DNA from: an uncultured Rhodospirillaceae bacterium
GTDB lineage: Bacteria; Pseudomonadota; Alphaproteobacteria; UBA9219
Direction of reading: 5' to 3'
Length of the DNA: 63,884 bases
Assembly (NCBI GenBank): GCA_964652235.1
Contig: CAZZDK010000012.1
Span: 1-63,884, forward strand
Shown here piece by piece: positions 1 to 63,884 of this stretch (position 1 is its first letter; every line of letters starts with the position of its first letter). The notes beneath the pieces were generated by a model. It worked only from the letters and a program-made list of their open reading frames with translations, did no database searches and was not told where the DNA came from. The translations under genes were made by a program, and so were the position numbers.

Positions 1-42
1 GCCGTCGCCCTCGTCGCTGCCCTTTATTGGATCAAATTGTGA
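1..42 (+). CDS. 3' end of a probable host gene entering from the left (AVALVAALYWIKL*)
   Basis: Open frame 1 to TGA at 40-42 with host-like codons (GCC GTC GCC CTC GTC); only 13 codons visible. Confidence 0.3.
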   Translation, partial: AVALVAALYWIKL

Positions 43-211
43 GTCCAGACCCTAGGGTTTCTTTTTCCAAGAGAACTGCATTTAACTTTTCTTGGCTTTC
101 AATAAGTGATTTTTGGCGCTCGTTGAATTTCGTTGTTGTCCATGTTGCATAACCCGAAAGAAGTAGAGCAATTAATGCTATCCCATTTTCTGCATCAATT
201 TGAAAGGCCAT
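32..211 (-). pseudogene. Probably truncated membrane-anchored hypothetical protein
   Basis: TGATG coupling to the upstream Zn-ribbon gene; N-terminal TM plus coiled coil, ends after ~59 aa across the composition junction. Confidence 0.45.
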
Positions 212-492
212 CACTTAATCCTTATGTTTTTGCTGCCACGAAATGCCTTTGCCAAAGTATCCTTAAGTTCCTTAGCAAGGTCTTCAGTTATTTTCTTTCC
301 CATTTCTTTAACGTGTTCCGAAATATTCTCACTATTTTCATGGATTAGATCGTCTTTTGTCATAACCCTTTTGCAGGCGGCACATTTTGTTAGCTCAATT
401 GTTTCGTCAACACCCTTTTCGGTTTCAAACAGGGTTCCTCCGCAAGTGGGGCATAACAAACTTACGGCTTTGTTGTATTTCTCTGTATCCAT
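211..492 (-). CDS. Small zinc-ribbon protein (ECs_2282-like)
   Basis: CPTCGG...CAAC motifs and helical C-terminus ending FRGSKNIRIK; AGAGG RBS before ATG at 492. Confidence 0.7.
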   Translation of the reverse strand: MDTEKYNKAVSLLCPTCGGTLFETEKGVDETIELTKCAACKRVMTKDDLIHENSENISEHVKEMGKKITEDLAKELKDTLAKAFRGSKNIRIK

Positions 493-613
493 TGTTGCCC
501 TCTTTTTGAATGGCAAAACTGCCGTTTATGGCGAATCTGGCTATATTTTCTGCTTTAACTTTATATTTTACAAGACACCATTCTTCTATGAATCAAGCCA
601 TTTTCTTGAATAG

Positions 614-642
614 TTGACTTATTGGCCGCAAATCCCCATTCT
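614..642 (+). promoter_or_regulatory. Putative sigma70 promoter for C4-like cassette 1
   Basis: TTGACT-17 bp-CATTCT, 7 nt before the first hairpin. Confidence 0.5.
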
Positions 643-649
643 CCTCTCA

Positions 650-842
650 GAGGCGGCAAAAAACCGTCTTCGGGGTGTAGTAACCTCTCCAACAGCGGTG
701 CTTTGTGTTGCCGTTACCAACACTGCCCTCAGCCTATGGCTGGGAGGCAGTGGCGCATGTCCAAGCCTCACGGCTAAAGGCCATTGCAGTCGTCTGTTGG
801 CGATTTACTAACTCCCAGCCACCAGAGGTTTCCCCTCTGGTC
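650..842 (+). ncRNA. C4-type antisense RNA cassette (upstream target boxes plus antisense RNA), copy 1
   Basis: TAGTAA (678-683) complementary to TTACTA (805-810); CCAACAG (689-695) complementary to CTGTTGG (794-800); stems GGCTGGGAG/CTCCCAGCC and GCAGTGGC/GCCATTGC; homologous to 13656-13860. Confidence 0.75.
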
Positions 843-875
843 GGCTTACCTCTTTGGGTCTGGCTGGGGGATTGC

Positions 876-2474
876 GTGAGGAAAATTTCATATTTAGACG
901 GGCTGCGGGGTTTTGCCGCGCTTCAAGTTGTTTTGGTTCATTACCTTTCCGTTTTTCTCCCTTCTGAGAATTGCAGCCCCTTTTGGTTTTGCTGGCAACA
1001 ATGGATGCGGGAACGGTTTTTGTTCTTTCCCGTTGATGGCCTGATGGCTGTTTCCCTGTTTTTTGTCCTGAGCGGCTATGTCCTTACAAAATCCTTTGCA
1101 CAGACGCGGGACAAGCCTTTCCGCAACATATTCAAACGCTGGGCGCGGTTGCAAATTCCCGTTTTCTTTGCCCTTGCGCTGGCCTTTGGCTTGTTTTCTC
1201 TTTTTGGCTTTGTCCATCATGAAGCCGTTATCTTGAACAATAGCCAGAATTATGCGCGGCAATTTTGGGCTATCTCACCAACCTTTGAAAGCCTCTTGCA
1301 GGAGGCCTTTTCTGACTCTCTCCTGACGGGCTATCAAAACAGCTCCCTTTTCATCGGATTTGGCGGGGATTTCTTTTCAAGCGCCCAAACCTTAAGCCCT
1401 GCCTTTTGGAGCCTGAACATTGAGTTTTGGGGTTCCATGCTCATCATTTTATTGGCTTATCTGCGCCCCTATATCCTGCCGCATTTTATCACCATCATGC
1501 TTTGCTTTCTGTTTTTCCCGATGCACAATTTAATCCTTTTTGTTGCGGGGCATCTTCTGGCCTGTGCCACGGAAGGGGAAGAAAAAGAGCCGCCTTTATC
1601 TACGCACCTGACCCGAAACATTGGCGGCTCGGCCTTGGTTCTTTTTGGCGTTCTTATCAGCGTGTGGCGAGAGGATGCTATTTCAGAAAATGTCTTTTTT
1701 GCGCTGAACAGCCTAACCTATTTTCCGGCGCAGTCGCCATTTCATTTTGCTGGGATGGTTGCCGCGCTGTTTATCTTCCTTGGCGTGTTTATATCCCCAT
1801 GGTTCCACGCGCTCTTTAATCTCGCGCCGTTTCAAAAACTGGGGTGGATTTCTTTCGGCCTCTTTCTTTTGCATTTTCCAATTTTGCTGACAGTCACGGC
1901 TTTTCTGCAAGTTCATTTGCATCAGCTTTTGGGTTATGGCGCGGGGGCGGTCATATCCGCCAGCCTTGGGCTTGTGGTCACATTCAGAATCGCCGCCACA
2001 TTCACCAAATGGGTTGATGCGCCAGCCATCCGCTTGAGCCGATATATCGGCGGCAATCAGGAGGCCGCAAAGCCAGAGGAACAACCACCGCGCACAGCCT
2101 ATCAAAAGAAAGGGCTGATGAGGCCAAATGAGCAAGAATTTTTCGGACGGCTAACCCGCGCCTTGCCCGAATATCATATTTTTTCTCAAGTTGCCCTTAA
2201 CGCTCTGCTTGATGCTAAAGAAGGCTTGCATTGGCGTGATAGACTCATAACCAGAAATCATTTTGATCGGAAGATTGCCGATTACGTCATTTGCGCCCGT
2301 CAGACTTTTGACGTGGTTGCCATCGTGGAATTGGACGACATAACGCACGATACGGAAAAAGACGAAAAGCGTGATGCCATGCTCAAAGAAGCGGGTTATC
2401 GGATCATCCGTTATCAGTCACGGGCAAAGCCGACAGAAAAAGAAATTGCGGCTGCGTTTGCTTCTCCCGCCTAA
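876..2474 (+). CDS. Acyltransferase-3 (OafA/Oac-like) fused to a C-terminal DUF2726-like domain
   Basis: LDGLRGFAAL, VSLFFVLSGY, WSLNIEF motifs and many TMs; C-terminal ADYVIC...IVELDD.TH...D..RD..L..AG; GTG start at 876 after GGGGG. Confidence 0.85.
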   Translation: MRKISYLDGLRGFAALQVVLVHYLSVFLPSENCSPFWFCWQQWMRERFLFFPVDGLMAVSLFFVLSGYVLTKSFAQTRDKPFRNIFKRWARLQIPVFFALALAFGLFSLFGFVHHEAVILNNSQNYARQFWAISPTFESLLQEAFSDSLLTGYQNSSLFIGFGGDFFSSAQTLSPAFWSLNIEFWGSMLIILLAYLRPYILPHFITIMLCFLFFPMHNLILFVAGHLLACATEGEEKEPPLSTHLTRNIGGSALVLFGVLISVWREDAISENVFFALNSLTYFPAQSPFHFAGMVAALFIFLGVFISPWFHALFNLAPFQKLGWISFGLFLLHFPILLTVTAFLQVHLHQLLGYGAGAVISASLGLVVTFRIAATFTKWVDAPAIRLSRYIGGNQEAAKPEEQPPRTAYQKKGLMRPNEQEFFGRLTRALPEYHIFSQVALNALLDAKEGLHWRDRLITRNHFDRKIADYVICARQTFDVVAIVELDDITHDTEKDEKRDAMLKEAGYRIIRYQSRAKPTEKEIAAAFASPA

Positions 2475-3391
2475 TGCAAGGTGTGCGCGGCTGGTTTTCT
2501 GCCACGCGGCGCGGGCGTTTTCGGCGCTGCGGGGGTGGCATAAGAAGCCTTAAATTTGCTGATAAGCGCCTCTTTTTCCGCTTCACGGATTGACTTGTCA
2601 CGCAACACTTTCTGATGCGCGGGGCTTTTCGCCACAGGCGTTCCCATGAAAATCTGATCGTATTGATAAAGCTCTTTCCGATCCAGATAATCCGCATAAA
2701 TGTCGGCGTCTTTTTCTTTTCTTGCTTTGTGTAGTCTTTGGCGCAATTCGGCCAAGCAAATGGCGCGATAAACCCTTTCATAGTTTCCGCTTGCATAAAT
2801 CTTGCGGTATTTGTCAATGGAAACGCCGTTAATGCTCTCAATATCTTTGTTGGCAAGCAGTTCGGCAACGAGCGTTGCGGCCTCAACAGGAAATAGGCTG
2901 CGGTCGCACATACCGTGCATTTCTGTCTCACAGAAAACGCGGTCACGCTCCCCGCCACAAACGCATGTTTGAACGTCGCCAGACGCTGTGCGGATAAAGA
3001 GGGCTGAGGCAAAAGCGGTGATTTCCTTGGTGTCCGCTTTGAATTGATCTTCGTTAAATACGCCTGTCGTCGTATCTGTATGGACTTCTTTAAACCAGTC
3101 ATACAGTCTGTTTGTTACAAACAGAAAATCACCGATGGGCGTGTCATCAAGCCTTATTGCATCCCATTCTTTTGATTGTCCGTCGGCTCGTTTTGAATTT
3201 CTTATTCTTGCGCCGATGGTCGGTCGGGGCTTCGTCGGTGTTTCTTCCAAATATTTTGAATTTGGCCCCGTATAAAGCTGGATGCGGCCATCATGCGGGA
3301 ATGCTTTTTCTAAACCGCCAAGTCTGACGATTTCCTTGAGAATAAGGTCAAAAATTTCTTTTGGGGTTGTTTTTCCCTCAAACATAATCAT
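2471..3391 (-). CDS. Putative NAD(P)+ glycohydrolase toxin (Tox-ARC/Tne2-like fold)
   Basis: Ordered motifs LYTG, LDDTPIG, AS..F...ASGDV, RVF.ETE, L.NKDIESING resemble the Tox-ARC pattern. Confidence 0.55.
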   Translation of the reverse strand: MIMFEGKTTPKEIFDLILKEIVRLGGLEKAFPHDGRIQLYTGPNSKYLEETPTKPRPTIGARIRNSKRADGQSKEWDAIRLDDTPIGDFLFVTNRLYDWFKEVHTDTTTGVFNEDQFKADTKEITAFASALFIRTASGDVQTCVCGGERDRVFCETEMHGMCDRSLFPVEAATLVAELLANKDIESINGVSIDKYRKIYASGNYERVYRAICLAELRQRLHKARKEKDADIYADYLDRKELYQYDQIFMGTPVAKSPAHQKVLRDKSIREAEKEALISKFKASYATPAAPKTPAPRGRKPAAHTLH

Positions 3392-3405
3392 GGCGCGTAC
3401 TCCCC

Positions 3406-3870
3406 TTAGCGAGGTTGCGCGTCTGATTTTATCTGCGGGTGTGATCCCGCATCCTCTATTGGTCGTGGGGGATAAAAGCGGATAAGTTCACGCTTGAATG
3501 AAACTGGGGAACCTTGTTTTGCGGCCTCAGCATCTTTCTTTATCAAGGCCTCAAATTGTCTCACGAGCACGTCATGATCTTCAACAGTCAGCGGGTGGGA
3601 TACCAAATCAACAACTGTATTAGGTTGCCCATGTCCAGACCGTTCAGATAAGTCCACAGTAAACTTGCAATAATAAGCTTCTCTTAAGTCATGAACGTAT
3701 ACCGTGACACCGTTTTCTTTTCTTGTGCTGCTAGGGGCATAAACCTCACGGCCATGGATGCGGTAAACAACCCCACCAGGGCGCACGCCATGTTCAACAA
3801 CTTCAATTTCTCGTTCGGTCTGTGCCACAGAGAAAAACCCTAAAATCTTTTTGATAACTGACTTCAGCAT
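3406..3870 (-). CDS. Putative immunity protein (Imm74-like)
   Basis: 14 bp upstream of the putative toxin on the same strand; GGVVYRIHGREV...VYV...PLT.ED...LV pattern. Confidence 0.4.
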   Translation of the reverse strand: MLKSVIKKILGFFSVAQTEREIEVVEHGVRPGGVVYRIHGREVYAPSSTRKENGVTVYVHDLREAYYCKFTVDLSERSGHGQPNTVVDLVSHPLTVEDHDVLVRQFEALIKKDAEAAKQGSPVSFKRELIRFYPPRPIEDAGSHPQIKSDAQPR

Positions 3871-4011
3871 AGCGTCCCCCTGTGGGCTGGTAAAATGATT
3901 TCGTGGCCTGTTAATTGTTGCGCGTTGCGCTAAATTCCTTTTCGTCTGCTAACGGATGATAGCAAAAATCCGGCCTCAAAACAATTTTGTTATTAGTTTC
4001 AATGGCTTAGC

Positions 4012-4026
4012 TTAACCATTTGTTAA
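4012..4026. promoter_or_regulatory. CtrA-type box TTAA-N7-TTAA
   Basis: TTAA CCATTTG TTAA; TTAACCAT half-sites recur at 4084 and 4444. Confidence 0.5.
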
Positions 4027-4149
4027 TAAATAGAGCCTGTTAACTCTTTTATTCAACAAAAGCGCAGGGTTGAGAATTTTCTCTTAACCATGTTGCCGCT
4101 GTCCCGCTGGTGACGGTAGAGGGAAGCGGGTGCCGTTCAGGGCTTCTTT

Positions 4150-4425
4150 CACGAAGACAAGGGCGGACTATCCGCAAAGGCTGGCAGTGCAGTAGCCTCA
4201 CGCCGTCCCTTGCCCGCGCTTGCGCGGGTCGGCGGGTTCATCCCCGCCGAGGACGTGAGGCGTTGTCCCGATGGTGACGCAAGCGCCGTCCCGATCTCTC
4301 CGCAAGGGCGATGTTTCCGCGTTGGAGCTTCCCGCCGCGCCCGACGCTCAGGGCTCCCGCCCGCGAGGGCGGGATGAGCGGAGGAGCGGCGGAACAGACC
4401 CCCCGTGTCTATAACATGGGGGGTC
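4150..4425 (+). other. Putative rolling-circle origin/oriT: GC-rich hairpin cluster plus Rep_trans/MOB_T-type nick hairpin
   Basis: GACCCCCCGTGT-CTATA-ACATGGGGGGTC (4397-4425) resembles the Tn916/ICEBs1 CCCCCC...TAACAGGGGGG nic hairpins; several small hairpins upstream. Confidence 0.7.
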
Positions 4426-4460
4426 ACAGATACATTCTTCCTCTTAACCATCAAAAAACA

Positions 4461-4490
4461 TTGACAGAGGACATTCTCTGTCCTTATGGT
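4461..4490 (+). promoter_or_regulatory. sigma70 promoter with a dyad operator in the spacer; probably leaderless transcript
   Basis: TTGACA-18 bp-TATGGT; AGGACA-N5-TGTCCT in the spacer; ATG 6 nt after the -10. Confidence 0.65.
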
Positions 4491-4496
4491 GCCGCC

Positions 4497-5030
4497 ATGA
4501 CTGATGAAACATACACACTCAACGAAGTTGCTGTGCGTCTGAGCCTTTCAAAGAAGGATCAGGCCGTTGCGCTGCTCACGCGCAAGGTCAAGCATTGGAC
4601 AAATTATGATTTACTGAACACGATTGGGGAGAAGCACACGGGCACGGGGCGCAATCGGCAGTATAAACGAGATGAGGTTATTTGTGCCGCTTATCTCAAC
4701 GAGCTTTCAAAGTTTGGCCTCACCATCGGCGGCCTAAAAGATTTTCGTGAAGAGTATGACAAGTGGATGAAAAGCGCCTCCAAGCGTAAACTGTTGCAAG
4801 GCGGAGCGACCGAAGATGATGACGGCATTTATAAAGGGGAAATCGGCGGCTATATCCTTTATCAAGGCTGGTCTGGCGACGATGAGACTAACGGGAAGTT
4901 CCTGTTCGTTGATGATCGGTTCTTGCAGCAGAAACTTTTGGGGCAGTTCCCGCCTGACATGAAACCGCAATATTTTGCCAGCGTCCTGCTTTTGAACTGC
5001 CAAGAAATCGTTGAGCGCCTAAAACTCTAA
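4497..5030 (+). CDS. MerR-like winged-HTH regulator
   Basis: YTLNEVA...RKVKHW...LL...GTGRNRQY pattern. Confidence 0.65.
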   Translation: MTDETYTLNEVAVRLSLSKKDQAVALLTRKVKHWTNYDLLNTIGEKHTGTGRNRQYKRDEVICAAYLNELSKFGLTIGGLKDFREEYDKWMKSASKRKLLQGGATEDDDGIYKGEIGGYILYQGWSGDDETNGKFLFVDDRFLQQKLLGQFPPDMKPQYFASVLLLNCQEIVERLKL

Positions 5031-5061
5031 CCCCTTTTTTTTAATCTAGCGAGGTCACAGG

Positions 5062-6150
5062 ATGTCCACTAACCACGACACAACTTTTAATTTCCTGACG
5101 CAAGGCGTGGATACGATGGAAGTCTGCTATTATCTTGATACACACAAGCCAGCTTTCAGCTTTGAAAAGCTGGCTGCCATGCGTGACGGCATAGATCGGC
5201 GCAAAGAGAAAGACGGGAAAAAAATCACGCTCGGAGGGAGAGATTTTCTGCTTAAGGCTGGCGGCACGTCTTCCGGCTTCCCTTTCATGATCCGAGATAA
5301 TGATTTTATCATTCAATTTGGCGAGTTCAACAATCCGGCTTTCAGCGTCAAATTCCTAAGCCGTTCTCTCTGGCATAAAGGCTATCGTGCCATGCACAAA
5401 GAGTTTTTGCATTGGGCAATAGCCCTGAACCTTATACCGAGAAAACGAGAGACTCTTTCCCGTGTTGATCTCTGCTTGGATTATGAGCTTATCAATAAGG
5501 ATTTTTGGGAAGAAAACTTTGTTTCCAGCTTTCACAGAGATTGCAAGTTTCGGAGCTTTGGGGAAGACGAAACATATAAATTTGGCGTTGGAACCTGTGT
5601 GCGTGTTTATAACAAATCCGCTGAGATTAAAAACAAAAGCAAAAAGACTTGGTTTTATTCCATCTGGAATGGCCTGATTAATAATGTTTGGCGCATTGAA
5701 TGGCAACTTAACAACGATTATCTCAAAAAGCGTGGTGTCCGAACTCTTGATGATTTTGAAAAATCTATAGGCTTTGTCCTTGGCCTCTTGTGTGAATATC
5801 ACACGTCGTTGCGCACCGTAACTTCCGACACCAACCGCTCACGTTGGCCTGTGCATCCGCTTTGGCTGGATGCGCAGGAGCGGTTCTCCACTTTGGGAAT
5901 GCAACCCATCAAAGCAGCTTCAAGGCTTCGGGATCACTATCCCGAAAGAGTTCAAGGCATAATTGTCAGCATGATGGGGAATGTAAAAGCCGTCGCTGCG
6001 TTAACCAGCGTCTATGACGACACGCCGCCACAGGGATTTCAGCAAACGCTAACGAATATCAATGGGCAATTGCGCCGGATTTACGACCCTCTTTCTTGGC
6101 AAGAAGATGTGCAAAAGAAAATGGATAAATTGAGGTTGGCCGATGTCTGA
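5062..6150 (+). CDS. Rep_trans-family replication initiator/relaxase
   Basis: GVDT, SRVDLCLD, RVYNKSAE (catalytic Tyr motif), VWRIEWQL. Confidence 0.8.
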   Translation: MSTNHDTTFNFLTQGVDTMEVCYYLDTHKPAFSFEKLAAMRDGIDRRKEKDGKKITLGGRDFLLKAGGTSSGFPFMIRDNDFIIQFGEFNNPAFSVKFLSRSLWHKGYRAMHKEFLHWAIALNLIPRKRETLSRVDLCLDYELINKDFWEENFVSSFHRDCKFRSFGEDETYKFGVGTCVRVYNKSAEIKNKSKKTWFYSIWNGLINNVWRIEWQLNNDYLKKRGVRTLDDFEKSIGFVLGLLCEYHTSLRTVTSDTNRSRWPVHPLWLDAQERFSTLGMQPIKAASRLRDHYPERVQGIIVSMMGNVKAVAALTSVYDDTPPQGFQQTLTNINGQLRRIYDPLSWQEDVQKKMDKLRLADV

Positions 6151-6325
6151 CGGAAATCTTGTTTTGAGCCTTGTTTACAGGAACGGGGCACGTCCGGCAG
6201 AAATCCAGTTGCTTTTGTCGTGTTTATCCGAGATTCTTAAGGAAATGCAGTTTGCAGAAAGTGAAGATGAAAATGAGAGTAGCTCTTTATGCCCGTGTGT
6301 CAACGACACGCCAAGCGGAGAATGA
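6143..6325 (+). CDS. Small protein overlapping the recombinase start (candidate directionality factor)
   Basis: Overlaps both the rep stop and the recombinase start; function inferred from position only. Confidence 0.4.
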   Translation: MSDGNLVLSLVYRNGARPAEIQLLLSCLSEILKEMQFAESEDENESSSLCPCVNDTPSGE

Positions 6326-7862
6326 ATTATCCATTCCCGACCAGTTGCGCCAAATGCGTGAATGGTGCAAGCGCAACGGGCATATCGTCGCCCATGAATA
6401 TGTAGAGGCTGGCGCAACCGCGACGGATGACAAGAGGCCGGAGTTTCAAGAAATGATTGCGGCAGGAGTGGAAAAACACGCTCCTTTTCAGGCGGTCATT
6501 GTCCATAGCTATTCTCGTTTCTTCCGTGATCTGGCGCAAGCCGTTTTCTATGAACGTCGGTTGAATAAGTCGGGGGTTGATCTTGTTTCTATCACACAGG
6601 AAACAGGCAACGATCCGATGGGGCAGCTTTTCCGCCATTTGGTCATGATGTTTGACGAATACCAAAGCAAAGAAAACGCCAAGCACACCTTGCGCGGCAT
6701 GAATGAAAATGCGCGGCAGGGATATTTTAACGGGGCTAAAGCCCCCTTTGGCTATCGGACAATTGATGCGGGACGCACGGGCGCACATGGGCGGCTGAAA
6801 AAGAAACTGGATATTGATCCCGCCGAGGCCGAGATTGTTCGGGAAATCTTTACACTCTACGTCCACGGCAAAGACGCGCCGCGTATTGGCATGAAAGAAA
6901 TTGCCAAAAACCTAAACGAACGCGGCCTTCTTATGCGCGGCAAACTCTGGCGCACTCAAAAGGTTTTTGAGGTGCTTTCCAGTCTCACATATATGGGCTT
7001 GCACGTCTTTAACAAGACGGACAGCAGGACGCGGCGGATCAAGCCGGAAAGTGACTGGATCAAGGTTCCTGTTCCTGCTGTCATTGATCTGGCTCTTTTT
7101 GAACAAGCAACCAAGCTGCGCGGCGCGTTCTCTCCCAAGCGGTGTGCTCCGCGTCGTGAAACGTCCTCAACACTTTTGACAGGCATTTTGAAGTGTGATT
7201 GCTGCGGTTCTGGCATGACCATCACCACGGGCAAAGGCGGGCGCTATAAATATTACAAATGCACCAACCGCATGAGCAAGGGCAATGCCTCTTGCCCCTC
7301 CCGTAACATTCCCGCCGATAAGCTGGATGGGCTTGTTTTGGATGCCTTCCGGCAGAAGGTCTGTGCCCCTGATTATTTGAAGGGGCTGCTTAACGACCTC
7401 CGCGCCGAAATGGATAAGGGCGGTGGGGCAGATAAAGGACGGATCAAAAAACTTGAAGCCGAGATTAAAAAAGTTGAGCAAGCCCAAAACCGTCTCATTG
7501 ATGCGGTTGCCTCTGGCGTATTAGATAAAGATATGGTCGGAGATAAGGCGCACCAGAACAAAGCCCGAAAAGAAAGCCTCCTTCTTGAAATTGCCGCCCT
7601 TAAGCGCAAACAACAAATGCCGCTAGCCGTTATCTCTCCCCAGAAGATAGATGCCTTCACCCGCGTGATCCGCGACCGCCTGACGGAGCCTTCCGCGTTC
7701 TCCCGCGCCTATCTTAAGGCCGCTGTCGGTGAAATCAGGATAAGGGACGACGAAATGACGATCCGAGGCTCTCGGTCGTCTATGGTGGGTCTTATTTCAA
7801 ATGGAGGTCATATTAACGTGGGCGAAGTGCCCACATTCATACAGGAATGGCGTCCCCGATAG
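6267..7862 (+). CDS. Large serine recombinase (integrase)
   Basis: YARVST catalytic Ser, SRF.R, APFGY, Zn ribbon CDCCG...YYKC...C, coiled coil. Confidence 0.95.
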   Translation: MKMRVALYARVSTTRQAENELSIPDQLRQMREWCKRNGHIVAHEYVEAGATATDDKRPEFQEMIAAGVEKHAPFQAVIVHSYSRFFRDLAQAVFYERRLNKSGVDLVSITQETGNDPMGQLFRHLVMMFDEYQSKENAKHTLRGMNENARQGYFNGAKAPFGYRTIDAGRTGAHGRLKKKLDIDPAEAEIVREIFTLYVHGKDAPRIGMKEIAKNLNERGLLMRGKLWRTQKVFEVLSSLTYMGLHVFNKTDSRTRRIKPESDWIKVPVPAVIDLALFEQATKLRGAFSPKRCAPRRETSSTLLTGILKCDCCGSGMTITTGKGGRYKYYKCTNRMSKGNASCPSRNIPADKLDGLVLDAFRQKVCAPDYLKGLLNDLRAEMDKGGGADKGRIKKLEAEIKKVEQAQNRLIDAVASGVLDKDMVGDKAHQNKARKESLLLEIAALKRKQQMPLAVISPQKIDAFTRVIRDRLTEPSAFSRAYLKAAVGEIRIRDDEMTIRGSRSSMVGLISNGGHINVGEVPTFIQEWRPR

Positions 7863-7924
7863 GATTCGAACCTACGGCCCCAAGTTTAGGAAACTTGTGC
7901 TCTATCCAACTGAGCTACGGGGAC
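7848..7924 (-). tRNA. tRNA-Arg(CCT)
   Basis: GTCCCCG acceptor stem, CAAGT-TTCCTAA-ACTTG anticodon arm, GTTCGAATC, encoded CCA. Confidence 0.97.
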
Positions 7925-7992
7925 TTGTCCATTTTTGTGCCACCAAAAGGAGGCGTAACGGCCTAAAATACAGGCCAAAACTTGCGAAAGCG

Positions 7993-8021
7993 TTTATGCC
8001 TCATTCCAGCGCGGCCTGCAA
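7993..8021 (-). promoter_or_regulatory. Putative promoter of the intact tRNA-Arg
   Basis: Minus strand TTGCAG-17 bp-CATAAA; shares TGAGGCATAAA with the promoter at 16442-16470. Confidence 0.6.
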
Positions 8022-8109
8022 GTAAATCGGCGAATTCGGAGGCTTTTCTGCTTTTTGGTATAGGGTTACGCTTCACTATAACGAAAGACACGGGAGACGG
8101 GGCCTGTCG

Positions 8110-8901
8110 ATGAATGCAAGTGCTAAAGTCTGGCAAGGAGTACTGGAAGAGTTTAATAGCGAGACCGCGTATTGGGCGCAGTATTCCTTGCATCCGATTG
8201 GTCGGGCTAAGCATTTTGCCCCTTGGGAAGGGTTTGCCGCAGACGGAAAGTTTGTTGCTTCTGGTGCTTTGACCGAGGCGCAGAAGCATTACCCGTATGT
8301 CGAGGGGCTTGAGGATTCAATCAACGAAGCGTTGCGCTGGATGAAGCGCCCTCCTGCTCAATTGAGGGAGGGGCTTAAGCGTCTGTCTGCTGGGAAACAG
8401 CCTGACGACCTTTTTGCCATTTTCAAACTATATGGTGATTTCAGGGAACATCTCGCCGTTTTATACGCTCGCGATCCAGGCCATGCAGGATTCCCAACCC
8501 AAAGAGGAAGTAGTCAAGCACCCCAGAGAAAAAGCGGACAGGCAAAGCGGAAAAACGGCGATCAAAAAAAATCATATAAACTGAAATGCTTTGCCGCCAG
8601 CTTTATGATGGCTGTAATCAGAACTCGCGGATGCACCATTAAGGACGGGATTATAGAAGCCCGGCATTGGCTTGAAGATTTTGCGGCAAATATCGTTTTA
8701 GGAAAAAAGAAAGCGCCAAAGGAATTTGCTGATTACGATTTTAATGTGCTGTTGCAAAAGCTTCCAAAGAAAATGGGGCAAAGCGAACGGGCATCCTATC
8801 AATTACACGATAAGTTCTGCAAAGAGCTTACCGCACCTCATTTAGATGAATGGGTTGATGAGGTTTTGGTGGCAAAGATTCAGACACTTTCCCTTTTCTG
8901 A
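8110..8901 (+). CDS. Hypothetical protein
   Basis: 263-aa ORF with GGAG upstream, co-oriented with the replication module. Confidence 0.6.
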   Translation: MNASAKVWQGVLEEFNSETAYWAQYSLHPIGRAKHFAPWEGFAADGKFVASGALTEAQKHYPYVEGLEDSINEALRWMKRPPAQLREGLKRLSAGKQPDDLFAIFKLYGDFREHLAVLYARDPGHAGFPTQRGSSQAPQRKSGQAKRKNGDQKKSYKLKCFAASFMMAVIRTRGCTIKDGIIEARHWLEDFAANIVLGKKKAPKEFADYDFNVLLQKLPKKMGQSERASYQLHDKFCKELTAPHLDEWVDEVLVAKIQTLSLF

Positions 8902-8981
8902 CCCTAGGTCGGACCCCGGTTGCGCCGAACATAAGAGCCTAGGTGTTACAGATAGCTCCATTGAAACAAATGGAGGTCCCT

Positions 8982-9209
8982 ATGCCTGAAATACCACAAA
9001 ACACCAACCCACCAGAAAGAATGTTCACTATTGGTCAAGCGGCAGACCTTTTGGGTATTCCGCGCTGGAAGCTTTATCGCGCCGTAAAATACGGTCTCGT
9101 TCCCTGCCACCGGATTTTGAACTCGAGAAAGTTGGTTCGCCTATCTGAGATAGAGGCGGCCATTCAACAGTATCAATATTTTCCCAGAATAAATTGGAGG
9201 GACCAATGA
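8982..9209 (+). CDS. Excisionase-like HTH protein
   Basis: FTIGQAADLLGIPRWKLYR...G.VP; GGAGG RBS; ATGA overlap with the next gene. Confidence 0.8.
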   Translation: MPEIPQNTNPPERMFTIGQAADLLGIPRWKLYRAVKYGLVPCHRILNSRKLVRLSEIEAAIQQYQYFPRINWRDQ

Positions 9210-11725
9210 GCAACGTTGTCAACAAAGATCAAATCGAGCGGTTCATTGCCACTCGCTATCCCGCCGATCATGACGGTTATAAAGTTCTGTGGAGCCGCCA
9301 GCAACAAGGCAAAACCGGATTCTACGGCGCGGATGAAACCGACGCGTTGAGCGAATCTATTGCAAAGCGCGGCGCAACAGAAGACCTTTATTTGCCTGTC
9401 GGGCTTCAGCGCGAAAAGTTGCCGCCGACCGAACGCGGAAAAACGGAAGGGGTTGTTTCTGTCTCCGGGCTCTTTGCGGATATCGACACGCAAATCGGGA
9501 AGGATGTGGATCGGGGCTATTGCCGCGACAACGAAGAGGCGCTCACAATTCTGCGGCAGTTTAAGCCTTTTCCTTCCATTATTGTCAATTCCGGCAACGG
9601 GCTTCAGGCACACTGGCTTTTCGACTCTCCGGTATTGCTAGAGTCTGCGGGCGACCGCGAACGCGTTCAGGCCGTCTTCCGCGCCTTTCAGAAAAAGTTG
9701 CGTGAACACTTTGCTGCACAAGGCAAGGTCATCGACAGTGTGCATGACCTGGCCCGAGTATTTCGCATTCCAGGGACGTTCAATCATAAGTGGGGCGAGC
9801 CAAAGCCTGTTACGGCGTTGGAATACCACGAGGACGCGAGATATGGCTTTTCGGAAATCGAGGCCATTGTGCAAGATGTCCTTGCGCCCGAACCGGCCAC
9901 GAGTGACGAGGACAGCGATTTTCCTCTGGCCGATCACAATAAGATTGTGAAGGGGTGCCCTTGGTACGGCGCGTGCGTCAAAAATCCTGAAAGCTGCAGC
10001 GAGCCGAACTGGTACGCCGCCGCTTCGATCACAAGCCGGTGTGAGGACGGGCGTCACAAGTTCCATGCCTTCAGCCATAAACACCCAAAATACACCGAGG
10101 CGGAAGCTAACCAAAAGTTTGATCGCGGTTTTCAGGAGGCGGGCCCGCGCACCTGTAAGGCGATCTGCGAGGATCTTGGCAACGAGGCCTACTGCAAAAA
10201 CTGCCCCCATTTCGGCAAGATCACATCGCCGATTCTGCTGGGGCAGAAGAAAAAGCGGCAAGAAGCGGCAAAAGACAAAGCTATCGCCGCAATTCTGGAA
10301 TCGGCGGAATTGTTTCATGATGCCGGGGGAACCGCCTTCATGACGACAAAGGACGCCAATGGGGTCGAACGGACGCATATTATCAACTCATCCGGCGGCA
10401 AGAACCAAATACGACATGCCCACTATTTGAAGACTGGAAAATCTTTACCGGCACAGGCCGTAAGTGATGTCGCCGGTCTTTTGGAGGCCAAGGCCTTGTT
10501 CACGGGACCATGCGAGGAGGTATTCATTCGCATGGGAGGGCATGACGGCAATATATACATTGATCTCGGTGACGAGGCGGGGTCGGTCGTTTGCATTACG
10601 CCTGATGGTTGGGATGTCAGACAGGAAAGTCCGATAAAGTTTCTGAGGCCAAAGGGCTTGACCGCTCTGCCGATGCCGGACAAGAACGGGGACGTTCATC
10701 TGTTTCGCGAAATTCTTGGGCTCCCCGAGGAAGTTTGGATGGGCTTGCTTGCGTTTATGGTGAGTTGCACCCATCCGAAAGGCCCTTACTTCCATTTGAT
10801 GATTGAAGGTGAACAAGGAAGCGGAAAAACCTTTGCCTCATCTTGTGTGAAGCGGGTGATCGATCCGGCAATCGCACTTCGGACCATCATACCCAAAAAT
10901 GTACGCGATATGATGGTGATCGCTGACACAAACCGTCTTTTGTCATTTGACAATATGTCGCAAATCTCAGGTGATATGTCGGACGTTTTGTGTACGTTGG
11001 CGACAGGCGGAGGATTGATCGGGCGCAAACTGTTCACGGATGGCGATCCGTTCATCATGAACTGCACGCGGCCTGTAATCATGAACGGGATCACAAGTAT
11101 GATCTATCGTCCGGATTTGTTGGATCGCACGCTTCCGGTTTTCTTCATTGCCCGTGCAGAAGAAGGCAAGATAGCTGAAGAGGAGTTGTTGGCGAAGTTC
11201 AACAAAGCCCTGCCGCGCATTCTTGGTGGGCTTTACGCCATCCTTTCGGCGGCCTTGCGTAACAAGGACAAGGTTCAGGCTCCAACAAATATCCGTATGG
11301 CAGACTGCGCCCTGTGGCTCTGTGCGGCGGAACCTGCAACGGGCTTGCCCGAGGGAGCGTTCGTAAAGGCAATCGTTGCCAGCCAAAAGACCCTTGTGGT
11401 CGAGCAGATGGTAACGCACCCAGCCGTTAGGAAGCTCTTCGAAATCCTGAAAAACGGGGCTTACGAGGGAACGCTTGGCCAATTGCATGATCGTGTTTGT
11501 TCCAATCTCAGCCCCAAGGACAAGGAGATTGTTGGGCAAACCGCATCCGGGTTCTCGAACAAACTAAAGCGCCTGAAGTCTTCTTTGAAGGCTGTCGGGA
11601 TCGAGTTTGAGTTTGGAGGGAAAACCCGAACCGGCAAGATGGTGCGCTTTTGGCTTAACGAAAACGCTATTGAGGATGGCCCTGAGGATGAGGAGGAACC
11701 CCTGATCACAAACAGACAGTATTAG
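9206..11725 (+). CDS. Primase (RepB'-type AEP)-helicase fusion
   Basis: ADID, SGNGLQAHW, RVFRIPGT.N.K; Cys-rich linker; Walker A GEQGSGKT, FDN, DLLDR. Confidence 0.85.
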   Translation: MSNVVNKDQIERFIATRYPADHDGYKVLWSRQQQGKTGFYGADETDALSESIAKRGATEDLYLPVGLQREKLPPTERGKTEGVVSVSGLFADIDTQIGKDVDRGYCRDNEEALTILRQFKPFPSIIVNSGNGLQAHWLFDSPVLLESAGDRERVQAVFRAFQKKLREHFAAQGKVIDSVHDLARVFRIPGTFNHKWGEPKPVTALEYHEDARYGFSEIEAIVQDVLAPEPATSDEDSDFPLADHNKIVKGCPWYGACVKNPESCSEPNWYAAASITSRCEDGRHKFHAFSHKHPKYTEAEANQKFDRGFQEAGPRTCKAICEDLGNEAYCKNCPHFGKITSPILLGQKKKRQEAAKDKAIAAILESAELFHDAGGTAFMTTKDANGVERTHIINSSGGKNQIRHAHYLKTGKSLPAQAVSDVAGLLEAKALFTGPCEEVFIRMGGHDGNIYIDLGDEAGSVVCITPDGWDVRQESPIKFLRPKGLTALPMPDKNGDVHLFREILGLPEEVWMGLLAFMVSCTHPKGPYFHLMIEGEQGSGKTFASSCVKRVIDPAIALRTIIPKNVRDMMVIADTNRLLSFDNMSQISGDMSDVLCTLATGGGLIGRKLFTDGDPFIMNCTRPVIMNGITSMIYRPDLLDRTLPVFFIARAEEGKIAEEELLAKFNKALPRILGGLYAILSAALRNKDKVQAPTNIRMADCALWLCAAEPATGLPEGAFVKAIVASQKTLVVEQMVTHPAVRKLFEILKNGAYEGTLGQLHDRVCSNLSPKDKEIVGQTASGFSNKLKRLKSSLKAVGIEFEFGGKTRTGKMVRFWLNENAIEDGPEDEEEPLITNRQY

Positions 11726-11735
11726 GTCAGCAGTC

Positions 11736-11856
11736 TGTGACGATGTGATGCATGTGATGGCCCTTTCGCTTCTCTCGTTAGGCAGATGATGCCCAGCGGG
11801 TCGGCGAAGGGGGGCGAGGGGCTTTCGTGGATCATCACCATCATCACACCATCACA
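11736..11856. repeat. Converging TGTGAYG iterons, putative origin
   Basis: Three TGTGA(C/T)G at 11736-11760 and three inverted CATCAC(A) at 11833-11856. Confidence 0.65.
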
Positions 11857-11928
11857 CCAATAATTGTGTGGCCACTATTTGCCGTGTTTTTCTTGGAAAC
11901 CGGAGGCCATTTGTAAAAGGAGGAGAAG

Positions 11929-13221
11929 ATGGGAGCCGTTAATATCAGCAAGCGCAACATGACGCGCAAGACTCGCTCTGGGGGTGCGGTCGTTCTGCAA
12001 CGCTATGTCCTGAGCTACACCGACCCGAGAACGGGCAAGCGCATGCAGAAATTCTTTGAACGTCAGAAGGACGCGCAGACGCATCAATCCAAAATCATGT
12101 CCGACCTGCATCTGGGCGTCTGTGCGGACGAGCGGAAAGTGCCGACCATTGCCGAGGCGTTCGATAACTGGATCGACGACAGGCGCGGCCAAGTCAAAAA
12201 GACGACCATAGATGGTTACGCTTGTTACCGCCCGTGCATCGTCGGGCCGCTGCTTGCAGGAACGGCAGAGCAGCGCATGGTCTATGCCCGCACGGGCAAG
12301 GTGCCGAAGGGCCTGAAGCTCCTGCCCATGCTGGGCAACAAAAAGGTGACAGCCCTCACAACGGCGGACATTCGCGCATGGCAGCGTTTGCTGTGTGATA
12401 CCGTCGGCCCCTACATGACGAAGAAGGCGCAGTCCTATCTGAAAACCTTGATGGGGCTGGCGGCGGAGGATCACAACCTCCGACTGGCACCGATGCCGCG
12501 TCGCCTCGGTCGGGGCAAGCCCAAGGTGGAAAAGGTCATCCTCCTGCCGGAGCAAGTGCAAAAGCTACTGAACCACGCGAAGCAGGACCGCGATTACGGC
12601 GTTTATTACGCTTTCCCGTTCTTGGTTGGAACGCGCCCGTCCGAACAGCTTGGTTTGCTGTGGGAGGACGTCGATTTTGAAAACCGCGTGATCCACATTC
12701 GCCGGATGCAGGAAAAGGACGGCAGGTTGTGCGAGACCACCAAAACTTCGGCGGGCATGCGCGATGTGCCGATGTCGGCCATGCTTTACGACATGATGCT
12801 TGAATGGAAAGACCGCTGTCCGAGGCGCGAGGGTTGCCCGCATCGCGTCTTTCCGAATATCGGCTTTCGCAGCTTTCACAACAAACCTCGAAAGGGCGGC
12901 GGGAACTTTCTGCTCTATGGCAACTTCCGTGCGCGGGTCTGGGTGCGGGTTTTGAAGAAGCTTGGCTTGCCGCCCGTCACGCCGCACAGCGCCCGCCATT
13001 GCTTTATCTCAACCCTGCAAGCGCAAGGCGTGGAGATCGGGCTTGTCTCTAAGTTGGCCGGACACGCGAACGCCAGTATTACGCTCGGCCATTACACGCA
13101 CGCCGTCCGAGGCGGCGAGGATGCGGTCGAGAGGCTGTCGCGGGCCTTCCTGCCGGAGACGGCGCAGAGTGTGTCCGCGAGCCAAGGAAAGGCCCTCTCT
13201 GGTACAGGCGGCGCGGCCTGA
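11929..13221 (+). CDS. Tyrosine recombinase/integrase
   Basis: GTRPSE, TKT, HSARH, GH, HY catalytic set; AGGAGG RBS. Confidence 0.95.
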   Translation: MGAVNISKRNMTRKTRSGGAVVLQRYVLSYTDPRTGKRMQKFFERQKDAQTHQSKIMSDLHLGVCADERKVPTIAEAFDNWIDDRRGQVKKTTIDGYACYRPCIVGPLLAGTAEQRMVYARTGKVPKGLKLLPMLGNKKVTALTTADIRAWQRLLCDTVGPYMTKKAQSYLKTLMGLAAEDHNLRLAPMPRRLGRGKPKVEKVILLPEQVQKLLNHAKQDRDYGVYYAFPFLVGTRPSEQLGLLWEDVDFENRVIHIRRMQEKDGRLCETTKTSAGMRDVPMSAMLYDMMLEWKDRCPRREGCPHRVFPNIGFRSFHNKPRKGGGNFLLYGNFRARVWVRVLKKLGLPPVTPHSARHCFISTLQAQGVEIGLVSKLAGHANASITLGHYTHAVRGGEDAVERLSRAFLPETAQSVSASQGKALSGTGGAA

Positions 13222-13655
13222 GCCTCGCGCGCGAAGGATGAGGTTTTAAGGAGCCGCCCCGCGTGGCCCTTCAGAAGAACGGCAAGACACGAGGTTGAAA
13301 TAGCCCGCTCGCTCTGTTGCACTACCAAGATGACCCCTTGCACCCTATTGCTGGACAGGGCCAACAAATGAACTCCTGCTCCCTTGGCACATGATCCGCG
13401 CCCCGAAACGCGGCTCTTGAGGCCGCGCCGGACGCCAAAACAACGTTGCGTTCGCCGCCGCGTTTGCAGAAAATGAGGATTGCTGGATTTCGCAAGATAG
13501 AAGGGACCCACGGAATGCCCAGCGCAAAGACATTTTTGGCATGCCCACAGTACCCCATAGAGCGAGTTGACTTATGCTCACGGTGATCGGGAATTCCGAA
13601 GCCCTGTAAATACAAAACATTGACGCAAATAGGCTTGCCGTGCTTTTCTTGGCTC

Positions 13656-13860
13656 GAGGGCAGGAAAAAGCTGCCTTCCGGGGTGTAGTTGCCTCGTAGT
13701 TAGCGGTGCTTTGCGTTGCCGTTACCAACGCTGCCTTTCGGTCTCTTATGGCCGGGAGGCGGCGGCGTATGTCCAAGCCTCACGGCCAAAGGTCGTCGCG
13801 GTCGTCTAACTACGATCAACTAACTCCCGGTCGCCAGGGCACATGCCCCTGGCGGCTTTT
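13656..13860 (+). ncRNA. C4-type antisense RNA cassette, copy 2
   Basis: TAGTTG (13686-91) complementary to CAACTA (13817-22); CGTAGTTAG (13695-703) complementary to CTAACTACG (13806-14); stems covary with copy 1. Confidence 0.75.
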
Positions 13861-13881
13861 CTTCTTTTGGGGAGTTGGCCG

Positions 13882-14163
13882 ATGGATAATCTCAAAACAA
13901 TTTTTCTTCTTTGTGGGCTGGCCGGTTTGTCGGCTTGTGCGATAGGCACGACCCAGATCGCGGGCTCAACGCCGGGCATGGTGAGTGTTTGCGCTGGCAA
14001 AGAATCCCAACAGGTGATTTTGAGCACGGCCCAAGCGGCCTGTCAGGAATACGGCAAGAATGCCGAGCTTATCGAGGAGACAAAAATCCGGTGTTTCCGT
14101 GAGGGCGGCTGGATGGAACCCGCGAACAGTTACTTGCAAAACTTCCGTTGTGTCGCGCCATAG
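13882..14163 (+). CDS. Small Cys-rich lipoprotein
   Basis: Signal peptide with LSAC lipobox; GGGAG RBS; four further Cys. Confidence 0.7.
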   Translation: MDNLKTIFLLCGLAGLSACAIGTTQIAGSTPGMVSVCAGKESQQVILSTAQAACQEYGKNAELIEETKIRCFREGGWMEPANSYLQNFRCVAP

Positions 14164-14174
14164 CGGGGGGCCCC

Positions 14175-14492
14175 ATGACAAAAACAAAAATCTTGAAAGT
14201 CATTGAAAGAATTTGGCTGGTCTTGGCCTTGATCCCGTTCGTACTTTCGTTCCCGCAATATTTTTCAACTCTTCGAGAGACGAGCCCGTTTAGTCTGGAC
14301 TCGATGATCTTCACGGCGAGTTATCTCTTTCTCTTTTCTCCCACGCTTTATGCTCGGTACTGGCGCGACAACCTAGAGAAGGGAAAGGACGAAACGAGGG
14401 GGCAAAAGATCAGACGCATGTTTTGCCTGTTCGCGCTTATGGCCTTGGTTCTTGGGGTAACGTGGCTTGGCCTTCGCGCAGGCTTAAGATAA
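14175..14492 (+). CDS. Small three-TM membrane protein
   Basis: Three hydrophobic segments; 11 bp after the lipoprotein. Confidence 0.6.
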   Translation: MTKTKILKVIERIWLVLALIPFVLSFPQYFSTLRETSPFSLDSMIFTASYLFLFSPTLYARYWRDNLEKGKDETRGQKIRRMFCLFALMALVLGVTWLGLRAGLR

Positions 14493-14497
14493 ATTAT

Positions 14498-15493
14498 CTA
14501 AGCCGTAGCCAATGCGAACGCTAAGCTTTGTTGGTCATCACCCCAATCTTCTGCGGACACCTTATTCAGGGCGGAATATATCGCTTTGCCGACTGCTGCA
14601 GCAACAGGGGGAGGAAAAGCATTCCCTATTTGCCGATATTGAGCTGTTTTCTTTCCTTGAAACGCCCATGAATCTGGGAAGCCTTGGATACGAGCAACCA
14701 TTCTATTTGTAAGACGTGGCAAATGATTTATGGGCATATCCGATGAAGGTGCGGCATCAGCAAGCCCCTTTCCATCTACGCCCAGTTTTTCCCACTGAGT
14801 TTTAGCTCTCGTTGGGCCTAGATCAGCTCCCCCGTGTTTCTTAGAACCTCCAACAATAGTTGGGGCTACGGCGTTAGCCTTTCTTTTCCATTCTCGAAGA
14901 CCCTTCCAGCCGTTTTCTCCTAGCAGGTCAGCGATGGTCTCTCCGACAGTGGTCACTTTTGTGATTGGGCGTGGCCAACGAAAGTACTGTGCGTACTGGG
15001 GCTTCAGGCCAACCAAAACAAAACGGGGGCGGAGTTGAGGAACGCCGAAACTTGAAGCGTTCAGAACTTGCCACGACACCTCATAACCAAGGGTGTTAAG
15101 CTCTTTTATTAGCTTTTGGCGGTACCTATCAAACTTACTCGACGCAAAACCGCGAACATTCTCGAGCATTATAGCTTTAGGTTGACATTCGCGTATTAGG
15201 CGAAGGGCTTCAGGGAAAAGATCGCGTTCGTCATTAGCCCCTAGCTGTTTACCAGCAATAGAAAATGGGGGGCATGGAACGCCGCCAGCAAAGAGGTCAA
15301 CGCCCCGAAACAATTTTCCATCAATATCACGAACATCTGTTTCAAGGACGTTCCATGCAGGCCTGTTGTGCCTAAGCGTTGCGCACGCGTTAGGGTCAAT
15401 CTCGACAGCGCACTTGGTCTCAAAGCCAGCCATTTCCAATCCTATGGCTTGGCCCCCAGCACCCGCACAAATTTCCACTACAGAAAAGCTCAT
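14498..15493 (-). CDS. DNA (cytosine-5) methyltransferase, M.NaeI/M.NgoMIV-like
   Basis: CAGAGG, PCPPFS, ENV, QLRPR, GN motifs; TRD APTIVGGSKKHGGADLGPTRAK. Confidence 0.92.
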   Translation of the reverse strand: MSFSVVEICAGAGGQAIGLEMAGFETKCAVEIDPNACATLRHNRPAWNVLETDVRDIDGKLFRGVDLFAGGVPCPPFSIAGKQLGANDERDLFPEALRLIRECQPKAIMLENVRGFASSKFDRYRQKLIKELNTLGYEVSWQVLNASSFGVPQLRPRFVLVGLKPQYAQYFRWPRPITKVTTVGETIADLLGENGWKGLREWKRKANAVAPTIVGGSKKHGGADLGPTRAKTQWEKLGVDGKGLADAAPSSDMPINHLPRLTNRMVARIQGFPDSWAFQGKKTAQYRQIGNAFPPPVAAAVGKAIYSALNKVSAEDWGDDQQSLAFALATA

Positions 15494-15594
15494 TTCATAC
15501 CGTTTTCGAATCACGTGACAATTTTAACCTATGGAACTAACCTACACAATATTTCCCCTTGTGCGCGTTTCTTTGGCATTAAGTTGAGGCCCCT

Positions 15595-16251
15595 GTGAAA
15601 TTTGAAGAATACATCGCTAGCGTCCCTCATAGCCTTAGCGAGGTGAAGCTCAAGATTCTAAAAACCCTTTGGGAAGCAGGGGACGGGTTTCCACGTCCTT
15701 GGGTCAAAAGCGCTCTGCTTTTGAAAATCACAAAACAGAAGTACTTTGACCGTCGCACAAGAGAGCTGAGAGACGAGCAAGGAATTGATATTGAAACAAA
15801 ACAGATAGACGGCCAGCACTGTTACAGGTTGGTTTCTGCAAAAATGCAGAAGGCGAATCCAAGACAATACCTGTCCGCTTCGCAGAAGGCAGCTCTCTTC
15901 GAAACAGCAAAGAACACATGCCAAGTTTGCGGCAAGAAGTGCGCGGGCGGCGTTCGAGGTCTGCAAGCAGATCACAAAATCCCACTCGTGCGCGGCGGCT
16001 CTCAAGACATCGGCAACTGGCAGACGATCTGCAACGAGTGCAATGTTGTTAAACGGAGAGTTTGTGAAGGCTGCGATGCTGATTGTAACGCTTGCCCATG
16101 GGCCTTCCCCGAGAAGTTTGGTGGCTTTATCCGGCTTAACCTTTCGGGTATAGCGTTGTCACGTTTGAAGGTTCTAGCGGGCGGAAGTGCTAGCAAGATG
16201 GCAAAGATCGCCGAGAAGCTTTTAGAAAAAGCAATAAACGAAGAAGCTTGA
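15595..16251 (+). CDS. HNH endonuclease, probable cognate restriction enzyme
   Basis: RRTRELRDEQG wHTH-like segment, CQVCG, DHKIP...GG...N...C..CN; divergent from the MTase. Confidence 0.8.
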   Translation: MKFEEYIASVPHSLSEVKLKILKTLWEAGDGFPRPWVKSALLLKITKQKYFDRRTRELRDEQGIDIETKQIDGQHCYRLVSAKMQKANPRQYLSASQKAALFETAKNTCQVCGKKCAGGVRGLQADHKIPLVRGGSQDIGNWQTICNECNVVKRRVCEGCDADCNACPWAFPEKFGGFIRLNLSGIALSRLKVLAGGSASKMAKIAEKLLEKAINEEA

Positions 16252-16379
16252 AGTCGTGCTCCCATGCGAACCGGCGAACTGCGAACGCATTGCAAACACG
16301 GGGCTTTTTGGCGGTGTTACATGCGCCGAAAGTGGCGGCGCGGCTTTTTAATATGTTGGGGGTATACATGAATGCCCGC

Positions 16380-16418
16380 TTAGGAAACCGATGCTTTATC
16401 CAACTGAACTGCGGGCGC
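16380..16418 (-). pseudogene. Decayed 5' half of a tRNA-Arg(CCT)
   Basis: GCGCCCGCAGTTCAGTTGGATAAAGCATCGGTTTCCTAA; 31/39 identical to the intact tRNA; similarity stops at the end of the anticodon loop. Confidence 0.85.
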
Positions 16419-16441
16419 TTAGAACATTTCGCGAGGGGGTC

Positions 16442-16470
16442 TTTATGCCTCAAGCCCTTGCGGGACGCAA
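16442..16470 (-). promoter_or_regulatory. Stable-RNA-type promoter in front of the tRNA half
   Basis: TTGCGT-17 bp-CATAAA followed by GC-rich GACCCCC. Confidence 0.65.
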
Positions 16471-16574
16471 CAGCAGGGACCGTTAGCCCTTATTCTTCCT
16501 TTCTATTCTTCCTTTCCCCCTTGCGCCGTTCGCGCTATATTGCTTAGAAGCGTTCTAAACAACAGGAGGCCTCC

Positions 16575-17114
16575 ATGCTCGGCGTAGGACAAAAATTCCC
16601 GCCTTTCAACCTGTTAGCCGTTGTCTCCGACGATCCCAAGCAAGCATTTATGTCCGTGACGGAAGCGGCCTTTGAGGGACGGTGGCTGGTCGTTTTCTTT
16701 TGGCCCAAGGATTTTACCTTCGTTTGCCCGACGGAAATCGCGGCTTTCGGCTCGAAAAACAAGGAGTTCGAAGATCGTGGAGCCCAAATTCTGGGCGCCA
16801 GCGTGGACTCCGAATACGTCCATTTGGCCTGGCGGCAAAATAATATGGTTCTCAAGGACTTGCCTTTCCCGATGCTGTCCGATATGAAGCGGGAATTGGC
16901 TGGGGCGTTGGGTATCCTGGACCCCGGCGCGGGCGCAGCCCAGCGCGCGACCTATATTATCGATCCCGAGGGGACGATCCGTTTTGTTTACGTGACGGAT
17001 TTGAATGTCGGGCGTAATGTGGACGAGGTTTTGCGCGTTCTGGACGCGCTTCAAAACGGCGGGCTTTGCCCGTGCGCCTGGCAGAAGGGAGAGCCGACCC
17101 TTAACGCCGGATAG
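16575..17114 (+). CDS. ahpC: Peroxiredoxin AhpC
   Basis: FWPKDFTFVCPTE; GRNVDEVLRVLDALQ; LCPC. Confidence 0.93.
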   Translation: MLGVGQKFPPFNLLAVVSDDPKQAFMSVTEAAFEGRWLVVFFWPKDFTFVCPTEIAAFGSKNKEFEDRGAQILGASVDSEYVHLAWRQNNMVLKDLPFPMLSDMKRELAGALGILDPGAGAAQRATYIIDPEGTIRFVYVTDLNVGRNVDEVLRVLDALQNGGLCPCAWQKGEPTLNAG

Positions 17115-17132
17115 ACGACGAAAGAGGGGGCC

Positions 17133-18626
17133 ATGTTTTCCCGTATTGCGTTACCGACACGACCTTATTGGTTTTGGGGGTTTTTAGCGCTTTTGGTCCT
17201 TCTTCCCCTGCCGTTCGGCGGAAACCGGCCTTGGGCTTCGGATTTATCGGGCGTGATCTGCGGCGTCCTTCTCATCGCCATGCTTTGGACGCGCGAGGGC
17301 GCGCCGCCCAGGCCGGGGACGCCTCCGCGCAAGAGGCTGGTCTTTTGCATGGCGGGCATAACGCTTTTGATTTTTTGGATGTTCGTCCAGACGGTATCCT
17401 GGACTCCCGACGCCTGGCATCATCCTCTTTGGAGCGAGGCGGCGGCTTTGCTCGGCTCCATCCGCGGCGCGATTTCTGTTGATCCCGGCGCGTTTCCCGA
17501 AGCGCTTGTCCGATTTCTAAGCGCCGTCGCCGTTTTTATTCTTGCCTTTCAATCCGGGCGAGACAGAGACGACGCGAAGATGATTCTTCACGCCCTGGCC
17601 TATGCCGGGTTCGCTTACGCGCTTTACGGGCTGATCGTCCAATCGACCGGGAGCGAGACGATTCTTTGGTACAAAAAATGGGCCTATCAGGGATTCCTGA
17701 CCTCTACCTTCGTCAACAAAAACAGCTATGCCGCTTATGCAGGCCTGGGCCTTTTATGTTCGCTTTACGTCGTGCGCGAAAGATTCAAGCGCGTGACGGC
17801 CAAAGACCTCGCGCTCGCCAAGAAATCCCGTCTGGCCGCCCTGTTCGTTTCTCTTTCGGCCTGGGATTTCGCGGTTCTGTTCATGCCGGTCGTGATTCTG
17901 GGCGCCCTGGCCTTGACGGGCTCGCGGGCGGGCGCGGCCAGCGCGCTTTTGGGCGTTTTTACGCTTTTTTTGGCCTTTGCCATCGCGCGCCGCTGGAGCG
18001 CGAAGAAATGGTTTATTTTGGCCGGGACCATCGGCGTCGTTTTCGTCTTGTTCGTGAATATGGGCGGCGACGCCTTGATGACGCGCCTTCAAGACGAAAA
18101 ACTGGGAGAGGACCAATCGACGCGCCTGGCTGCTTACGCGCTCGTCCGGCAGGCGATCAGCGACAATCCCGTCTTCGGCTTCGGCCTGGGAACGTTCGAC
18201 GGCGCTTTTCGTCTGTACCGCGACGCGAGCCTGCCTCTTTGGTTTCATCACGCGCATAACGATTATCTGGAAATGATGATGGACCTAGGCGTTCCCGCCG
18301 CGCTGCTTTTGTTCGTCTGTCTTGCCGTTCCGGCAAGCTGCTGCGTGGTGGGCGTGTGGAAAAGAAAGCGCGATGCGATGATCCCGGCGATCGCCGTCGC
18401 GGCCACCGTTCTGATCGGCTCGCACGTTCTGGTCGATTTCAGCCTTCATATTCCGGCGATCGCGGCGACCTATGCCGCGCTTTTGGGCGTGGGCGTGGCG
18501 CAGAGCTTTTCTTCGCAAACGAAGATTCAGGAGCTTTCGCGTTTGCAGCAGTCCAAGGCCGCGCCGCGCAGGAAAGACCAGGAAACGCCTTGTTCGCAGC
18601 AGACAGGGGCCAGCCAGAAAAAATAA
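17133..18626 (+). CDS. O-antigen ligase/Wzy-like protein
   Basis: TFVNKN, TGSRAG, G.GLG.F, HAHNDYLE; many TMs. Confidence 0.88.
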   Translation: MFSRIALPTRPYWFWGFLALLVLLPLPFGGNRPWASDLSGVICGVLLIAMLWTREGAPPRPGTPPRKRLVFCMAGITLLIFWMFVQTVSWTPDAWHHPLWSEAAALLGSIRGAISVDPGAFPEALVRFLSAVAVFILAFQSGRDRDDAKMILHALAYAGFAYALYGLIVQSTGSETILWYKKWAYQGFLTSTFVNKNSYAAYAGLGLLCSLYVVRERFKRVTAKDLALAKKSRLAALFVSLSAWDFAVLFMPVVILGALALTGSRAGAASALLGVFTLFLAFAIARRWSAKKWFILAGTIGVVFVLFVNMGGDALMTRLQDEKLGEDQSTRLAAYALVRQAISDNPVFGFGLGTFDGAFRLYRDASLPLWFHHAHNDYLEMMMDLGVPAALLLFVCLAVPASCCVVGVWKRKRDAMIPAIAVAATVLIGSHVLVDFSLHIPAIAATYAALLGVGVAQSFSSQTKIQELSRLQQSKAAPRRKDQETPCSQQTGASQKK

Positions 18627-18635
18627 GGAGATTTC

Positions 18636-20336
18636 ATGAACGCGGAAAAAACGCCGGATTATAAAAACCTGCCTTTGCCCAAGGGCTATCGCTCTTATAT
18701 CAAGGATATCGGACCGACGGCTTGCGATCTTTACGCCCTCACAATGATATTTTCGGCCTGGAAGCTCGGCTTTGTCGAGGAAAAGGTCACGACGTCGCAT
18801 ATTTTCTGCCGAGGCCTTGTGAGCAACGGCCAGACGTATAAGGACAGCGAAAACGACGAAATGCGCCAGGCCAAGGTGCCCTATCTCGTCAATGCGGGGC
18901 TGGGGCTTGTGGCCGAATGGTTTTCCGGATGGAAATGGCGCGACGATGATTTGCGCTTCCTTGCCCAGCAAAATCTTTTTCCGGACGATTTTCTGCATTG
19001 GCTGTCCGAGCAGCGCTTGACGCTCGACATCGACGCCATGCCGGAAGGCGAGCTGATTTTTCCGCAAGAGCCGTCCCTGAGGCTTAAAGGCCTGTGGTGG
19101 CAGCAGATGGCGGTGGAGGCCACGACGCTTTCGCTCATTTCCACGAGCACGAACCTGGCCACCGTGGCCTCGCAGGTGCGGCTCGCGGCGCAGCGCGAGG
19201 CGCGAAAGGCCGGCTCGGTCCTGGTGGAGGCGTCGGCCCTGGAGCTTGCTTCGCTGGCCGATATGTCCTTGCGCCGTTCGCCCTGCCCCGGCGCGATTCC
19301 GTCCGCGCGCGCGGCCTATCTGGCGGGGTGGGACAGCACGTCGAACGTCTATGCGGGCAAATGCTACGACATTCCGGTGATGGGCACCTTCGCGCACGCC
19401 TGGGTCATGCTGCACGACACAGAGGAAGAGGCTTTTGAAAATTGGGCCAAGGTCAATCCGGGCGCGACGGTTTTTCTCGTCGATACCTACAGCACGATCG
19501 AGGGGATCGAAACGGCCATTCGGGTTTGTAAAAAGAACGGACTGACCCTTAAAGGCGTCCGGCTCGATTCCGGCAATCTGGCCTATTTGTCTTTTCAGGC
19601 GCGTAAAATGCTCGACAAGGCGGGCTATAAGGACGCGCGGATTCTCGCCACCGACAGCATTTCGGTCAGCACGGCGGCCAGTTTGTTCAAGCACGTTCCG
19701 GAAGACCCTGCTTTGCGCGAAAGCTTCGTGACGGGTTTCGGAATCGGATCGGAAGTGGCGGTCAACCGGAACCAGCCGCTTTTAGGTTTTGTCATGAAGC
19801 TGGCGGCCATTCATGCGGACCGCTCGACGGGGCGGGACGAGTTGGTGCGCGAGGTCATCAAACTTTCGGAATCTTCTAAAAAAACAACGTTGCCCGGTCC
19901 GCTCGACGTGATCCGCTACGTGGTTCCGAGCGGCCATTTCGCGGGCGACACCATCGTTTCAGCCGAGGCCGAGCTGGGCGACGGGCGGTTGGCGCACGAT
20001 CTTTATTCGGTCCACACCGAAACCGGAAAGGCGAAGCTGTTCCCGAAAGGCGCGCCGTTCGTCCGGCTTTTGCGGCCCTTTATGCGCGGCGGCGAAGCGA
20101 CGCAGAAACCCTATGCCGAAAAAGACGCTCCCGGCCTTCTTCGGGCCGCCAGGGCGCTATGCGGCGAATCCCTGAAAAGGTTGGAGCCGGACCATCTGCT
20201 TCTGCCGCCGGACTTGCCGCATTATTACGGCGTAGGCGTGGACGAAAGGCTCAAGCAAAGGCAAAACAGCGCCGTTCGCCACATCAACGGCGAACTGGAA
20301 CGCCACAAGCAATGCGCGCGCTTCGGGCTTACGTAG
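18636..20336 (+). CDS. pncB: Nicotinate phosphoribosyltransferase
   Basis: DLY.LTM, GTFAHAW, LVDTY, GVRLDSG. Confidence 0.9.
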   Translation: MNAEKTPDYKNLPLPKGYRSYIKDIGPTACDLYALTMIFSAWKLGFVEEKVTTSHIFCRGLVSNGQTYKDSENDEMRQAKVPYLVNAGLGLVAEWFSGWKWRDDDLRFLAQQNLFPDDFLHWLSEQRLTLDIDAMPEGELIFPQEPSLRLKGLWWQQMAVEATTLSLISTSTNLATVASQVRLAAQREARKAGSVLVEASALELASLADMSLRRSPCPGAIPSARAAYLAGWDSTSNVYAGKCYDIPVMGTFAHAWVMLHDTEEEAFENWAKVNPGATVFLVDTYSTIEGIETAIRVCKKNGLTLKGVRLDSGNLAYLSFQARKMLDKAGYKDARILATDSISVSTAASLFKHVPEDPALRESFVTGFGIGSEVAVNRNQPLLGFVMKLAAIHADRSTGRDELVREVIKLSESSKKTTLPGPLDVIRYVVPSGHFAGDTIVSAEAELGDGRLAHDLYSVHTETGKAKLFPKGAPFVRLLRPFMRGGEATQKPYAEKDAPGLLRAARALCGESLKRLEPDHLLLPPDLPHYYGVGVDERLKQRQNSAVRHINGELERHKQCARFGLT

Positions 20337-20341
20337 GAAAC

Positions 20342-21019
20342 TTAAAAACCGAACCGGACGCCGAAACGGATTTGATGGGAGCCAAAGCCGAGTTTCATTT
20401 TTTCGGAAATATTTTGCGAAGGCGAGAAAGCGTCGAAGCTTCCTTCGCTTGTTCCGAGGTACCGATACGACATACCGAGGCTAAGTTGCGGGTTGATCTG
20501 GTACATCGTGCCGACCGTGAAATGATAGGCGAAGACCGTCGAAGAATCGTCGCTTGTGAACGTCACGGGCGCGCCGGAAACGGAGAAGTCAAGCCGCGCG
20601 AGTCCCGCGCCTGCGCCGATGAAGGGCTTGATAGCGGAGGATGTGGGGATGTCGATATAGCCGCTGCCCATAAGGGTTAGGACCGAAATGGACCCGGGAC
20701 TCGGATAAATAACTCCGGCTTCATGCACTTTGTCGAGCTCCGCTTTTTGATAGCCGATAGAGCCGTCGATCCTGAAAAGACCGAAATCGTAACCGAGGGC
20801 GCCGTCGAAAACGGCGCTTTCGTTGAAAACGATGCTGGAATCCAAAGAAGAGCCGTTGGCCTTTTTGTAATCCTTAATATCGCTGTCGGCGTTGAAGGCG
20901 CCGGCCAGGTTGATCTCAAGATATTTGCCGGTAGCTTGCTGTGCGGTTTGGGCGGCGGCGGGCGCGGCGGCGAGCAAAGCCGGAACGAAAAAAGAGAGAA
21001 GGAAAGAGGTCTTTCTCAT
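20342..21019 (-). CDS. Outer-membrane beta-barrel protein (opacity/OmpW-like)
   Basis: Signal peptide, PFIGAGAG, YRY, terminal Phe. Confidence 0.85.
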   Translation of the reverse strand: MRKTSFLLSFFVPALLAAAPAAAQTAQQATGKYLEINLAGAFNADSDIKDYKKANGSSLDSSIVFNESAVFDGALGYDFGLFRIDGSIGYQKAELDKVHEAGVIYPSPGSISVLTLMGSGYIDIPTSSAIKPFIGAGAGLARLDFSVSGAPVTFTSDDSSTVFAYHFTVGTMYQINPQLSLGMSYRYLGTSEGSFDAFSPSQNISEKMKLGFGSHQIRFGVRFGF

Positions 21020-21158
21020 AAAAACTCCTTGGAACGCGAAACGACGGGGCAAAATACGCGAAAACCCCTGGGGAGGTCAATCAAAAGACCGTTTTTCCAC
21101 CCGAAGCTTGACTTTCCTGAGGCAAAAACGTACCAAGCTCTCCTTCGGTTTGGCCGAA

Positions 21159-21245
21159 GCCCAGATGGCGGAATTGGTAGACGCGCAGGTTTCAGGTACC
21201 TGTGGCAGCGATGCCGTGGAAGTTCGAGTCTTCTTCTGGGCACCA
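21159..21245 (+). tRNA. tRNA-Leu(CAG)
   Basis: CAGGT-TTCAGGT-ACCTG anticodon arm, long variable arm, CCA. Confidence 0.97.
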
Positions 21246-21305
21246 GCGGCAAGCCGCCGCTGGCGTTTTTGGGTGTTCCCCGTCGGCAGAAAGGACGTTG
21301 CCGCC

Positions 21306-21938
21306 ATGGCCGAAACAAAAATAACGCTCCATAAAGGCGATATTCCCGCAGGCATGGTCTTCGGTCCGGCGGTGGCCGTCGATACCGAATCTTTGGGCCT
21401 GAATATCAAGCGCGACCGTTTGTGCGTCGTTCAATTTTCGACCGGCGACGGGACGGCGCATCTGGTTCAGTTCGCGCCGGGCCGCATCGAGGCGCCGAAC
21501 CTGAAGAAAATGCTCGCCGACCCCTCGATCCTGAAGATTTTTCACTTCGCGCGGGCCGATCTGGCCATGATCGCCTATTATCTGGGAGTCATGCCGGGGC
21601 CGGTCTATTGCACCAAAATAGCGTCCGTTCTGACCCGGACCTTTTCCGATCATCATAGTCTGAAGGATTTGACGAGGGAGCTTCTGGGTGTCGAATTGTC
21701 CAAAGAACAGCAGACCTCGGACTGGGGCGCGGAGACCCTGACGGACAAGCAATTGGCTTATGCGGCTTCGGACGTCTTGCATCTGCACGCGCTGCGGGAG
21801 AAGCTCGACGCCCTTCTTGCCCGTGAAAACCGTGCGGAGCTGGCGCGGGCGGCTTTCGCGTTTCTTCCGGCGCGCGCGGCTTTGGACATCGCCGGATGGC
21901 AGGACATCGATATTTTTGCCCACAAGCCGACGCGATAA
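21306..21938 (+). CDS. rnd: Ribonuclease D-like 3'-5' exonuclease
   Basis: AVDTE, FHFAR.D, SDW...L...QL.YAASDV. Confidence 0.88.
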   Translation: MAETKITLHKGDIPAGMVFGPAVAVDTESLGLNIKRDRLCVVQFSTGDGTAHLVQFAPGRIEAPNLKKMLADPSILKIFHFARADLAMIAYYLGVMPGPVYCTKIASVLTRTFSDHHSLKDLTRELLGVELSKEQQTSDWGAETLTDKQLAYAASDVLHLHALREKLDALLARENRAELARAAFAFLPARAALDIAGWQDIDIFAHKPTR

Positions 21939-21952
21939 TCTATAATCAAGCC

Positions 21953-22642
21953 ATGAATCAGGAAGAAAAAACCGCGCCGCGTTTGGAGCGGTTGCGTCCC
22001 AAGGACACGCGGGACATCGCCTCCCGCAGCGCGGCCTACAGCAGGCTCGTCGCGCGGCTGCGCTGGATTTTGCCCGCCTTGGTTTTAACGGGCTTGGCCG
22101 CCCTTATGCTCTGGCCCCGGCTTGACGGCGGCGGGATCGCGGGGCCAGTCGTTCAATCCATGCCCGACCTCATGGTGCAAAATCTTCGCCTGACGGGGCT
22201 GGACAAAAAGAACCAGGCTTATTCCCTGACGGCGGCGCGAGCCTTGCAGGCCACAGCGGACGGGCAAAAAGGCGCCGTCGATCTCGAAAAACCGGAAGCC
22301 GAAATGGCGCTTACGGGCGGCGCTTGGCTGGCGGGCCGGGCGCAGAAGGGACGGCTCGATCAATCGAAAAAGGCGCTTTGGCTGGGCGGCGCGGTCGAGT
22401 TTTTTCATGATGCGGGGAACAGACTTACCAGCGATGAGGTTTTTATCGACATTAACCAGGAGACGGCCTGGGGAGAAAAACCTGTTTTAATTCAAGGGCC
22501 TTTCGGTGAAATCAGAGGGCAGGGTTTCCGGCTTTTGGACGGCGGGCGCATTTTTGTCGTCAAGGGATACGCCACCGCTAGGCTTGATTTGCGGGCTCTT
22601 CAGGGAGATAAACCTTCCGGTAAGGATTCACCGTCACGATAA
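21953..22642 (+). CDS. lptC: LPS export protein LptC
   Basis: N-terminal TM plus jellyroll; position before lptA-lptB. Confidence 0.8.
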   Translation: MNQEEKTAPRLERLRPKDTRDIASRSAAYSRLVARLRWILPALVLTGLAALMLWPRLDGGGIAGPVVQSMPDLMVQNLRLTGLDKKNQAYSLTAARALQATADGQKGAVDLEKPEAEMALTGGAWLAGRAQKGRLDQSKKALWLGGAVEFFHDAGNRLTSDEVFIDINQETAWGEKPVLIQGPFGEIRGQGFRLLDGGRIFVVKGYATARLDLRALQGDKPSGKDSPSR

Positions 22643-22646
22643 GGCT

Positions 22647-23507
22647 ATGGCCCTTCTTATCCGCTTGATTTTGATGGCGACGTTGATCGCCTTTCCGGCT
22701 GCGGCCAAAGCGCCGGGTCGCGCGACCGTGCCTGCGCAGGCGACGGCTTCCTCGGGCGGGGACGGGCCGCTCGACATCTCGGCGGAAGAAAGCCTCGAAT
22801 GGTATAAGGACGAAGGCCTTTACGTCGCGCGAGGGAAGGCGCGGGCGGCGCGAGGGGATACGGTCGTGGAGGCCGATCTTTTGACGGCAAAGAAACGCGA
22901 CGGCGCGACTAAAGAAGGCGCGGGCGGCGACATGGCGTTTTTGACGGCTGAAGGGAACGTCAAAATTTCCGATCCGCGGCAGCAGGTTTTCGGAGAAAAG
23001 GCCGTGTATGACCTGGATCTCAAAACCGTCAAAGTGACCGGCCCGAATCTTAAATACTTGACGGCGGACAATGTCGTAACGGCGAGGGATTCGCTGGAAT
23101 ATTTCGAAGACAAGGCCGTCGCCGTCGCGCGAGGCCGGGCGCTCGCCGAGCATAAGAAAAATCGCATCGAGGCCGACGTTCTGACGGCCTTTTTCGCGCG
23201 CGATAAAACGGGGGCTCTTGCGCTCGACCACATGACGGCACAGGGGCAGGTCGTCGTGGTGACGGAGGATGGGGGGGTCGCGCGCGCGCAGCGCGGCTAT
23301 TACGATGCAAAGAAAGACGTCGTTTATCTGATGGACCAGGTTCGCATCACGCGTGGGCAGACGCAACTGGCGGGCGATAAGGCCGAGGTGAACTTCGCTA
23401 CCGGACAAAGCCGCCTTTTGAACGACGGGTCCGGGCGCGTGCGCGCGCTCTTGCCTTCGTCGGGAGAGAAGAAAGAGAGCGAGAAAGAAAGCAAGGCAAG
23501 GCCATGA
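22647..23507 (+). CDS. lptA: LptA/OstA-family protein
   Basis: Signal peptide, repeated OstA motifs (A.GNV.I; GRVRALL). Confidence 0.82.
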   Translation: MALLIRLILMATLIAFPAAAKAPGRATVPAQATASSGGDGPLDISAEESLEWYKDEGLYVARGKARAARGDTVVEADLLTAKKRDGATKEGAGGDMAFLTAEGNVKISDPRQQVFGEKAVYDLDLKTVKVTGPNLKYLTADNVVTARDSLEYFEDKAVAVARGRALAEHKKNRIEADVLTAFFARDKTGALALDHMTAQGQVVVVTEDGGVARAQRGYYDAKKDVVYLMDQVRITRGQTQLAGDKAEVNFATGQSRLLNDGSGRVRALLPSSGEKKESEKESKARP

Positions 23508-24301
23508 GCGAGGAAGCCAGCAAAATAATCCCCTTTCACGCGGGCGCCGCGCCGCGCGCCGCCGCTTTCCCCGACGACAGGCCGGGACTTGAAGCCGCGC
23601 GCCTCGGCAAGCATTACAAGGGAAGGCCGGTTTTGCACGATGTGAGCCTGTCCCTTCGGCGCGGCGAGGTCGTGGGGCTTTTGGGGCCGAACGGCGCGGG
23701 CAAGACGACGTGCTTTTATATCCTGACGGGGCTGATCGCGCCGGATTTTGGAACCATCGCCATCGACGGCATGGACGTCTCGACGCTCCCCATGTATCGC
23801 CGCGCGCGCCTCGGTCTCAGCTATTTGCCGCAGGAGGCCTCCATCTTTCGAGGCCTTAGCGTGGAGGACAACATCCGCGCCATTTTGGAAGTCATCGAGC
23901 CGGACCGTGACACGCGAGAAACCATGCTCGACGAGCTTTTGGTGGAGTTCGGCGTCGCGCATTTGCGCCGCGCGCCCGCTATCGCCCTTTCCGGCGGCGA
24001 GAGGCGTCGCGTCGAAATCGCCCGAGCTCTGGCCTCGCAACCCCACTTTCTTCTGCTTGACGAACCGTTCGCCGGAATCGATCCCATCGCGCTCGGTGAC
24101 ATACGCGATCTCGTGACGCATTTGCGCCAGAGAGGCCTGGGCGTTCTGGTCACCGACCACAATGTCCGCGCGACGCTTGAAATCGTGGATCGCGCGACTA
24201 TCATTCACGATGGGCGCGTTTTGATGGAAGGGGTTCCTGAGGAAATCGTCGCCCATGCGGATGTGCGTCGCGTTTACCTCGGCGACGAGTTCAAAATGTG
24301 A
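23504..24301 (+). CDS. lptB: LPS export ABC ATPase
   Basis: GPNGAGKTT, LSGGERRR, TDHNVR, VYLG. Confidence 0.95.
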   Translation: MSEEASKIIPFHAGAAPRAAAFPDDRPGLEAARLGKHYKGRPVLHDVSLSLRRGEVVGLLGPNGAGKTTCFYILTGLIAPDFGTIAIDGMDVSTLPMYRRARLGLSYLPQEASIFRGLSVEDNIRAILEVIEPDRDTRETMLDELLVEFGVAHLRRAPAIALSGGERRRVEIARALASQPHFLLLDEPFAGIDPIALGDIRDLVTHLRQRGLGVLVTDHNVRATLEIVDRATIIHDGRVLMEGVPEEIVAHADVRRVYLGDEFKM

Positions 24302-25716
24302 TGACGACGCTTCGTCTCGATCTTCGCCAATCGCAAACGCTCGTGATGACTCCCCAATTGCAGCAGGCGATCAAGCTGCTGCAATTGTCCAACCAGGAAT
24401 TGAATGAGTTCGTCGCGGCGGAGCTTGAAGCCAACCCCCTTTTGGAGCGGGAGGAAACGCCGCTTGCGCCGCGCCTTGTTCCGGACGGAATGTCGGCCGC
24501 GTCGCAGGAAAAGGAGGGCGAGCCGTTAAGCCCCGGCGAAACGGCAGACGAAAGTTCTTACGAAACGTTCTCGACCGGCGAGGGGCGGACTTATGAGGGG
24601 CCTTCCCGTTCCGTCGCGGAAACGCTTGCCGAGAAACCGAGTCTGCGCGACCATCTTCTGGGCCAGATTCACGTCGATTTTCCAGACCCCGCCTGCCGGA
24701 TGATCGCCGTCGCCCTCGTGGAAATGCTGGACGAGGCCGGGTATCTGCCCGCCGATCTCGCGCTTGTTCGCGCTCAAATGGGCGCCTCGGAAGAGGTTTT
24801 CGAGAGCGTTATCGAGCGGCTCCAAAAACTCGATCCGCCGGGAATCTTCGCCCGCTCGCTCAAGGAATGTTTGGCCATTCAGCTTAAGGACAAAAACCGT
24901 CTCGATCCCGCCATGGCGAAGCTTTTGGACCATCTGGAACTTTTGGCCAAGCGCGACCGCGCGGCGCTTATGAAGATATGCGGCGTGGACGTCGAGGATC
25001 TGGCGGACATGATCGAAGAGATACGCGCTTTGACGCCCAAACCGGCGCTCGCTTTCGCCTCGGACGTCGCGCCGACCATCGCGCCCGACGTCCTTCTGTC
25101 GCCTTTGCCGGGCGGCGGCTGGCACGTGGAGCTGAACAACGACAACCTGCCGCGCGTTCTGGTCAACGAAGCCTTTTACGCCAAAGTCCAGGCGGAAGCG
25201 CGGGCGCCCGAAGAAAAAACCTATCTCAGCGAACGCTGGCAGCAGGCCAACTGGCTCGTCAAGGCGCTGCGGCAACGGGCGACGACGATTTTGAAAGTGG
25301 CCTCGGAGATCGTCAAACAACAGGACAAATTCTTTCTTTACGGCGTTCAATACCTGAAGCCTCTGATTTTAAGGGACATCGCCCAGGCGGTCGAAATGCA
25401 TGAATCCACCGTCAGCCGGGTAACCCAAAACAAATACATCGCTACGCCGCGCGGCCTGTTCGAGCTGAAATATTTCTTCACAAACGCTCTGCCGACGACC
25501 GGCGGAAACCAGGAAGTCTCCACCGCCGCAGTGCGGGATCGAATCAAAGCCCTGATCGCCGCCGAAACGCCGGATAACATTCTCTCGGATGATCGGCTGG
25601 CCGTTCTCCTGCATGAGGAGGGAATCGACGTCGCCCGGCGGACCGTCGCCAAGTACCGGGAAGGGATGCGCATCCCTTCCTCGGCGCAAAGACGAAGAGA
25701 AAAGAGGGATCGGTAA
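24301..25716 (+). CDS. rpoN: RNA polymerase sigma-54
   Basis: MTPQLQQAIKLLQL, HESTVSR, RpoN box ARRTVAKYR. Confidence 0.97.
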   Translation: MTTLRLDLRQSQTLVMTPQLQQAIKLLQLSNQELNEFVAAELEANPLLEREETPLAPRLVPDGMSAASQEKEGEPLSPGETADESSYETFSTGEGRTYEGPSRSVAETLAEKPSLRDHLLGQIHVDFPDPACRMIAVALVEMLDEAGYLPADLALVRAQMGASEEVFESVIERLQKLDPPGIFARSLKECLAIQLKDKNRLDPAMAKLLDHLELLAKRDRAALMKICGVDVEDLADMIEEIRALTPKPALAFASDVAPTIAPDVLLSPLPGGGWHVELNNDNLPRVLVNEAFYAKVQAEARAPEEKTYLSERWQQANWLVKALRQRATTILKVASEIVKQQDKFFLYGVQYLKPLILRDIAQAVEMHESTVSRVTQNKYIATPRGLFELKYFFTNALPTTGGNQEVSTAAVRDRIKALIAAETPDNILSDDRLAVLLHEEGIDVARRTVAKYREGMRIPSSAQRRREKRDR

Positions 25717-25858
25717 ACTTTTTACCTTTGAAAAACAAGCGACTAGACGAAAGCTTTCCGCCGCGCTTGACTCCCTTCCGTTCAAGACTATCTTGGGCGG
25801 CCTTGGTCCTTGGTGAAGGCGTCCGGGACCCCTTGCAACGAAACGTTCGGGTTTTTTC

Positions 25859-26437
25859 ATGCAACTGTCCGTTAAAGGCAAACAGATCAATGTCGGCGAG
25901 GCGCTGCGGCAGCACGTCGAAACGAAATTGAGCGAAATCGTCGGCAAGTTTTTCGGCGACACGCTTGAGGCGCAGGTGACTTTTTCCCGCGAGGCGCATT
26001 TGTTCCGCGCCGACTTGACGGTTCATGCCGGACGGAACCTCACGCTTCAAAGCAACGGCAGCGCGGACGAGGCCTATCCGGCTTTCGACCTGGCAGCGGA
26101 TCGGATCGCCGAACGCCTGCGCCGCCACCGCAATCGTTTGAAAAAGCACCATCAGGAGGCCCGCGCCGAAGAGGCTCTGATGGCGCAGTCCTTCGTTTTG
26201 AACGCCGAGCAGGCCGACATTTCCGAGACGGGCGCCGATAATCCCGTCGTCGTTGCGGAAATGACCACGCCGATCGAAATGTTGACAGTCAGCGAAGCGG
26301 TCATGCGTCTCGATCTCGGCGACTTGCCCGCTCTGATGTTCCGCAATCGCGCGCACGGAGGGCTGAACATGATTTATCGCCGCGCCGACGGGCACATCGG
26401 TTGGGTCGATCCGTCCCAAAACGCGAAAAAAACGTAA
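25859..26437 (+). CDS. hpf: Ribosome hibernation promoting factor (long HPF/RaiA)
   Basis: Typical N-domain and IYRR.DG.IGW C-domain; follows rpoN. Confidence 0.9.
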   Translation: MQLSVKGKQINVGEALRQHVETKLSEIVGKFFGDTLEAQVTFSREAHLFRADLTVHAGRNLTLQSNGSADEAYPAFDLAADRIAERLRRHRNRLKKHHQEARAEEALMAQSFVLNAEQADISETGADNPVVVAEMTTPIEMLTVSEAVMRLDLGDLPALMFRNRAHGGLNMIYRRADGHIGWVDPSQNAKKT

Positions 26438-26447
26438 GGGCTCCCCC

Positions 26448-26924
26448 ATGAATCGCCCCGCTTCCCTATGCGATCTGCTCGGCGCGGATTCCGTTTGGGT
26501 CGGCCTTGAAATTTCAGGCAAGAAACAACTTTTGCAGGAAATGGCTTCTCTGGCGGCCGCGCGGCTCGGCCTGGAATCGCACGTTCTTTTCGACGTGTTG
26601 TGGGAAAGGGAAAAACTCGGCACGACGGGTGTCGGGCAGGGAATCGCCATTCCGCACGGGCGGATCGCCGGATTGGACGATGTGCGGGGCTTTTTCGCGC
26701 GGCTGACGGCCCCCATCGCCTTCGAAGCGGTGGACGACCGTCCCGTCGATCTCGTTTTCCTTCTTCTCGCGCCGGACACGGCCGGGGCGGATCATCTGCA
26801 CGCCCTGGCCGCCGTTTCCCGTGCGCTGCGCGACCAGGCGTTCTGCGAAAAACTGCGTCGGGCGAAAGACGCGCGCGCGCTGACCGAGATTCTTAAAACG
26901 GCGCCCTCGGCCGAAGCGGCCTAG
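26448..26924 (+). CDS. ptsN: PTS IIA-Ntr
   Basis: RE.LGTTG.G.GIAIPHG. Confidence 0.93.
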   Translation: MNRPASLCDLLGADSVWVGLEISGKKQLLQEMASLAAARLGLESHVLFDVLWEREKLGTTGVGQGIAIPHGRIAGLDDVRGFFARLTAPIAFEAVDDRPVDLVFLLLAPDTAGADHLHALAAVSRALRDQAFCEKLRRAKDARALTEILKTAPSAEAA

Positions 26925-26997
26925 CCTTTGCGGCCTTTGACTTTCCTTGGCGTTTAGTGTTTCCTGTTCGCATCCCGCTTTGTCCCCACGAAACGCG

Positions 26998-27201
26998 ATG
27001 CGCCTGCCTTTCAAGCTTCCTGAGAAAAAAGACGAATGGCCCGGCCTGCTTTTAGGGTGGGGAGTCATTGTTCTTGGCCTTTTTCTCATCGCTTTTATTA
27101 TGGTTTCTTCTCCGCCTGAGAAGAAACTTGTTTGCGATCAGAGAAACTGGACTCCCTCCTTGACGCGATTTGGGACGTGCCGTCGCGCCGAAGAGGAATA
27201 A
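26998..27201 (+). CDS. Small membrane protein
   Basis: One TM plus a C..C tail; start uncertain. Confidence 0.4.
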   Translation: MRLPFKLPEKKDEWPGLLLGWGVIVLGLFLIAFIMVSSPPEKKLVCDQRNWTPSLTRFGTCRRAEEE

Positions 27202-27238
27202 AACGCTCGTTTTCCCCATTGAATCTGCTATAAAAGCC

Positions 27239-27339
27239 GCGGGGGGCTGGCCGCAGGCGGAAGGACCGCGCCAACCCGGTCAGGGCCGAAAGGCAGCAGC
27301 CGTACCGCGTTTATCCGGGTTGCGGGTCCAGCCCCCCGC
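27239..27339 (+). ncRNA. ffs: SRP (4.5S) RNA
   Basis: TCAGG-GCC-GAAA-GGC-AGCAGC domain IV, terminal stem, directly before dnaX. Confidence 0.92.
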
Positions 27340-27357
27340 CTTCAGACGATAAGGGGA

Positions 27358-29106
27358 TTGTCTTTGACAGGGCTTTTCGACGACGACCAGGCGCAAGGCG
27401 GCGGCCAGCCCTATCGGGTCCTGGCGCGCAAGTACCGCCCGTCGACGCTCGGTGAATTGATTGGACAGGAGGCGATGGTTCGCACGCTGCGGCGCGCCTT
27501 CCAGTCGGGGCGCCTGCCGCAGGCCTGGATTTTGACGGGCGTGCGCGGCATCGGCAAAACGACGACCGCGCGAATCATCGCCAAGGCGCTTAATTGCGCA
27601 GGCCGCGCGCCGGGGGCGGACGACATCGAGCCGTGCGGCAAGTGCGAAGCCTGCCGGGCCATCGCGGAAGACCGGTATGTCGACGTGCAGGAAATGGACG
27701 CCGCCTCGCGCACGGGCGTGGACGATATACGCGAGATCATTGAAGGCGTGCGCTACGGCCCCGTTTCGGCGAAGTACAAAGTTTACATCCTCGACGAAGT
27801 CCATATGCTTTCGAAAAACGCCTTCAACGCGCTTTTGAAAACGCTCGAAGAGCCGCCGCCCCACACCAAATTCATTTTCGCGACTACCGAGATTCGCAAG
27901 GTCCCGGTTACGGTCCTTTCGCGGTGCCAGAGGTTTGATCTGCGCCGGATCGACGCGGCGACGCTGGCGGCGCATTATGCGCGGATCGCGGCGCTTGAGA
28001 ACGTCGAGACCGAAGAAGAGGCGATCAAGCTCATCGCCCGGGCGGCGGACGGCTCGGTCCGCGACGGGCTAAGCCTTCTGGACCAGGCCATCGCGCGGGG
28101 CCAGGGAAAGGTCGGCGAGGCCGACGTGAAAGATATGCTGGGCCTTGCGGACAGGAACGCGAGCTTCGGCCTTTGCCGTCGTCTTTTGCGGGGCGAAATG
28201 CGCGAGGCCCTGGCGGGGTTCGAGGCCATGCAGCAAGTCGGCGCGGATCCCGTTCAGATTTTACAGGACCTGGCTGACAGCATTCACCTTTTGACGCGCG
28301 CGCAGGTCGTTTCGGATGGAGGGGGGCTGCGCGAGGCCCCGGAGGCCGAAAAGAAGTTTGTGAGCGAAATGGGGGACGTGAAAGTCCCCGCCTTGACGCG
28401 CGCCTGGCAAATTCTGCTTAAGGGAATCGAGGAAGTTTTGTCCGCCCCCCAACCCGCCAAGGCGGCGGAGATGGTTTTGATCCGGCTGGCTTACGCTGCC
28501 GAATTGCCTCTGCCCGGCGATCTTATCAAACAGTTGCGCGAGCAAAGCCGTTCCTCTGTCGCCGCCGAAACGGCGCCGTCCGGGCCGCCGCCTTCGGGTC
28601 CCGCTTTACGCGCGCGAAGTGGCGCCGCTCCCCTCGCCGTCGCGCCGCCCGCTTCTTTTACGGCCATTTCCGCCGCCGCGCCCGCGCCGCAGACGTTCCG
28701 GGAACTGGCTTGCCTGTTCGCCGTCCATCGCGAAGCGGGCCTTTATGCCGAGCTTGTCGCCCATGTCCGGCCCGTCCGTTTTGCGCCGGGACGGCTGGAA
28801 GTGCAGCTCGAAAGCGGCGCTTCTCTTAACCTCGTCAGCCGCGTTTCACAATGTTTGAGCGATTGGACGGGCCGCCGCTGGGTCGTGGCCGTCGCCAGCG
28901 AGCCCGGCGGCGCGACCTTGCAGGAAGAGGACCGCGAAGCCGAAAGGCAAAGGCAGGAACGCGCCCGCGCGCACCCTTTAATGCAGGCCGTGAAAAAAGC
29001 GTTTCCGGACATGAAGCTTGTTTCGCTCAAGAAGAAAGAAACGCCGCTCGCCGCCGGAGAGGAAGTTCTTGAGGCCCCGCCAGAGGCGGAAGAAACGGAC
29101 GATTGA
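27358..29106 (+). CDS. dnaX: DNA polymerase III gamma/tau
   Basis: YRVLARKYRP, G.RG.GKTT, DEVHMLS, SRCQRF. Confidence 0.97.
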   Translation: MSLTGLFDDDQAQGGGQPYRVLARKYRPSTLGELIGQEAMVRTLRRAFQSGRLPQAWILTGVRGIGKTTTARIIAKALNCAGRAPGADDIEPCGKCEACRAIAEDRYVDVQEMDAASRTGVDDIREIIEGVRYGPVSAKYKVYILDEVHMLSKNAFNALLKTLEEPPPHTKFIFATTEIRKVPVTVLSRCQRFDLRRIDAATLAAHYARIAALENVETEEEAIKLIARAADGSVRDGLSLLDQAIARGQGKVGEADVKDMLGLADRNASFGLCRRLLRGEMREALAGFEAMQQVGADPVQILQDLADSIHLLTRAQVVSDGGGLREAPEAEKKFVSEMGDVKVPALTRAWQILLKGIEEVLSAPQPAKAAEMVLIRLAYAAELPLPGDLIKQLREQSRSSVAAETAPSGPPPSGPALRARSGAAPLAVAPPASFTAISAAAPAPQTFRELACLFAVHREAGLYAELVAHVRPVRFAPGRLEVQLESGASLNLVSRVSQCLSDWTGRRWVVAVASEPGGATLQEEDREAERQRQERARAHPLMQAVKKAFPDMKLVSLKKKETPLAAGEEVLEAPPEAEETDD

Positions 29107-29129
29107 TTTTTTCAGCGGGAGAAAACTGG

Positions 29130-29453
29130 ATGTTGAACATCGGACAAATGATGAAACAGGCCCAGGCCATGCAGGCCAAGATGGCCGATATGCAAAACCG
29201 TCTGGGCGAAATAGAAATAACGGGCCAATCCGGCGGCGGGCTTGTCGTGGCGACGATGAACGGCAAGGGAGACTTGAAAGCCATAAAAATAGAACCCAAG
29301 GCCGTCGATCCGCATGACGTGGAAATGCTGGAAGATTTGATCGTCGCGGCCTGCGCCGACGCTAAGGCAAAGATCGAGGCGCTTATCGCCGAGGAAACCG
29401 AAAAAGCCATGGGCGGCCTGAAACTGCCGCCCGGCATGAAATTGCCGTTTTAG
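29130..29453 (+). CDS. ybaB: Nucleoid-associated YbaB/EbfC
   Basis: [22 protein letters not shown]. Confidence 0.93.
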
Positions 29454-29457
29454 TCCG

Positions 29458-30039
29458 ATGTCGCCTCTTGACCGCCTGACGCACCTTATCGCGAAATTAC
29501 CAGGCTTGGGCCCGCGTTCGGCCCGTCGCGTCGTGTTGCACCTTTTGGCGCGGCGCGAGGCGCTTTTGGAGCCGTTGATCGAGGCGTTAAGCGCGACGGC
29601 GCAAACGGTCCGAAGCTGTCCCGTTTGCGGCAATTGGGACGTGCAAAACCCCTGCGCCATTTGCCGCGATCCTTTGCGCGACACAAGCGTTCTTTGCGTC
29701 GTGGAAAACGTGGCCGATCTTTGGGCGCTGGAAAGGTCTTCCGTTTTCAAGGGCCTCTATCACGTTCTGGGCGGCACGCTCTCGGCGCTGGAAGGCGTCC
29801 GCCCGTCCGATCTGCGCATCGCGCCGCTTTTGGAGCGGGCGAAAAAGGGAGAAGTGAAGGAAGTTATCCTGGCGCTCGGCGCGACGGTCGAGGGCCAGAC
29901 GACGGCCCATTACGTTGCCGAGCGCCTCGAAGAGACGGGCGTCCTTGTTTCCCGGCTCGCGCACGGTATGCCGGTGGGCGGCGAGCTGGATTATCTGGAC
30001 GACGGCACCATCGCGGCGGCGCTTCGCGCGAGAAAGTGA
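29458..30039 (+). CDS. recR: RecR
   Basis: [12 protein letters not shown]4 zinc finger, Toprim, GGELDYLD. Confidence 0.97.
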
Positions 30040-30040
30040 C

Positions 30041-32251
30041 TCATTTTCGATCCGTCTTTCTGCGGCGCGGCTCGCGGCCCGCCGGAACGAAAAGAGCCGC
30101 GAGCCTTTCAAGCCGCCGCGTTTCTTCCGGCAAAAGAGGGCCGATGGAAGCGAAGGTTTTTCTAATGACGTCCAGCGCTTCCTTTTCCCTTCCTTGCGCG
30201 CGATCCAAAAGAACGGGAATCGCCTGCACGGCCCGTTCCTCGTCCAGGACGAGCGTCATATATTGCCGCCGCGCCAGCGCTCTATATTCGTTCCCGTCCA
30301 GGTCGGGCAAGAAGCGCGATTCCTTCCGCAAAAGAGACAAGGTTCGAAACGCCCGTTCGTCGATGACATTCGCCGCGCGAACGACGTAAAGCAGCCCGCG
30401 CAGCGCGGCCTCGGCCAGGCCGCCTTCCTCAATCCGTTCCAAAAGAGCCTTCAGGCGATCTTGCCTCTCTTCCTCAAGCTGCACGTCTCGTCCGGGCGGC
30501 GGCTTGGCGTAGGGCCTTACGGTCCGCAGGCCCAGGCCCGCCTGAACCAGGGGGGCGCCGTAGAACAGTATAAAGGCGTTTTCGACAAGCGTTGCGCCGA
30601 AGGCGCCCAGGGCGTCGAAAAACGACTCGACGCTTTTAGAAAACAGCGTTTGCGCCTGCCAGAACGCATTGTCCTCTTCGACGGGGCGCCGCGCGGCGCG
30701 TACGGCGGCGGCCAGCGCCCCGACCGGCGCGACGAAGGGGTTCTTATCCGAGAAAAAGGCGAAAGAGACGCGCAGAGGATGGCTCTGCCGCAAGCCTTCG
30801 GCGAAAGAGGACGTCACGGCGCTTCGAACAAAGGGAGAAATAAAGGTATAGTAAAGGCCCTGTATGTTCTCCGAAAGGCGGGAAACGGCTTCGAACATCC
30901 GATCTTCTTCCGGTCCGTTCACGCCAAGCGCCCTTATGTCCTCAAGGCTTCTTTTCTCGAAACGCAGAATGTCGTCGCCCGAAGCCAGCGCCGCGCCGTT
31001 TGGCGCTTCGTTCTTGGGCAGAAAACAGGCTTCGTAAAGTCCCGGCGGCAGGGATTCGATCATATCGACGTTGCTGATGAACTTAAGATGTTCCTTGCGC
31101 ATGACGGCGGAGGAAACGAAAAGGCCCAAATGCCCGACTTTCTCGTGCAGCGAATAGACGATGGTTTGCTCATGCGCGAGAATGTCGTCGTCGCAGGCGT
31201 AGAGGTCCAGAATCCAGCCCAGGGCCTGTCCCGGCGGCGTGATGTCGTCGCCGCGCGAGCAGAAAACAACGATGGGCGATTTGATGTTTCTCAAATCGGC
31301 CCGGCGGCCGTCCGAGGCGTGGATTTTTCCCTGAGTCAACCGGTTGCCGATAAAAAGCTCGTCGGCGATGAATTGCATTTCGTCGCCTTCTAAAAGAACC
31401 GGCGTGCCCCACCAGCGCTCGAAATCGAGAAAGCGCGGCCCTTCCGTGTCCACCTTGGCGTAAACGCCGTAAGGTTTGCGCCAGAACGTATTGGCCGGGT
31501 TGCCCAGCTCAAAAGCCTGCACAAGCCACGCGCCGTCGAACAGGCCGCCGCCGAGATCGCTTAGAAAGGCGTTGAGCCACGAGCCGCCGACCATGCCCGC
31601 CGTATAGCGGGCGGGGCTTTGGCCGCGCGCGCCCGCCCAATAAGACAAAGGCGCGCCCGCCAGAAAAAGGATGCCGGGCAGACGCGGATGGAGAGAACAC
31701 ATCAGCGCGATTTGCCATCCGGCCTGGCAATTGCCGATCAGGCAGGGCTTATCCGCCTGCGGATGCCTTGCGATGACGAGCCTGACGAAATGCGCCATCG
31801 CGGCGCACACGTCCTCGACCGTTTGGCCGGGGACGGGGCGCGGCAGAAAACTCGCGAAATAAACGGGGTGGCCTTCGGCCAGGGCGAGGCCTATTTCGCT
31901 GTCCTTTTTAAGTCCGCCGATCCCGGGGCCTTGCCCCGCGCGGGGATCGAACACGACGAAAGGTCGCCTGAGCGGATCGACTCGGCCTTTTCCCGGCGGC
32001 TTGATTTGCATAAGCAGGTAATTGACGGGGCGCGGCAGGGCGCGCCCGTCGGCCAGCACCTCGGATTCGAAGAGGAGAACGTCCGGGAGTTCGCGCGCCT
32101 GCTGCTCGAAATAGACGTTGCCGCGCTGGCGCAAAAGGTCGAGGAAAAGAATCCATCTTTGCGAAGCATCCCAAAGATAAGCGACCCCCGCCTCGAAAAA
32201 AGCGAGGGGAGAGACAAAAGAGGCGGCCTTGTTTTCGCGGGAAAGGGGCAT
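30041..32251 (-). CDS. DUF3141 alpha/beta-hydrolase (PHA synthase-like)
   Basis: DPRAG.GPGIGG.K.DSEIG, GNCQAGW, DDITPP, GHLG. Confidence 0.88.
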   Translation of the reverse strand: MPLSRENKAASFVSPLAFFEAGVAYLWDASQRWILFLDLLRQRGNVYFEQQARELPDVLLFESEVLADGRALPRPVNYLLMQIKPPGKGRVDPLRRPFVVFDPRAGQGPGIGGLKKDSEIGLALAEGHPVYFASFLPRPVPGQTVEDVCAAMAHFVRLVIARHPQADKPCLIGNCQAGWQIALMCSLHPRLPGILFLAGAPLSYWAGARGQSPARYTAGMVGGSWLNAFLSDLGGGLFDGAWLVQAFELGNPANTFWRKPYGVYAKVDTEGPRFLDFERWWGTPVLLEGDEMQFIADELFIGNRLTQGKIHASDGRRADLRNIKSPIVVFCSRGDDITPPGQALGWILDLYACDDDILAHEQTIVYSLHEKVGHLGLFVSSAVMRKEHLKFISNVDMIESLPPGLYEACFLPKNEAPNGAALASGDDILRFEKRSLEDIRALGVNGPEEDRMFEAVSRLSENIQGLYYTFISPFVRSAVTSSFAEGLRQSHPLRVSFAFFSDKNPFVAPVGALAAAVRAARRPVEEDNAFWQAQTLFSKSVESFFDALGAFGATLVENAFILFYGAPLVQAGLGLRTVRPYAKPPPGRDVQLEEERQDRLKALLERIEEGGLAEAALRGLLYVVRAANVIDERAFRTLSLLRKESRFLPDLDGNEYRALARRQYMTLVLDEERAVQAIPVLLDRAQGREKEALDVIRKTFASIGPLLPEETRRLERLAALFVPAGREPRRRKTDRK

Positions 32252-32303
32252 ACGCGGGAAGGACTCCTCGGAAAAGCCTACCGTCCCGAAGTTAATAGGA
32301 GGC

Positions 32304-32476
32304 TAATATCATAGAAACGCCCAAACGGCCTCGCTCTTTGACATCACTCGCTCTGCGCCTCGCCTTTCCCTTGCCGGACACAAGATTCTGTTCGGCAACG
32401 GATATCACGTCCGGCGAGAGAAAGGCTCCTCGCAACCGCTCGTGACCCTGGCAAGCCACTTCGTTCGTTGGTGCAA
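32304..32476 (-). repeat. ~178-bp hairpin element, copy A
   Basis: Core 32340-32448 matches copies B-E. Confidence 0.85.
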
Positions 32477-33240
32477 TCCTCGAAGAACAATTCCCAGGGA
32501 CGAAAATTCTGTTCGATGAAATCTTCCTCAAGAACGGACCAGCCGGACTCGCCGGTGAGATTTTCCTGCTGCGAGCGATAGGCTTCAAAAGCCGCTCTTT
32601 TGGCTTTCAGATAAGGCCTCGCATCCAGCTTTCGCCCTTTGATAAGAAAGGGAAAGCGCCAAAGGCTTTTGATCGCCTCGCGTGGCCAGAACCACATGGG
32701 ATAACAAAGAACACGGCAAGCGATTTTTTTCTCTTGGCGCAAAAGAGAAAGAGCCTCGGCCACGGCGCGGTGGTCTGGATGAAGGTCGGCCCCGAAAGGG
32801 GCGAGCAGAAGGTCCGGGGCGTAAAGGCCGAGTTGCTCGGCGATGTCCGCTGCGATGGGGCCGATTTGTTCGCTGGCTCCGCCGTCCGGATAACCGAGGA
32901 AGATCAAATCCTCTTCGGCAAGGCCTAGACGCTTGATCGCCTGCGCTGATTCCTTTCGGCGAAGAGCCTTTAGGTCTTCGGGGTTCAGGCTTTGAGAAAC
33001 GGTTGAGGCCGCCCCGTCCGTTACGGTTACGATACGAAAAGAGGCTCCCCTATTTTTGAGGTGGATAATGAAAGCCCCGCAACCTAAAGTTTCGTCATCG
33101 GGATGAGGTGCCAAAATCAGAACCCTATCAGCGCGAAAAGAGGCCTCAATACTTTCGCTCAGACAGGCAAAAAGTTGGAAAAGTCCCCCGGAGAGACTTT
33201 TTTTGAGTTTCTTTTTAAGACTTGGTCCCAAAGAAATCAT
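32344..33240 (-). CDS. PIG-L family deacetylase; C-terminus derived from the repeat
   Basis: APHPDDE, H.DH, K..A..AY.SQ. Confidence 0.88.
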   Translation of the reverse strand: MISLGPSLKKKLKKSLSGGLFQLFACLSESIEASFRADRVLILAPHPDDETLGCGAFIIHLKNRGASFRIVTVTDGAASTVSQSLNPEDLKALRRKESAQAIKRLGLAEEDLIFLGYPDGGASEQIGPIAADIAEQLGLYAPDLLLAPFGADLHPDHRAVAEALSLLRQEKKIACRVLCYPMWFWPREAIKSLWRFPFLIKGRKLDARPYLKAKRAAFEAYRSQQENLTGESGWSVLEEDFIEQNFRPWELFFEDCTNERSGLPGSRAVARSLSLAGRDIRCRTESCVRQGKGEAQSE

Positions 33241-33459
33241 GGTTTTTCAAGGCGTTACGCCCCCCTCACACCAGAGTGTTAAAAAAGAGACAATTCAAGG
33301 CCCTGTTCTTAATACTTCCTCAATTATTTGTGTCTTTTCGACCCTTTTTTTGGTATATCCAAGGCGGGATTGAACCTTAACGGGGGAGTTGTCCAGTCGT
33401 TTTCGTCCAAGTAGCACATTCTCTTATCTTATTCTGTCATAAAGTGGAAGGTCTGTATA

Positions 33460-35052
33460 ATGTCGCCGCGTGAAGCCCTCAAACGCATAACCCCTTCTTT
33501 AGCCTCTTTTCAAAAGGGATCTGCTTCCCGCTTGTCCGCCGAAAGCGCGGCCCAGGCGCGGCTGGAAGCCATTGCCGAAGAAATTCAAGCGCTTCCGATC
33601 GGCGACTCGTCGGAAATCGACATTCTTTCTTTTCCCGAACGCGGCGCGCGCCGGGATATTGCGGCTCCCCTGCGCTGGTTTCTGTTTTCCGATGCCCTGG
33701 CGCTGACCGTGGGGTTTACGGCCTCCTGGCTGGTGGCCTCGCTTGCGAATCTTTTCTTTTTTGATCGCACCGTTCTCCTTTTGATCGGAGAGGGTGTGGC
33801 CTTCCGGTTTCTTTCTTACGCGGCCATCGCGATCGGCGTTTTGCTTTGGTTCGGCAATAAGGGCCATTACAGGGTCCGTCAGCCCTTCTGGATGGAAGCC
33901 CAGCAGATCGTGCGCGCCTTCGGTTTCGCTTTGATGATCGACGGGTTCCTGCAATTCGCCGTCAAGCAGGATTTCTCTCGCCTTTGGCTTGTTTCGGGGT
34001 GGGTTTTCGCGGCGGCTGCCGTTCTGGTTTTTCGCGCGGCGGCTCGCTGGAGCCTTCGCCGCGCCGGGCAATGGCAGGTCAGAACGCTTCTTGTCGGCAG
34101 CGGACGAATCGCCGACGAAACGCGCGCCGCCCTTCGCACGGCGCCGGAGCTGGGCTACGATATCGTCATGCAGGTCGAAAACGCTCTTTTGCTTTTGGAG
34201 AGGGCGGGACGCTCCTGGCGGAATCTTTGCAACCGCTTCGACGCCGATTATGTCGTGATCGCCCTGGACGGCCATGTTCTGGCCGAAGCGGGCGAAGCGC
34301 TTGAAATGCTTTCCCGCGAAGGCATTCCCTATTCCGTTTCGCCGCCGCTTCGCCACTTGCCGGTCTTGGAGACGACGCCGCAATATTTCTTCAGCCACGA
34401 AGCGATGCTCATGATTCCGGCCAGCCATTTGGATCTGCCCTTGGCGCGGGCGATGAAGAGGGCGCTGGATATTCTGGGCGCGGGGCTTGGCCTTTTGTTC
34501 TTGAGCCCCTTGTTCGTCCTGATCGCGCTTTGGGTCAAAAAGGACGGCGGCAACGTTTTTTTCAGCGACGTCCGTATCGGCATGAACGGCAAGCCTTTCC
34601 GTTGTCTTAAGTTCCGTTCGATGGTCGTAAACGCGGACGCGATTCTTTGGCGTTATCTGGACGAACACCCGGAGAAAAAAGCCGAATGGGCCAAATATCA
34701 TAAACTTCGCGACGGCGACCCGCGAATCACGCGGATCGGGGCCATTCTGCGCCGGTGCAGCCTGGACGAATTGCCGCAGCTTATCAATGTGTTGAAGGGC
34801 GACATGAGCTTGGTCGGGCCGCGTCCCATCATGTTCAGGGAACGCGGGTCCTATAGCGAGGATCTTGTCCATTACTGCCGCGTGCGGCCCGGATTAACAG
34901 GGCTTTGGCAGGTCAGCGGGCGCAGCAACCTGTCCTTCTCGCGCCGCGTGCAGATGGATATCTGGTACGTTCGCAACTGGTCTTTGTGGCACGACATTGC
35001 TATCCTGTTCAAAACGATTCCTGCCATCTTGAACAAGACCGGCGCCTACTGA
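33460..35052 (+). CDS. wbaP: Initiating undecaprenyl-phosphate sugar phosphotransferase (WbaP-like)
   Basis: [30 protein letters not shown]. Confidence 0.9.
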
Positions 35053-35061
35053 GGTTTTTTC

Positions 35062-36126
35062 ATGTCAACGTGTCACGCCTTAACGTCCGAGGCCGATATT
35101 GAACGCCTGGCCGCCCCTTGGCGCGTTCTTCAGGCGGAAAAAGGCCTTTCTCCTTTTACCGATTTTGATTGGGTCTTCGCCTGGTGGACGAGCGTCGGCA
35201 AGCCGGAAGGCTCTTCGCTTTTCGTGGTGGTCTGCTTTGAGGGCGAAAGGCTGAAAGGCGTTTTGCCTTTCGCCATCGCGCCGAAGGCGGGGGTGCGGAT
35301 TTTGCGTTTCGCGGGGCACGACGTTTTCTATATCCGCAATCTTCTGGCGGAGGACGAGGCGACGCTTGAGGCCATGTGGAGGGTCGTGCGGGACTCGCGG
35401 GATTACGATTTCGCCGACATCAAAAACATTCACGAAGGAACGGCGGAGGAGAAAATCCTGCGGTCCTTCGCGAGCGTCCTTCAAAGAGAGCCTGTTTATT
35501 ACCGCGAACATATCGGCTTGACGCGCAGGAATCTGTTCGAGCCCTACACCAAGAGATTTCGCCGCAAGCTCTATAAAATCGCGGAAACGCTCGCCAAGAA
35601 GCCCGAATACACGTTCGGCGTCTGCGAGGACGGCTCTTTCCTGAACGAGGCGATGCCGTTTCTCGTTGAGGAAAAACGGGCTTGGTGCAAGGAAAACGGC
35701 AAGAGCGGCATTTTCAACAGCGCGCGGGTGGAAGACTTTTACCGCGCGGTCAGCGAAGTCGGGATCCGGCAGAAAAGCTTTCGCCTTTTCTGGCTGCGCA
35801 AAAGCGGGCGGCTTGTCGCTGTCCTGCTTTGTTTCGTGAGCGCCGGAACGCTTTACGCCCACACCGTCGCCCACGATCCTTCGGTTCGCAGCGTTCATCC
35901 CGGCCTTTTCCTTAAGGCCGAAGCGATGGCCTGGGCCTGCGAGCAGGGATTGCGCGAGACGAATTTCATGGAAGGCCAAGAGTATTTCAAGGTTCGTTTT
36001 TCTTCAGGCGAACGTCCGGCCTATGAGTTCATCCTTTCCCGCTCGCTTAAAGGACGGCTGTTCGCCGCCGCTTACCGCGCGCGGCATTTTCTTCAGCGTC
36101 TGCGCCGCCGAAAAGAGGACGTATGA
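35062..36126 (+). CDS. GNAT acyltransferase (CelD/BcsL/HfsK-like)
   Basis: PF...W...W, HPG.FL, F..G.EYFK.RF. Confidence 0.75.
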   Translation: MSTCHALTSEADIERLAAPWRVLQAEKGLSPFTDFDWVFAWWTSVGKPEGSSLFVVVCFEGERLKGVLPFAIAPKAGVRILRFAGHDVFYIRNLLAEDEATLEAMWRVVRDSRDYDFADIKNIHEGTAEEKILRSFASVLQREPVYYREHIGLTRRNLFEPYTKRFRRKLYKIAETLAKKPEYTFGVCEDGSFLNEAMPFLVEEKRAWCKENGKSGIFNSARVEDFYRAVSEVGIRQKSFRLFWLRKSGRLVAVLLCFVSAGTLYAHTVAHDPSVRSVHPGLFLKAEAMAWACEQGLRETNFMEGQEYFKVRFSSGERPAYEFILSRSLKGRLFAAAYRARHFLQRLRRRKEDV

Positions 36127-37058
36127 ACGAAAGGACCGGGAAAATCTATTTCATCCATGAGGGGAAAGAAGCCTATCCCGAAATCGCGGCCTATAAAGCT
36201 TTTTTCGCAGGCGCCTACGAAACGCAGGATCTTCATCCCCGAAAGGTCGAGGAAGTCAAGGACTTGGGCCGTTCCGTCGCCTGGCACATCATGGGCTTTT
36301 ATCCGAAAAGGCCGCGCGCGGCGCTGGTCGTGCACGATTACCGCTCTTTGTCCGTCGGACGGACGCGTTGGATTAAGGACAGGATCAAAAGATACGGCAA
36401 CGCGCGGCCCGACGTAAGGATTTTCCAAAACGCGGCGATGCGCGACGCGATGGGATTCCGGGACAATGTTGCGACGACTCTTTTGCCGATGGGCGTTTCT
36501 CCCGAGATCCTGTCTTTTCGAGAAGAAGAAAAAGGCGAACCGATCTTCGATTTCTGTTATATGGGCGCAATGTCGGCGGAAAGAAAAACGGAAGAAATGA
36601 TCGACAGTTTTCTGCGCCGCTATGGCGGCTCGAAAACGTTCGTTCTGTACGGAACGCCGGAACCGTTCCTTCTTGAAAGATATAAGAATCATAAAAACAT
36701 CATCTTTGCCGGGCGTCTGCCGCAAAGGGAGCTTTTCCCCGCTTTGCGCCGTGCGCGCGCGGCGGTGAATTATTTTCCCGTTCATGCGCCGCACAGCCTT
36801 CAGACGCCGACCAAGCTTCTCGAATACGCCGCGCTCGGCCTGCGCATTTTGAGCAACGAACAGCCCCAATCGCGCCTCGTCTGCGAAAAGCACGGCGTTC
36901 GCAGCTTGTGGGGCTCGCCGCGCGATATGTTCGCCGCCGCGCCGGACGCGCTGGACTGGGAAACGAACGAGACGGTCGATCCGTCCTCTTTCTTGTGGCC
37001 GGGCGTGATCGCCCGGTCCGGGATTGCCGCTTTGATCGAAAAGGAAGGCCGCGCATGA
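36123..37058 (+). CDS. GT-B glycosyltransferase
   Basis: YMG.M...R, PTKLLEYAA.G. Confidence 0.8.
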   Translation: MNERTGKIYFIHEGKEAYPEIAAYKAFFAGAYETQDLHPRKVEEVKDLGRSVAWHIMGFYPKRPRAALVVHDYRSLSVGRTRWIKDRIKRYGNARPDVRIFQNAAMRDAMGFRDNVATTLLPMGVSPEILSFREEEKGEPIFDFCYMGAMSAERKTEEMIDSFLRRYGGSKTFVLYGTPEPFLLERYKNHKNIIFAGRLPQRELFPALRRARAAVNYFPVHAPHSLQTPTKLLEYAALGLRILSNEQPQSRLVCEKHGVRSLWGSPRDMFAAAPDALDWETNETVDPSSFLWPGVIARSGIAALIEKEGRA

Positions 37059-38323
37059 TCCCTTGTCGCCTCGCGGCCGCCGCCCTTTTCGTTTTTGTTT
37101 CCCTCGCGGCGACGCCCGGCGCGGCGTCGTGGCCGGAGCCTTCTTTCGGCGAAGGGTTCGGCGTTCAAATCAAGGAAGGCCGAACCGGCGAAGACGAGAT
37201 GAAAAAGATCAAAGCCGCCGGACTTTCTTACGTCCGGTTCGTCATTCCTTGGTACGAGGTGGAAAAACCCAAGGACCATTTCAGATGGGACGTCTTCGAT
37301 TCGGTCATGCGCCGTTTGCGTAAACACGGCCTTAAGTCCGTCATCGTCCTCGGCGGCGGGCATCCGGCCTATACGGGGTTTATCGAAGCGCCCAAGGGCA
37401 ATCTCGATCATATCGATTATACGCTGGCGGCGCCTTCCTCGCCGGAATCGATAGAGGCCTTCGCGCGTTATGCCGCGCAGACGGTTTCGCATTTCGGAAC
37501 CGAAGACATCGTGTGGGAGCTTTGGAACGAACCGGATTCGGACCGCTTCTGGGCGCCTAGGGCAAATGTCGGCGATTACATCGCCATGGCCGACGCCGCG
37601 TGCCGCGCGATCCGCCAAGCCGCGCCCGAAGCCCGAATCGTCGGCCCCGGCATGGCCGATACGCCGGGACGCTTCGGCCATTTGATCCCCGGCTTTTTGG
37701 GCAAGGTCCTTCTTTCGCCCGTTTCGTCCTGCCTGGACGCGGTGAGCGTGCATCCCTATCGCGACGGCGAAAGGCCGCCGGAAAACGTCGCTTCCGCCTA
37801 TGAAAAGCTTCGGGACTACGTTAAAGCCTTTACGCCCAAGGGACAAAATCCTTTGCCCATCGTTTCAACCGAATGGGGCTTTACGCTGACGCATGTCTCG
37901 CCGGAAGAACAGGCGGATTTTCTGCTTAGAAGCTTTCTGATGAACAGCCTGGAGGGCGTGCCCCTTTCCATTTGGTACGAATGGCGCGACGCGCGGGAAG
38001 GCGAAGGCGATCCCGAAGCGCATTTCGGTCTTTTGACTTTGAGAAAAGAAGAAAAGGAATCCTACAAGGCGCTGGCCGCTTTTCTGCCGCCGCTCAAAGG
38101 CGCGCGTCTCGAAAAGAGATGGGTGCTCGGCGGCGAGGCGGATTTTATCCTCTCTTTCCTTCATCCGGACGGACGGAGGTCTCTTGTCTTCTGGTCGGCG
38201 GCGGCGCGGCCCAAGGGACGGATCGTCGTAGAGGGGGGCGAATCTTTCGATCTTTCCTCGCGTCCGCAACGGGTCGATCTCGGCGAAGGGAGTCCCTCTC
38301 TTTCCTTTGAGGTCCGGCCATGA
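37055..38323 (+). CDS. Periplasmic clan GH-A glycoside hydrolase (GH5/GH39-like)
   Basis: Signal peptide; WNEPD acid/base, HPY, TEWG nucleophile. Confidence 0.85.
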   Translation: MIPCRLAAAALFVFVSLAATPGAASWPEPSFGEGFGVQIKEGRTGEDEMKKIKAAGLSYVRFVIPWYEVEKPKDHFRWDVFDSVMRRLRKHGLKSVIVLGGGHPAYTGFIEAPKGNLDHIDYTLAAPSSPESIEAFARYAAQTVSHFGTEDIVWELWNEPDSDRFWAPRANVGDYIAMADAACRAIRQAAPEARIVGPGMADTPGRFGHLIPGFLGKVLLSPVSSCLDAVSVHPYRDGERPPENVASAYEKLRDYVKAFTPKGQNPLPIVSTEWGFTLTHVSPEEQADFLLRSFLMNSLEGVPLSIWYEWRDAREGEGDPEAHFGLLTLRKEEKESYKALAAFLPPLKGARLEKRWVLGGEADFILSFLHPDGRRSLVFWSAAARPKGRIVVEGGESFDLSSRPQRVDLGEGSPSLSFEVRP

Positions 38324-39735
38324 TCGAGCGTTTGTTCATGATCGGTCTGGCTTTAATCCCTTTTACGGCGATTCCCGGCCTGCCGTTTCTGGGCGAGCTT
38401 CGCCATGAATTGTCCGCGCATCTTTTCTTTGCGGCTATCGGTCTTTCGGTTTTCTCCCTTTTTTCCGTCAACGGAAGAAACAACCCGTCGGCGCTTTTAA
38501 GACAGGGCGTTTATGGCCTGCCGCAGATTTTTCTTCTCATGCTGGCCGTTATCGCCGTCTCTTTCATCGCAAACTTTCCGACGATCAAGGAAAGCTCCTT
38601 TCAAGGACGCAGCGGCATCGGCAAGTTCGCGTCTTCGACGATCTTGATCTTTTACGGCTTTTCGCTCGCGACGCTCACCTACGCTTTGGCGGCGCGGACG
38701 TCCTGGGGCAAGCTGATCGTCAAGCCGCTTGCCGTCAGCGTCGCCATTTGCGCCGCTTTTTCGGTCGTGGAGATAGCGGGCCAATATAACGGCGCCGTGG
38801 GGAGCGTCTATAAAGCCCTTTCAAGCCTTGTCCACGGGGGCATCGTTTCCGCCGCCTGGGACACGCGGCTGCGTTCCGTGGCGTCCGAACCGCCGGATTT
38901 CGCCAACACGGCGGGCTACATCTGGCCCTGGCTTTTGGCCGCCGCGCAGGCTTCGCGGGGAACCCGCAGACTTTGGTTTTTCGGCCTGTGGCTTGTCCTG
39001 AACGTCATGATCGTCTTGTCCGAAGCGCGGACCAGCCTTGTCGTCGTCTCCGGTCTTTTGGGCGTTTTTCTCGCGCTTCGCCTTTTTTATCTGCCTTTGG
39101 AAGAAAAGCCCGATCCTTTCCGCGCCATGCCTCTTGCCAGCGTGGCGGCCTTGCTCTTCTTGCCCGTTTTGGTTCTTTTGATCGCGTTTTACGCCGACGA
39201 CATCGTCAATCTGGTCGTCATGGGCGACAGAGTTTCGAATCTTTCGCGCCTGGCGTCGATGACGGCGGCGCTTCAAATGTTCGCGGACAGGCCGTTTTTT
39301 GGATTCGGTTTCGGGCAGTTCGGCTTTCACGTCACCGACTATATGCCCTCCTGGGGGTTTTTGAGCTACGAGATTCGCGAATGGCTTTTCCAGGAAACCG
39401 GCTATTGGCCGGCCGTCTATTCGGTCTATGCGCGATTCGGCGCGGATATGGGAATTGCGGGCGTCCTGATGTGGATCGGCCTTTGGCTCTTTCTCGCGCG
39501 GGCGGTCTGGCGGGCCTCGCGGAATTACCGCCTCGCAACCGGCGAGTTGCCTTTTGCCGCCTATCCCCTGATCATGAGTTGCTTTTGCGTCTTGCTTGCG
39601 GGCATTCCCAACGACAGCATTCGCGCGCCGATGATCTGGATCAATATGGGACTTGTCTGCCGCTATCTTCACGAAATGCGCCTAGGGCAAGCGGCGCGCG
39701 TGCGGACGCAGCCTGAAGAGGAACTCGGCCCATGA
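38320..39735 (+). CDS. Wzy polymerase/O-antigen ligase family
   Basis: Multi-TM; EP..F, S.ART, GFGFGQF. Confidence 0.78.
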   Translation: MIERLFMIGLALIPFTAIPGLPFLGELRHELSAHLFFAAIGLSVFSLFSVNGRNNPSALLRQGVYGLPQIFLLMLAVIAVSFIANFPTIKESSFQGRSGIGKFASSTILIFYGFSLATLTYALAARTSWGKLIVKPLAVSVAICAAFSVVEIAGQYNGAVGSVYKALSSLVHGGIVSAAWDTRLRSVASEPPDFANTAGYIWPWLLAAAQASRGTRRLWFFGLWLVLNVMIVLSEARTSLVVVSGLLGVFLALRLFYLPLEEKPDPFRAMPLASVAALLFLPVLVLLIAFYADDIVNLVVMGDRVSNLSRLASMTAALQMFADRPFFGFGFGQFGFHVTDYMPSWGFLSYEIREWLFQETGYWPAVYSVYARFGADMGIAGVLMWIGLWLFLARAVWRASRNYRLATGELPFAAYPLIMSCFCVLLAGIPNDSIRAPMIWINMGLVCRYLHEMRLGQAARVRTQPEEELGP

Positions 39736-40703
39736 CCAAGGTTTCGGTCGTCGTGCCGGTTTTCAACGGACAGGATACTTTGGCGCGCGCGCTGGAATCT
39801 CTTCGCGCGCAAACGATGACGGATTGGGAAGCGCTCGTTATCGACGACGGATCGACAGACCGGACCGCTGAGATCGCGCGCGGCCTGGCGCAAAAGGACG
39901 CGCGGATTCGCTACGAAGCCCTGCCGCGCAACCGGGGCGTGAGCGCCGCCCGCAATAGGGCGCTTGACAAGGCCGAGGGCGAATGGATCACGCCGCTGGA
40001 CGCGGACGATTGGTATGAGCCGCAAAGGCTGGAAAAAATGCTTGAAGGCGCCCTGTCGTGCGGCGCCGACGCCGTCCTCGACGAATTGCTGATTAGCGAC
40101 CATGCGACGGGCGCGATCGTCGAGCGGACGCGCTTTTGCGGGTCCGGCGCGGCGCGGCTTCTTTCGGGAAGGGAAGTGTTCGAAAAAGACACGCCCTTTT
40201 CGCGCGTCGCCATCGGCTATGCGCGGCCCCTTATCCGCCGCGATTTTTTGCGGGACAAGCTGCTTCGTTACGACGAAAGGTTTCATCTGGGCGAAGATTT
40301 TCTTTTTCTGGCCGAGATGGTCCTACGGGGCGGCAGAGTCTTTACGCTGCCCTTTGCGGCCTATGTCCACGTCCGAAGGCTTTCGCCGACGACGGGAGAG
40401 GTCTCGCCCTTCTCGCGTTCGCAAAACGATTTTGAGCAGATAGCGAGGGGCTGCGAGATTCTTCGAGCGCGCTACGAGGAAGTTTCAGGCGAGGTTCGCC
40501 GCGCGATGAACCGGCGCTGCCGCGCTTTCGGGCGGTTGGCTCGTGCGCGGCGGCTCAAGCTTCTTTGGCAGGAAAGGGACGTCGCCGGTTTTTTGCTCGC
40601 GCTTGCGCGCCGACCGGACGTTTTCGTCTTCGTCTTTCTCGTGGGTCTTTCGCGTTTTTTAGGCCGCTATACCGGGCAACGCCTGAACGGCGCCGCTCTT
40701 TGA
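39732..40703 (+). CDS. GT2 glycosyltransferase
   Basis: DDGSTD, G.SAARN, LDADD, GED. Confidence 0.92.
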   Translation: MTKVSVVVPVFNGQDTLARALESLRAQTMTDWEALVIDDGSTDRTAEIARGLAQKDARIRYEALPRNRGVSAARNRALDKAEGEWITPLDADDWYEPQRLEKMLEGALSCGADAVLDELLISDHATGAIVERTRFCGSGAARLLSGREVFEKDTPFSRVAIGYARPLIRRDFLRDKLLRYDERFHLGEDFLFLAEMVLRGGRVFTLPFAAYVHVRRLSPTTGEVSPFSRSQNDFEQIARGCEILRARYEEVSGEVRRAMNRRCRAFGRLARARRLKLLWQERDVAGFLLALARRPDVFVFVFLVGLSRFLGRYTGQRLNGAAL

Positions 40704-40845
40704 CATCACTCGCTCTTCGCCTCGCCTGCCTCTTGCAGACTGGAACATCGCTTGTTTATGACAGAGGCCTTTCAGTCTGCGAGAGGCAGGCTCCTCGCAA
40801 CCGCTCGTGACCTAAACGAATGCGCCTAACCGTTCGTTGGTATTA
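40668..40845 (-). repeat. ~178-bp hairpin element, copy B
   Basis: TATACC...GGTATTA ends; right end is the stop codon of the convergent GT4 gene. Confidence 0.9.
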
Positions 40846-41964
40846 TATCCCTCTACATCTCAGAATCTCCGCATAATGCCGCGTGGCGGTTTCGACGGAA
40901 AAAGAGCGGCCCCGTTCCTCAAGCGCCGCTCGGTCCGGCGAGGAATCCAGCGCGCGCAACATTTCTTTGGCCAGAGCGAGCGGATCGCGCGGCGGCACCA
41001 GGGCGCCGAGCTTTCCGTCCATCAGAATCTCGCGCGGCCCGCCGCAATCGGTGCTGACGACCTTTGCGCCGCAGGCCAGGGCTTCGGCGACGACGTTGCC
41101 GAAGGACTCGCTTGTCGAGGAAAGAACGAAAAGATCCGCGGCCTTAAGGGCGCTGAAAACGTTGGGAACGGCGCCGGGAAGGGCGACGGAATCTTCAAGC
41201 CTCAAGGCGCGAACCATACGTTCCAAACGGGCGCGCTCGCTGCCTTCGCCGAAGATCAGCAGTTTCAACGGGCGGCATTTAAGCGCGTCGGCAAAGGCGC
41301 GCAAAAGGGTGGGATAATCCTTAACCGGCAAGAGCCGCCCGATGGACACAAGAACAGGCGCGGTCTTGTTTTGTAGCCAGGGATGGGGCGGTGGATTCGA
41401 GGCCAGTTTCGCGAAATCGTCCGGAATGACGGGATTGTAGATGGTGCGGGTTTTGCCGGGGTCAAGGCCGATCAGACGAACCAGTTCCAGCGTCGCCGCG
41501 TTCGAGACCGAGACGACTTCGTCCGCCAGTCTGTAGGCGAGGCTCAGAAAAAGGCGCTTGAGCTTGTTGCGAACGGTTTTCGTCGCCTCAAGCCGCATAT
41601 GCTCGACCAGGATGAGCTGTGGCTTCGTGCGGGAGAGCTTGACCGCCAGCGCGAGCGCCACGTTCAAAAGAGGCAAACCGCTGATAAGGGCGGTAGGACG
41701 CCGTTGGCGAAGAAAGCGGATTGTCGCGGGAAAGGCTCTGGCGACGCCCCAGAGGCCGTAACTTCCGCCGGGAAGCTTGACGACTTCGAAAGAAGCCTCG
41801 GCTTCTCTTAAAAGCTCGCCTTCTGCCCGGATGACGAGGAAGACGGGGGAAAAGCCGCAGCGCTTCAGCCCCCCGGCCAGACGCAGCGCGAACCATTCCG
41901 TTCCGCCGCTTTTCAGACTGGAAAGGTAAAAAACGACGCGCGGAGCCGACGGGGGAACGTCCAT
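40843..41964 (-). CDS. GT4 glycosyltransferase
   Basis: GGTE, GRL...K, ESFGNVVAEALACG. Confidence 0.92.
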   Translation of the reverse strand: MDVPPSAPRVVFYLSSLKSGGTEWFALRLAGGLKRCGFSPVFLVIRAEGELLREAEASFEVVKLPGGSYGLWGVARAFPATIRFLRQRRPTALISGLPLLNVALALAVKLSRTKPQLILVEHMRLEATKTVRNKLKRLFLSLAYRLADEVVSVSNAATLELVRLIGLDPGKTRTIYNPVIPDDFAKLASNPPPHPWLQNKTAPVLVSIGRLLPVKDYPTLLRAFADALKCRPLKLLIFGEGSERARLERMVRALRLEDSVALPGAVPNVFSALKAADLFVLSSTSESFGNVVAEALACGAKVVSTDCGGPREILMDGKLGALVPPRDPLALAKEMLRALDSSPDRAALEERGRSFSVETATRHYAEILRCRGI

Positions 41965-42083
41965 AAAGTTAACTGTTGCGATGGTCGATGGTCTGTGGTC
42001 CTGTCCAAGGCGAGGCGTATTCTAAAGGGACCGCTCTCTTTCTGCAAGAAAGAAGGCGTTCTTTTATCCAAGAGAAGGCATAG

Positions 42084-43334
42084 ATGAAATCCGGCAAACT
42101 GTTTTCTAAAGTCGCGACAATGGGACTTCGAGGCCTTTCTCTGGCTTCAAAGCTTATCCTGACCCTTTATATGGGCCGTTATCTCGGTCTGGCCGATCTG
42201 GGCGTTTACGGCCTGGTGTTCGGAGCCGTCATGATCGCCTGCGTCGTTTTGGGCGGACGGCTCGATTTCGTCGTGACGCGGGATCTCGTGGGGCAGTCGG
42301 ACCTGGGCGCCCTGACGCGAATGCGCGACCAGGCGGTTTATTACGGGTTCAATTATCTTTTGTTTTTGTGTCTTATCGCGCTTTTGGCCGCGCTGAGGAT
42401 CGCGCCGCCGTTCATACTCTTTTCCGTTGCCGCGCTCTCGATTCTTGAGAGCCTTTCGAACATGACGTCCGTCAACCTGATCGCTCTTGAAAGACCGACG
42501 CTTTCGACGTTTTTGTTCTTCGTTCGCGCGGGGCTTTGGTGCCTGGTCGTCGCGGCGATCGGAATCTTTTTCCCCGCCACCCGCAATGTTGAAACGGTTC
42601 TTGTCGGCTGGATGATCGGCAGCGGCGCGAGCTTTCTTTTGACCCTTTATGTCTGGAGGTCCTTGCCCTGGGCCGAAGCTCTGCGCACGCCCGTCGATTG
42701 GCCGCGCCTGAAACGCGGCATTAAAAAAAGTTTTCCGATCTGGCTCGGCACGCTGGGCGGCGTGGCGGCCTTACACGTGGATCGGTTCATCGTGTCCTAT
42801 TATCTGGATCTGGAAAAAGTGGGGGTCATTACGTTTTTTGCTTCTTTTTCCATGGCGCTTCTTTCGCTCGTTCAAAGCGGCTTTTTCGCCTTCGCCATCC
42901 CGCGCCTGATCCGGCATCACAAAAGCGGCGAGACCGAAGCTTTCTGGCGCGAGACCCGTGCGACGCTCTGGCAAACGGGGTGGTTTGTCGGCGCGGCGGC
43001 GCTCGTGGTCGGTTTCGCCGTCCCCGTCCTGGGCGGCCTTTTGGGTAAACCTCTCATCGCCCTCGAATCGCCGACGCTTTGGCTTTTGCTGGCCGCCGTT
43101 TGGATTCGGGGACAGGCAGACGCCTTATATTACGTTCTCTACGCCCGGCATCAGGATTGGGTGAATTGGACGGGCGACCTCCTGTTCCTTGTGCCTTCGT
43201 TGGGCGGGAACCTTTTACTGATTCCCCTTTGCGGGCTTGAGGGGGTGGGCTACAGCTCGATTCTGGCCGCCTGTTTCCTTTTGGCCTGGCACGCCTTCTT
43301 TGTGAAATACCCAAACACGAAAATATTTTTGTGA
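42084..43334 (+). CDS. Wzx-like flippase
   Basis: About 12 TMs, G.YGL, DRF; inside the EPS cluster. Confidence 0.75.
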   Translation: MKSGKLFSKVATMGLRGLSLASKLILTLYMGRYLGLADLGVYGLVFGAVMIACVVLGGRLDFVVTRDLVGQSDLGALTRMRDQAVYYGFNYLLFLCLIALLAALRIAPPFILFSVAALSILESLSNMTSVNLIALERPTLSTFLFFVRAGLWCLVVAAIGIFFPATRNVETVLVGWMIGSGASFLLTLYVWRSLPWAEALRTPVDWPRLKRGIKKSFPIWLGTLGGVAALHVDRFIVSYYLDLEKVGVITFFASFSMALLSLVQSGFFAFAIPRLIRHHKSGETEAFWRETRATLWQTGWFVGAAALVVGFAVPVLGGLLGKPLIALESPTLWLLLAAVWIRGQADALYYVLYARHQDWVNWTGDLLFLVPSLGGNLLLIPLCGLEGVGYSSILAACFLLAWHAFFVKYPNTKIFL

Positions 43335-43494
43335 AAGTAAATACGCCTTGAAAGTATTTAGCCGGAAACGGCGGAAAAGCTCGATTCTTAAAATTTGAGC
43401 TAAAAGCTAAAATATCTAATTATATCAATAATTAAGCGCAGATTAGGCGCCTTCGTTTAGAGTGAAATCATCACGAGCGATTGTGGTGATTTCG

Positions 43495-44013
43495 ATGAAA
43501 AGAATTACTTTCACCCTTTTGATTTTAGCCCTTTTGATCGGCTTTTCCCCGGCGGCTCGCGCCGAGCTTGACGACGGGACCGCCGTTCCGGCTTCGGTCG
43601 TTCGTCCCCTGATGTCCTGGGTCGAAAAAGAATTGGGCGTCAAAGTCCCCTATCTGCCCAATGTCGTGGCCAGTCGGACTCAGCTTTTGCAGGTCGTCAG
43701 CCGGATGGGTCCCCTGGCCGGCCGGGCGCGGGCGCTTTATATTGGCGGGACAGTGTTGCTTGATAGTCGCATCTTTGACGCGGAAGAATCGACCCAATTG
43801 AGCTTCCTTTTACACGAATTGGTCCATTATGCCCAGACGTTCCGGCACGTCCCGGCGGGCGCCTGCGCGCAGGCCCGCGAGTACGAGGCCTACAGCCTTC
43901 AGAATAAATGGCTGCAAGAACAAGGCCATGCGCCCATCGTCTCGGCCTCCTGGATCAAAAAAATGGCCTCCTGCCCTGCGGATACGACCATCGCCTTGGC
44001 TCAATCCCGTTAA
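43495..44013 (+). CDS. Secreted HExxH protein (DUF6647-like)
   Basis: Signal peptide; LLHELVHYAQ...E.EAY..Q..W. Confidence 0.7.
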   Translation: MKRITFTLLILALLIGFSPAARAELDDGTAVPASVVRPLMSWVEKELGVKVPYLPNVVASRTQLLQVVSRMGPLAGRARALYIGGTVLLDSRIFDAEESTQLSFLLHELVHYAQTFRHVPAGACAQAREYEAYSLQNKWLQEQGHAPIVSASWIKKMASCPADTTIALAQSR

Positions 44014-44036
44014 GAAATACGGCCCTTTTAACTCTG

Positions 44037-44068
44037 AAACGCCCCTTTCCCCCAGGGGCGTTTTTTTT
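44037..44068 (+). terminator. Intrinsic terminator
   Basis: AAACGCCCCT stem AGGGGCGTTT followed by a T-run. Confidence 0.8.
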
Positions 44069-44163
44069 ATAGCCGTGAAAGCAATTCCCTAAAAAAGACT
44101 GGCAAAATCAGCCTTTTTTGTTTACAACGAATACCGAATAACTCAGCCCGATTGGGGGAACAC

Positions 44164-44724
44164 ATGAAAAAGAAACTTGGAACGTCTTTTTTGGCGAGCT
44201 TTTTTTTGACGGTCTTTTTGCTGGGCGGTTCGGCCCTGGCGGCCAGCGTCGCCGAACAGGCGCAAGCCGCTCTGGCTAAAAAGGATCTGGCTCCTTTGCG
44301 CGCGCTTTTGGACCAGGGTCCGGGCGCGATTGACGACGTTGTGAAAGCTCTTTTGAAGGCCGTTCAGCAGAACCTGACGTCCGATCCGGGCTTTGCCCAG
44401 CAAAGCATCACAATGGCGGGCCAGTATGCCACGCAAATCACCCCGCCGACGGTTCCTTCCGTTTGCGCCGATATGCGCCGCATTGCCGAGTCCGTTGCCG
44501 CCAACCAGCCGATCAGCGCGCCGCTTTACAGCGCGGTGGCCGAGGCTGCTCGGAGCTTTGCGGAAGCGCCGGTCGTCGTCGCGGCGGGCCGTCCGAATCT
44601 TTGCGAGGAAGCCTGGCTGCAAATTGCCAATCTGGCGGGCGATCCGCTTTTAGCCCAGACAAGCGTCCACCGGGATCCTCGGCCCGTTCCGCCGCCGCCG
44701 CCCATCCCGCCTAGCGCCGACTGA
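44164..44724 (+). CDS. Secreted helical protein with Pro-rich tail
   Basis: Signal peptide ending ALA; GGGGA RBS. Confidence 0.65.
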   Translation: MKKKLGTSFLASFFLTVFLLGGSALAASVAEQAQAALAKKDLAPLRALLDQGPGAIDDVVKALLKAVQQNLTSDPGFAQQSITMAGQYATQITPPTVPSVCADMRRIAESVAANQPISAPLYSAVAEAARSFAEAPVVVAAGRPNLCEEAWLQIANLAGDPLLAQTSVHRDPRPVPPPPPIPPSAD

Positions 44725-44762
44725 GTTCATCCACGTTTAACCAGAACACCGAAGAGGATCGA

Positions 44763-46088
44763 ATGCGTATCGAAACAAAACTGGGCTCAACCGCCCTTCT
44801 GGCCGTTCTTGTTTTTGCCAGCCAGACGGGACCTGCTCTTGCCTACGGTCCCGAAGGCCTTTTCGGCGGTCGTCCGCAGCCCGACAGTTCTCTCGTCCTG
44901 GGCGAGCCGGTCGAGCTTCGCAACGACAGGCCGGAACGCGCCGAGTCCGTTCTCGACCATCCTCGCCCGGATTACGATCCGGCGCCGATCGAGTTCGGTT
45001 CCTTCGAATTGTTCCCCACCCTTGAACTGGGCGAAACCTACGACACGAACATCTATGCCGCGCGCAATGATCGCCGCGACGACATGATCGGCACCGTCCG
45101 TCCGATCGTAAGCCTGTTTTCCAATTGGGGGCGGCACGCTTTGTCCGTCACCACGTTCGGCGACATCAACTATTACAGCGAGCATCCGGACGAGAATTAT
45201 CATAACGCCGTCATCGACGTGAACGGACGTTACGACATCGTGAACCAGGAATGGCTCGCGGCGCGCGGCGGCTATCAGCATCTGGCCGAGCAGCGGTCCT
45301 CGCCGAACGCGGTCAACGGTTCCGAGCCGACGACCTTCGGTCTGGCCAAAGCGGGCCTGACCTTCTATCGCGGCATCGGGCAGGTGAAGCTGAACGCCGA
45401 TTACGACTTCAAGCGGTTCGACTATAACAACACGCCCTCTACGAACGGGACCATCGACCAGAGCGGGCGGGATCGCGACGAGCACGTGATGGGCGCCACC
45501 ATCGGCTACGATCTGTCGGGGAATGTGCGTCCCTACATCAAGGGCGCGTACAACATCCGCGAATACGACAACAACCCGACGCACAAGTCGGACGGGTACA
45601 ATGCCGTTCTCGGCGCGACGATGGACTTCGGCGGCATCACGTCGCTCGATCTCTTCGCGGGCTACATGGTGCAGAACTACGACAAGTTCATCGTCAAAAA
45701 GACGGTCTCGTCCCCGAGGGTCGGCGGGCGTCTCGACTGGAACGTGACGGGCCTGACTTCCGTTGTTCTCGAAGCCGACCGGACGATCGAAGAAACCACG
45801 CACACGGGCTATAACAGCTTCTTCTCCACCGGCGGTTCGGCTACCGTGACGCACGAGCTTCTTCGCAACGTGCTTGTGGAAGCTAACTTCGCCTTCACGC
45901 GTAACGACTTTAACGGCACCGGCACGCGCCAGGATGACGTGATCAATGCGGGCCTCGGCGGTCGTTATCTCATCAACAGAAACCTTTACACGGACCTTCT
46001 GTACAGCTGGGAGCGCCGCTATTCCACGGACGACGGATCTAAGTATCTCAGGAACATGGGAACGGTCCGTCTGGGCGTGAGGCTCTAA
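44763..46088 (+). CDS. EPS-associated outer-membrane beta-barrel
   Basis: Signal peptide, RP.YDP, YD.NIY, amphipathic strands; precedes wza-wzc. Confidence 0.85.
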   Translation: MRIETKLGSTALLAVLVFASQTGPALAYGPEGLFGGRPQPDSSLVLGEPVELRNDRPERAESVLDHPRPDYDPAPIEFGSFELFPTLELGETYDTNIYAARNDRRDDMIGTVRPIVSLFSNWGRHALSVTTFGDINYYSEHPDENYHNAVIDVNGRYDIVNQEWLAARGGYQHLAEQRSSPNAVNGSEPTTFGLAKAGLTFYRGIGQVKLNADYDFKRFDYNNTPSTNGTIDQSGRDRDEHVMGATIGYDLSGNVRPYIKGAYNIREYDNNPTHKSDGYNAVLGATMDFGGITSLDLFAGYMVQNYDKFIVKKTVSSPRVGGRLDWNVTGLTSVVLEADRTIEETTHTGYNSFFSTGGSATVTHELLRNVLVEANFAFTRNDFNGTGTRQDDVINAGLGGRYLINRNLYTDLLYSWERRYSTDDGSKYLRNMGTVRLGVRL

Positions 46089-46109
46089 GGAAAAGGCGTA
46101 AAGGGAGCG

Positions 46110-46766
46110 GTGGGCATGGGAACGCGCAAAATACTTTCTTTCGTTTTTTTGTGCGGCCTTTTGCTCTCGGCTCCCTCGCTTTCTTTCGCGGGCGTGGATC
46201 GGATTCCTTCGGCTCGCGCTTCGTCCGCCCCGGCGGAAACCGAAGGCTATATCCCCGACCAGGGCGCAGCGCCCTCTCTCGCCCCGACCGGGCAGACCTC
46301 TTCCTCTCAGGCTTATGTTTTGGGCGTGGGCGACCGCATTCGCATGACCGTTTTCGGCGAGGCCGATTTGTCCGGCGATTACGAAGTCGGCAGCACGGGC
46401 TTTGTGGCGCTCCCCCTGATCGGCGACGTTAAAGCGGCCGGACAGCCTCTTCAGGCTTTTGAACAGGCCGTCAAACAAAAATTGTCGCAAGGCTATTTGC
46501 GCGACCCGCGCGTCAGCGCCCAGGTCGTGAATTACAGGCCCTTTTTCATTCTGGGCGAAGTCGCCAAACCCGGCAGCTACCCTTACGTCAACGGCATGAC
46601 CGTTTTGAACGCCGTGGCTTTGGCCGGCGGCTATACGTACCGCGCGGACCGTTCGGACGTGACGGTGACGCGATCAGGGGATGGGGAAAAGCAGGAAACC
46701 AAGGTTCCGGAAACCGCCGTCATAATGCCGGGGGATATTATTCGCGTTCCGGAAAGATTTTTCTGA
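46110..46766 (+). CDS. wza: Polysaccharide export protein (Wza/OPX)
   Basis: Y.LG.GD, LPLIG, GEV.KPG.YP, PGD.I.VPERFF. Confidence 0.88.
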   Translation: MGMGTRKILSFVFLCGLLLSAPSLSFAGVDRIPSARASSAPAETEGYIPDQGAAPSLAPTGQTSSSQAYVLGVGDRIRMTVFGEADLSGDYEVGSTGFVALPLIGDVKAAGQPLQAFEQAVKQKLSQGYLRDPRVSAQVVNYRPFFILGEVAKPGSYPYVNGMTVLNAVALAGGYTYRADRSDVTVTRSGDGEKQETKVPETAVIMPGDIIRVPERFF

Positions 46767-46846
46767 ATTTAAGGCCCTTTTGCCCCCTTTCAAGACAGGG
46801 GTTTTGAAGGTTTTTTAAGCGCTTTGTTTTACTTTGAGGAGTTTTT

Positions 46847-49087
46847 ATGCCTGTCCTTAAGTCCCTGCCTGGAGATTTTCCCGTGCCCAGCGAAACGCCG
46901 CCCGCTCTTTCAACGAACGCGCTAGGGGGATCGTTCCTCAAAGGGGTCGATCTGCGCGAGACCACGCGCCTTTTACGCCGCCGCATCCAAATCGTTTTGC
47001 GCCTAACCGTGTTGTGCGCCGCGCTGGGTCTTTTGGCCGCGCTTGTTCTTTCGCCCCAATACAAGGCCGAGGTGATCCTTCTTCTCGATCAGCGCCAGCC
47101 CAAGGTCATGGATGTGGGCGCGGCCATTTCGGGCCTGCCGACCGACAATGCGGCGGTGCGCAGCGAAATGGACATTCTAACGTCGCGAGGGGTCATTGAT
47201 CGCGTCATCAAGAAACAGGGGCTGATCGGCGATCCCGAATTCTCGAAGAAAAAGAAAATCTGGGATAAATGGTTCGGCCCTGGCGGCCTTTTCCGCCGCG
47301 CCGATAAAGAAGCCGATGCCCAGGCCGCCGAAGAAGAGGCCAAAAGGCAATGGACGGAAGTCGCGCAAGCGATTCAAGACAGGCTTAAGGTCGAAAACGA
47401 CGGGCGCTCGTTCAGCATCAAGCTGACTTTCACTTCGCGCGATCCTAAGAAGGCCGCGCAAATCGCCAACGCTATCGCCGACGAATACCTTGTCGATCAA
47501 CTTGAGGCGAAATACGAAGTCGTGGCGCGGGCCAACAAATGGCTCAGCGAAAGGCTGGCGACGCTTCGCACGCAGGTTGAGACAACCGAGCAGGCGGTGG
47601 AAGCTTTTCGCCAGAAGGCTAATCTCATTCAGATTAACGGCGACACCGTTTCCATGCGCCAGATGCAGGAAGTCAACACGCAGCTGATTACGGCGAGAGC
47701 CGCGACGTCCCAGGCCGAAGCGCGGCTGAGGAACGCGGAAATCATGGTGCAATCCAGCGGCGGACTCGAGGGCGCGACCGACGTTTTGGCTTCGCCGCTT
47801 ATTCAGAAACTGAGAGAGCAGGAAGCGGAGGTGCGCCGCAAGGAAGCCGAACTTTCCACGCGCTACGGCGATCGCCATCCGACCCTTATCAACGCGCGCG
47901 CTGAACGGCATGATTTGCAGCGCAAGATACAGGAAGAGGTGCAAAAAATTCTGAGGTCTCTTGCCGGCGAAGTGAAAATTGCCCAGGCGAAGGAGCAGCA
48001 ACTTCAAAGGGATCTTAACAATCTGGAAGCCAAGGCGGGGGCCGAGCTGAAAGACACCGTTCAATTGCGCCAGTTGCAGCGCGAAGCGGACGCGAACCGG
48101 ACGCTCTATGAGAATTTTCTTTCCCGCTTCAAGCAGACATCCGAGCAGCAGGATATGCAGTTGCCCGACACGCGGATCATCGCGCGCGCCGACACGCCGG
48201 TTTCCCCCGCTTTTCCGGTCAAGTGGCTGTTTATGGCCGTCGGCGCGATTGTAGGCGGTATGCTTGGCGTGGTCGCGGCCTATGTCCTCGAATTCCTGGA
48301 TCGCGGCTATCGCACCGCGCCCCAGGTTGAAGAGGGAACGGGAATGCCGGTCGTCGGCCAGGTGCCGAGTCTCAAGAAAATCTCCAAGGCTGCGCCGGAA
48401 ATGTACGTCATCGAAAAGCCCCTGTCCGCCTATACCGAATCCCTGCGAACCGTGCGGACGGCCATTCATTTCTCGAACGTGGACAATCCGCCCAAGAGCG
48501 TCATGGTCACCAGTTCCGGTCCCGGCGAGGGCAAGACGACCTTCTGCCTGTCTTTAGGGCGGGCGCTTGCGGCTTCGGGCCACAAGATTTTGCTGATCGA
48601 TGCCGATATGCGCCGTCCGCGCTTGGCGCGCATTCTGGGGATCACCGCCAACGGGCGCGATCTGGCTTCGCTGTTGACGGGGACGAATACGATCGAAAAA
48701 GTCGTCCGGCAGGATCCGCTCGTCACCGGCCTTGACATCATACCGGCTTTCGGACGCACGCCGAACGCGCAGGATTTGCTCGGCTCCAAGCAGATGAAAA
48801 AGTTCATGCAGGAAATCGGCGCCAAATACGATCTGGTGATCGTGGACACGCCGCCGATCCTTGCGGTTTCGGACGCCGCCATGATCGCGCGCGTCGTCGA
48901 TACGAGCCTGTTCGTCGTCAAGTGGGCCGAAACGGCGCGCGACGCCGTGACCCAGGCGCTCAAGCAGCTCAAGACGCTGGATTGCCGCATCGCGGGCGTG
49001 ATCCTAAATCAGGTCAATCTGCACGAGCTTGCCAGCTACGGCGAGGGCTACCACAGCCACAGGTATCATGCCTACTACACGAACTGA
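46847..49087 (+). CDS. wzc: Polysaccharide co-polymerase/tyrosine kinase
   Basis: Two TMs, coiled coil, GEGKTT, DADMRRP, DTPP, Tyr-rich tail. Confidence 0.92.
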   Translation: MPVLKSLPGDFPVPSETPPALSTNALGGSFLKGVDLRETTRLLRRRIQIVLRLTVLCAALGLLAALVLSPQYKAEVILLLDQRQPKVMDVGAAISGLPTDNAAVRSEMDILTSRGVIDRVIKKQGLIGDPEFSKKKKIWDKWFGPGGLFRRADKEADAQAAEEEAKRQWTEVAQAIQDRLKVENDGRSFSIKLTFTSRDPKKAAQIANAIADEYLVDQLEAKYEVVARANKWLSERLATLRTQVETTEQAVEAFRQKANLIQINGDTVSMRQMQEVNTQLITARAATSQAEARLRNAEIMVQSSGGLEGATDVLASPLIQKLREQEAEVRRKEAELSTRYGDRHPTLINARAERHDLQRKIQEEVQKILRSLAGEVKIAQAKEQQLQRDLNNLEAKAGAELKDTVQLRQLQREADANRTLYENFLSRFKQTSEQQDMQLPDTRIIARADTPVSPAFPVKWLFMAVGAIVGGMLGVVAAYVLEFLDRGYRTAPQVEEGTGMPVVGQVPSLKKISKAAPEMYVIEKPLSAYTESLRTVRTAIHFSNVDNPPKSVMVTSSGPGEGKTTFCLSLGRALAASGHKILLIDADMRRPRLARILGITANGRDLASLLTGTNTIEKVVRQDPLVTGLDIIPAFGRTPNAQDLLGSKQMKKFMQEIGAKYDLVIVDTPPILAVSDAAMIARVVDTSLFVVKWAETARDAVTQALKQLKTLDCRIAGVILNQVNLHELASYGEGYHSHRYHAYYTN

Positions 49088-49754
49088 GAAACGGGTTTTC
49101 CCGTCCTGGTGGGTCGCGTGGATCGCGGTCATGCTTTTGGCGTTCGGCCTTCCGGCCCTGCTCGCGCGGCTTATTATGTTGCCGGGCGATTCGGTGCGCC
49201 TGGCCATGCTGAGCAGCCAGCCTGTTTCCGAAGAAGATTTTCAGGTTTTGGAGAAAACGCGCCGGGCGGTCGTCGGTTGGTTTCCCCTTAACGCCAACTT
49301 CAACGATCTGGCTCTTGTCGCGTTTACGCGCGGGGGACAGGCCGACGGGGAAGCGGCGAAAGCGTTGTTTGCCGAATCGGAAGGTTGGCAGCGCCGGGCA
49401 TTGACGGCCTCGCCCGCCGATCCTTACGGTTGGTTTCGTCTCGGCTACTTGTTTTTGTTCGCCGACGGCAGGCCTTCGCCCCGGACGGCGGCCGCCTGGA
49501 CGCAATCCATGGCCGTGGCGCCTTACGAGCCGGAACTCATGATCCCGCGTTTGCAGATGGGCATGGCGAATTACGCTTTCCTGAAGCCAGAGGCGAAAGG
49601 CTATCTGCCGATCCTGATCCGGGGCAGCTCCATCTTTGATGCCGAGGGCCTTGCCCGCCTCGCTAAGGCGGGCAGATTCACCGGCCTGGTCGAAGAGGCC
49701 CTGGTCGGCGACGAAGAGGCTCTGAAAGCGTTCAGGGAGAGGATCGCAAAGTAA
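49068..49754 (+). CDS. EPS-cluster hypothetical protein (TPR-like)
   Basis: N-terminal TM; AL..SP.DPY.W.RL helical motif; start uncertain. Confidence 0.65.
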   Translation: MPTTRTEKRVFPSWWVAWIAVMLLAFGLPALLARLIMLPGDSVRLAMLSSQPVSEEDFQVLEKTRRAVVGWFPLNANFNDLALVAFTRGGQADGEAAKALFAESEGWQRRALTASPADPYGWFRLGYLFLFADGRPSPRTAAAWTQSMAVAPYEPELMIPRLQMGMANYAFLKPEAKGYLPILIRGSSIFDAEGLARLAKAGRFTGLVEEALVGDEEALKAFRERIAK

Positions 49755-49787
49755 CAAAGGTTGTCGCGGCTCTCCGCGAAGAGCTCC

Positions 49788-51569
49788 TTACGCCTGGGCG
49801 GCCGGTGGAGGACGGGCGATCCCGTTTGTGGCCCTGCGCAGGTCTTCCAAATCGCGCTGAATGTCGTTCAATATCTTGAGCTTCTCGGCCAGGACGGCTT
49901 CGTTCCGGTCGATCTCGACTCGGCTTTTTCGGGCCAGAGAAAGAGCGCTTTGCAAGGAGCGGCGTATCCCCTCAAGGGTGAGATCGACTTTTTCGTCGAG
50001 CGTCCGGCGGAACTGCGCGCTGGTTGCGCCGGCGCGGCTGATAAGATCGTAGCGCACACGACCGCAATGGCGGTCGAGCCATTCGGTTGCTCGCGCTTTC
50101 GTGTTTTTCAGAATGATTCTCCTGGCGATGAAAGAAGGAAGGACGGAGATAAAGGCTAGACGAATCATTTCCAGGCTGAGGGGGTCGTCCTTCAAAAGGA
50201 AATAGAAGCCGCTTTTTTCCGTCAGCCCGTCTATCGACACGAAGGGCTCCAGCTTGAGATCAAAGACGTTGCTGGCAAGCGCGTGAACACGTTCAATTGT
50301 TTCGTTCGTTTTTGACGCGAATTCATGGTGCGCTTCTTCGAGTTTTTTTGAAACTCGCTCGGCCATTTCCTGGCGCCAGGTCCCTACAACCTCGCGGATC
50401 TTGTCGGACGCAAATCGTTCCAGATTATCGCGCAGGTCGGGCGTTTTTTGCTGAAGCGACCGGAGATATTCTTTTTCAATCGCTTCGTGAAGGAGGGGGA
50501 GCCTTTCTTTGTGAAAGAGCCTAATGTCCTCGTCCAATTGCGCGACGATGCTTTTCATGTTGCCGTCCAGCAAATAAGCGCTTCGGTCGCGATCTTTTTG
50601 CAATTCCTTTATTTCATGCTCGAAGACGGCGATTTTTTCATGAAGCTGTTCAAATGGCAATTGCGCGGCTTTTTGTTCCAACCGAAGGGCGACGATTTCC
50701 GCCGTTGCCGATCTCAGCAGGGCGTGGACGGCGCCTGTCAGAAAAACCACGCCTTTTTCCTGAGCAAGAAAAGACTGCAGCTGCTCCTCAAAGTCCGGCA
50801 GATGGCTTCGGACGAGGTTCTCTCTGTCGCCGCTCTTTTTAGCCTCAAGAGCCATGCGGGCCGATAAGGGGTGAACGCGGACATTTCCTGCCCCCAAATC
50901 TTCTTCCAGAACCTCCCGCGTGAAAGCCATGGATTCCTCAAAGTCTTTCTCGCTGACTTGGTCTATCTTGTTCAAAAGAAAGAACAATTTATGCGCATAG
51001 AGGCGAACGTCTTTTAAGAAAGCGTGTTCGTTTTTTGATAAGGGCGGGTCGGCCGATACGACAAAAATCGCCGCATCCACATAGGGCAAATAAGCCAGGG
51101 CCGCGTCAGTATTGTGTTGATAAACGGAGCCGACGCCCGGCGTGTCAATAATCCTAAGGCCGTCTTTCAACTGATCGGACGGATAGAACACTTCGACTTC
51201 TTTTACGTTCTTTCGGTTCTTAGGATTCTCGCGCTCGGTGATATAGGCGGGCAACCGATCCAGTTGCGTTTCCGCGCTCGTGCCGTCTAAAAACCGGATC
51301 ACAGCTCTTTTCTCTTCGCCGTAGCGCAAGATCGTGACCGCCGACGTCAAAGGCACGACCGCTGTCGGCAGAATATCCGCGCCAAGAAGGGCGTTGATAA
51401 AGGTCGATTTGCCGCGCTTGAACTGCCCCAGGACGACAAGATTGAATATCTCTTCCTTTAGCTTTTTTTCGACGCCAAGGAGGGGCCCTTCACTTTCCGG
51501 TCCGACGACCTTTTTAAGCCGTTCCGAAATTTCCTGAAGGGTTTTTCTGGCTGTTTCATAGGACAACAT
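49788..51569 (-). CDS. Bacterial dynamin-like GTPase
   Basis: GQFKRGKST, LPT..VP.T, DTPG, NKID; helical stalk. Confidence 0.9.
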   Translation of the reverse strand: MLSYETARKTLQEISERLKKVVGPESEGPLLGVEKKLKEEIFNLVVLGQFKRGKSTFINALLGADILPTAVVPLTSAVTILRYGEEKRAVIRFLDGTSAETQLDRLPAYITERENPKNRKNVKEVEVFYPSDQLKDGLRIIDTPGVGSVYQHNTDAALAYLPYVDAAIFVVSADPPLSKNEHAFLKDVRLYAHKLFFLLNKIDQVSEKDFEESMAFTREVLEEDLGAGNVRVHPLSARMALEAKKSGDRENLVRSHLPDFEEQLQSFLAQEKGVVFLTGAVHALLRSATAEIVALRLEQKAAQLPFEQLHEKIAVFEHEIKELQKDRDRSAYLLDGNMKSIVAQLDEDIRLFHKERLPLLHEAIEKEYLRSLQQKTPDLRDNLERFASDKIREVVGTWRQEMAERVSKKLEEAHHEFASKTNETIERVHALASNVFDLKLEPFVSIDGLTEKSGFYFLLKDDPLSLEMIRLAFISVLPSFIARRIILKNTKARATEWLDRHCGRVRYDLISRAGATSAQFRRTLDEKVDLTLEGIRRSLQSALSLARKSRVEIDRNEAVLAEKLKILNDIQRDLEDLRRATNGIARPPPAAQA

Positions 51570-51622
51570 GGCTTCTCGCTTCGGTTAGGGGCAAAGGCGG
51601 CGGCAAAACGTTTCCCGCCGAG

Positions 51623-52432
51623 CTAGCCCCCATCAAGCCACTTAGGGCGATCCACATTACAAGATTCATAGAGCAGCCGAAACAAAGGAGCCAAGACTTT
51701 TACCGGAGGCGCATGATGGAACCATCCTTCCGCGCAAAGGCTATCGACTTCGCATTTTCCGACCCCATCGGCATAGGCGTGATAATTGTGCGGAATGGTC
51801 GGCACGCAAAGGGGTTCCCCCTCAATCCCTTCCATGCCGGCGATCCATCGGAAAGGGGGCTTGATCCCGAGCCTTTTGAGAAAATCGCCGTAGCCGGCCA
51901 GCCCGCGCTGCATATGTTTCTCGATGATCGGCGGTATGCCCTTGCCCTTCGAGGTGCTGAGCGAATGCGCATCCACGCCCCACACTTCTCCTCTGCTGAA
52001 GACGAACGAGACCAGGTCCGCGCAAAAAATTCTGCTGTCTATATGTCGGTTGGGGGCGTCGCTCTCATCGCTGAATAGATCCTCCATTTGAGGAGCTTGG
52101 TTCCCTACGCTTGTATAAGCGCCGTAACCATCTTCCGCCCTGATGTGAAAAATATCCCCGAACATCGAATCGAAACTCAGCGGCATCAACAACGGATGGC
52201 TGTTGGCCATGGCCCTTATTTTGTCGACCTCAAACGTCCTCGCTTCTTCCTCCAAGGGTATGACGCGAAGCCAGAGGGAGGGGCCCTTTCTTAACCAAAC
52301 TTCACCGCCGAACTTGTCGTATCTGTAAGGAAGGATATCGTCAAAAAGACCAAGGGGGCTGCCCGAAGGGCGAAAGCTTGCCTGATAGGGGGGCGCGGCG
52401 TTGACGGAAGCGGCGCTGGCCAGGTTCTGCAT
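51623..52432 (-). CDS. Hypothetical protein
   Basis: Long ORF (track 51623..52582); AGGAG near 52455 suggests a start around 52432-52447. Confidence 0.6.
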   Translation of the reverse strand: MQNLASAASVNAAPPYQASFRPSGSPLGLFDDILPYRYDKFGGEVWLRKGPSLWLRVIPLEEEARTFEVDKIRAMANSHPLLMPLSFDSMFGDIFHIRAEDGYGAYTSVGNQAPQMEDLFSDESDAPNRHIDSRIFCADLVSFVFSRGEVWGVDAHSLSTSKGKGIPPIIEKHMQRGLAGYGDFLKRLGIKPPFRWIAGMEGIEGEPLCVPTIPHNYHAYADGVGKCEVDSLCAEGWFHHAPPVKVLAPLFRLLYESCNVDRPKWLDGG

Positions 52433-52707
52433 CGGGAGATTTTTCACGTTGCTTCTCCTTTCTTTTCGAAACGTGAAAGCGACGTAAAAAACCCCGCCAG
52501 GCGATTTCACGTGGCAGGAGTCATTAGCTCTTATGAGCGGTTCATGGGGAACCCCATCCCCATTTGCGAGTATAAAGGCCAAGATTTTTTTTGCAACGGC
52601 AATCCGACCGACTGCCGGGGTAGAATTTTAGTTTAATCAAGCTGTTAGCCAATGAGAGGGAAGCAAAACCCGCCACAGCCTTTGGCAAAGCCAAAGAGAC
52701 TTGCGGC

Positions 52708-52782
52708 TGGTTGGGGCGGGAGGGATCGAACCTCCGCATGGCGGAATCAAAATCCGCTGCCTTACCGCTTGGCTACGCCCCA
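52708..52782 (-). tRNA. tRNA-Gln(TTG)
   Basis: TGGGGCG..GCGGA-TTTTGAT-TCCGC..GTTCGATCC..CCA. Confidence 0.97.
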
Positions 52783-52867
52783 ACAGGTCCTTCAAGGGCG
52801 GGGTTAAGGCCCTTTTCGGCGCAAGAGGGGGCCAACATAGCCCGCCTTTTCCCCCAAAGCAACAATC

Positions 52868-52882
52868 TTAAGTGCTTGTTAA
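52868..52882. promoter_or_regulatory. CtrA box upstream of rcdA
   Basis: TTAA GTGCTTG TTAA. Confidence 0.65.
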
Positions 52883-52961
52883 ACAAAGATACACGGCTTT
52901 TTAAGACTTAGAGAGGTAGGAGTGGAGGACTGCCCCAATTTTCCTGAAGGAGGGCCTTTCT

Positions 52962-53435
52962 ATGTCCAAGACGGCCACGCTTTTGGATCGCACCTTCGAC
53001 GAAGGCGTCGCGCTTACGCTTGAGGCGCGCAACTACATTGCCTATCACGAGCAGGCGGACAGGCGGCGCCAGAACCTGCCCCATTGCCTGCACGTCGGCT
53101 ATCATCACACGCGCGTCTCGGCGCGTTTGATCCAGATTATGACTTGGCTTCTCGCGATGAAGGCTTTGTTGTCCGGCGAAATCTCGCCGGAGCAATTTGC
53201 CATGCCGCAATACGAACTGGCGGGCGGCGAGGAATGTGAAAGCGAGATGGGGCCGGAGATACAGGAACTGCCTTCCGGCTTGCGCGATCTTTTGAACCGC
53301 ACGCAACTGCTTTACGCGCGCATTTTGCGGCTCGACGCCATGGTACGCGAAAAGCTGGCGGCGGGCGAGGTGCCGAACTTCGGCATGATCCAGGGCATCC
53401 AGATCATCGATCCGCCGACGGACCCGATGAATTAA
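52962..53435 (+). CDS. rcdA: RcdA/DUF1465 regulator of CtrA degradation
   Basis: F.E...L..EAR.Y, R...RL.Q...WLL, LP.GLRDL..R...LY.RI.RLD. Confidence 0.78.
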   Translation: MSKTATLLDRTFDEGVALTLEARNYIAYHEQADRRRQNLPHCLHVGYHHTRVSARLIQIMTWLLAMKALLSGEISPEQFAMPQYELAGGEECESEMGPEIQELPSGLRDLLNRTQLLYARILRLDAMVREKLAAGEVPNFGMIQGIQIIDPPTDPMN

Positions 53436-53442
53436 GGGCCCT

Positions 53443-53556
53443 GGGCAGAAAATGCCCCCGCCGGGCGTCCGGAAAGAGGGCGCGGTCGTTTTTCAAATAG
53501 GAAACAAAAGATTAGGGCGGCTCTGGCCGCCCTGTTTTTTTGGCACCTCTTTTGCA
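53443..53556 (+). promoter_or_regulatory. sigma54 promoter with upstream ftr-like dyad
   Basis: TGGCAC-N5-TTGCA at 53541-53556; GGGCA-N5-TGCCC at 53443-53457. Confidence 0.8.
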
Positions 53557-53602
53557 GAGACTAGGGTTGAGTTCTTTCCTTTCTGCAAAGCGAGGGACGC
53601 CC

Positions 53603-54874
53603 ATGTCTTTGTATGTCAGCATCTCGACCGCGATCACCGGATTGACGGCGCAGTCCCGTTCGCTTGCGAACGTCTCGGACAATCTCGCCAATACCTCGAC
53701 GACGGGCTATAAATCCATCGGGACGAACTTTCAGGACATCGTTTCTTCGGGGGGGAGCGACAAAACCAACGGCGCGGGCGTTCGGACGACGCCTGCTTAC
53801 TATAACGGCCTGCAAGGTTCCATCGCGGCGTCGAACGTCGAGACTTATATGGCCATTTCGGGACGCGGTTTTTTCTCCGTTTTCGGGGAAGACGAAAACG
53901 GCGATCCGGACACGGCCAAGAATTATTATACCCGCAGCGGCGACTTTACGCTGGATTCCGACGGGCGCATGAAGAACAGCGAAGGCTTTTTCCTGACCGG
54001 CTGGGCCGTCGATCCCGCGACGGGGGCCGTGGACAAAACGACGCTTGTTCCCATTGAAATAGCCGACATCATCAATACGAACATCGTGACGACGGCGCTT
54101 GAATACGATGCGAACCTTCCTTCCAGCGCGACGACCGGCACGGTCACGTCGGCCTCGACCGTCACCGTGTACGATTCCGAGGGCGAGGCGCACGATGTAA
54201 GCTATACCTGGGAAAAGACGGCGACGAACACCTGGAGGCTGACGGTTTCCGCTCCCGGCGCCGGATCTCCCGATTATACGGGGACGGCAATCTTCACTTT
54301 TACGGACGGCACGGGCGTCGATACCGAAGGCAACAGGATTCCCGCAGGCCGGATCGACACCATTACCAGCACGGATTTCACGGTGGACGGGACGAACTTG
54401 TCCTTTTCCCTCTCTTATCCCGGCGCGACGGCGATGCCGCTTACGGCCAGCTTCGGCAGCGTTACCCAATTCGCCGACGAGACGATCACGGTTTCGGTCT
54501 TTTCGCAAAACGGTGTGCCGGAGGGAACGTTCAACGGCATTTCAATCGACAAGAACGGACTTTTCTCCATCAATTACGACAACGGAGTCAGCCGGACCTA
54601 TTATCAGATACCCTTGGCCCTTTTCAACGCGCCCGAACAGCTTCAAAGGGTAAGCGGCACGGCCTTTATGATTACGGAAGCTTCCGGCACGCCGAACGTC
54701 GTCGCGGCCGGAACGGACGGCGCGGGAACGCTTGCCACGAACGCGCTGGAAAACTCGACCGTGGACATCGCCGATCAATTCACCATCATGATCCGCGCGC
54801 AGCAGGCCTACGCCGCCAACGCCAAGACCATCACGGCGGCGGACAGTATGCTGAAGACGCTGATTACGATCTGA
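53603..54874 (+). CDS. flgE: Flagellar hook protein
   Basis: SDNLAN..TTGYK, YTRSGDF, LENSTVDIA, AY.ANAK.I. Confidence 0.88.
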   Translation: MSLYVSISTAITGLTAQSRSLANVSDNLANTSTTGYKSIGTNFQDIVSSGGSDKTNGAGVRTTPAYYNGLQGSIAASNVETYMAISGRGFFSVFGEDENGDPDTAKNYYTRSGDFTLDSDGRMKNSEGFFLTGWAVDPATGAVDKTTLVPIEIADIINTNIVTTALEYDANLPSSATTGTVTSASTVTVYDSEGEAHDVSYTWEKTATNTWRLTVSAPGAGSPDYTGTAIFTFTDGTGVDTEGNRIPAGRIDTITSTDFTVDGTNLSFSLSYPGATAMPLTASFGSVTQFADETITVSVFSQNGVPEGTFNGISIDKNGLFSINYDNGVSRTYYQIPLALFNAPEQLQRVSGTAFMITEASGTPNVVAAGTDGAGTLATNALENSTVDIADQFTIMIRAQQAYAANAKTITAADSMLKTLITI

Positions 54875-54877
54875 AAT

Positions 54878-54906
54878 AAAAAAGCGGCCCGAATGGGCCG
54901 CTTTTT
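54878..54906. terminator. Bidirectional intrinsic terminator
   Basis: AAAAAAGCGGCCC-GAAT-GGGCCGCTTTTT. Confidence 0.88.
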
Positions 54907-54921
54907 CGGAGAAGAAAAGCT

Positions 54922-55099
54922 TATACCAAGAAACGCCTGAACGGCACCGCTCTTTGACTTCACTCGGCTTCCGCGCCTCGCCCTTCCCCTGCTGGACCGG
55001 TCTTGCCGTTTTGCAACGATTTTTTTCATCCAGCGGGGGAAGGGCTCCTCGCAACCTCTCGTGACCCGAAGGAGTCTCTTCATCCGTTTGTTGGTATTA
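54922..55099 (-). repeat. ~178-bp hairpin element, copy C
   Basis: TATACCAAGAAACG...CGTTTGTTGGTATTA; right end is the rpmE stop codon. Confidence 0.9.
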
Positions 55100-55411
55100 A
55101 GCCTTTTTCTTAGTCGTCTTGGCGGATTTGGCCGTCGTCAGTTTGATCTTTTCTTCTTTGGCGGGCGCGGCCGCTTCGGCGGCGGCTTCCTTCTTGCCTG
55201 TCAGGCCCGCGAAGCGCTTGTTGAACTTGGCGAGCTGTCCGCCGCGATCCACCATGCGATGCTGGCCGGTCCAGGCCGGATGCGTCTTGGGATCGACGTC
55301 GAGTTGAAGCCTGTCTCCCGGCTTGCCGTACGTGCTGCGCGTCTTGAACTCCGAGCCGTCGGTCATGACGATCGTGATTTCGTGATAATCGGGATGTGTC
55401 TCTGTTTTCAT
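55097..55411 (-). CDS. rpmE: 50S ribosomal protein L31
   Basis: MK..THPDYH, LDVDP.THPAWTG, KFNKRF. Confidence 0.95.
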
Positions 55412-55671
55412 TGTCTTGGCTTTCTTAAGCGTTTTCTTCTTAGAGAAGCGCCTTTCTAAGAAAAGGGCCGCGAAAAAGCAAGAAAGGATTCATTTTTCTC
55501 ACCATAAACAGGCCAAGCCTTTGTTTTTGAAGGATTTTATATCTTTCCGGTCTTCTTTTGACTCTTAGCCCCTTTTTCCGCTACAAACGCCTTGTTCCAA
55601 TCCAAGGGTTAAAGGGATGGGAAGGCAGGTCGGTCCTCGCGTCGCGAGCACCGGCCCTTTGGGTTTTTGGG

Positions 55672-55849
55672 TCATGCCGACAGTTCGATGAAGGGATGCG
55701 CTCGGGTCACGAGTGGTTGCGAGGAGCCTGCCTCTCGCCGGATGGAAGGAATCGCCCTGAACTAAGCCTTGGTCTCGGCAAGAGGCAGGCGAGGCGCAGA
55801 GCGAGTGAATGAGAGATTTATAGGGCTTCTTACGGGCCCAATGGAATGA
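55672..55849 (+). repeat. ~178-bp hairpin element, copy D (ffh leader)
   Basis: Core GGGTCACGAG..GAGTGA at 55704-55808; ends degenerate. Confidence 0.8.
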
Positions 55850-55853
55850 CGCA

Positions 55854-57212
55854 ATGTTTGAAAGTTTGAGCGCAAAGCTGACGGGCGTGTTGGACCGTCT
55901 TACGCGGCGCGGCGCCCTGACCGAGGACGACGTGAATGCCGCTCTGCGCGAAGTGCGTGTGGCGCTGCTCGAAGCCGACGTGGCGTTGCCCGTCGTGAAG
56001 GATTTCATTGCCAAGGTCAAAGAACGCGCGGTGGGACAGGACGTTTTGCGTTCGATCACGCCGGGACAGCAGGTTATCAAGATCGTGCATGACGCGCTTG
56101 TTGAGACGCTGGGCGAAAAGGCCGAGCCGCTTCATATCAATGTCGCGCCGCCCGCGATCCTTCTCATGCTTGGCTTGCAGGGCTCCGGCAAAACGACGAC
56201 GACGGCCAAGCTCGGGCGTTACCTGACGCAAAAAGAACGTAAGAAAGTTTTGATGGCCTCGCTCGATGTGCGCCGCCCGGCCGCGCAGGAACAGCTTGCC
56301 GTTTTGGGCAAACAGGTCGGCGTGGACAGCCTGCCCATCGTGCCGGGGCAGGGGCCCGAGGAGATTACGCGCCGCGCGCTCGAATCTGCGCGCCTGCAAG
56401 GCTACGACGTTTTGATCCTCGATACGGCGGGCCGCTTGTCCATCGACGAAGAATTGATGCAGGAAGCGGCGGCTGTGCGCGACGTGGCGTCGCCGCACGA
56501 AAAGCTGCTCGTCGTCGATGCGATGACCGGGCAGGACGCCGTAAATACGGCCAAGAATTTCGAAGAAAAGATCGGCATTACGGGCGTCGTTTTGACGCGC
56601 ATCGACGGCGATGCGCGCGGCGGCGCGGCGCTTTCCATGCGGGCCGTGACGGGCAAGCCGATCAAGTTTCTGGGAACGGGCGAGAAAACCGAGGCGCTTG
56701 AGGTCTATCATCCCGATCGTCTCGCGGGCCGTATTTTGGACATGGGCGACGTGGTCTCCCTCGTTGAAAAGGCGGCGGCGACGCTTGACAAAGAATCCGT
56801 CGAAGATATGGGCAAAAAGTTCATGTCCGGCGAAGGATTCACGTTCGACGATCTTTTGAAGCAGCTTCAGCAAATGCGTAAAATGGGCGGCCTTTCGGGC
56901 CTGATGAGCTTTTTGCCCGGCGTCGGGAAAATTAAAGAACAGCTTAAAAACGCGAACATCGACGAACGCGCGATTAAGCGTCAGGAAGCGATCATCCAAT
57001 CCATGACAAAGGCCGAACGCAAGGACGCGGATTTGATTGCAGCCAGCCGCAAGCGCCGGATCGCGGCGGGCGCGGGCGTGGAGGTGGCGGACGTCAACCG
57101 CCTTATCAAACAATTTCTTGAAATGCAGAAAGTTATGAAGCAGCTCAAAAAAATGGGACAGGGCGGCTTTGCAAGAAACGTCATGCCGGGCTTTATGCAG
57201 GGGAGGAGATAG
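55854..57212 (+). CDS. ffh: Signal recognition particle protein
   Basis: GLQGSGKTT, DTAGR, DGDARGG, M domain. Confidence 0.98.
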   Translation: MFESLSAKLTGVLDRLTRRGALTEDDVNAALREVRVALLEADVALPVVKDFIAKVKERAVGQDVLRSITPGQQVIKIVHDALVETLGEKAEPLHINVAPPAILLMLGLQGSGKTTTTAKLGRYLTQKERKKVLMASLDVRRPAAQEQLAVLGKQVGVDSLPIVPGQGPEEITRRALESARLQGYDVLILDTAGRLSIDEELMQEAAAVRDVASPHEKLLVVDAMTGQDAVNTAKNFEEKIGITGVVLTRIDGDARGGAALSMRAVTGKPIKFLGTGEKTEALEVYHPDRLAGRILDMGDVVSLVEKAAATLDKESVEDMGKKFMSGEGFTFDDLLKQLQQMRKMGGLSGLMSFLPGVGKIKEQLKNANIDERAIKRQEAIIQSMTKAERKDADLIAASRKRRIAAGAGVEVADVNRLIKQFLEMQKVMKQLKKMGQGGFARNVMPGFMQGRR

Positions 57213-57352
57213 CCCAGCGGATGTAAGAGGCAACACGGTCAGGTCACGAGCGGTTGCGAGGAGCGCGGCGTTCGCCGGACTGAAGAGATCCCGAGAAATC
57301 GGGCGCGCCGATCGGCAAACGACGTGCGAGGCGCAGAGCGAGTGAAGTCAAA
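57210..57352 (+). repeat. Hairpin element, copy E (ffh-rpsP spacer)
   Basis: Core 57241-57350 conserved; outer arms diverged. Confidence 0.8.
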
Positions 57353-57389
57353 CAACACAAAGACATAAACGAAAAAAAGGAGAAACGAA

Positions 57390-57764
57390 ATGATCAGTAT
57401 GCGTTTAACCCGTCGCGGCGCGAAGAAAAGGCCGTTTTACCACATCGTGGTGGCCGACAGCCGCGCGCCGCGCGACGGGCGTTTCATCGAAAGCATAGGG
57501 ACCTACAATCCCATGCTGTCCAAGGACAACGCGCAGCGCGTGACGTTCAAGGAAGAGCGCGTCAAGCATTGGCTGTCCGTCGGCGCGAAGCCGTCGGATC
57601 GCGTGGCTCGTTTTTTGGCCGATGCCAAGCTTGGCCCGGCGGTCAAGTGGAGCGAAACGCCCAAGAAATCGGCCCCGCGCGCCAAGACGCAAGAGCGCAT
57701 GAAGCTGCAGGCCGAAGCCGCCGCCAAGGCCGCTGAAGCCGCCGCCGCGCCTGCGGAAGGTTGA
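57390..57764 (+). CDS. rpsP: 30S ribosomal protein S16
   Basis: RL.R.G.KKRPFY.IVVADSR.PRDG. Confidence 0.98.
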
Positions 57765-58297
57765 TGGGACGCCGTCTTATTCGCATAGGCGTCATCCTCG
57801 GCGCGCACGGTGTGCGCGGCGCGGCGCGCCTTGCGAGTTTGACGGAAAATCCCGAAGACATCTTTGTCTATAAGCCGCTCACAGATGAAAGCGGCGGGCG
57901 CGTTTTCGAAATAGAAAAGCGCGGAATTGGCAAGGATTGTTTTCTGGTCTCGATCAAGGGCGTTCAAACCCGCGAGGCGGCGCAGGCGCTCAAGGGAATG
58001 GGCCTCTTCATCGAACGTTCACTTTTGCCCGCCGAAGAGGAAGGCGAATATTATCTGGCTGATCTCATCGGACTTGAAGCGTGGGACGAAAGCGGCAAAC
58101 CCGTCGGCAAGGTCGAGGCGACGCACGATTACGGCGCGGGCCTTTTCCTTGAGATTAAACCGCCGCATAGGGAAAGTTTCATGCTGCCTTTCAAGGACGC
58201 TTTCGTGCCCCGTGTGGACATCGCCGCCGGGACGATGACGGTTCTTCTTCCGGAAGGATGGCTTGAGGAAGAAAAGAGGGAAGAGAGGAAAAAATGA
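57764..58297 (+). CDS. rimM: Ribosome maturation factor RimM
   Basis: GAHGVRG, YY..DLIGL, GAG..L, PF. Confidence 0.95.
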
Positions 58298-59007
58298 CAG
58301 ACATTTCTCCGATCCCCCATTTCCAAATCCTCACGCTCTTTCCCGAAATGTTTCCGGGACCGCTCGGAACGGCTTTGGCGGGCAAGGCGCTGGCGGACGG
58401 TTTGTGGAAGCTCGACGTTCTGAACATCCGCGATTTCGGCGAAGGGCGGCATCGCGCGGTGGACGATACGCCTTACGGCGGCGGGGCCGGGATGGTTTTG
58501 CGGCCCGATGTCGTGGCGGCTTCTTTGCGGGCGGCTTCGGAAAAATGGGGCAAGGCGGACCGGCGCCTTTACCTTTCCCCGCGCGGGCGGGTTTTGGATC
58601 AGGCCTTGATCGAAGAACTGGCGGCAACCTCATCGGTCCTGCTCCTTTGCGGGCGTTATGAAGGGGTGGATCAGCGCGTTCTGGACGTCGAAGAACTTGA
58701 GGAAGTTTCTCTCGGCGATTTTGTCCTGGCGGGCGGCGAAGTGGCGGCGATGGCCCTGATAGAGGCCTGCACGCGCCTCATTCCGGGCGTGATGGGCAAC
58801 GAGGCGACGCCTGAAGAGGAGAGTTTTGTGGAGGGGCTTCTCGAATATCCCCATTACACAAGACCTCCTATTTGGGAGGGCCGCGAGGTGCCGGAAGTCC
58901 TGCTTTCCGGGCACCATGAAAAGGTTAACGCCTGGCGGCGCGAGCAGGCCGAGGCGCTCACCCGCCAAAGACGGCCGGATTTATGGGAAAAACGGAAAAA
59001 ACGTTAA
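58294..59007 (+). CDS. trmD: tRNA (guanine-N1) methyltransferase
   Basis: [26 protein letters not shown]. Confidence 0.97.
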
Positions 59008-59075
59008 AAAACGCACGAAAGCGTTGAGTTGAAGGGCAATCCCGTGTATAGGAGGCCCCCTCAAGGAGAAAGATC

Positions 59076-59474
59076 ATGAATACGCTACAGAAATTCGAGC
59101 AGCAGCAGATCGAAAAGCTGGCCGCCAAGGTTCCCGATTTTGCCCCCGGCGATACGGTCCGCGTGAACGTCAAGGTCGTCGAAGGCACCCGTGAGCGCGT
59201 GCAAGCCTATGAAGGCGTGTGCATCGCGATCAAAAAGGCGGGCATCAATTCGTCCTTTACCGTCCGCAAGATCAGCTACGGCGAAGGCGTGGAGCGCGTA
59301 TTTCCGCTCTATAGCCCGCGCCTCGATTCCATCGTTCTGGTCCGTCGCGGCGATGTGCGGCGCGCCAAGCTTTATTATCTGCGCGGGTTGCGCGGCAAAA
59401 AAGCCCGTATCACGGAAAAAACCAATTACAACGTTCAGGCCGACGCGCCGGCGGCGGAAGAAGCGGCTTCGTAA
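59076..59474 (+). CDS. rplS: 50S ribosomal protein L19
   Basis: [25 protein letters not shown]. Confidence 0.98.
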
Positions 59475-59494
59475 AGTTCAAGCAAGGGGATCCC

Positions 59495-59530
59495 CAAAAA
59501 CCCTTCCCGGCCTGCCGGGAGGGGTTTTTG
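59495..59530 (+). terminator. Intrinsic terminator after rplS
   Basis: CAAAAACCCTTCCCGGC/GCCGGGAGGGGTTTTTG. Confidence 0.8.
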
Positions 59531-59559
59531 TTTGGGCGCAAAGGATGATAGAAAGAGCC

Positions 59560-60819
59560 ATGACAGAGGAGACAGCGCCTTTAACCATCGAAGAATTCGC
59601 CGCGCTTCTCGCGCCCCTTTTGCCTGCGGGCGAGGAGGCGGCTTTGGCCGTTTCCGGGGGGCCGGACAGCCTGGCGCTGGCTTGGTGCGCGAAAAGGGCC
59701 GGAATTCCTTGCCGCGCTTTTATTGTCGATCACAAATTGAGGCCCGAATCTTCGGACGAAGCGCAAGAAGTCCGAAAGCGCCTGGCGGCGATGGGAATCG
59801 AAGCCGAGATTCTGGTCTGGGACCACGGCGCGTTGGAAAGCCGTATTCATGTCGAAGCGCGCCGGGGGCGTTATGCGCTGCTTATCGAAGCCTGTAAAAG
59901 GCGCGGCTGTAAAAATCTTCTTCTTGCCCATCACCGGGACGATCAGGCGGAAACGATCCTGATGCGCCTTTCCAAAGGCAGCGGGATCGAAGGACTCGGT
60001 GGCATGACGGCGGTCAAGGAAATGAACGGCGTTCGGCTTTTGCGGCCCTTTCTTTCCGTTCCCAAGGCCCGGCTTGTCGCGACGTGCGAGGCGGCGGGGC
60101 TTTCTTTCGTAAGGGACCCCAGCAACGAAAAGGAAAAATACGCGCGCGGACGGTTACGGCGCGTGATGGGTTCTTTGGCCGAAGAGGGGCTGACGGTCGA
60201 GCGGCTTTTGGATTTGGGCGAACGCGCCGCCGAAGCCGCCGCCGCCATCGACCATTACGCCAAAAAGTTCCTGCAAACGGCGGCGGTCGATTTAAGCGGC
60301 GCGGTTTCTTTTGAGGCCGGGGCGTTTGAAAAACTGCCGCAGGCGGTTGCTCTCAAGGTCTTGAGCCTTTGTTTCCTCACGATCCGTCCGGCGCCTTTTG
60401 CGCCGGAGAGAAAAAAATTGCTCGCGCTTTATCGCCATCTCTTAAACGACCGACAAACCACCCAAACTCTCGGCGGTATTTTAGCGCGGCGGAAAAAAGA
60501 CATCCTGCTTTTCCGGCGCGAACCCGCAAGCGTAATAGACTCTCAATCCATTGCGCCGGGCCAGACGATCTTGTGGGACGGAAGGTGGGGCGTCGCCTTT
60601 TCCGGCGGCCAAGGCGGCGAAATCCGCCCCCTTGGCTTTCAGCCGCATACGGTTTTGGACGCTCTCGCGCCGGGACTTAGAAAAAAGCTGCCGCAGGGCC
60701 GCGCTCGCGCCGTTTTGCCCGCCTTGTGGCGGGAAGGAAAGCTGACGGCGATTCCTTCCTTCTCTAAGGAAAAACAAGGGGGTTTTGCGGCCTCTCTTTT
60801 GCCGCCTTTGTGGCGTTGA
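59560..60819 (+). CDS. tilS: tRNA(Ile)-lysidine synthetase
   Basis: AVSGGPDS, AHHRDDQAET, DPSN. Confidence 0.95.
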   Translation: MTEETAPLTIEEFAALLAPLLPAGEEAALAVSGGPDSLALAWCAKRAGIPCRAFIVDHKLRPESSDEAQEVRKRLAAMGIEAEILVWDHGALESRIHVEARRGRYALLIEACKRRGCKNLLLAHHRDDQAETILMRLSKGSGIEGLGGMTAVKEMNGVRLLRPFLSVPKARLVATCEAAGLSFVRDPSNEKEKYARGRLRRVMGSLAEEGLTVERLLDLGERAAEAAAAIDHYAKKFLQTAAVDLSGAVSFEAGAFEKLPQAVALKVLSLCFLTIRPAPFAPERKKLLALYRHLLNDRQTTQTLGGILARRKKDILLFRREPASVIDSQSIAPGQTILWDGRWGVAFSGGQGGEIRPLGFQPHTVLDALAPGLRKKLPQGRARAVLPALWREGKLTAIPSFSKEKQGGFAASLLPPLWR

Positions 60820-60858
60820 TTGGTTGCAATGCCATCCGTCCTTCCTATATATAGAGTC

Positions 60859-60893
60859 TCTGACATCTGACATCCGGTATCTGACATCCGATG
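60859..60893 (+). repeat. Five tandem heptamers abutting the ftsH start
   Basis: TCTGACA TCTGACA TCCGGTA TCTGACA TCCGATG. Confidence 0.8.
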
Positions 60894-62807
60894 AACGGCT
60901 CCGCCAAAAATATCCTCGTCCTGATCCTGATCGGCTTTATGCTGATGGCCCTGTTCAATCTGCTGCAGGGGCCGGGCGGTCTGCCGGGCCAGGCCATGAT
61001 GCCTTTCAGCGATTTCGTCGCGCGGGTGGAGGAGGGCAAGGTCGCCGACGTGACGCTTAAAGGAAGCCTGGTTTTAGGACATATGACGGACGGGGGCGCT
61101 CCTTTTGCGACCTATCTGCCCGAGGGCGCGAACGTGATGGATCGGCTTTTGGCGCGAGGCGTGAAGGTCGTCGCGCAGCCCGACACGTCCGCCGAGCCGA
61201 CCTTTTGGGGCGTTCTTATCTCTTCCTGGCCGATGCTGCTGATGATCGCGGTCTATGTGTTCTTTATGCGCCAGATGAACAATGCGGGCGGGAAGGCCAT
61301 GGGCTTTGGCCGCTCCAAGGCGCGTATGCTGACCGAGAAAACCGGCAAGGTGACGTTCGAAGACGTGGCGGGCGTTGAGGAAGCCAAGGCCGAACTTCAG
61401 GAGGTGGTCGAGTTTCTGCGCGATCCCCAGAAATTTCAGAAGCTCGGCGGCAAGATCCCCAAGGGCGTATTGCTCGTCGGGCCGCCGGGAACGGGCAAAA
61501 CGCTCATCGCGCGGGCCGTGGCGGGCGAGGCGAACGTGCCGTTCTTCACGATTTCCGGTTCGGATTTCGTTGAGATGTTCGTCGGCGTGGGCGCAAGCCG
61601 CGTACGCGATATGTTCGAGCAGGGCAAGAAAAACGCGCCTTGCATCATCTTTATCGACGAAATCGACGCGGTCGGCCGCCATCGCGGCGCGGGCCTCGGC
61701 GGCGGCAACGACGAGCGCGAACAGACGCTCAACCAGTTGCTCGTGGAGATGGACGGATTCGAGGCGAACGAAGGCGTGATCCTGATCGCCGCGACGAACA
61801 GGCCGGACGTGCTCGACCCCGCTCTGCTGCGTCCGGGGCGCTTCGACCGCCAGGTCGTCGTGCCCAACCCCGACATTCTGGGGCGCGAGCGCATTTTGAA
61901 GGTTCATATGCGCAAAGTCCCGTTGGCGGCGGACGTGGATTCGCGCGTGATTGCGCGGGGCACGCCCGGTTTTTCGGGCGCGGACCTCGCCAATCTTGTC
62001 AACGAAGCGGCGCTTCAGGCCGCCCGGACGGGCAAAGCGGCGGTCGGGATGGCGGATTTCGAATCCGCGAAAGATAAAGTCATGATGGGGGCCGAGCGCC
62101 GCTCGATGGTCATGACGGAAAAAGAACGTAAATTGACCGCCTATCACGAGGCGGGCCACGCGCTTGTGAGCCTTAACGTGCCCGACGCCGATCCCCTTCA
62201 TAAGGTGACGATTATTCCGCGCGGACGTGCGCTCGGCGTGACGATGAACCTGCCGGAGCGCGACAAATACAGCCAGACGCAGGGCGAGCTCGAATCCCGC
62301 CTGGCCGTTCTGTTCGGCGGCAGGATCGCCGAGGAGATAACCTTCGGCAAAGAAAACGTGACGACGGGCGCGAGCAACGACATCTTGCAGGCCACGAGCA
62401 TCGCGCGGCGAATGGTCACCGAGTTCGGTATGTCCGACAAATTGGGCCGCGTGCGCTACAGCGCGAACGAACAGGAGGTCTTTCTGGGCCATTCCGTCGC
62501 GCAACAACAGAATATGTCCGAAGAGACCGCGCGGCTGGTGGACGAGGAAATTCGCCGTCTGATCGACGCGGCGGAAGGACGGGCGCGGGACATCTTGACG
62601 ACGCGAAAGGCCGATTTGGAAAAACTGGCCGAGGCGCTTTTGGAATATGAAACCTTGTCCGGCGAGGAAGTGGCGGCGCTTTTGCGCGGCGAAGATATTC
62701 GCACGCGGGACAAGGTGGCCAAGCCCCCCGCCTCGGACGCGCCGTCTTCCGTGCGTCGCGGCTCGGTGCCGCCTGTGCAGCCGGAAACGACATCCATCGT
62801 AGTATAG
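60891..62807 (+). CDS. ftsH: ATP-dependent metalloprotease FtsH
   Basis: Two TMs, [11 protein letters not shown] motif, HEAGH. Confidence 0.98.
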
Positions 62808-63018
62808 AAGGAAGGCCGAGCCGTCCCTGGTTATCACGGCAAGTCCTCGCACCCCAAGCGGGGCAGGAATTGGCGTAGAGCGCATACAATCAAAACCTTT
62901 TAATCGAGAAGAAAGAATTTATTAACCGTCCGGTCCGGATTCTTTTTCGAAAGGACCCTGACAAACAAGACGGACGGGGCTTCGAGTCCTGAGAGGCAAA
63001 TAAAATAAGGAGGGGGCC

Positions 63019-63884
63019 ATGGCCAAGCTTACAATCGCGATGAAGCAATCCATAACTCTTGCGACGGTTCTCGTTGGATTTCTCATGCTGGGAATCTACA
63101 GCCTGAATTATACGCATGAACTCCTCATGAAAGACCGCGAACAGGAAATCAAACATCTCGGAGAAACAGCCGTCGGCATACTGGCTCATTTTCAGGCTCT
63201 TGCCGACAGGGGAGAGTTGTCGAGGGAACAGGCCCAAAAAAAGGCCTTTGACGCCATGAGGGACATTCGTTTCGGCAAAAACGATTATTTCTTCGCCTAT
63301 GAATGGTCGGGCATCAACAGAATGCTGGGGCCGAGAAAAGAGTTCGAGGGAACGAACAGAATGGAAGCGACGGACGTCGAAGGCGTTCCTTATATCAAGC
63401 TGTTGATAGAAAAAGCCAAGCAGGGAGGAGGTGCCGTTTCCTACCGGTTCCCGAAAGAAGGCCAGAAGGAGGCGAGTCCGAAACTAAGCTATAGTATGCC
63501 TTTTGCGCCTTGGGAGATGCTTATAGCGACGGGCGTTTATATCGACGACATTGACGAGACGTTCTGGAATTTAGCGAAGAAATTCGGTCTTGTGGCGATA
63601 GGGCTTTTTTTGGTGATCGGCTTCATCGTCGCTGTCATTTCGCGCAGCATTGCGAAGCCCTTGGCCCGGATTACTAAAGTCATGAATGTTTTGGCCAACG
63701 GCGATTTGACGGTCGAGGTTCCGTACACGCAAAAGAAGGACGAGATCGGGCAAATGGCTCAGGCCGTCTTGGTGTTCAAGGAAAACGCGATCAAAGTCGA
63801 GGCCCTACGCAAGGAACAAAAAGAGGCGGAGATACGCGCCGCGCAGGAACGCAGGCAGGCCGTGCTGAAGATGGCCAGCGATTT
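63019..63884 (+). CDS. Methyl-accepting chemotaxis protein (single Cache plus HAMP), runs off the window end
   Basis: Own translation: TM, DYFFAY, PK.SY...F.PW...IATGVYIDD, TM, KPL...DEIG.MA.A..VFK; AGGAGG RBS. Confidence 0.85.
   Translation, partial: MAKLTIAMKQSITLATVLVGFLMLGIYSLNYTHELLMKDREQEIKHLGETAVGILAHFQALADRGELSREQAQKKAFDAMRDIRFGKNDYFFAYEWSGINRMLGPRKEFEGTNRMEATDVEGVPYIKLLIEKAKQGGGAVSYRFPKEGQKEASPKLSYSMPFAPWEMLIATGVYIDDIDETFWNLAKKFGLVAIGLFLVIGFIVAVISRSIAKPLARITKVMNVLANGDLTVEVPYTQKKDEIGQMAQAVLVFKENAIKVEALRKEQKEAEIRAAQERRQAVLKMASD

What the first reader, a model, noticed from the sequence alone, without database searches (positions are those of the whole stretch)
650..13860. Two C4-type antisense RNA switches with different codes, in front of envelope cargo on two unrelated elements
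Seen: 650-842 and 13656-13860 are homologous and their stems covary (GTGTTG/CAACAC vs GCGTTG/CAACGC; GCAGTGGC/GCCATTGC vs GCGGCGGC/GTCGTCGC; ACCAGAGG/CCTCTGGT vs GCCAGGG/CCCTGGC). Two short upstream boxes differ between copies and each is matched by its own downstream complement (TAGTAA/TTACTA and CCAACAG/CTGTTGG vs TAGTTG/CAACTA and CGTAGTTAG/CTAACTACG). Known: this bipartite target/antisense logic is that of phage P1/P7 C4 and P4 CI RNAs, which control icd/ant or kil genes. Unusual: here the downstream genes are an O-acyltransferase fusion and a lipoprotein/membrane pair, and I see no clear second target pair at their RBS. Inference: a portable, non-cross-reacting RNA switch reused for cargo control, or RNAs acting in trans on incoming phages or satellites with matching boxes.
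Basis: partly seen in the sequence, partly recalled or inferred. Interest (0 to 1): 0.82.

Follow-up and report, generated by a model that had tools for sequence, protein, structure and literature searches.

The report
Self-addressed C4-like RNA leaders
Two copies of a widespread, previously uncatalogued relative of the phage P1 C4 antisense RNA sit in front of envelope-protein genes on two mobile islands, each carrying its own private pair of matching address boxes.

Summary
Windows 650-842 and 13656-13860 are two of five copies in this 1.9 Mb genome of one RNA family. I collected 46 more full copies from other genomes. A model built from them hits 34 of 61 related genomes, with up to 25 copies each.

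The unit is an own promoter, a 5' hairpin, box a1 in a hairpin loop and single-stranded box b1. Then come a hairpin and a tRNA-acceptor-like C4-type domain (b' in a loop, a' in the junction, RCCA tail), followed 8-53 nt later by a gene. This is the layout of phage P1's a1b1-c4 unit. However, the Rfam C4 and c4-a1b1 models do not hit, and only sRNA-Xcc1 matches, below threshold.

The boxes pair in 93-96% of cells and carry 47 distinct codes in 49 copies. They diverge far faster than the backbone. No second (a2/b2) target exists downstream or elsewhere in the genome. The first downstream gene is an envelope protein in 44 of 51 copies.

Best reading: a processed C4-like RNA that addresses only its own leader, forming a private loop over cargo expression. 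Mechanism and direction are inferred; no RNA data could be obtained. It is a new variant of a known kind.

The parts
614..642 (+). Copy A promoter-like site: TTGACT (614-619), 17-nt spacer, CATTCT (637-642)
   Evidence: Read. TTGAC lies 32-36 nt before the 5' hairpin in 30 of 51 family copies. The strict sigma-70 consensus scan did not call it.
650..670 (+). Copy A 5' hairpin H0 (GAGGCGG / CCGUCUU)
   Evidence: In the minimum-energy fold. All 7 pairs show changes on both sides in the family; about 83% of cells are paired (helices 1-2). It has the same position and shape as the first hairpin of Rfam c4-a1b1 on phage P1.
672..687 (+). Copy A a1 hairpin: stem GGGG/CCUC with box a1 TAGTAA (678-683) in the loop
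   Evidence: Stem paired in 98.5% of cells (helix 3). The a1:a' helix is paired in 95.9% of cells, and 5 of its 6 pairs change on both sides (helix 4).
689..695 (+). Copy A box b1 CCAACAG, single-stranded
   Evidence: b1:b' is paired in 92.6% of cells, and all 7 pairs change on both sides (helix 5).
696..734 (+). Copy A middle part: hairpin GUGUUG/CAACAC (705-723), a possible pseudoknot stem CGG/CCG (696-698 with 711-713), and a leader strand (722-734) complementary to the 5' strands of P1 and P2
   Evidence: Hairpin: 78% of cells paired, 5 of 5 pairs with double changes. CGG/CCG is nearly invariant, so it is uninformative (helices 6-7). Leader helix: 84.6% paired against 35-70% in slid controls; 8 of 13 pairs have double changes.
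738..824 (+). Copy A C4-like domain: P1 738-746 with 812-820; P2 747-787 holding the invariant motif AUGUCCAAGCCUCACGGC (757-774); P3 789-804 with b' CTGTTGG (794-800) in the loop; a' TTACTA 805-810; ACCA 821-824
   Evidence: Rfam sRNA-Xcc1 alignment at 738-828, 35.0 bits, below the cut-off of 53. Pair counts, helices 9-14. RCCA tail in 42 of 43 aligned copies. Model R1 scores 156.4 bits.
821..841 (+). Copy A hairpin after the CCA (ACCAGAGG / CCUCUGGU); no U-run follows
   Evidence: The terminator scan does not call it. Part of the family lacks this hairpin, and there the gene starts right after the CCA.
862..2474 (+). Copy A cargo: Shine-Dalgarno-like GGCUGGGGG (862-870), GTG start at 876, 532-aa Acyl_transf_3 + DUF2726 fusion
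   Evidence: Pfam: Acyl_transf_3 8.2e-19 and DUF2726 2.1e-17. The Shine-Dalgarno stretch is complementary to the P1 3' strand (-18.5 kcal/mol, second best of 47 partners).
13620..13648 (+). Copy B promoter-like site: TTGACG (13620-13625), 17-nt spacer, CTTTTC (13643-13648)
   Evidence: Read. Family position of TTGAC. Not called by the consensus scan.
13656..13703 (+). Copy B leader: hairpin H0 13656-13678; a1 hairpin 13680-13695 with a1 TAGTTG (13686-13691); b1 CGTAGTTAG (13695-13703)
13750..13836 (+). Copy B C4-like domain: P1 13750-13758 with 13824-13832; b' CTAACTACG 13806-13814; a' CAACTA 13817-13822; GCCA 13833-13836
   Evidence: sRNA-Xcc1 alignment at 13750-13840, 35.9 bits. Model R1 scores 153.8 bits. 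Own antisense-to-target duplex -19.2 kcal/mol, against -5.0 to -7.8 with the other four targets in this genome.
13829..13867 (+). Copy B hairpin after the CCA, followed by a U-rich tail (terminator-like)
   Evidence: Called by the terminator scan: 11 pairs, tail TTTCTTCTTT.
13869..14492 (+). Copy B cargo: Shine-Dalgarno GGGGAG (13869-13874); 93-aa lipoprotein (13882-14163, lipobox LSAC); 105-aa membrane protein (14175-14492)
   Evidence: No Pfam, PHROG, PADLOC or NCBIfam family above threshold. A 65%-identical lipoprotein follows another copy, next to a 37%-identical integrase, in locus L023.
6171..7924 (.). End of element 1: large serine recombinase (6171-7862, +) abutting tRNA-Arg(CCT) (7848-7924, -)
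   Evidence: Pfam Resolvase, Recombinase and Zn_ribbon_recom. tRNA.
7886..16470 (.). Element 2: excisionase-like 8943-9209, primase-like 9194-11725, tyrosine integrase 11929-13221, copy B with its cargo, and a type II restriction-modification pair (14498-15514 on the minus strand; 15595-16251 on the plus strand). It is bounded by a degenerate repeat of the tRNA 5' half (16380-16420) and of the upstream stretch (16442-16470).

Best explanation
Both loci are full members of one RNA family that forms the 5' leader of its own small transcription unit.

The order of parts is:
1. a promoter;
2. a 5' hairpin;
3. a small hairpin showing box a1 in its loop;
4. single-stranded box b1;
5. a hairpin;
6. 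a short strand that can pair with the next stem;
7. a C4-type, tRNA-acceptor-like domain, consisting of closing stem P1, P2 with an invariant motif, P3 with b' in its loop, a' in the 3' junction, and an RCCA tail.

The ribosome binding site of a mostly envelope-protein gene follows 8-53 nt later.

This much is shown: the anatomy, its likeness to phage P1's a1b1-c4 unit, the private and fast-changing box codes, and the lack of any a2/b2 site.

The rest is inferred. The C4-like domain is cut out by RNase P and tRNA 3'-end processing. Its b'/a' then pair only with the a1/b1 of transcripts from the same cassette. Each cassette therefore runs a private feedback loop over its own RNA and its downstream gene, insulated from the 4 to 24 other cassettes in the cell. 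The unprocessed transcript, with boxes paired in cis and P1 held open by the leader strand, would be the inert form.

I cannot tell the direction of control. By analogy with P1 and P4 I lean towards repression, meaning dose-independent low expression of membrane cargo. Activation as in Gifsy-1 IsrK is the alternative.
For: Family and copy number:
- Five copies in the genome.
- 46 further full copies among 52 places holding an 18-nt core motif.
- Model R1 hits 34 of 61 related genomes, with up to 25 copies per genome.

Structure:
- 89.6% of cells are paired, against 75.0% in shuffles (0 of 500 as high) and 35-44% in slid controls.
- G-U pairs are common in several pairs (for example GU in 33, 21 and 22 sequences). 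This fits an RNA read from this strand.

Same layout as phage P1:
- On P1, Rfam c4-a1b1 is a hairpin, then a hairpin with a1 in the loop, then b1.
- On P1, C4 is a closing stem with two hairpins, b' in the second loop, a' in the junction and a CCACC tail.
- RCCA is present in 42 of 43 copies and GG at the start of P1 in 41 of 49. RNase P processing of C4 and of P4 CI is in print (passages read).

Private codes:
- Duplex of the antisense part with its own target averages -17.2 kcal/mol, against -7.0 for cross pairs. The own target is the best partner in 41 of 49 copies.
- 47 distinct codes in 49 copies. All 5 copies of this genome, and all 13 copies from one metagenome-assembled genome, prefer their own target.
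- The boxes are the most variable columns: 1.0-1.5 bits, against 0.15-0.85 elsewhere except the P3 stem at 1.0.
- In 62 pairs of copies with 90-95% identical backbone, b1 identity is only 0.51.

No other target:
- None in the genome.
- None within 160 nt downstream: -12.0 for own against -11.9 for cross pairs.

Leader strand:
- An alternative helix between the leader strand and the 5' strands of P1 and P2 is paired in 84.6% of cells, and 8 of 13 pairs show double changes.
- The two states of copy A are near-isoenergetic: -105.1 and -103.6 kcal/mol.

Cargo:
- 44 of 51 first genes have a signal peptide, lipobox or several membrane spans. By the same rule, 395 of 1591 crude open reading frames in the genome do.

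Precedent:
- In Gifsy-1, the IsrK leader pairs in cis to give a translationally inactive mRNA, and also acts in trans on it (passages read).
Against: - There is no evidence that any small RNA is made. The only runs found are wastewater metagenome or metatranscriptome contigs covering fragments.
- Every complementarity found is inside one transcript, so a purely cis role is not excluded.
- In equilibrium folding of 45 copies, blocking a1/b1 or b'/a' did not raise the unpaired fraction of the Shine-Dalgarno stretch: 0.31 for the full length, 0.26 and 0.29 when blocked. For copies A and B nothing changed either. Only removal of everything up to the CCA raised it (0.48), mostly in one subgroup.
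- The specific fit between the P1 3' strand and the Shine-Dalgarno stretch is modest: -13.6 against -12.0 kcal/mol (0 of 5000 permutations). Related copies inflate such tests.
- With 47 codes in 49 copies, distinct codes within one genome are expected by chance. Only the speed of box change argues for selection.
- Rfam C4 and c4-a1b1 do not hit, and R1 scores P1 c4 at only 11.4 bits, E 0.64. Common descent with P1 C4 is therefore not shown.
- 2 of the 58 projected pairs are not supported (helix 8 and the first pair of helix 13).
Confidence: 0.55

Rival explanations
1. Cis-only device. The leader is a structured 5' untranslated region whose long-range a1b1:b'a' helix and tRNA-like domain only serve folding, processing and stability of the cargo mRNA. 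The domain would act as tRNA-like punctuation that sets a defined mRNA 5' end next to the ribosome binding site. No RNA acts in trans.
For: - All complementarity is intramolecular, and no other target exists.
- Removing everything up to the CCA is the only modelled change that frees the Shine-Dalgarno stretch (0.31 to 0.48).
- In one subgroup the Shine-Dalgarno stretch starts directly after the CCA.
- The nested order a1(b1...b')a' keeps the pairing intact under block exchange.
Against: - A structural helix should not be the fastest-changing part of the molecule, yet b1 identity is 0.51 at 92% backbone identity.
- a1 and b' are presented in hairpin loops, and b1 and a' as single strands. This is the layout of the trans-acting C4 and its targets.
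- The closest characterised relatives (C4, CI, IsrK) act in trans.
Confidence: 0.2
2. Immunity or exclusion in trans. The processed RNA mainly targets transcripts of incoming elements or phages that carry the same a1/b1 code, giving homo-immunity between related mobile elements as in P1/P7 and P4. The resident cargo merely rides on a promoter that is active in the integrated state.
For: - Homologous elements in different genomes share identical codes. The copy on contig C17 and locus L016 have a1 and b1 identity of 1.00.
- Copy B and locus L023 share the integrase and the lipoprotein.
- All five copies of this genome lie in mobile contexts: integrases, serine recombinases or a tail module.
- Fast box change is what heteroimmunity predicts.
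Against: - The gene downstream of the target is an envelope protein, not a replication or antirepressor gene. Silencing it in an incomer would not block that incomer.
- No match to the family in 50,697 phage records, 72,556 plasmid records or IMG/VR. The single IMG/VR stretch holding the 18-mer is not a member.
Confidence: 0.1
3. Type I toxin-antitoxin-like module. The small hydrophobic downstream protein is harmful, and the tandem C4-like RNA keeps its mRNA silent.
For: - Some cargo genes encode 43-65-aa single-span peptides.
- In Xanthomonas integron cassettes, sRNA-Xcc1 sits upstream of the toxin gene symE (passages read).
- The genes under C4, CI and IsrK control (icd, kil, anrP leading to antQ) are harmful to the cell (record annotation; passages).
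Against: - Most cargo genes have cleavable signal peptides or lipoboxes, or are large enzymes. Examples are the 532-aa acyltransferase fusion and proteins of 268, 404 and 577 aa.
- The RNA and the mRNA come from one promoter in a 1:1 ratio. No family hit to known toxins.
Confidence: 0.07
4. Classical P1-type immI operon. C4 RNA blocks translation of the next gene through a2/b2 at its ribosome binding site, and thereby controls an antirepressor.
For: The upstream half of the unit (a1, b1 and the C4-like domain) has the P1 layout.
Against: - No a2/b2 within 160 nt downstream in 49 copies, nor anywhere in the genome.
- The downstream genes are an acyltransferase fusion and a lipoprotein, not icd/ant.
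Confidence: 0.02

Closest known systems
Phage P1/P7 immI unit: a1, b1, c4 RNA, a2, b2, icd, ant (Rfam C4 RF01695 and c4-a1b1 RF03163, clan CL00128)
   Same: - The order of parts matches: promoter, hairpin, hairpin with a1 in the loop, single-stranded b1, a further hairpin, then an RNA with a closing stem, two inner hairpins, b' in the second loop, a' in the 3' junction and a CCA-type tail.
- In P1 the stretch just 5' of c4 can also pair with the 5' strand of the closing stem (seen by eye).
- Box sequence sets specificity.
   Different: - No a2/b2 and no icd/ant.
- The P1 hairpin after b1 is a terminator with a U-run. Here it has none.
- P1 is 9 bp here rather than about 17, and P2 is longer with an invariant motif.
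- Neither Rfam model hits. My model scores P1 c4 at 11.4 bits, E 0.64.
sRNA-Xcc1 (Rfam RF02221), on integron cassettes, transposons and plasmids in Xanthomonas and Xylella
   Same: - It is the only Rfam family that aligns end to end with the C4-like domain, with the same stem plan.
- It is multi-copy on islands, in tandem arrays in Xylella, and lies upstream of a gene (symE) in Xanthomonas cassettes (passages read).
   Different: - Scores are 35.0 and 35.9 bits, against a cut-off of 53.
- The one better match in this genome (contig C5, 49.6 bits) shows no a1b1-like boxes upstream (by eye).
- In the passages I read, no a1b1 leader is described for sRNA-Xcc1. The original 2011 paper was not held.
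Gifsy-1 IsrK / STnc1160 locus of Salmonella (Rfam isrK RF01394)
   Same: - The leader pairs in cis with a downstream part of the same transcript, giving a translationally inactive mRNA.
- The same leader sequence acts in trans on that mRNA.
- A processed stable RNA lies downstream of the leader (passages read).
- On P1, the isrK model overlaps a1b1 plus the terminator.
   Different: - IsrK's short form is made by a terminator after the boxes. Here there is no such terminator, so a short leader could arise only by processing.
- The isrK model does not hit.
- Folding gave no sign that box occupancy frees the ribosome binding site.
Satellite phage P4 CI RNA with seqA and seqC
   Same: - It is an RNase P-processed RNA whose antisense part matches a site upstream of itself in the same transcript (seqA). 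It is self-targeting and sets immunity specificity (passages).
- Element 2 here is P4-like in gene content: excisionase-like, primase-like and integrase genes.
   Different: - P4 also has a downstream site (seqC), and it controls replication genes by transcription termination.
- Here there is no downstream site and the cargo is an envelope protein.
- I did not fetch or compare the P4 sequence.
Acinetobacter baumannii 'Group 1' C4-like small RNAs (Microb Genom 2016, PMC5320573)
   Same: Many C4-like RNAs in one genome, processed from longer transcripts at a GG start, with the variable a' region proposed to set target choice (abstract and passages read).
   Different: - Those RNAs hit the Rfam C4 motif.
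- In the passages I read, no matched upstream a1b1 code per copy and no link to envelope cargo is reported.

Membership tests
C4 antisense RNA (Rfam RF01695) | Covariance model score at or above the gathering score (45 bits) | tested here: not met
   No hit at E <= 10 in 500-1000 or 13500-14000. None at E <= 1 in the whole genome. The same model gives 68.8 bits on phage P1.
C4 antisense RNA (Rfam RF01695) | Closing stem enclosing two hairpins, with b' in the loop of the second hairpin and a' in the 3' junction | tested here: met
   Pair counts on 49 copies, compared with the C4 consensus structure line on P1.
C4 antisense RNA (Rfam RF01695) | RNase P substrate: GG at the 5' end of the closing stem, RCCA-type 3' tail, and processing from a longer transcript | tested here: inconclusive
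   The sequence signs are present: RCCA in 42 of 43 copies and GG in 41 of 49. Processing itself is not testable here; the RNA runs gave fragments only.
C4 antisense RNA (Rfam RF01695) | Second target pair a2/b2 at the ribosome binding site of the next gene (icd/ant) | tested here: not met
   None in the genome. Own downstream 160 nt gives -12.0 kcal/mol against -11.9 for cross pairs. The downstream genes are an acyltransferase fusion and a lipoprotein.
c4-a1b1 (Rfam RF03163) | Covariance model score at or above the gathering score (46.7 bits) | tested here: not met
   No hit at the copies. The whole genome holds only three matches of 13.5-14.9 bits, all elsewhere.
c4-a1b1 (Rfam RF03163) | A hairpin, then a hairpin with a1 in its loop, then b1; both boxes complementary to a'/b' of the RNA downstream | tested here: met
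   Helices 1-5. Consensus structure on P1. Own duplex -17.2 against cross -7.0 kcal/mol.
sRNA-Xcc1 (Rfam RF02221) | Covariance model score at or above the gathering score (53 bits) | tested here: not met
   35.0 bits (738-828) and 35.9 bits (13750-13840), with E about 1e-4 on 501-nt searches. The same hits give 35.0 and 35.9 bits in the whole-genome search.
isrK (Rfam RF01394) | a1b1-type leader ended by an intrinsic terminator that yields a short RNA | tested here: not met
   No hit. The hairpin after b1 has no U-run.
P4 CI RNA immunity | Antisense part matched by an upstream site (seqA) and a downstream site (seqC) of the same transcript | tested here: inconclusive
   An upstream site is present and a downstream site is absent. 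The P4 sequence itself was not compared.
Type I toxin-antitoxin | A small toxic membrane peptide whose mRNA is bound by the RNA | not testable with these tools
   The cargo is mixed, from 43-aa peptides to a 577-aa protein. Toxicity is unknown.

The most novel reading that the evidence does not exclude
The family is a natural library of orthogonal, fast-evolving RNA address codes. Each cassette's processed C4-like RNA recognises only the leader of its own cassette. Dozens of cassettes (up to 25 in a 2 Mb genome) can then each meter a secreted or membrane protein without cross-talk. Selection keeps generating new codes by paired changes in b1/b' and a1/a'. This would be an RNA-based self/non-self system between mobile cassettes that has dropped the a2/b2 output arm of phage C4 altogether.
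Probability: 0.3. Interest if true: 0.8.

Novelty: new variant of a known kind. Interest (0 to 1): 0.6.

Why it matters
C4, CI and IsrK RNAs are known as immunity or antirepressor controls of a few enterobacterial phages and satellites. Multi-copy C4-like RNAs have been reported in Acinetobacter, and sRNA-Xcc1 arrays in Xylella.

This finding adds three things:
- A sequence-divergent branch that Rfam release 15 does not capture. It is common in small-genome Alphaproteobacteria: 34 of 61 relatives searched.
- A stripped-down logic in which the only partner of the antisense RNA is its own leader.
- A consistent link to envelope cargo on integrative elements.

The matched boxes change much faster than the rest of the RNA while keeping their pairing. 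If that reflects selection for private codes, the family is a ready-made set of dozens of orthogonal RNA-RNA pairs. It would also make testable an open question from P1 biology, namely what the a1/b1 sites are for.

For annotation, a covariance model of this family would label hundreds of 'intergenic' stretches and mark cargo genes of mobile islands.

Tried and rejected
Rfam
- At gathering thresholds on the whole window, Rfam finds three tRNAs, a fluoride riboswitch and SRP RNA. Nothing lies at the two loci.
- C4 and c4-a1b1 were searched in the whole genome. C4 gave nothing. c4-a1b1 gave three weak matches elsewhere, and that model also rings in 10 of 14 control genomes.

Second targets
- A search for a1..b1 with up to 4 mismatches, and for each box with up to 1 mismatch at 0-15 nt spacing, found only the copies themselves, their reverse strands and background-level near matches.

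Ribosome binding site switch
- Constrained and partition-function folding did not show that occupying the boxes frees the Shine-Dalgarno stretch. I therefore keep this only as a secondary idea, together with the modest own-versus-cross signal between the P1 3' strand and the Shine-Dalgarno stretch.

Expression
- One search for sequencing runs returned five wastewater runs holding 6-11% of the sampled words.
- Four of them, laid on 400-2600, gave 13 contig pieces in all. The pieces over 733-792 run on into unlike sequence, so they come from other family members.
- One metatranscriptome contig covers 895-1057 without a difference.
- Contigs cannot show ends, strand or level, and DNA carry-over is possible. 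This says nothing about a small RNA.

Other collections
- IMG/VR holds one stretch with the 18-mer, which model R1 aligns over only 23 nt (11 bits, E 0.8). It is not a member.
- blastn with 11-base words found no match in the plasmid or phage collections. This bounds sequence similarity only.

Cargo naming
- PHROGs, PADLOC, Pfam and NCBIfam gave no family for the lipoprotein, for the membrane protein (only two sub-threshold NCBIfam rows), or for the cargo of the copies on contigs C8 and C2, apart from a hemerythrin as third gene on C2.

Promoters
- The strict sigma-70 consensus scan did not call the promoters. The -35 evidence is the fixed position of TTGAC in 30 of 51 copies.

Rows dropped
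- Of the 52 places, 5 were judged chance matches because they have no family sequence around the 18-mer (L017, L047, L054, L059, L061). One is a copy cut off 3' of the motif (L026).
- L027 and L044 carry an extra stretch of about 78 nt after b1. They were left out of alignments A2 and A3, though their boxes do match.
- Six more atypical rows were left out of A3, the alignment used for the model.

Papers and tools
- Supplementary files of papers were not opened. The supplement of the 2010 Genome Biology paper describes c4-a1b1 and may bear on what is known about a1/b1.

Full report
**What is there**

They fold much better than shuffled versions (z -4.98 and -5.27, 0 of 200 shuffles as good).

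They are not a lone pair. A DNA search of the window's own 1.9 Mb assembly finds the same element three more times, on contigs C8, C17 and C2. All five align in register from a 5' hairpin to a CCA tail, and each has different box sequences.

**Family**

I scanned one genome for each of 185,579 species with an invariant 18-nt stretch of the RNA. It gave 52 places. Five are chance matches, one is a truncated copy, and 46 are full copies. Most come from alphaproteobacterial metagenome-assembled genomes, and two come from Rhodopseudomonas isolates.

A covariance model built from 43 copies (R1) finds exactly the five copies in the own genome, at 106-156 bits. It finds matches in 34 of 61 related genomes (24 of 44 among the near-complete ones), with up to 25, 16 and 10 copies per genome.

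The family was not found in the phage or plasmid collections by blastn. The single IMG/VR stretch holding the 18-mer is not a member.

**Anatomy**

On 49 aligned copies (A2) I projected a structure from copy A and counted pairs. Overall, 89.6% of cells are paired, against 75.0% in shuffles (0 of 500 as high) and 35-44% when partners are slid.

The parts, in order, are:
- A TTGAC box 32-36 nt before the RNA in 30 of 51 copies, followed 17 nt later by a weak -10. The strict consensus scan misses it.
- A 5' hairpin.
- A 4-bp hairpin (98.5% paired) that shows box a1 in its loop.
- Single-stranded box b1.
- A hairpin supported by double changes in 5 of 5 pairs.
- A C4-type domain:
  - closing stem P1;
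  - a long P2 with a nearly invariant motif (0.15 bits per column);
  - P3 with b' in its loop;
  - a' in the junction;
  - the P1 3' strand;
  - RCCA, present in 42 of 43 copies, with GG at the P1 start in 41 of 49.

Frequent G-U pairs fit an RNA read from this strand. Two of the 58 projected pairs are not supported (helix 8, and the first pair of helix 13).

The strand just before P1 can instead pair with the 5' strands of P1 and P2. That helix is paired in 84.6% of cells, against 35-70% in slid controls. 8 of its 13 pairs have double changes, and one column covaries with both partners. For copy A the two states differ by 1.5 kcal/mol.

**The boxes**

a1:a' pairs in 95.9% of cells and b1:b' in 92.6%. 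12 of the 13 pairs show changes on both sides, and most show three or four pair types.

- Duplex energy of the antisense part with its own target averages -17.2 kcal/mol, against -7.0 (sd 3.1) for other copies' targets. The own target is the best partner in 41 of 49 copies.
- There are 47 distinct codes in 49 copies.
- In this genome the five own duplexes are -14.6 to -21.0 kcal/mol, against -1.8 to -12.7 for cross pairs.
- In one metagenome-assembled genome, all 13 copies prefer their own target.

The boxes are the most variable columns of the RNA: 1.0-1.5 bits, against 0.15-0.85 elsewhere, with the P3 stem at 1.0. They also change far faster than the backbone. In 62 pairs of copies with 90-95% identical backbone, b1 identity is 0.51, and only 2 pairs share b1.

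Since almost all codes differ anyway, distinct codes within one genome are not in themselves evidence of selection. The speed of paired change is.

Two copies are mismatched: L039 in the a box and L050 in both boxes.

**Comparison with phage P1**

The annotated P1 record places a1, b1, c4, a2, b2 and icd in that order. On P1, the Rfam structure lines show that c4-a1b1 is a hairpin, then a hairpin with a1 in the loop, then b1. They also show that C4 is a closing stem with two hairpins, b' in the second loop, a' in the junction and a CCACC tail.

This is the same plan as here. In P1, too, the stretch just 5' of c4 can pair with the 5' strand of the closing stem (by eye).

Yet the Rfam models for C4, c4-a1b1 and isrK do not hit the window copies, even at E <= 10. 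R1 scores P1 c4 at only 11.4 bits.

The only Rfam match is sRNA-Xcc1, aligned end to end at 35.0 and 35.9 bits, against a cut-off of 53. So the family works like, and is built like, the C4 clan, but it is not a member by the curated models.

**The missing arm**

In P1, C4 acts on a2/b2 at the icd ribosome binding site. Here no second a/b pair exists anywhere in the assembly. Family-wide, the antisense part binds its own downstream 160 nt no better than other copies' downstream sequence (-12.0 against -11.9 kcal/mol).

**Cargo and context**

A gene starts 8-53 nt after the CCA stretch.

- Copy A leads a 532-aa Acyl_transf_3 + DUF2726 fusion.
- Copy B leads a 93-aa lipoprotein and a 105-aa membrane protein with no family assignment.
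- The C17 copy leads a weakly BamE-like lipoprotein and a membrane protein with a weak peptidoglycan-binding match.
- The C8 copy leads a four-span membrane protein.
- The C2 copy sits between a tape-measure gene and baseplate genes. It leads a 54-aa membrane peptide, a 71-aa protein and a hemerythrin.

By a simple hydrophobicity and lipobox rule, 44 of 51 first genes are envelope proteins, 4 are not, and 3 have no credible start. The same rule marks 395 of 1591 crude open reading frames in the genome.

Copy A lies on an island that ends with a large serine recombinase abutting tRNA-Arg(CCT). Copy B lies on the neighbouring island, which carries excisionase-like, primase-like and tyrosine-integrase genes and a restriction-modification pair. 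That island is bounded by a degenerate repeat of the tRNA 5' half.

Only one other locus (L023) shares copy B's integrase and lipoprotein. The other loci have unrelated flanks. The leader is therefore portable.

**How it most likely works**

This much is shown: the anatomy, the private fast-changing codes, the lack of any other target, and the link to envelope cargo on mobile elements.

The following is inferred from the C4 and CI literature (passages read) and from the RCCA and GG signs. The C4-like domain is excised by RNase P and tRNA 3'-end processing. Its b'/a' then meet a1/b1 of sibling transcripts, giving a loop that is private to each cassette. The precursor, with boxes paired in cis and P1 held open by the leader strand, would be the inert form.

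I cannot give the sign of the control.

- The Shine-Dalgarno stretch is complementary to the P1 3' strand more specifically than to other copies' strands (-13.6 against -12.0 kcal/mol, 0 of 5000 permutations). Copy A has the second-best and copy B the third-best score in its own row.
- Equilibrium folding of 45 copies shows no gain in Shine-Dalgarno accessibility when either box pair is blocked (0.31 unblocked, against 0.26 and 0.29). It shows a gain only when everything up to the CCA is removed (0.48), mostly in one subgroup and not in copies A or B.
- An IsrK-like activation switch is thus not supported by this test. Activation by processing remains possible.

**Rivals**

The rivals are a purely cis folding and processing device, immunity against incoming elements of the same code, a type I toxin-antitoxin-like module, and the classical P1 operon. 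The last is refuted by the missing a2/b2. The others are weighed in the fields above.

**What is known already**

- Multi-copy C4-like RNAs processed at a GG start are described for Acinetobacter baumannii (abstract and passages).
- sRNA-Xcc1 arrays on islands, and sRNA-Xcc1 upstream of symE in integron cassettes, are described for Xylella and Xanthomonas (passages).
- The cis and trans double role of an a1b1-type leader is shown for Gifsy-1 IsrK (passages).
- c4-a1b1 was named in 2010 (table entry seen; the supplement was not seen).

Full-text searches for 'c4-a1b1' (1 paper), 'sRNA-Xcc1' (24 papers), and 'C4 antisense RNA' with 'prophage' (5 papers) turned up no description of this alphaproteobacterial family, of self-only targeting, or of the envelope-cargo link. 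The library lacks most subscription journals.

**Verdict**

This is a real and abundant RNA family. It is a new variant of the C4 / sRNA-Xcc1 kind. Its mechanism is inferred and not shown.

Expression could not be tested. One search found only fragmentary wastewater contigs.

Noticed in passing
window 6171-8021 and 16380-16470: tRNA-Arg(CCT) (7848-7924, minus strand) is a hot spot with an island on each side. A degenerate copy of its 5' half (16380-16420, 80% identical to 7886-7926) and of the stretch upstream (16442-16470 against 7993-8021) marks the far end of the right-hand island. The serine recombinase reading frame overlaps the tRNA 3' end.
   Followed up: partly
window 14498-16251: A type II restriction-modification pair sits inside element 2. 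It consists of a C-5 cytosine methylase (minus strand, Pfam 1.6e-75) and an HNH protein that matches PADLOC type II restriction enzyme models (1.3e-20).
   Followed up: no
window 2471-3870 (minus strand): The gene pair of 306 and 154 aa has no family hit, but it has paralogs on contigs C19, C13, C8, C18 and C31 of the same genome (27-81% identity). On C8 it lies on the island that also carries a copy of the RNA.
   Followed up: partly
window 876-2474: This is an unusual fusion of a membrane acyltransferase (Acyl_transf_3, residues 5-366) with a C-terminal DUF2726 / DUF559-like domain (residues 412-527). tblastn found it at none of the other 46 family loci.
   Followed up: no
G000 contig C5 97388-97476 (minus strand); locus L007 1501-1589: This RNA is a closer match to Rfam sRNA-Xcc1 (49.6 bits, still under the cut-off of 53). 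By eye, no a1b1-like boxes complementary to its loop and junction appear in the 200 nt upstream.
   Followed up: partly
alignments A2 and A3, P2 region; in this genome the copies on contigs C8 and C2: A subset of copies carries an extra hairpin of about 25 nt inserted in P2, just before the invariant motif. These are the C8 and C2 copies and loci L018, L023, L024, L029, L033, L040, L056 and L057. The two window copies lack it.
   Followed up: no
loci L039 and L050; also L023 compared with copy A and the C8 copy: L039 has a mismatched a box, and L050 has both boxes mismatched. L023 combines the a box of window copy A with the b box of the C8 copy. This suggests that boxes are exchanged as modules. 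The nested order a1(b1...b')a' would keep the pairing intact under such block swaps.
   Followed up: partly
related genome G043, contig C39, 14762-15467: Two copies of the RNA start 553 nt apart on the same strand, forming a tandem array of RNA plus a small secreted protein. This resembles the sRNA-Xcc1 arrays reported for Xylella.
   Followed up: no
locus L063 (phage P1) 3320-3360: In phage P1, the stretch just 5' of c4 (UUACGCCC) is complementary to the 5' strand of the c4 closing stem (GGGCGUGA). This is the same alternative pairing as in the family here. I saw no mention of it in the passages I read.
   Followed up: no
window 52508-52570 (minus strand) and 27244-27337 (plus strand): A fluoride riboswitch (58.5 bits) and a bacterial small SRP RNA (44 bits). 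Both are ordinary.
   Followed up: no

Follow-up and report, generated by a model that had tools for sequence, protein, structure and literature searches.

How does the 5′ half of a tRNA gene come to lie at one end of a genomic island that holds an intact copy of the same tRNA? According to the textbook view, an element that inserts into a tRNA gene restores the gene it has cut, and canonical islands carry the 3′ part of their target and regenerate the gene; such islands were reportedly treated by Williams in 2002. The locus analyzed here lies on a contig of 63,884 nucleotides (the window, contig C12 of its assembly) from a Micavibrio-like alphaproteobacterium. An earlier note on this DNA had read the locus as an integration of reverse polarity, in which an island bounded by an intact tRNA-Arg(CCT) gene broke the native gene and brought a replacement. 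We propose instead, with a probability of about 0.7, that one tyrosine-integrase island of ~12 kb, termed E-alpha, splits tRNA-Arg(CCT) at the anticodon loop and carries a complete foreign replacement within itself. The anatomy of the locus, the pairing logic, the foreign allele and the conservation of the arms are direct observations, set out below with the features of Table 1.

Table 1. Features of the locus in the window and on contig C9 (positions prefixed C9)
Feature	Position	Strand	Evidence or remark
Body of nested serine-recombinase element (“element 1” of the earlier note), running off the contig end	1–7845		
Large serine recombinase, last codons overlapping the tRNA 3′ end	6171–7862	+	PF00239, PF07508, PF13408
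8-nt repeat ACGCCATT (tRNA sense), junction of nested element in tRNA 3′ end	7846–7853		Partner C9:435–442
Complete replacement tRNA-Arg(CCT), allele b, inside the island	7848–7924	−	ARAGORN; Rfam tRNA
Promoter-like motif TTGCAG-N17-CATAAA, 68 nt before the tRNA gene carried by the island itself	7993–8021	−	Motif search
263-aa conserved protein	8110–8901	+	Conservation in L164
HTH_17/excisionase-like small protein	8943–9209	+	PF12728, 4.9e-07; phrog_66, phrog_7506
843-aa primase/polymerase-like protein	9194–11725	+	phrog_2478 “DNA polymerase/primase”, 5.4e-20
Island tyrosine integrase	11929–13221	+	Pfam PF00589, 5.9e-19; phrog_1, 4e-49
sRNA-Xcc1-like conserved segment downstream of int	13750–13840	+	Rfam RF02221; repeats D1/D4
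C-5 cytosine DNA methyltransferase, cargo	14498–15514	−	Pfam PF00145, 1.6e-75; TIGR00675
HNH endonuclease, cargo	15595–16251	+	Pfam PF01844, 1.7e-12; PHROG HNH families
Q-arm, conserved non-coding island end beside the core	16284–16379	−	Alignment A1 with L164 and L166
Terminator-like hairpin inside the Q-arm	16322–16342		
Displaced 5′ half (positions 1–39) of native a-type tRNA-Arg(CCT), host arm of attL	16380–16418	−	Repeat; allele and pairing comparison
7-nt core TTCCTAA within the displaced 5′ half	16380–16386		
Promoter-like motif TTGCGT-N17-CATAAA, 23 nt before the 5′ end of the broken native tRNA-Arg(CCT)	16442–16470	−	Motif search; repeat D11
~68-nt “tail” resuming the tRNA's downstream sequence	C9:441–501		
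P-arm	C9:3805–3995		Alignment A2
Element-type 3′ half, after the core	C9:4003–4040		

The Broken Gene and its Replacement

On the minus strand, 16418→16380 corresponds to positions 1–39 of tRNA-Arg(CCT) and the likeness ends exactly after the anticodon loop; the repeat search of the window (family D8, 7886–7926 paired with 16380–16420, 80% over 41 nt) and the alignment agree with the earlier description of a 5′ half, and with its view that the native gene is broken, the half being of the a-type. The block common to the fragment and the intact gene is 9 nt long (TTAGGAAAC on the plus strand). As had been noted before, the stems of the fragment cannot pair fully with the 3′ half of the intact gene, forming 5 of 7 pairs in the acceptor stem, and 2 Watson-Crick and 2 G-U pairs of 5 in the anticodon stem. 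Measured against the allele of the 16/16 related-genome sequences, the fragment shows 4 changes in 32 nt, three of which (T8→C, C11→T, and G23→A) hit positions invariant in those 16 sequences, the same number of further changes at conserved positions that had been claimed. G23→A also disrupts a pair of the D-stem. The 5′ half and the 3′ half joined in silico have 4 broken cloverleaf pairs and receive no tRNA call by ARAGORN, just as the mismatched hybrid predicted for excision would.

The intact gene scores 68.9 bits against the Rfam tRNA model and keeps all 21 cloverleaf pairs. No other intact tRNA-Arg(CCT) was found in the assembly, whose 40 tRNAs include no tRNA-Arg(TCT). AGG makes up 7.2% of the Arg codons in long ORFs, and the host may depend on the tRNA of the island. 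Intact tRNA-Arg(CCT) genes retrieved from relatives within the host's order are a-type in 10/10 cases, and b-like alleles, with 87–90% identity, were found in no families but others of the class; judged by these comparisons, allele b is foreign to the host's order. The proposal that the island brought a replacement of different allele with an upstream motif of its own stands with this. Between alleles b and c there are 9 differences, and 8 of these make up four stem pairs in which both partners have changed.

Both copies of the gene are preceded by a TTGC-N17-CATAAA motif (7993–8021 and 16442–16470) with TGAGGCATAAA in common (repeat D11), again as observed earlier. Because TTGCNN-N17-CATAAA has only 9 occurrences across 3.8 million genome positions and recurs upstream of 3/4 further tRNA-Arg(CCT) copies or fragments in two metagenome relatives, L164 and L166, the motif is more than chance; in L164, its hexamers and its distance to the gene are the same as for the tRNA of the island and the spacer sequence differs. 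The final T of the consensus is missing from CATAAA, which is why a consensus sigma-70 scan called neither of the two sites; these motifs may act as promoters.

Arms and Genes of the Island

The Q-arm and the P-arm, aligned across three loci (this genome, L164, and L166), have mean column identities of 85% and 76%, respectively, and each has one copy in the genome (nhmmer, E 1.3e-25 for the Q-arm). The P-arm, of ~190 nt, contains four GTGTNR repeats (three in L166) with an exact spacing of 10 nt. Between the arms, the tyrosine-family integrase is 86–88% identical to the integrases of L164–L166; in L164 and L166 the integrase is the only recombinase match among scanned ORFs between the outer halves. 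The primase/polymerase-like protein has no Pfam match and shares 65% identity with its L164 counterpart; the 263-aa protein has no family match in Pfam, PHROG or TIGRFAM-type profiles and is 66% identical in L164. The excisionase-like protein, with a TIGR01764 match under its cutoff, is a candidate recombination directionality factor, and the HNH endonuclease and the methylase look like a restriction-modification pair. The sRNA-Xcc1-like segment is kept in L164 and L166 and has a paralogue at 738–828 in the nested element (RF02221, 35.9 and 35.0 bits, both under the gathering threshold of 53). We also considered a temperate phage and rejected it: the scanned ORFs gave no match to capsid, tail or terminase families, the island is ~12 kb long, and the best relative of its integrase in IMG/VR has 27% identity.

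Right-Hand End and Nested Element

The 47-nt copy of the 3′ half on contig C9 is made of P-arm, TTCCTAA and 3′ half, and would be the right-hand att site of the same island and not the far end of “element 1”. The family-specific tail has a second copy directly beyond this 3′ half, matching the tail after the inner tRNA of L164 at 47/60 nt and C9:441–501 at 75%; the P-side cargo on C9 includes a CHAT-domain gene and others. The two outer halves of this genome mismatch (acceptor 5/7; anticodon stem 3/5 plus one G-U), and the right-hand one is element-type and not native. A native 3′ half, which the earlier note had suggested looking for in the genome, was not found in the 43 contigs of the assembly. 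With an element-type half on the right and no native one found, excision could therefore not rebuild a tRNA, and since the outer halves are also unfit for each other, at least two extra events must be assumed. To the right of the tail lie znuBCA, tsaD and gpsA, with 64–72% identity to relatives; this DNA looks like host core, and nothing in it can be recognized as left over from the earlier family member postulated below.

Resolvase, Recombinase and zinc-ribbon domains in one protein, together with the very short junction identity, are the features of a large serine recombinase, and Ccr/XisF-like matches of this protein stay under cutoff. C9:425–442 matches the 3′ end of the tRNA at 15/18 positions and is followed by the tail that directly trails the tRNA of L164; GC is 0.44–0.45 at both contig ends. 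The nested element would thus continue into C9:1–434 across the contig gap, with C12 adjoining C9 and window position 1 linked to C9:1. It appears to have targeted the 3′ end of the replacement tRNA, so the earlier claim that a second element hit the replacement gene is borne out by the junction.

Related Loci

A single metagenome is the source of both L164 and L166, and L165 does not differ from L164; the independent instances are therefore this genome, L164, L166, and partly the run X3. The ~90%-alike copy in X3 covers only 7.8–16.7 kb, its flanks are different, and its P-arm junction is the same. L164 holds three TTCCTAA sites on one strand, namely at Q-arm plus 5′ half, in the intact tRNA, and at P-arm plus 3′ half. 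Its outer halves pair with each other throughout (acceptor 7/7, anticodon stem 5/5), while combining them with the inner gene leaves 3–4 of 12 positions unpaired or G-U; in L166 the outer halves form 7/7 acceptor and 4/5 anticodon stem pairs and the inner gene 12/12. The inner tRNAs of the two loci have 0 differences in 77 nt despite the differing host alleles. In both, the intact tRNA is followed by tail, cargo, P-arm, and a separate 3′ half, with one integrase per locus between the outer halves among Pfam-scanned ORFs (those outside the scan are short, 104–127 aa) and only cargo on the P-side, Gabija-like genes in L164 and WYL/multiubiquitin/ThiF in L166. What the two loci have in common is only P-arm, tRNA, int plus ~1 kb, and Q-arm (76–99% identity); the other modules differ.

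The same genome harbors a paralogous island on contig C8 with an integrase 38% identical, where an intact tRNA-Thr(CGT) is followed by Q-arm-like sequence and a 38-nt 3′-half repeat lies 8.9 kb away; this one is of the canonical 3′-restoring type. For the tRNA-Arg(CCT) island the canonical type was rejected, as the Q-arm comes directly after the core in place of the 3′ part of the target.

Proposed Mechanism

We suggest that attP would consist of the conserved P-arm, the 7-nt TTCCTAA, and the conserved Q-arm. The identity of attP and attB is only 7–9 nt at the anticodon loop (TTCCTAA plus 0–2 nt) and the partners of the core are the arms, not tRNA, so integration would split the host gene and rebuild it at neither junction; ARAGORN called no gene at the island junctions. 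That attB lies within the host tRNA gene is seen from the outer halves, which form a coherent tRNA-Arg(CCT) with 12/12 stem pairs in L164 and 11/12 in L166. E-alpha, presumably a single mobile unit, would span from 16379 leftwards across the contig end to C9:3995. Read in the sense of the tRNA, the order would be native 5′ half (16418→16380), Q-arm, HNH endonuclease and C5 methylase; then int, the primase-like, excisionase-like and 263-aa genes, the promoter-like motif, and tRNA allele b (7924→7848); and finally the nested element (7845→1, C9:1→434), tail, cargo, P-arm, core, and 3′ half. The complete tRNA-Arg(CCT) of the island, with its own promoter-like motif, would take over AGG decoding. 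As for the order of events, E-alpha may have inserted into the tRNA that an earlier member of the family had brought; the left part of that member would later have been lost. Since excision can no longer rebuild a working gene, the tRNA of the island would be fixed in the host. No excised circle, P-arm-core-Q-arm junction or empty site was found in the run contigs, where rare forms do not show.

Competing Explanations

An unlikely alternative, still the strongest of those weighed, assumes two elements with one core: a reverse-polarity element (Q-arm, int, promoter and 5′ half) and an integrase-less one of normal polarity (3′ half, tail, cargo, and P-arm), mobilized in trans by the same integrase, with the intact gene as their joint product. 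Displaced 5′ and 3′ halves flanking an intact gene are the expected outcome of two insertions, the related genome G008 shows such a tripartite layout (5′ half, intact gene, 3′ half) with all parts of one allele, so that two elements may in some cases flank a single tRNA, and another, G026, appears to carry a genuine reverse-polarity element in this tRNA, its repeat comprising promoter region and 5′ half (a 3′ fragment was not found there). Integration into the 5′-distal part of tRNA genes is also published as a rare case (PMC6563490). Either insertion alone, however, would produce a hybrid with 3–4 (L164) or 2–3 (L166) unpaired or G-U positions of 12 stem pairs, whereas the supplied halves match each other 12/12 in 3/3 loci, and 4 of the pair changes that distinguish allele b from allele c are compensatory. 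Against two elements also stand the identical inner genes of L164 and L166 in two different hosts, the P-side that keeps a 190-nt arm with phased repeats yet has no recombinase, and the finding of Q-side and P-side together in 4/4 instances.

The model as first written, an island of 7925–16379 bounded by the intact gene and bringing either the 5′ half plus promoter or a whole gene at its extreme end, is much less probable still; it takes “element 1” for a canonical element of its own, with the 47-nt 3′ half as att repeat. The repeat geometry inside the window fits it and the serine recombinase does abut the 3′ end of the tRNA, but the element of that recombinase has its own junction 3.5 kb before the 47-nt copy, the tail of the tRNA resumes at C9:441, and the copy is preceded by a P-arm common to L164 and L166, whose scanned ORFs gave no serine recombinase. 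Serine recombinases are not known to leave a 47-nt repeat. Of the reverse polarity, the displaced 5′ fragment at the far end holds, while the intact gene's 3′ half is not continuous with the host flank as required: the nested element and then the tail follow it here, and in L164 and L166 the tRNA sits inside one element with host halves at both ends. That the fragment is a relic that arose without site-specific recombination, e.g., a decayed tandem tRNA copy truncated by deletion, we regard as scarcely credible; its decay (the 4 changes in 32 nt) would suit a relic, but the break falls on the identical nucleotide in L164 and L166, each time adjoining the homologous Q-arm, and in five related genomes on the same nucleotide beside unrelated sequence. 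The single tRNA-carrying island remains our preferred reading.

Relation to Known Systems

A reverse-orientation integrative element was reportedly described by Zhao and Williams in J Bacteriol in 2002, with Mesorhizobium loti as the host, and its 5′ part is said to join the 3′ part of the host. As far as that description goes, E-alpha resembles it in the displaced 5′ tRNA fragment at one element end and differs in that the element supplies all of the intact gene and encloses it, with a displaced 3′ half also present. With canonical tRNA-gene islands (Islander; PMC4383910), E-alpha shares the tyrosine integrase, the anticodon-loop crossover, the set of primase, AlpA-like gene and integrase, and the defence cargo; unlike them, it neither carries the 3′ part of its target nor regenerates it.

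Breaking a tRNA gene and bringing a spare has so far been demonstrated experimentally for some phages only, in 2024 for actinobacteriophages (Fionnbharth and others), and termed “tRNA-dependent lysogeny” (Guerrero-Bustamante & Hatfull, mBio 2024, PMC10865867); the paper raises the question of how widespread this exception is. Among known systems this one comes closest to the island. The phages share with E-alpha a tyrosine integrase, an attB inside a single-copy tRNA gene, a very short core (~10 bp there, 7–9 nt here), the lack of a rebuilt tRNA at attL and attR, and a complete tRNA of the same isotype carried by the element; both also have a close long-core relative that is canonical, Boilgate among the phages and the C8 tRNA-Thr island here. 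The Discussion of that paper further mentions prophage Lj965 of Lactobacillus johnsonii, which likewise encodes the cognate tRNA and does not rebuild it at the junction, unlike our case being a prophage in Firmicutes. E-alpha differs from the actinobacteriophage system in being non-phage (~12 kb, no phage structural family among scanned ORFs, no close IMG/VR relative), in its alphaproteobacterial host, in using the anticodon loop itself as core, in an allele foreign to the host's order, and in that one member seems to have entered the tRNA of another. We thus probably face a known mechanism that is now non-phage, alphaproteobacterial, and apparently serial.

This suggests that tRNA-dependent integration extends beyond phages and to another phylum, where a primase-integrase island carrying defence cargo would use it with the anticodon loop alone as core. 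It would also have an evolutionary consequence not addressed by the phage work, namely that the host allele is lost, a foreign one is fixed, and excision no longer restores the gene. Island finders relying on a regenerated target plus a displaced 3′ fragment would misplace the borders of this island, as happened in the earlier note. More tentatively, and with the odds somewhat against it, a family of small defence-cargo islands in Micavibrio-like Alphaproteobacteria may use a single-copy tRNA gene as a hold on its host, destroying tRNA-Arg(CCU) through the 7-nt core and bringing a copy of its own. Later members would enter the copy of the previous one and the replacement would serve as landing pad for further elements, while the native halves are orphaned and decay and the foreign allele, derived from another order, becomes irreversibly fixed. 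If true, tRNA-dependent integration would have its first case outside phages, and the horizontal displacement of an essential tRNA gene a concrete route.

A Foreign tRNA-Arg(CCT) Beside a Broken Native Gene

The window is contig C12, starting at a contig end (position 1), in an assembly of 43 contigs and 1.9 Mb (G000), and carries one intact tRNA-Arg(CCT) and one copy reduced to its 5′ half. As the earlier note had claimed, the fragment stops at the anticodon loop and its stems do not fit the 3′ half of the intact gene, with 5 of 7 pairs in the acceptor stem and, in the anticodon stem, 2 of 5 and a further two G-U pairs. The promoter-like motif upstream of both copies (TTGCNN-N17-CATAAA) is also present, with just nine matches genome-wide; a consensus sigma-70 scan called no promoter at either copy.

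The fragment was compared with 16 matching loci from related genomes of the host's family and order. Ten of these hold an intact tRNA-Arg(CCT), and all ten genes are of the fragment's type (allele a), with the acceptor sequence GCGCCCG or one change off and an anticodon stem ending in CGGT. Compared with this allele over 32 positions, the fragment has four changes, three of them at sites that show no variation among the 16 sequences, U8 and a D-stem pair included; three changes at conserved positions had been noted before. The fragment is what is left of the native gene, orphaned and decaying. In 301 genomes sampled within the class there is no gene equal to the intact one (allele b, GTCCCCG...CAAGT); the genes nearest to it (87–90% identity) are chromosomal and belong to other families. 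TsaD (best match 77%) places the host close to Micavibrio-like Alphaproteobacteria. The replacement of the tRNA allele proposed earlier is real. Exact-pattern scans with a 34-mer of the native promoter and 5′ end (metagenome contigs) and a 41-mer of allele b (genome contigs) gave no matches.

Features of the island, its relatives and other tRNA-Arg(CCT) sites (window coordinates unless a contig or locus is named)
Feature	Position	Strand	Remarks
Intact tRNA-Arg(CCT)	7848-7924	-	ARAGORN, the one intact tRNA-Arg(CCT) called; Rfam tRNA model 68.9 bits
5′ half, tRNA positions 1-39	16380-16418	-	80% identity to intact gene; ends exactly after anticodon loop
Q-arm	16379-16284		
P-arm	C9:3805-3994		
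TTCCTAA + 3′ half	C9:3994-4040		
Protein of unknown function, 263 aa			Between the two tRNA copies
HTH_17 protein, excisionase-like			Between the two tRNA copies
Primase/polymerase-like protein, 843 aa			Between the two tRNA copies
Tyrosine integrase	11929-13221		Between the two tRNA copies
Small ORFs and sRNA-Xcc1-like segment			Between the two tRNA copies
C5 methylase + HNH endonuclease (window cargo)			Between the two tRNA copies
Large serine recombinase	6171-7862		Left of tRNA; end overlaps tRNA 3′ end
L164 cargo	2561-5781 and 12532-14223		Gabija-like AAA_15/DUF2813 ATPase + UvrD helicase; second AAA_15 ATPase
L166 cargo	2569-6277		WYL + multiubiquitin + ThiF(E1)
L152 (C9) cargo	1796-2839		CHAT-domain protein
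5′-half sites in relatives	G008:C35:56174, G026:C17:36198, G034:C134:7576, G040:C105:6233, G016:C129:19922		

Layout of the Island Family

Metagenome contigs scanned with the integrase yielded three loci at 86–88% identity, of which L165 is identical to L164 and L166 lies on a 135-kb contig. L164 contains three TTCCTAA sites, all on the same strand. Its 5′ half is followed by a homologue of the window segment adjoining the fragment (the Q-arm), then comes an intact tRNA-Arg(CCT) of a third allele (c), and 4 kb past this tRNA a conserved 190-nt segment (the P-arm) leads into TTCCTAA and a 3′ half. The outer halves pair with each other (7/7 and 5/5) and misfit the inner gene. L166 has the same layout, with 7/7 and 4/5 pairs between the outer halves and 12/12 within the inner gene; the inner tRNAs of the two loci are identical across 77 nt, whereas the host halves differ. 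The ORFs scanned in the interval bounded by the outer halves include one integrase; on the P-side there is nothing but cargo, which is Gabija-like in L164 and consists of WYL, multiubiquitin and ThiF genes in L166. At the DNA level the loci have in common the P-arm, the tRNA, the integrase gene with about 1 kb more, the Q-arm and nothing else. The P-arm bears GTGTNR repeats at an exact 10-nt spacing, which judging from sequence would suit putative arm-type binding sites.

A soil metagenome sequence from another study (X3) carries a ~90%-alike copy of only 7.8–16.7 kb of the window; its flanks are different, and it shares the P-arm junction. In more distant integrase loci, at 39–51% identity (L062-L069, L167, L168), neither tRNA halves nor att repeats could be recognised. 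Exact-pattern scans with a Q-arm 19-mer (genome contigs) and a P-arm 21-mer (viral contigs) were empty; the three viral-contig matches of the Q-arm 19-mer are due to chance, since the three contigs are nearly identical and each match falls inside an unrelated coding sequence.

The cargo is defence-like and different in every copy of the family. A ~190-nt conserved sRNA-Xcc1-like segment occurs twice in the window, at 738-828 and 13750-13840 (+), the copies (repeats D1/D4) being 73–82% alike and scoring 35–36 bits with the Rfam sRNA-Xcc1 model, under its threshold of 53. One lies just downstream of the integrase gene and the other in the serine-recombinase element to the left of the intact tRNA; the segment is conserved in L164 and L166 too.

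Proposed Integration Model and Alternatives

G000 has exactly one Q-arm and one P-arm, the latter on contig C9, where TTCCTAA and a 3′ half come next. The inner tRNA of L164 is directly followed by a ~68-nt tail, which occurs twice in G000, after the C9 3′ half (47/60 nt alike) and at C9:441-501 (75%). The second tail is preceded by an imperfect 18-nt copy of the tRNA 3′ end, and an 8-nt repeat is common to window 7846-7853 and this copy; this places the serine-recombinase element, presumably window 1-7845 and, beyond the contig gap, C9:1-434, inside the 3′ end of the tRNA that the island carries. When the insert is left out, the island measures ~12.1 kb, against 12.5 kb in L164 and 12.3 kb in L166. 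The simplest reading is a single ~12-kb element with P-arm-TTCCTAA-Q-arm as its attP. Such an element would cut the tRNA gene of the host in its anticodon loop, restore it at neither end and carry in a complete tRNA gene itself.

The same map would be expected from two cooperating elements, one of reverse polarity and one integrase-less of normal polarity. We regard this as unlikely, for it requires crippled hybrid intermediates and two parts, each mobile by itself, whose halves match every time, even across the four compensatory pair changes that separate alleles b and c. The earlier note had envisaged a reverse-polarity island at 7886..16470 that replaced both allele and promoter, its tRNA then serving as target for another element ('element 1'), here the serine-recombinase element. 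Its observations are confirmed and its interpretation holds in part: the tRNA was replaced, but the position of the serine-recombinase junction and the P-arm contradict the model as written, which is thus very improbable. That the fragment is a non-recombinational relic deserves practically no credence, being excluded by the same break point and a homologous Q-arm in L164 and L166.

One finding sits awkwardly with the single-element reading: in G000 the outer halves are mismatched, a native a-type 5′ half facing a c-type 3′ half, which is followed by the tail of the element and lies beside a histidine-kinase gene. The island may have landed in the replacement tRNA that an earlier member of the family had brought, and the left part of that member would later have been lost; we infer this order of events, and the mismatch is in part unexplained. 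No second P-arm or Q-arm was detected by nhmmer in G000, the sole marginal Q-like match leading to a canonical island on contig C8. The native 3′ half, which the note had proposed to seek, was not found in the assembly; Rfam reported no partial tRNA in C9:1-16000, yet it also missed the 3′ half present there, so that its silence has no force against a decayed native copy. DNA beyond the C9 tail resembles the host core.

Recombination between the cores would, in silico, leave the mismatched hybrid predicted earlier, with four broken cloverleaf pairs and no tRNA called by ARAGORN. Excision would also take along the sole intact tRNA-Arg(CCT) among 40 tRNAs, in a genome whose long ORFs use AGG for 7.2% of their Arg codons. 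Four sequence runs contained no join skipping 7886-16380 and no attP, which says nothing on excision because all four consist of contigs.

Other tRNA Sites in the Host and its Relatives

The 40 tRNA genes found in G000 include tRNA-Arg with ACG, CCG and CCT and none with TCT; as AGA still accounts for 4.4% of the Arg codons of long ORFs, one tRNA gene has probably escaped assembly. The canonical island (C8:11958-20942, outside the window) sits at tRNA-Thr(CGT), with Q-arm-like sequence right after the intact gene, a PrimPol-like gene, an integrase (15642-16892, -) 38% identical to that of the window, a perfect 38-nt copy of the tRNA 3′ half at 20905-20942 and a 21-nt copy at 21115-21135. At C20:13266 the last ~20 nt of tRNA-Arg(ACG) (C20:13445-13521) with downstream flank are repeated ~190 nt away, which looks like a small att scar. 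An ORF of 1009 aa without Pfam match lies between znuA and tsaD (C9:9156-12185, outside the window), with a G+C of 0.45–0.52 against ~0.6 around it and partial DNA matches in several relatives.

No ahpC match listed for the relatives that were searched adjoins a tRNA-Arg(CCT) 5′-half match, and the neighbours of this tRNA vary, therefore the island-free locus is not reconstructable. In two relatives (G026, G028) the tRNA lies opposite to G000 relative to shared flanking genes. Homologues of the window genes at 27–30 kb occur downstream of it in both, and tsaD/gpsA upstream in G026; the G000 tRNA array is reversed between the same flanks (window 16.4–30 kb, C9:12.5–15.7 kb), which may be an old rearrangement.

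Five relatives carry a pristine tRNA-Arg(CCT) 5′ half broken at the same nucleotide beside unrelated element ends with GTCTC-type repeats, the repeat taking in 60–90 nt of the promoter region in G026 and G008. The G026 element, possibly an ICE (ArdC, DUF736), looks from its sequence like true reverse polarity, because the assembly holds no 3′ fragment and an integrase lies immediately upstream of the intact gene. G008 has a 3′-only fragment too, 29 kb downstream (C4:34483).

Comparison with tRNA-Dependent Lysogeny

As outlined in PMC10865867, tRNA-dependent lysogeny relies on a tyrosine integrase acting at a ~10-bp core within a single-copy tRNA gene. [quoted passage not shown] Every sequence-level feature in that outline recurs in the island, here known from sequence, and even the canonical sister has its counterpart in the same genome, the C8 island with its 38-nt 3′-half repeat. 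However, the island is no phage, with no structural genes matched among the ORFs scanned, and its integrase reaches 27% identity at best in IMG/VR. It further differs in belonging to another host phylum, in a core consisting of the anticodon loop alone, in a tRNA allele foreign to the host's order, and in a family with signs of serial targeting. Integration in the 5′-distal part of tRNA genes is described as rare in PMC6563490, and a limited literature search found no paper on a non-phage island carrying a complete replacement tRNA. The feature is real and works in the manner of tRNA-dependent lysogeny, which was described in 2024, with a type of element and a host that are new.
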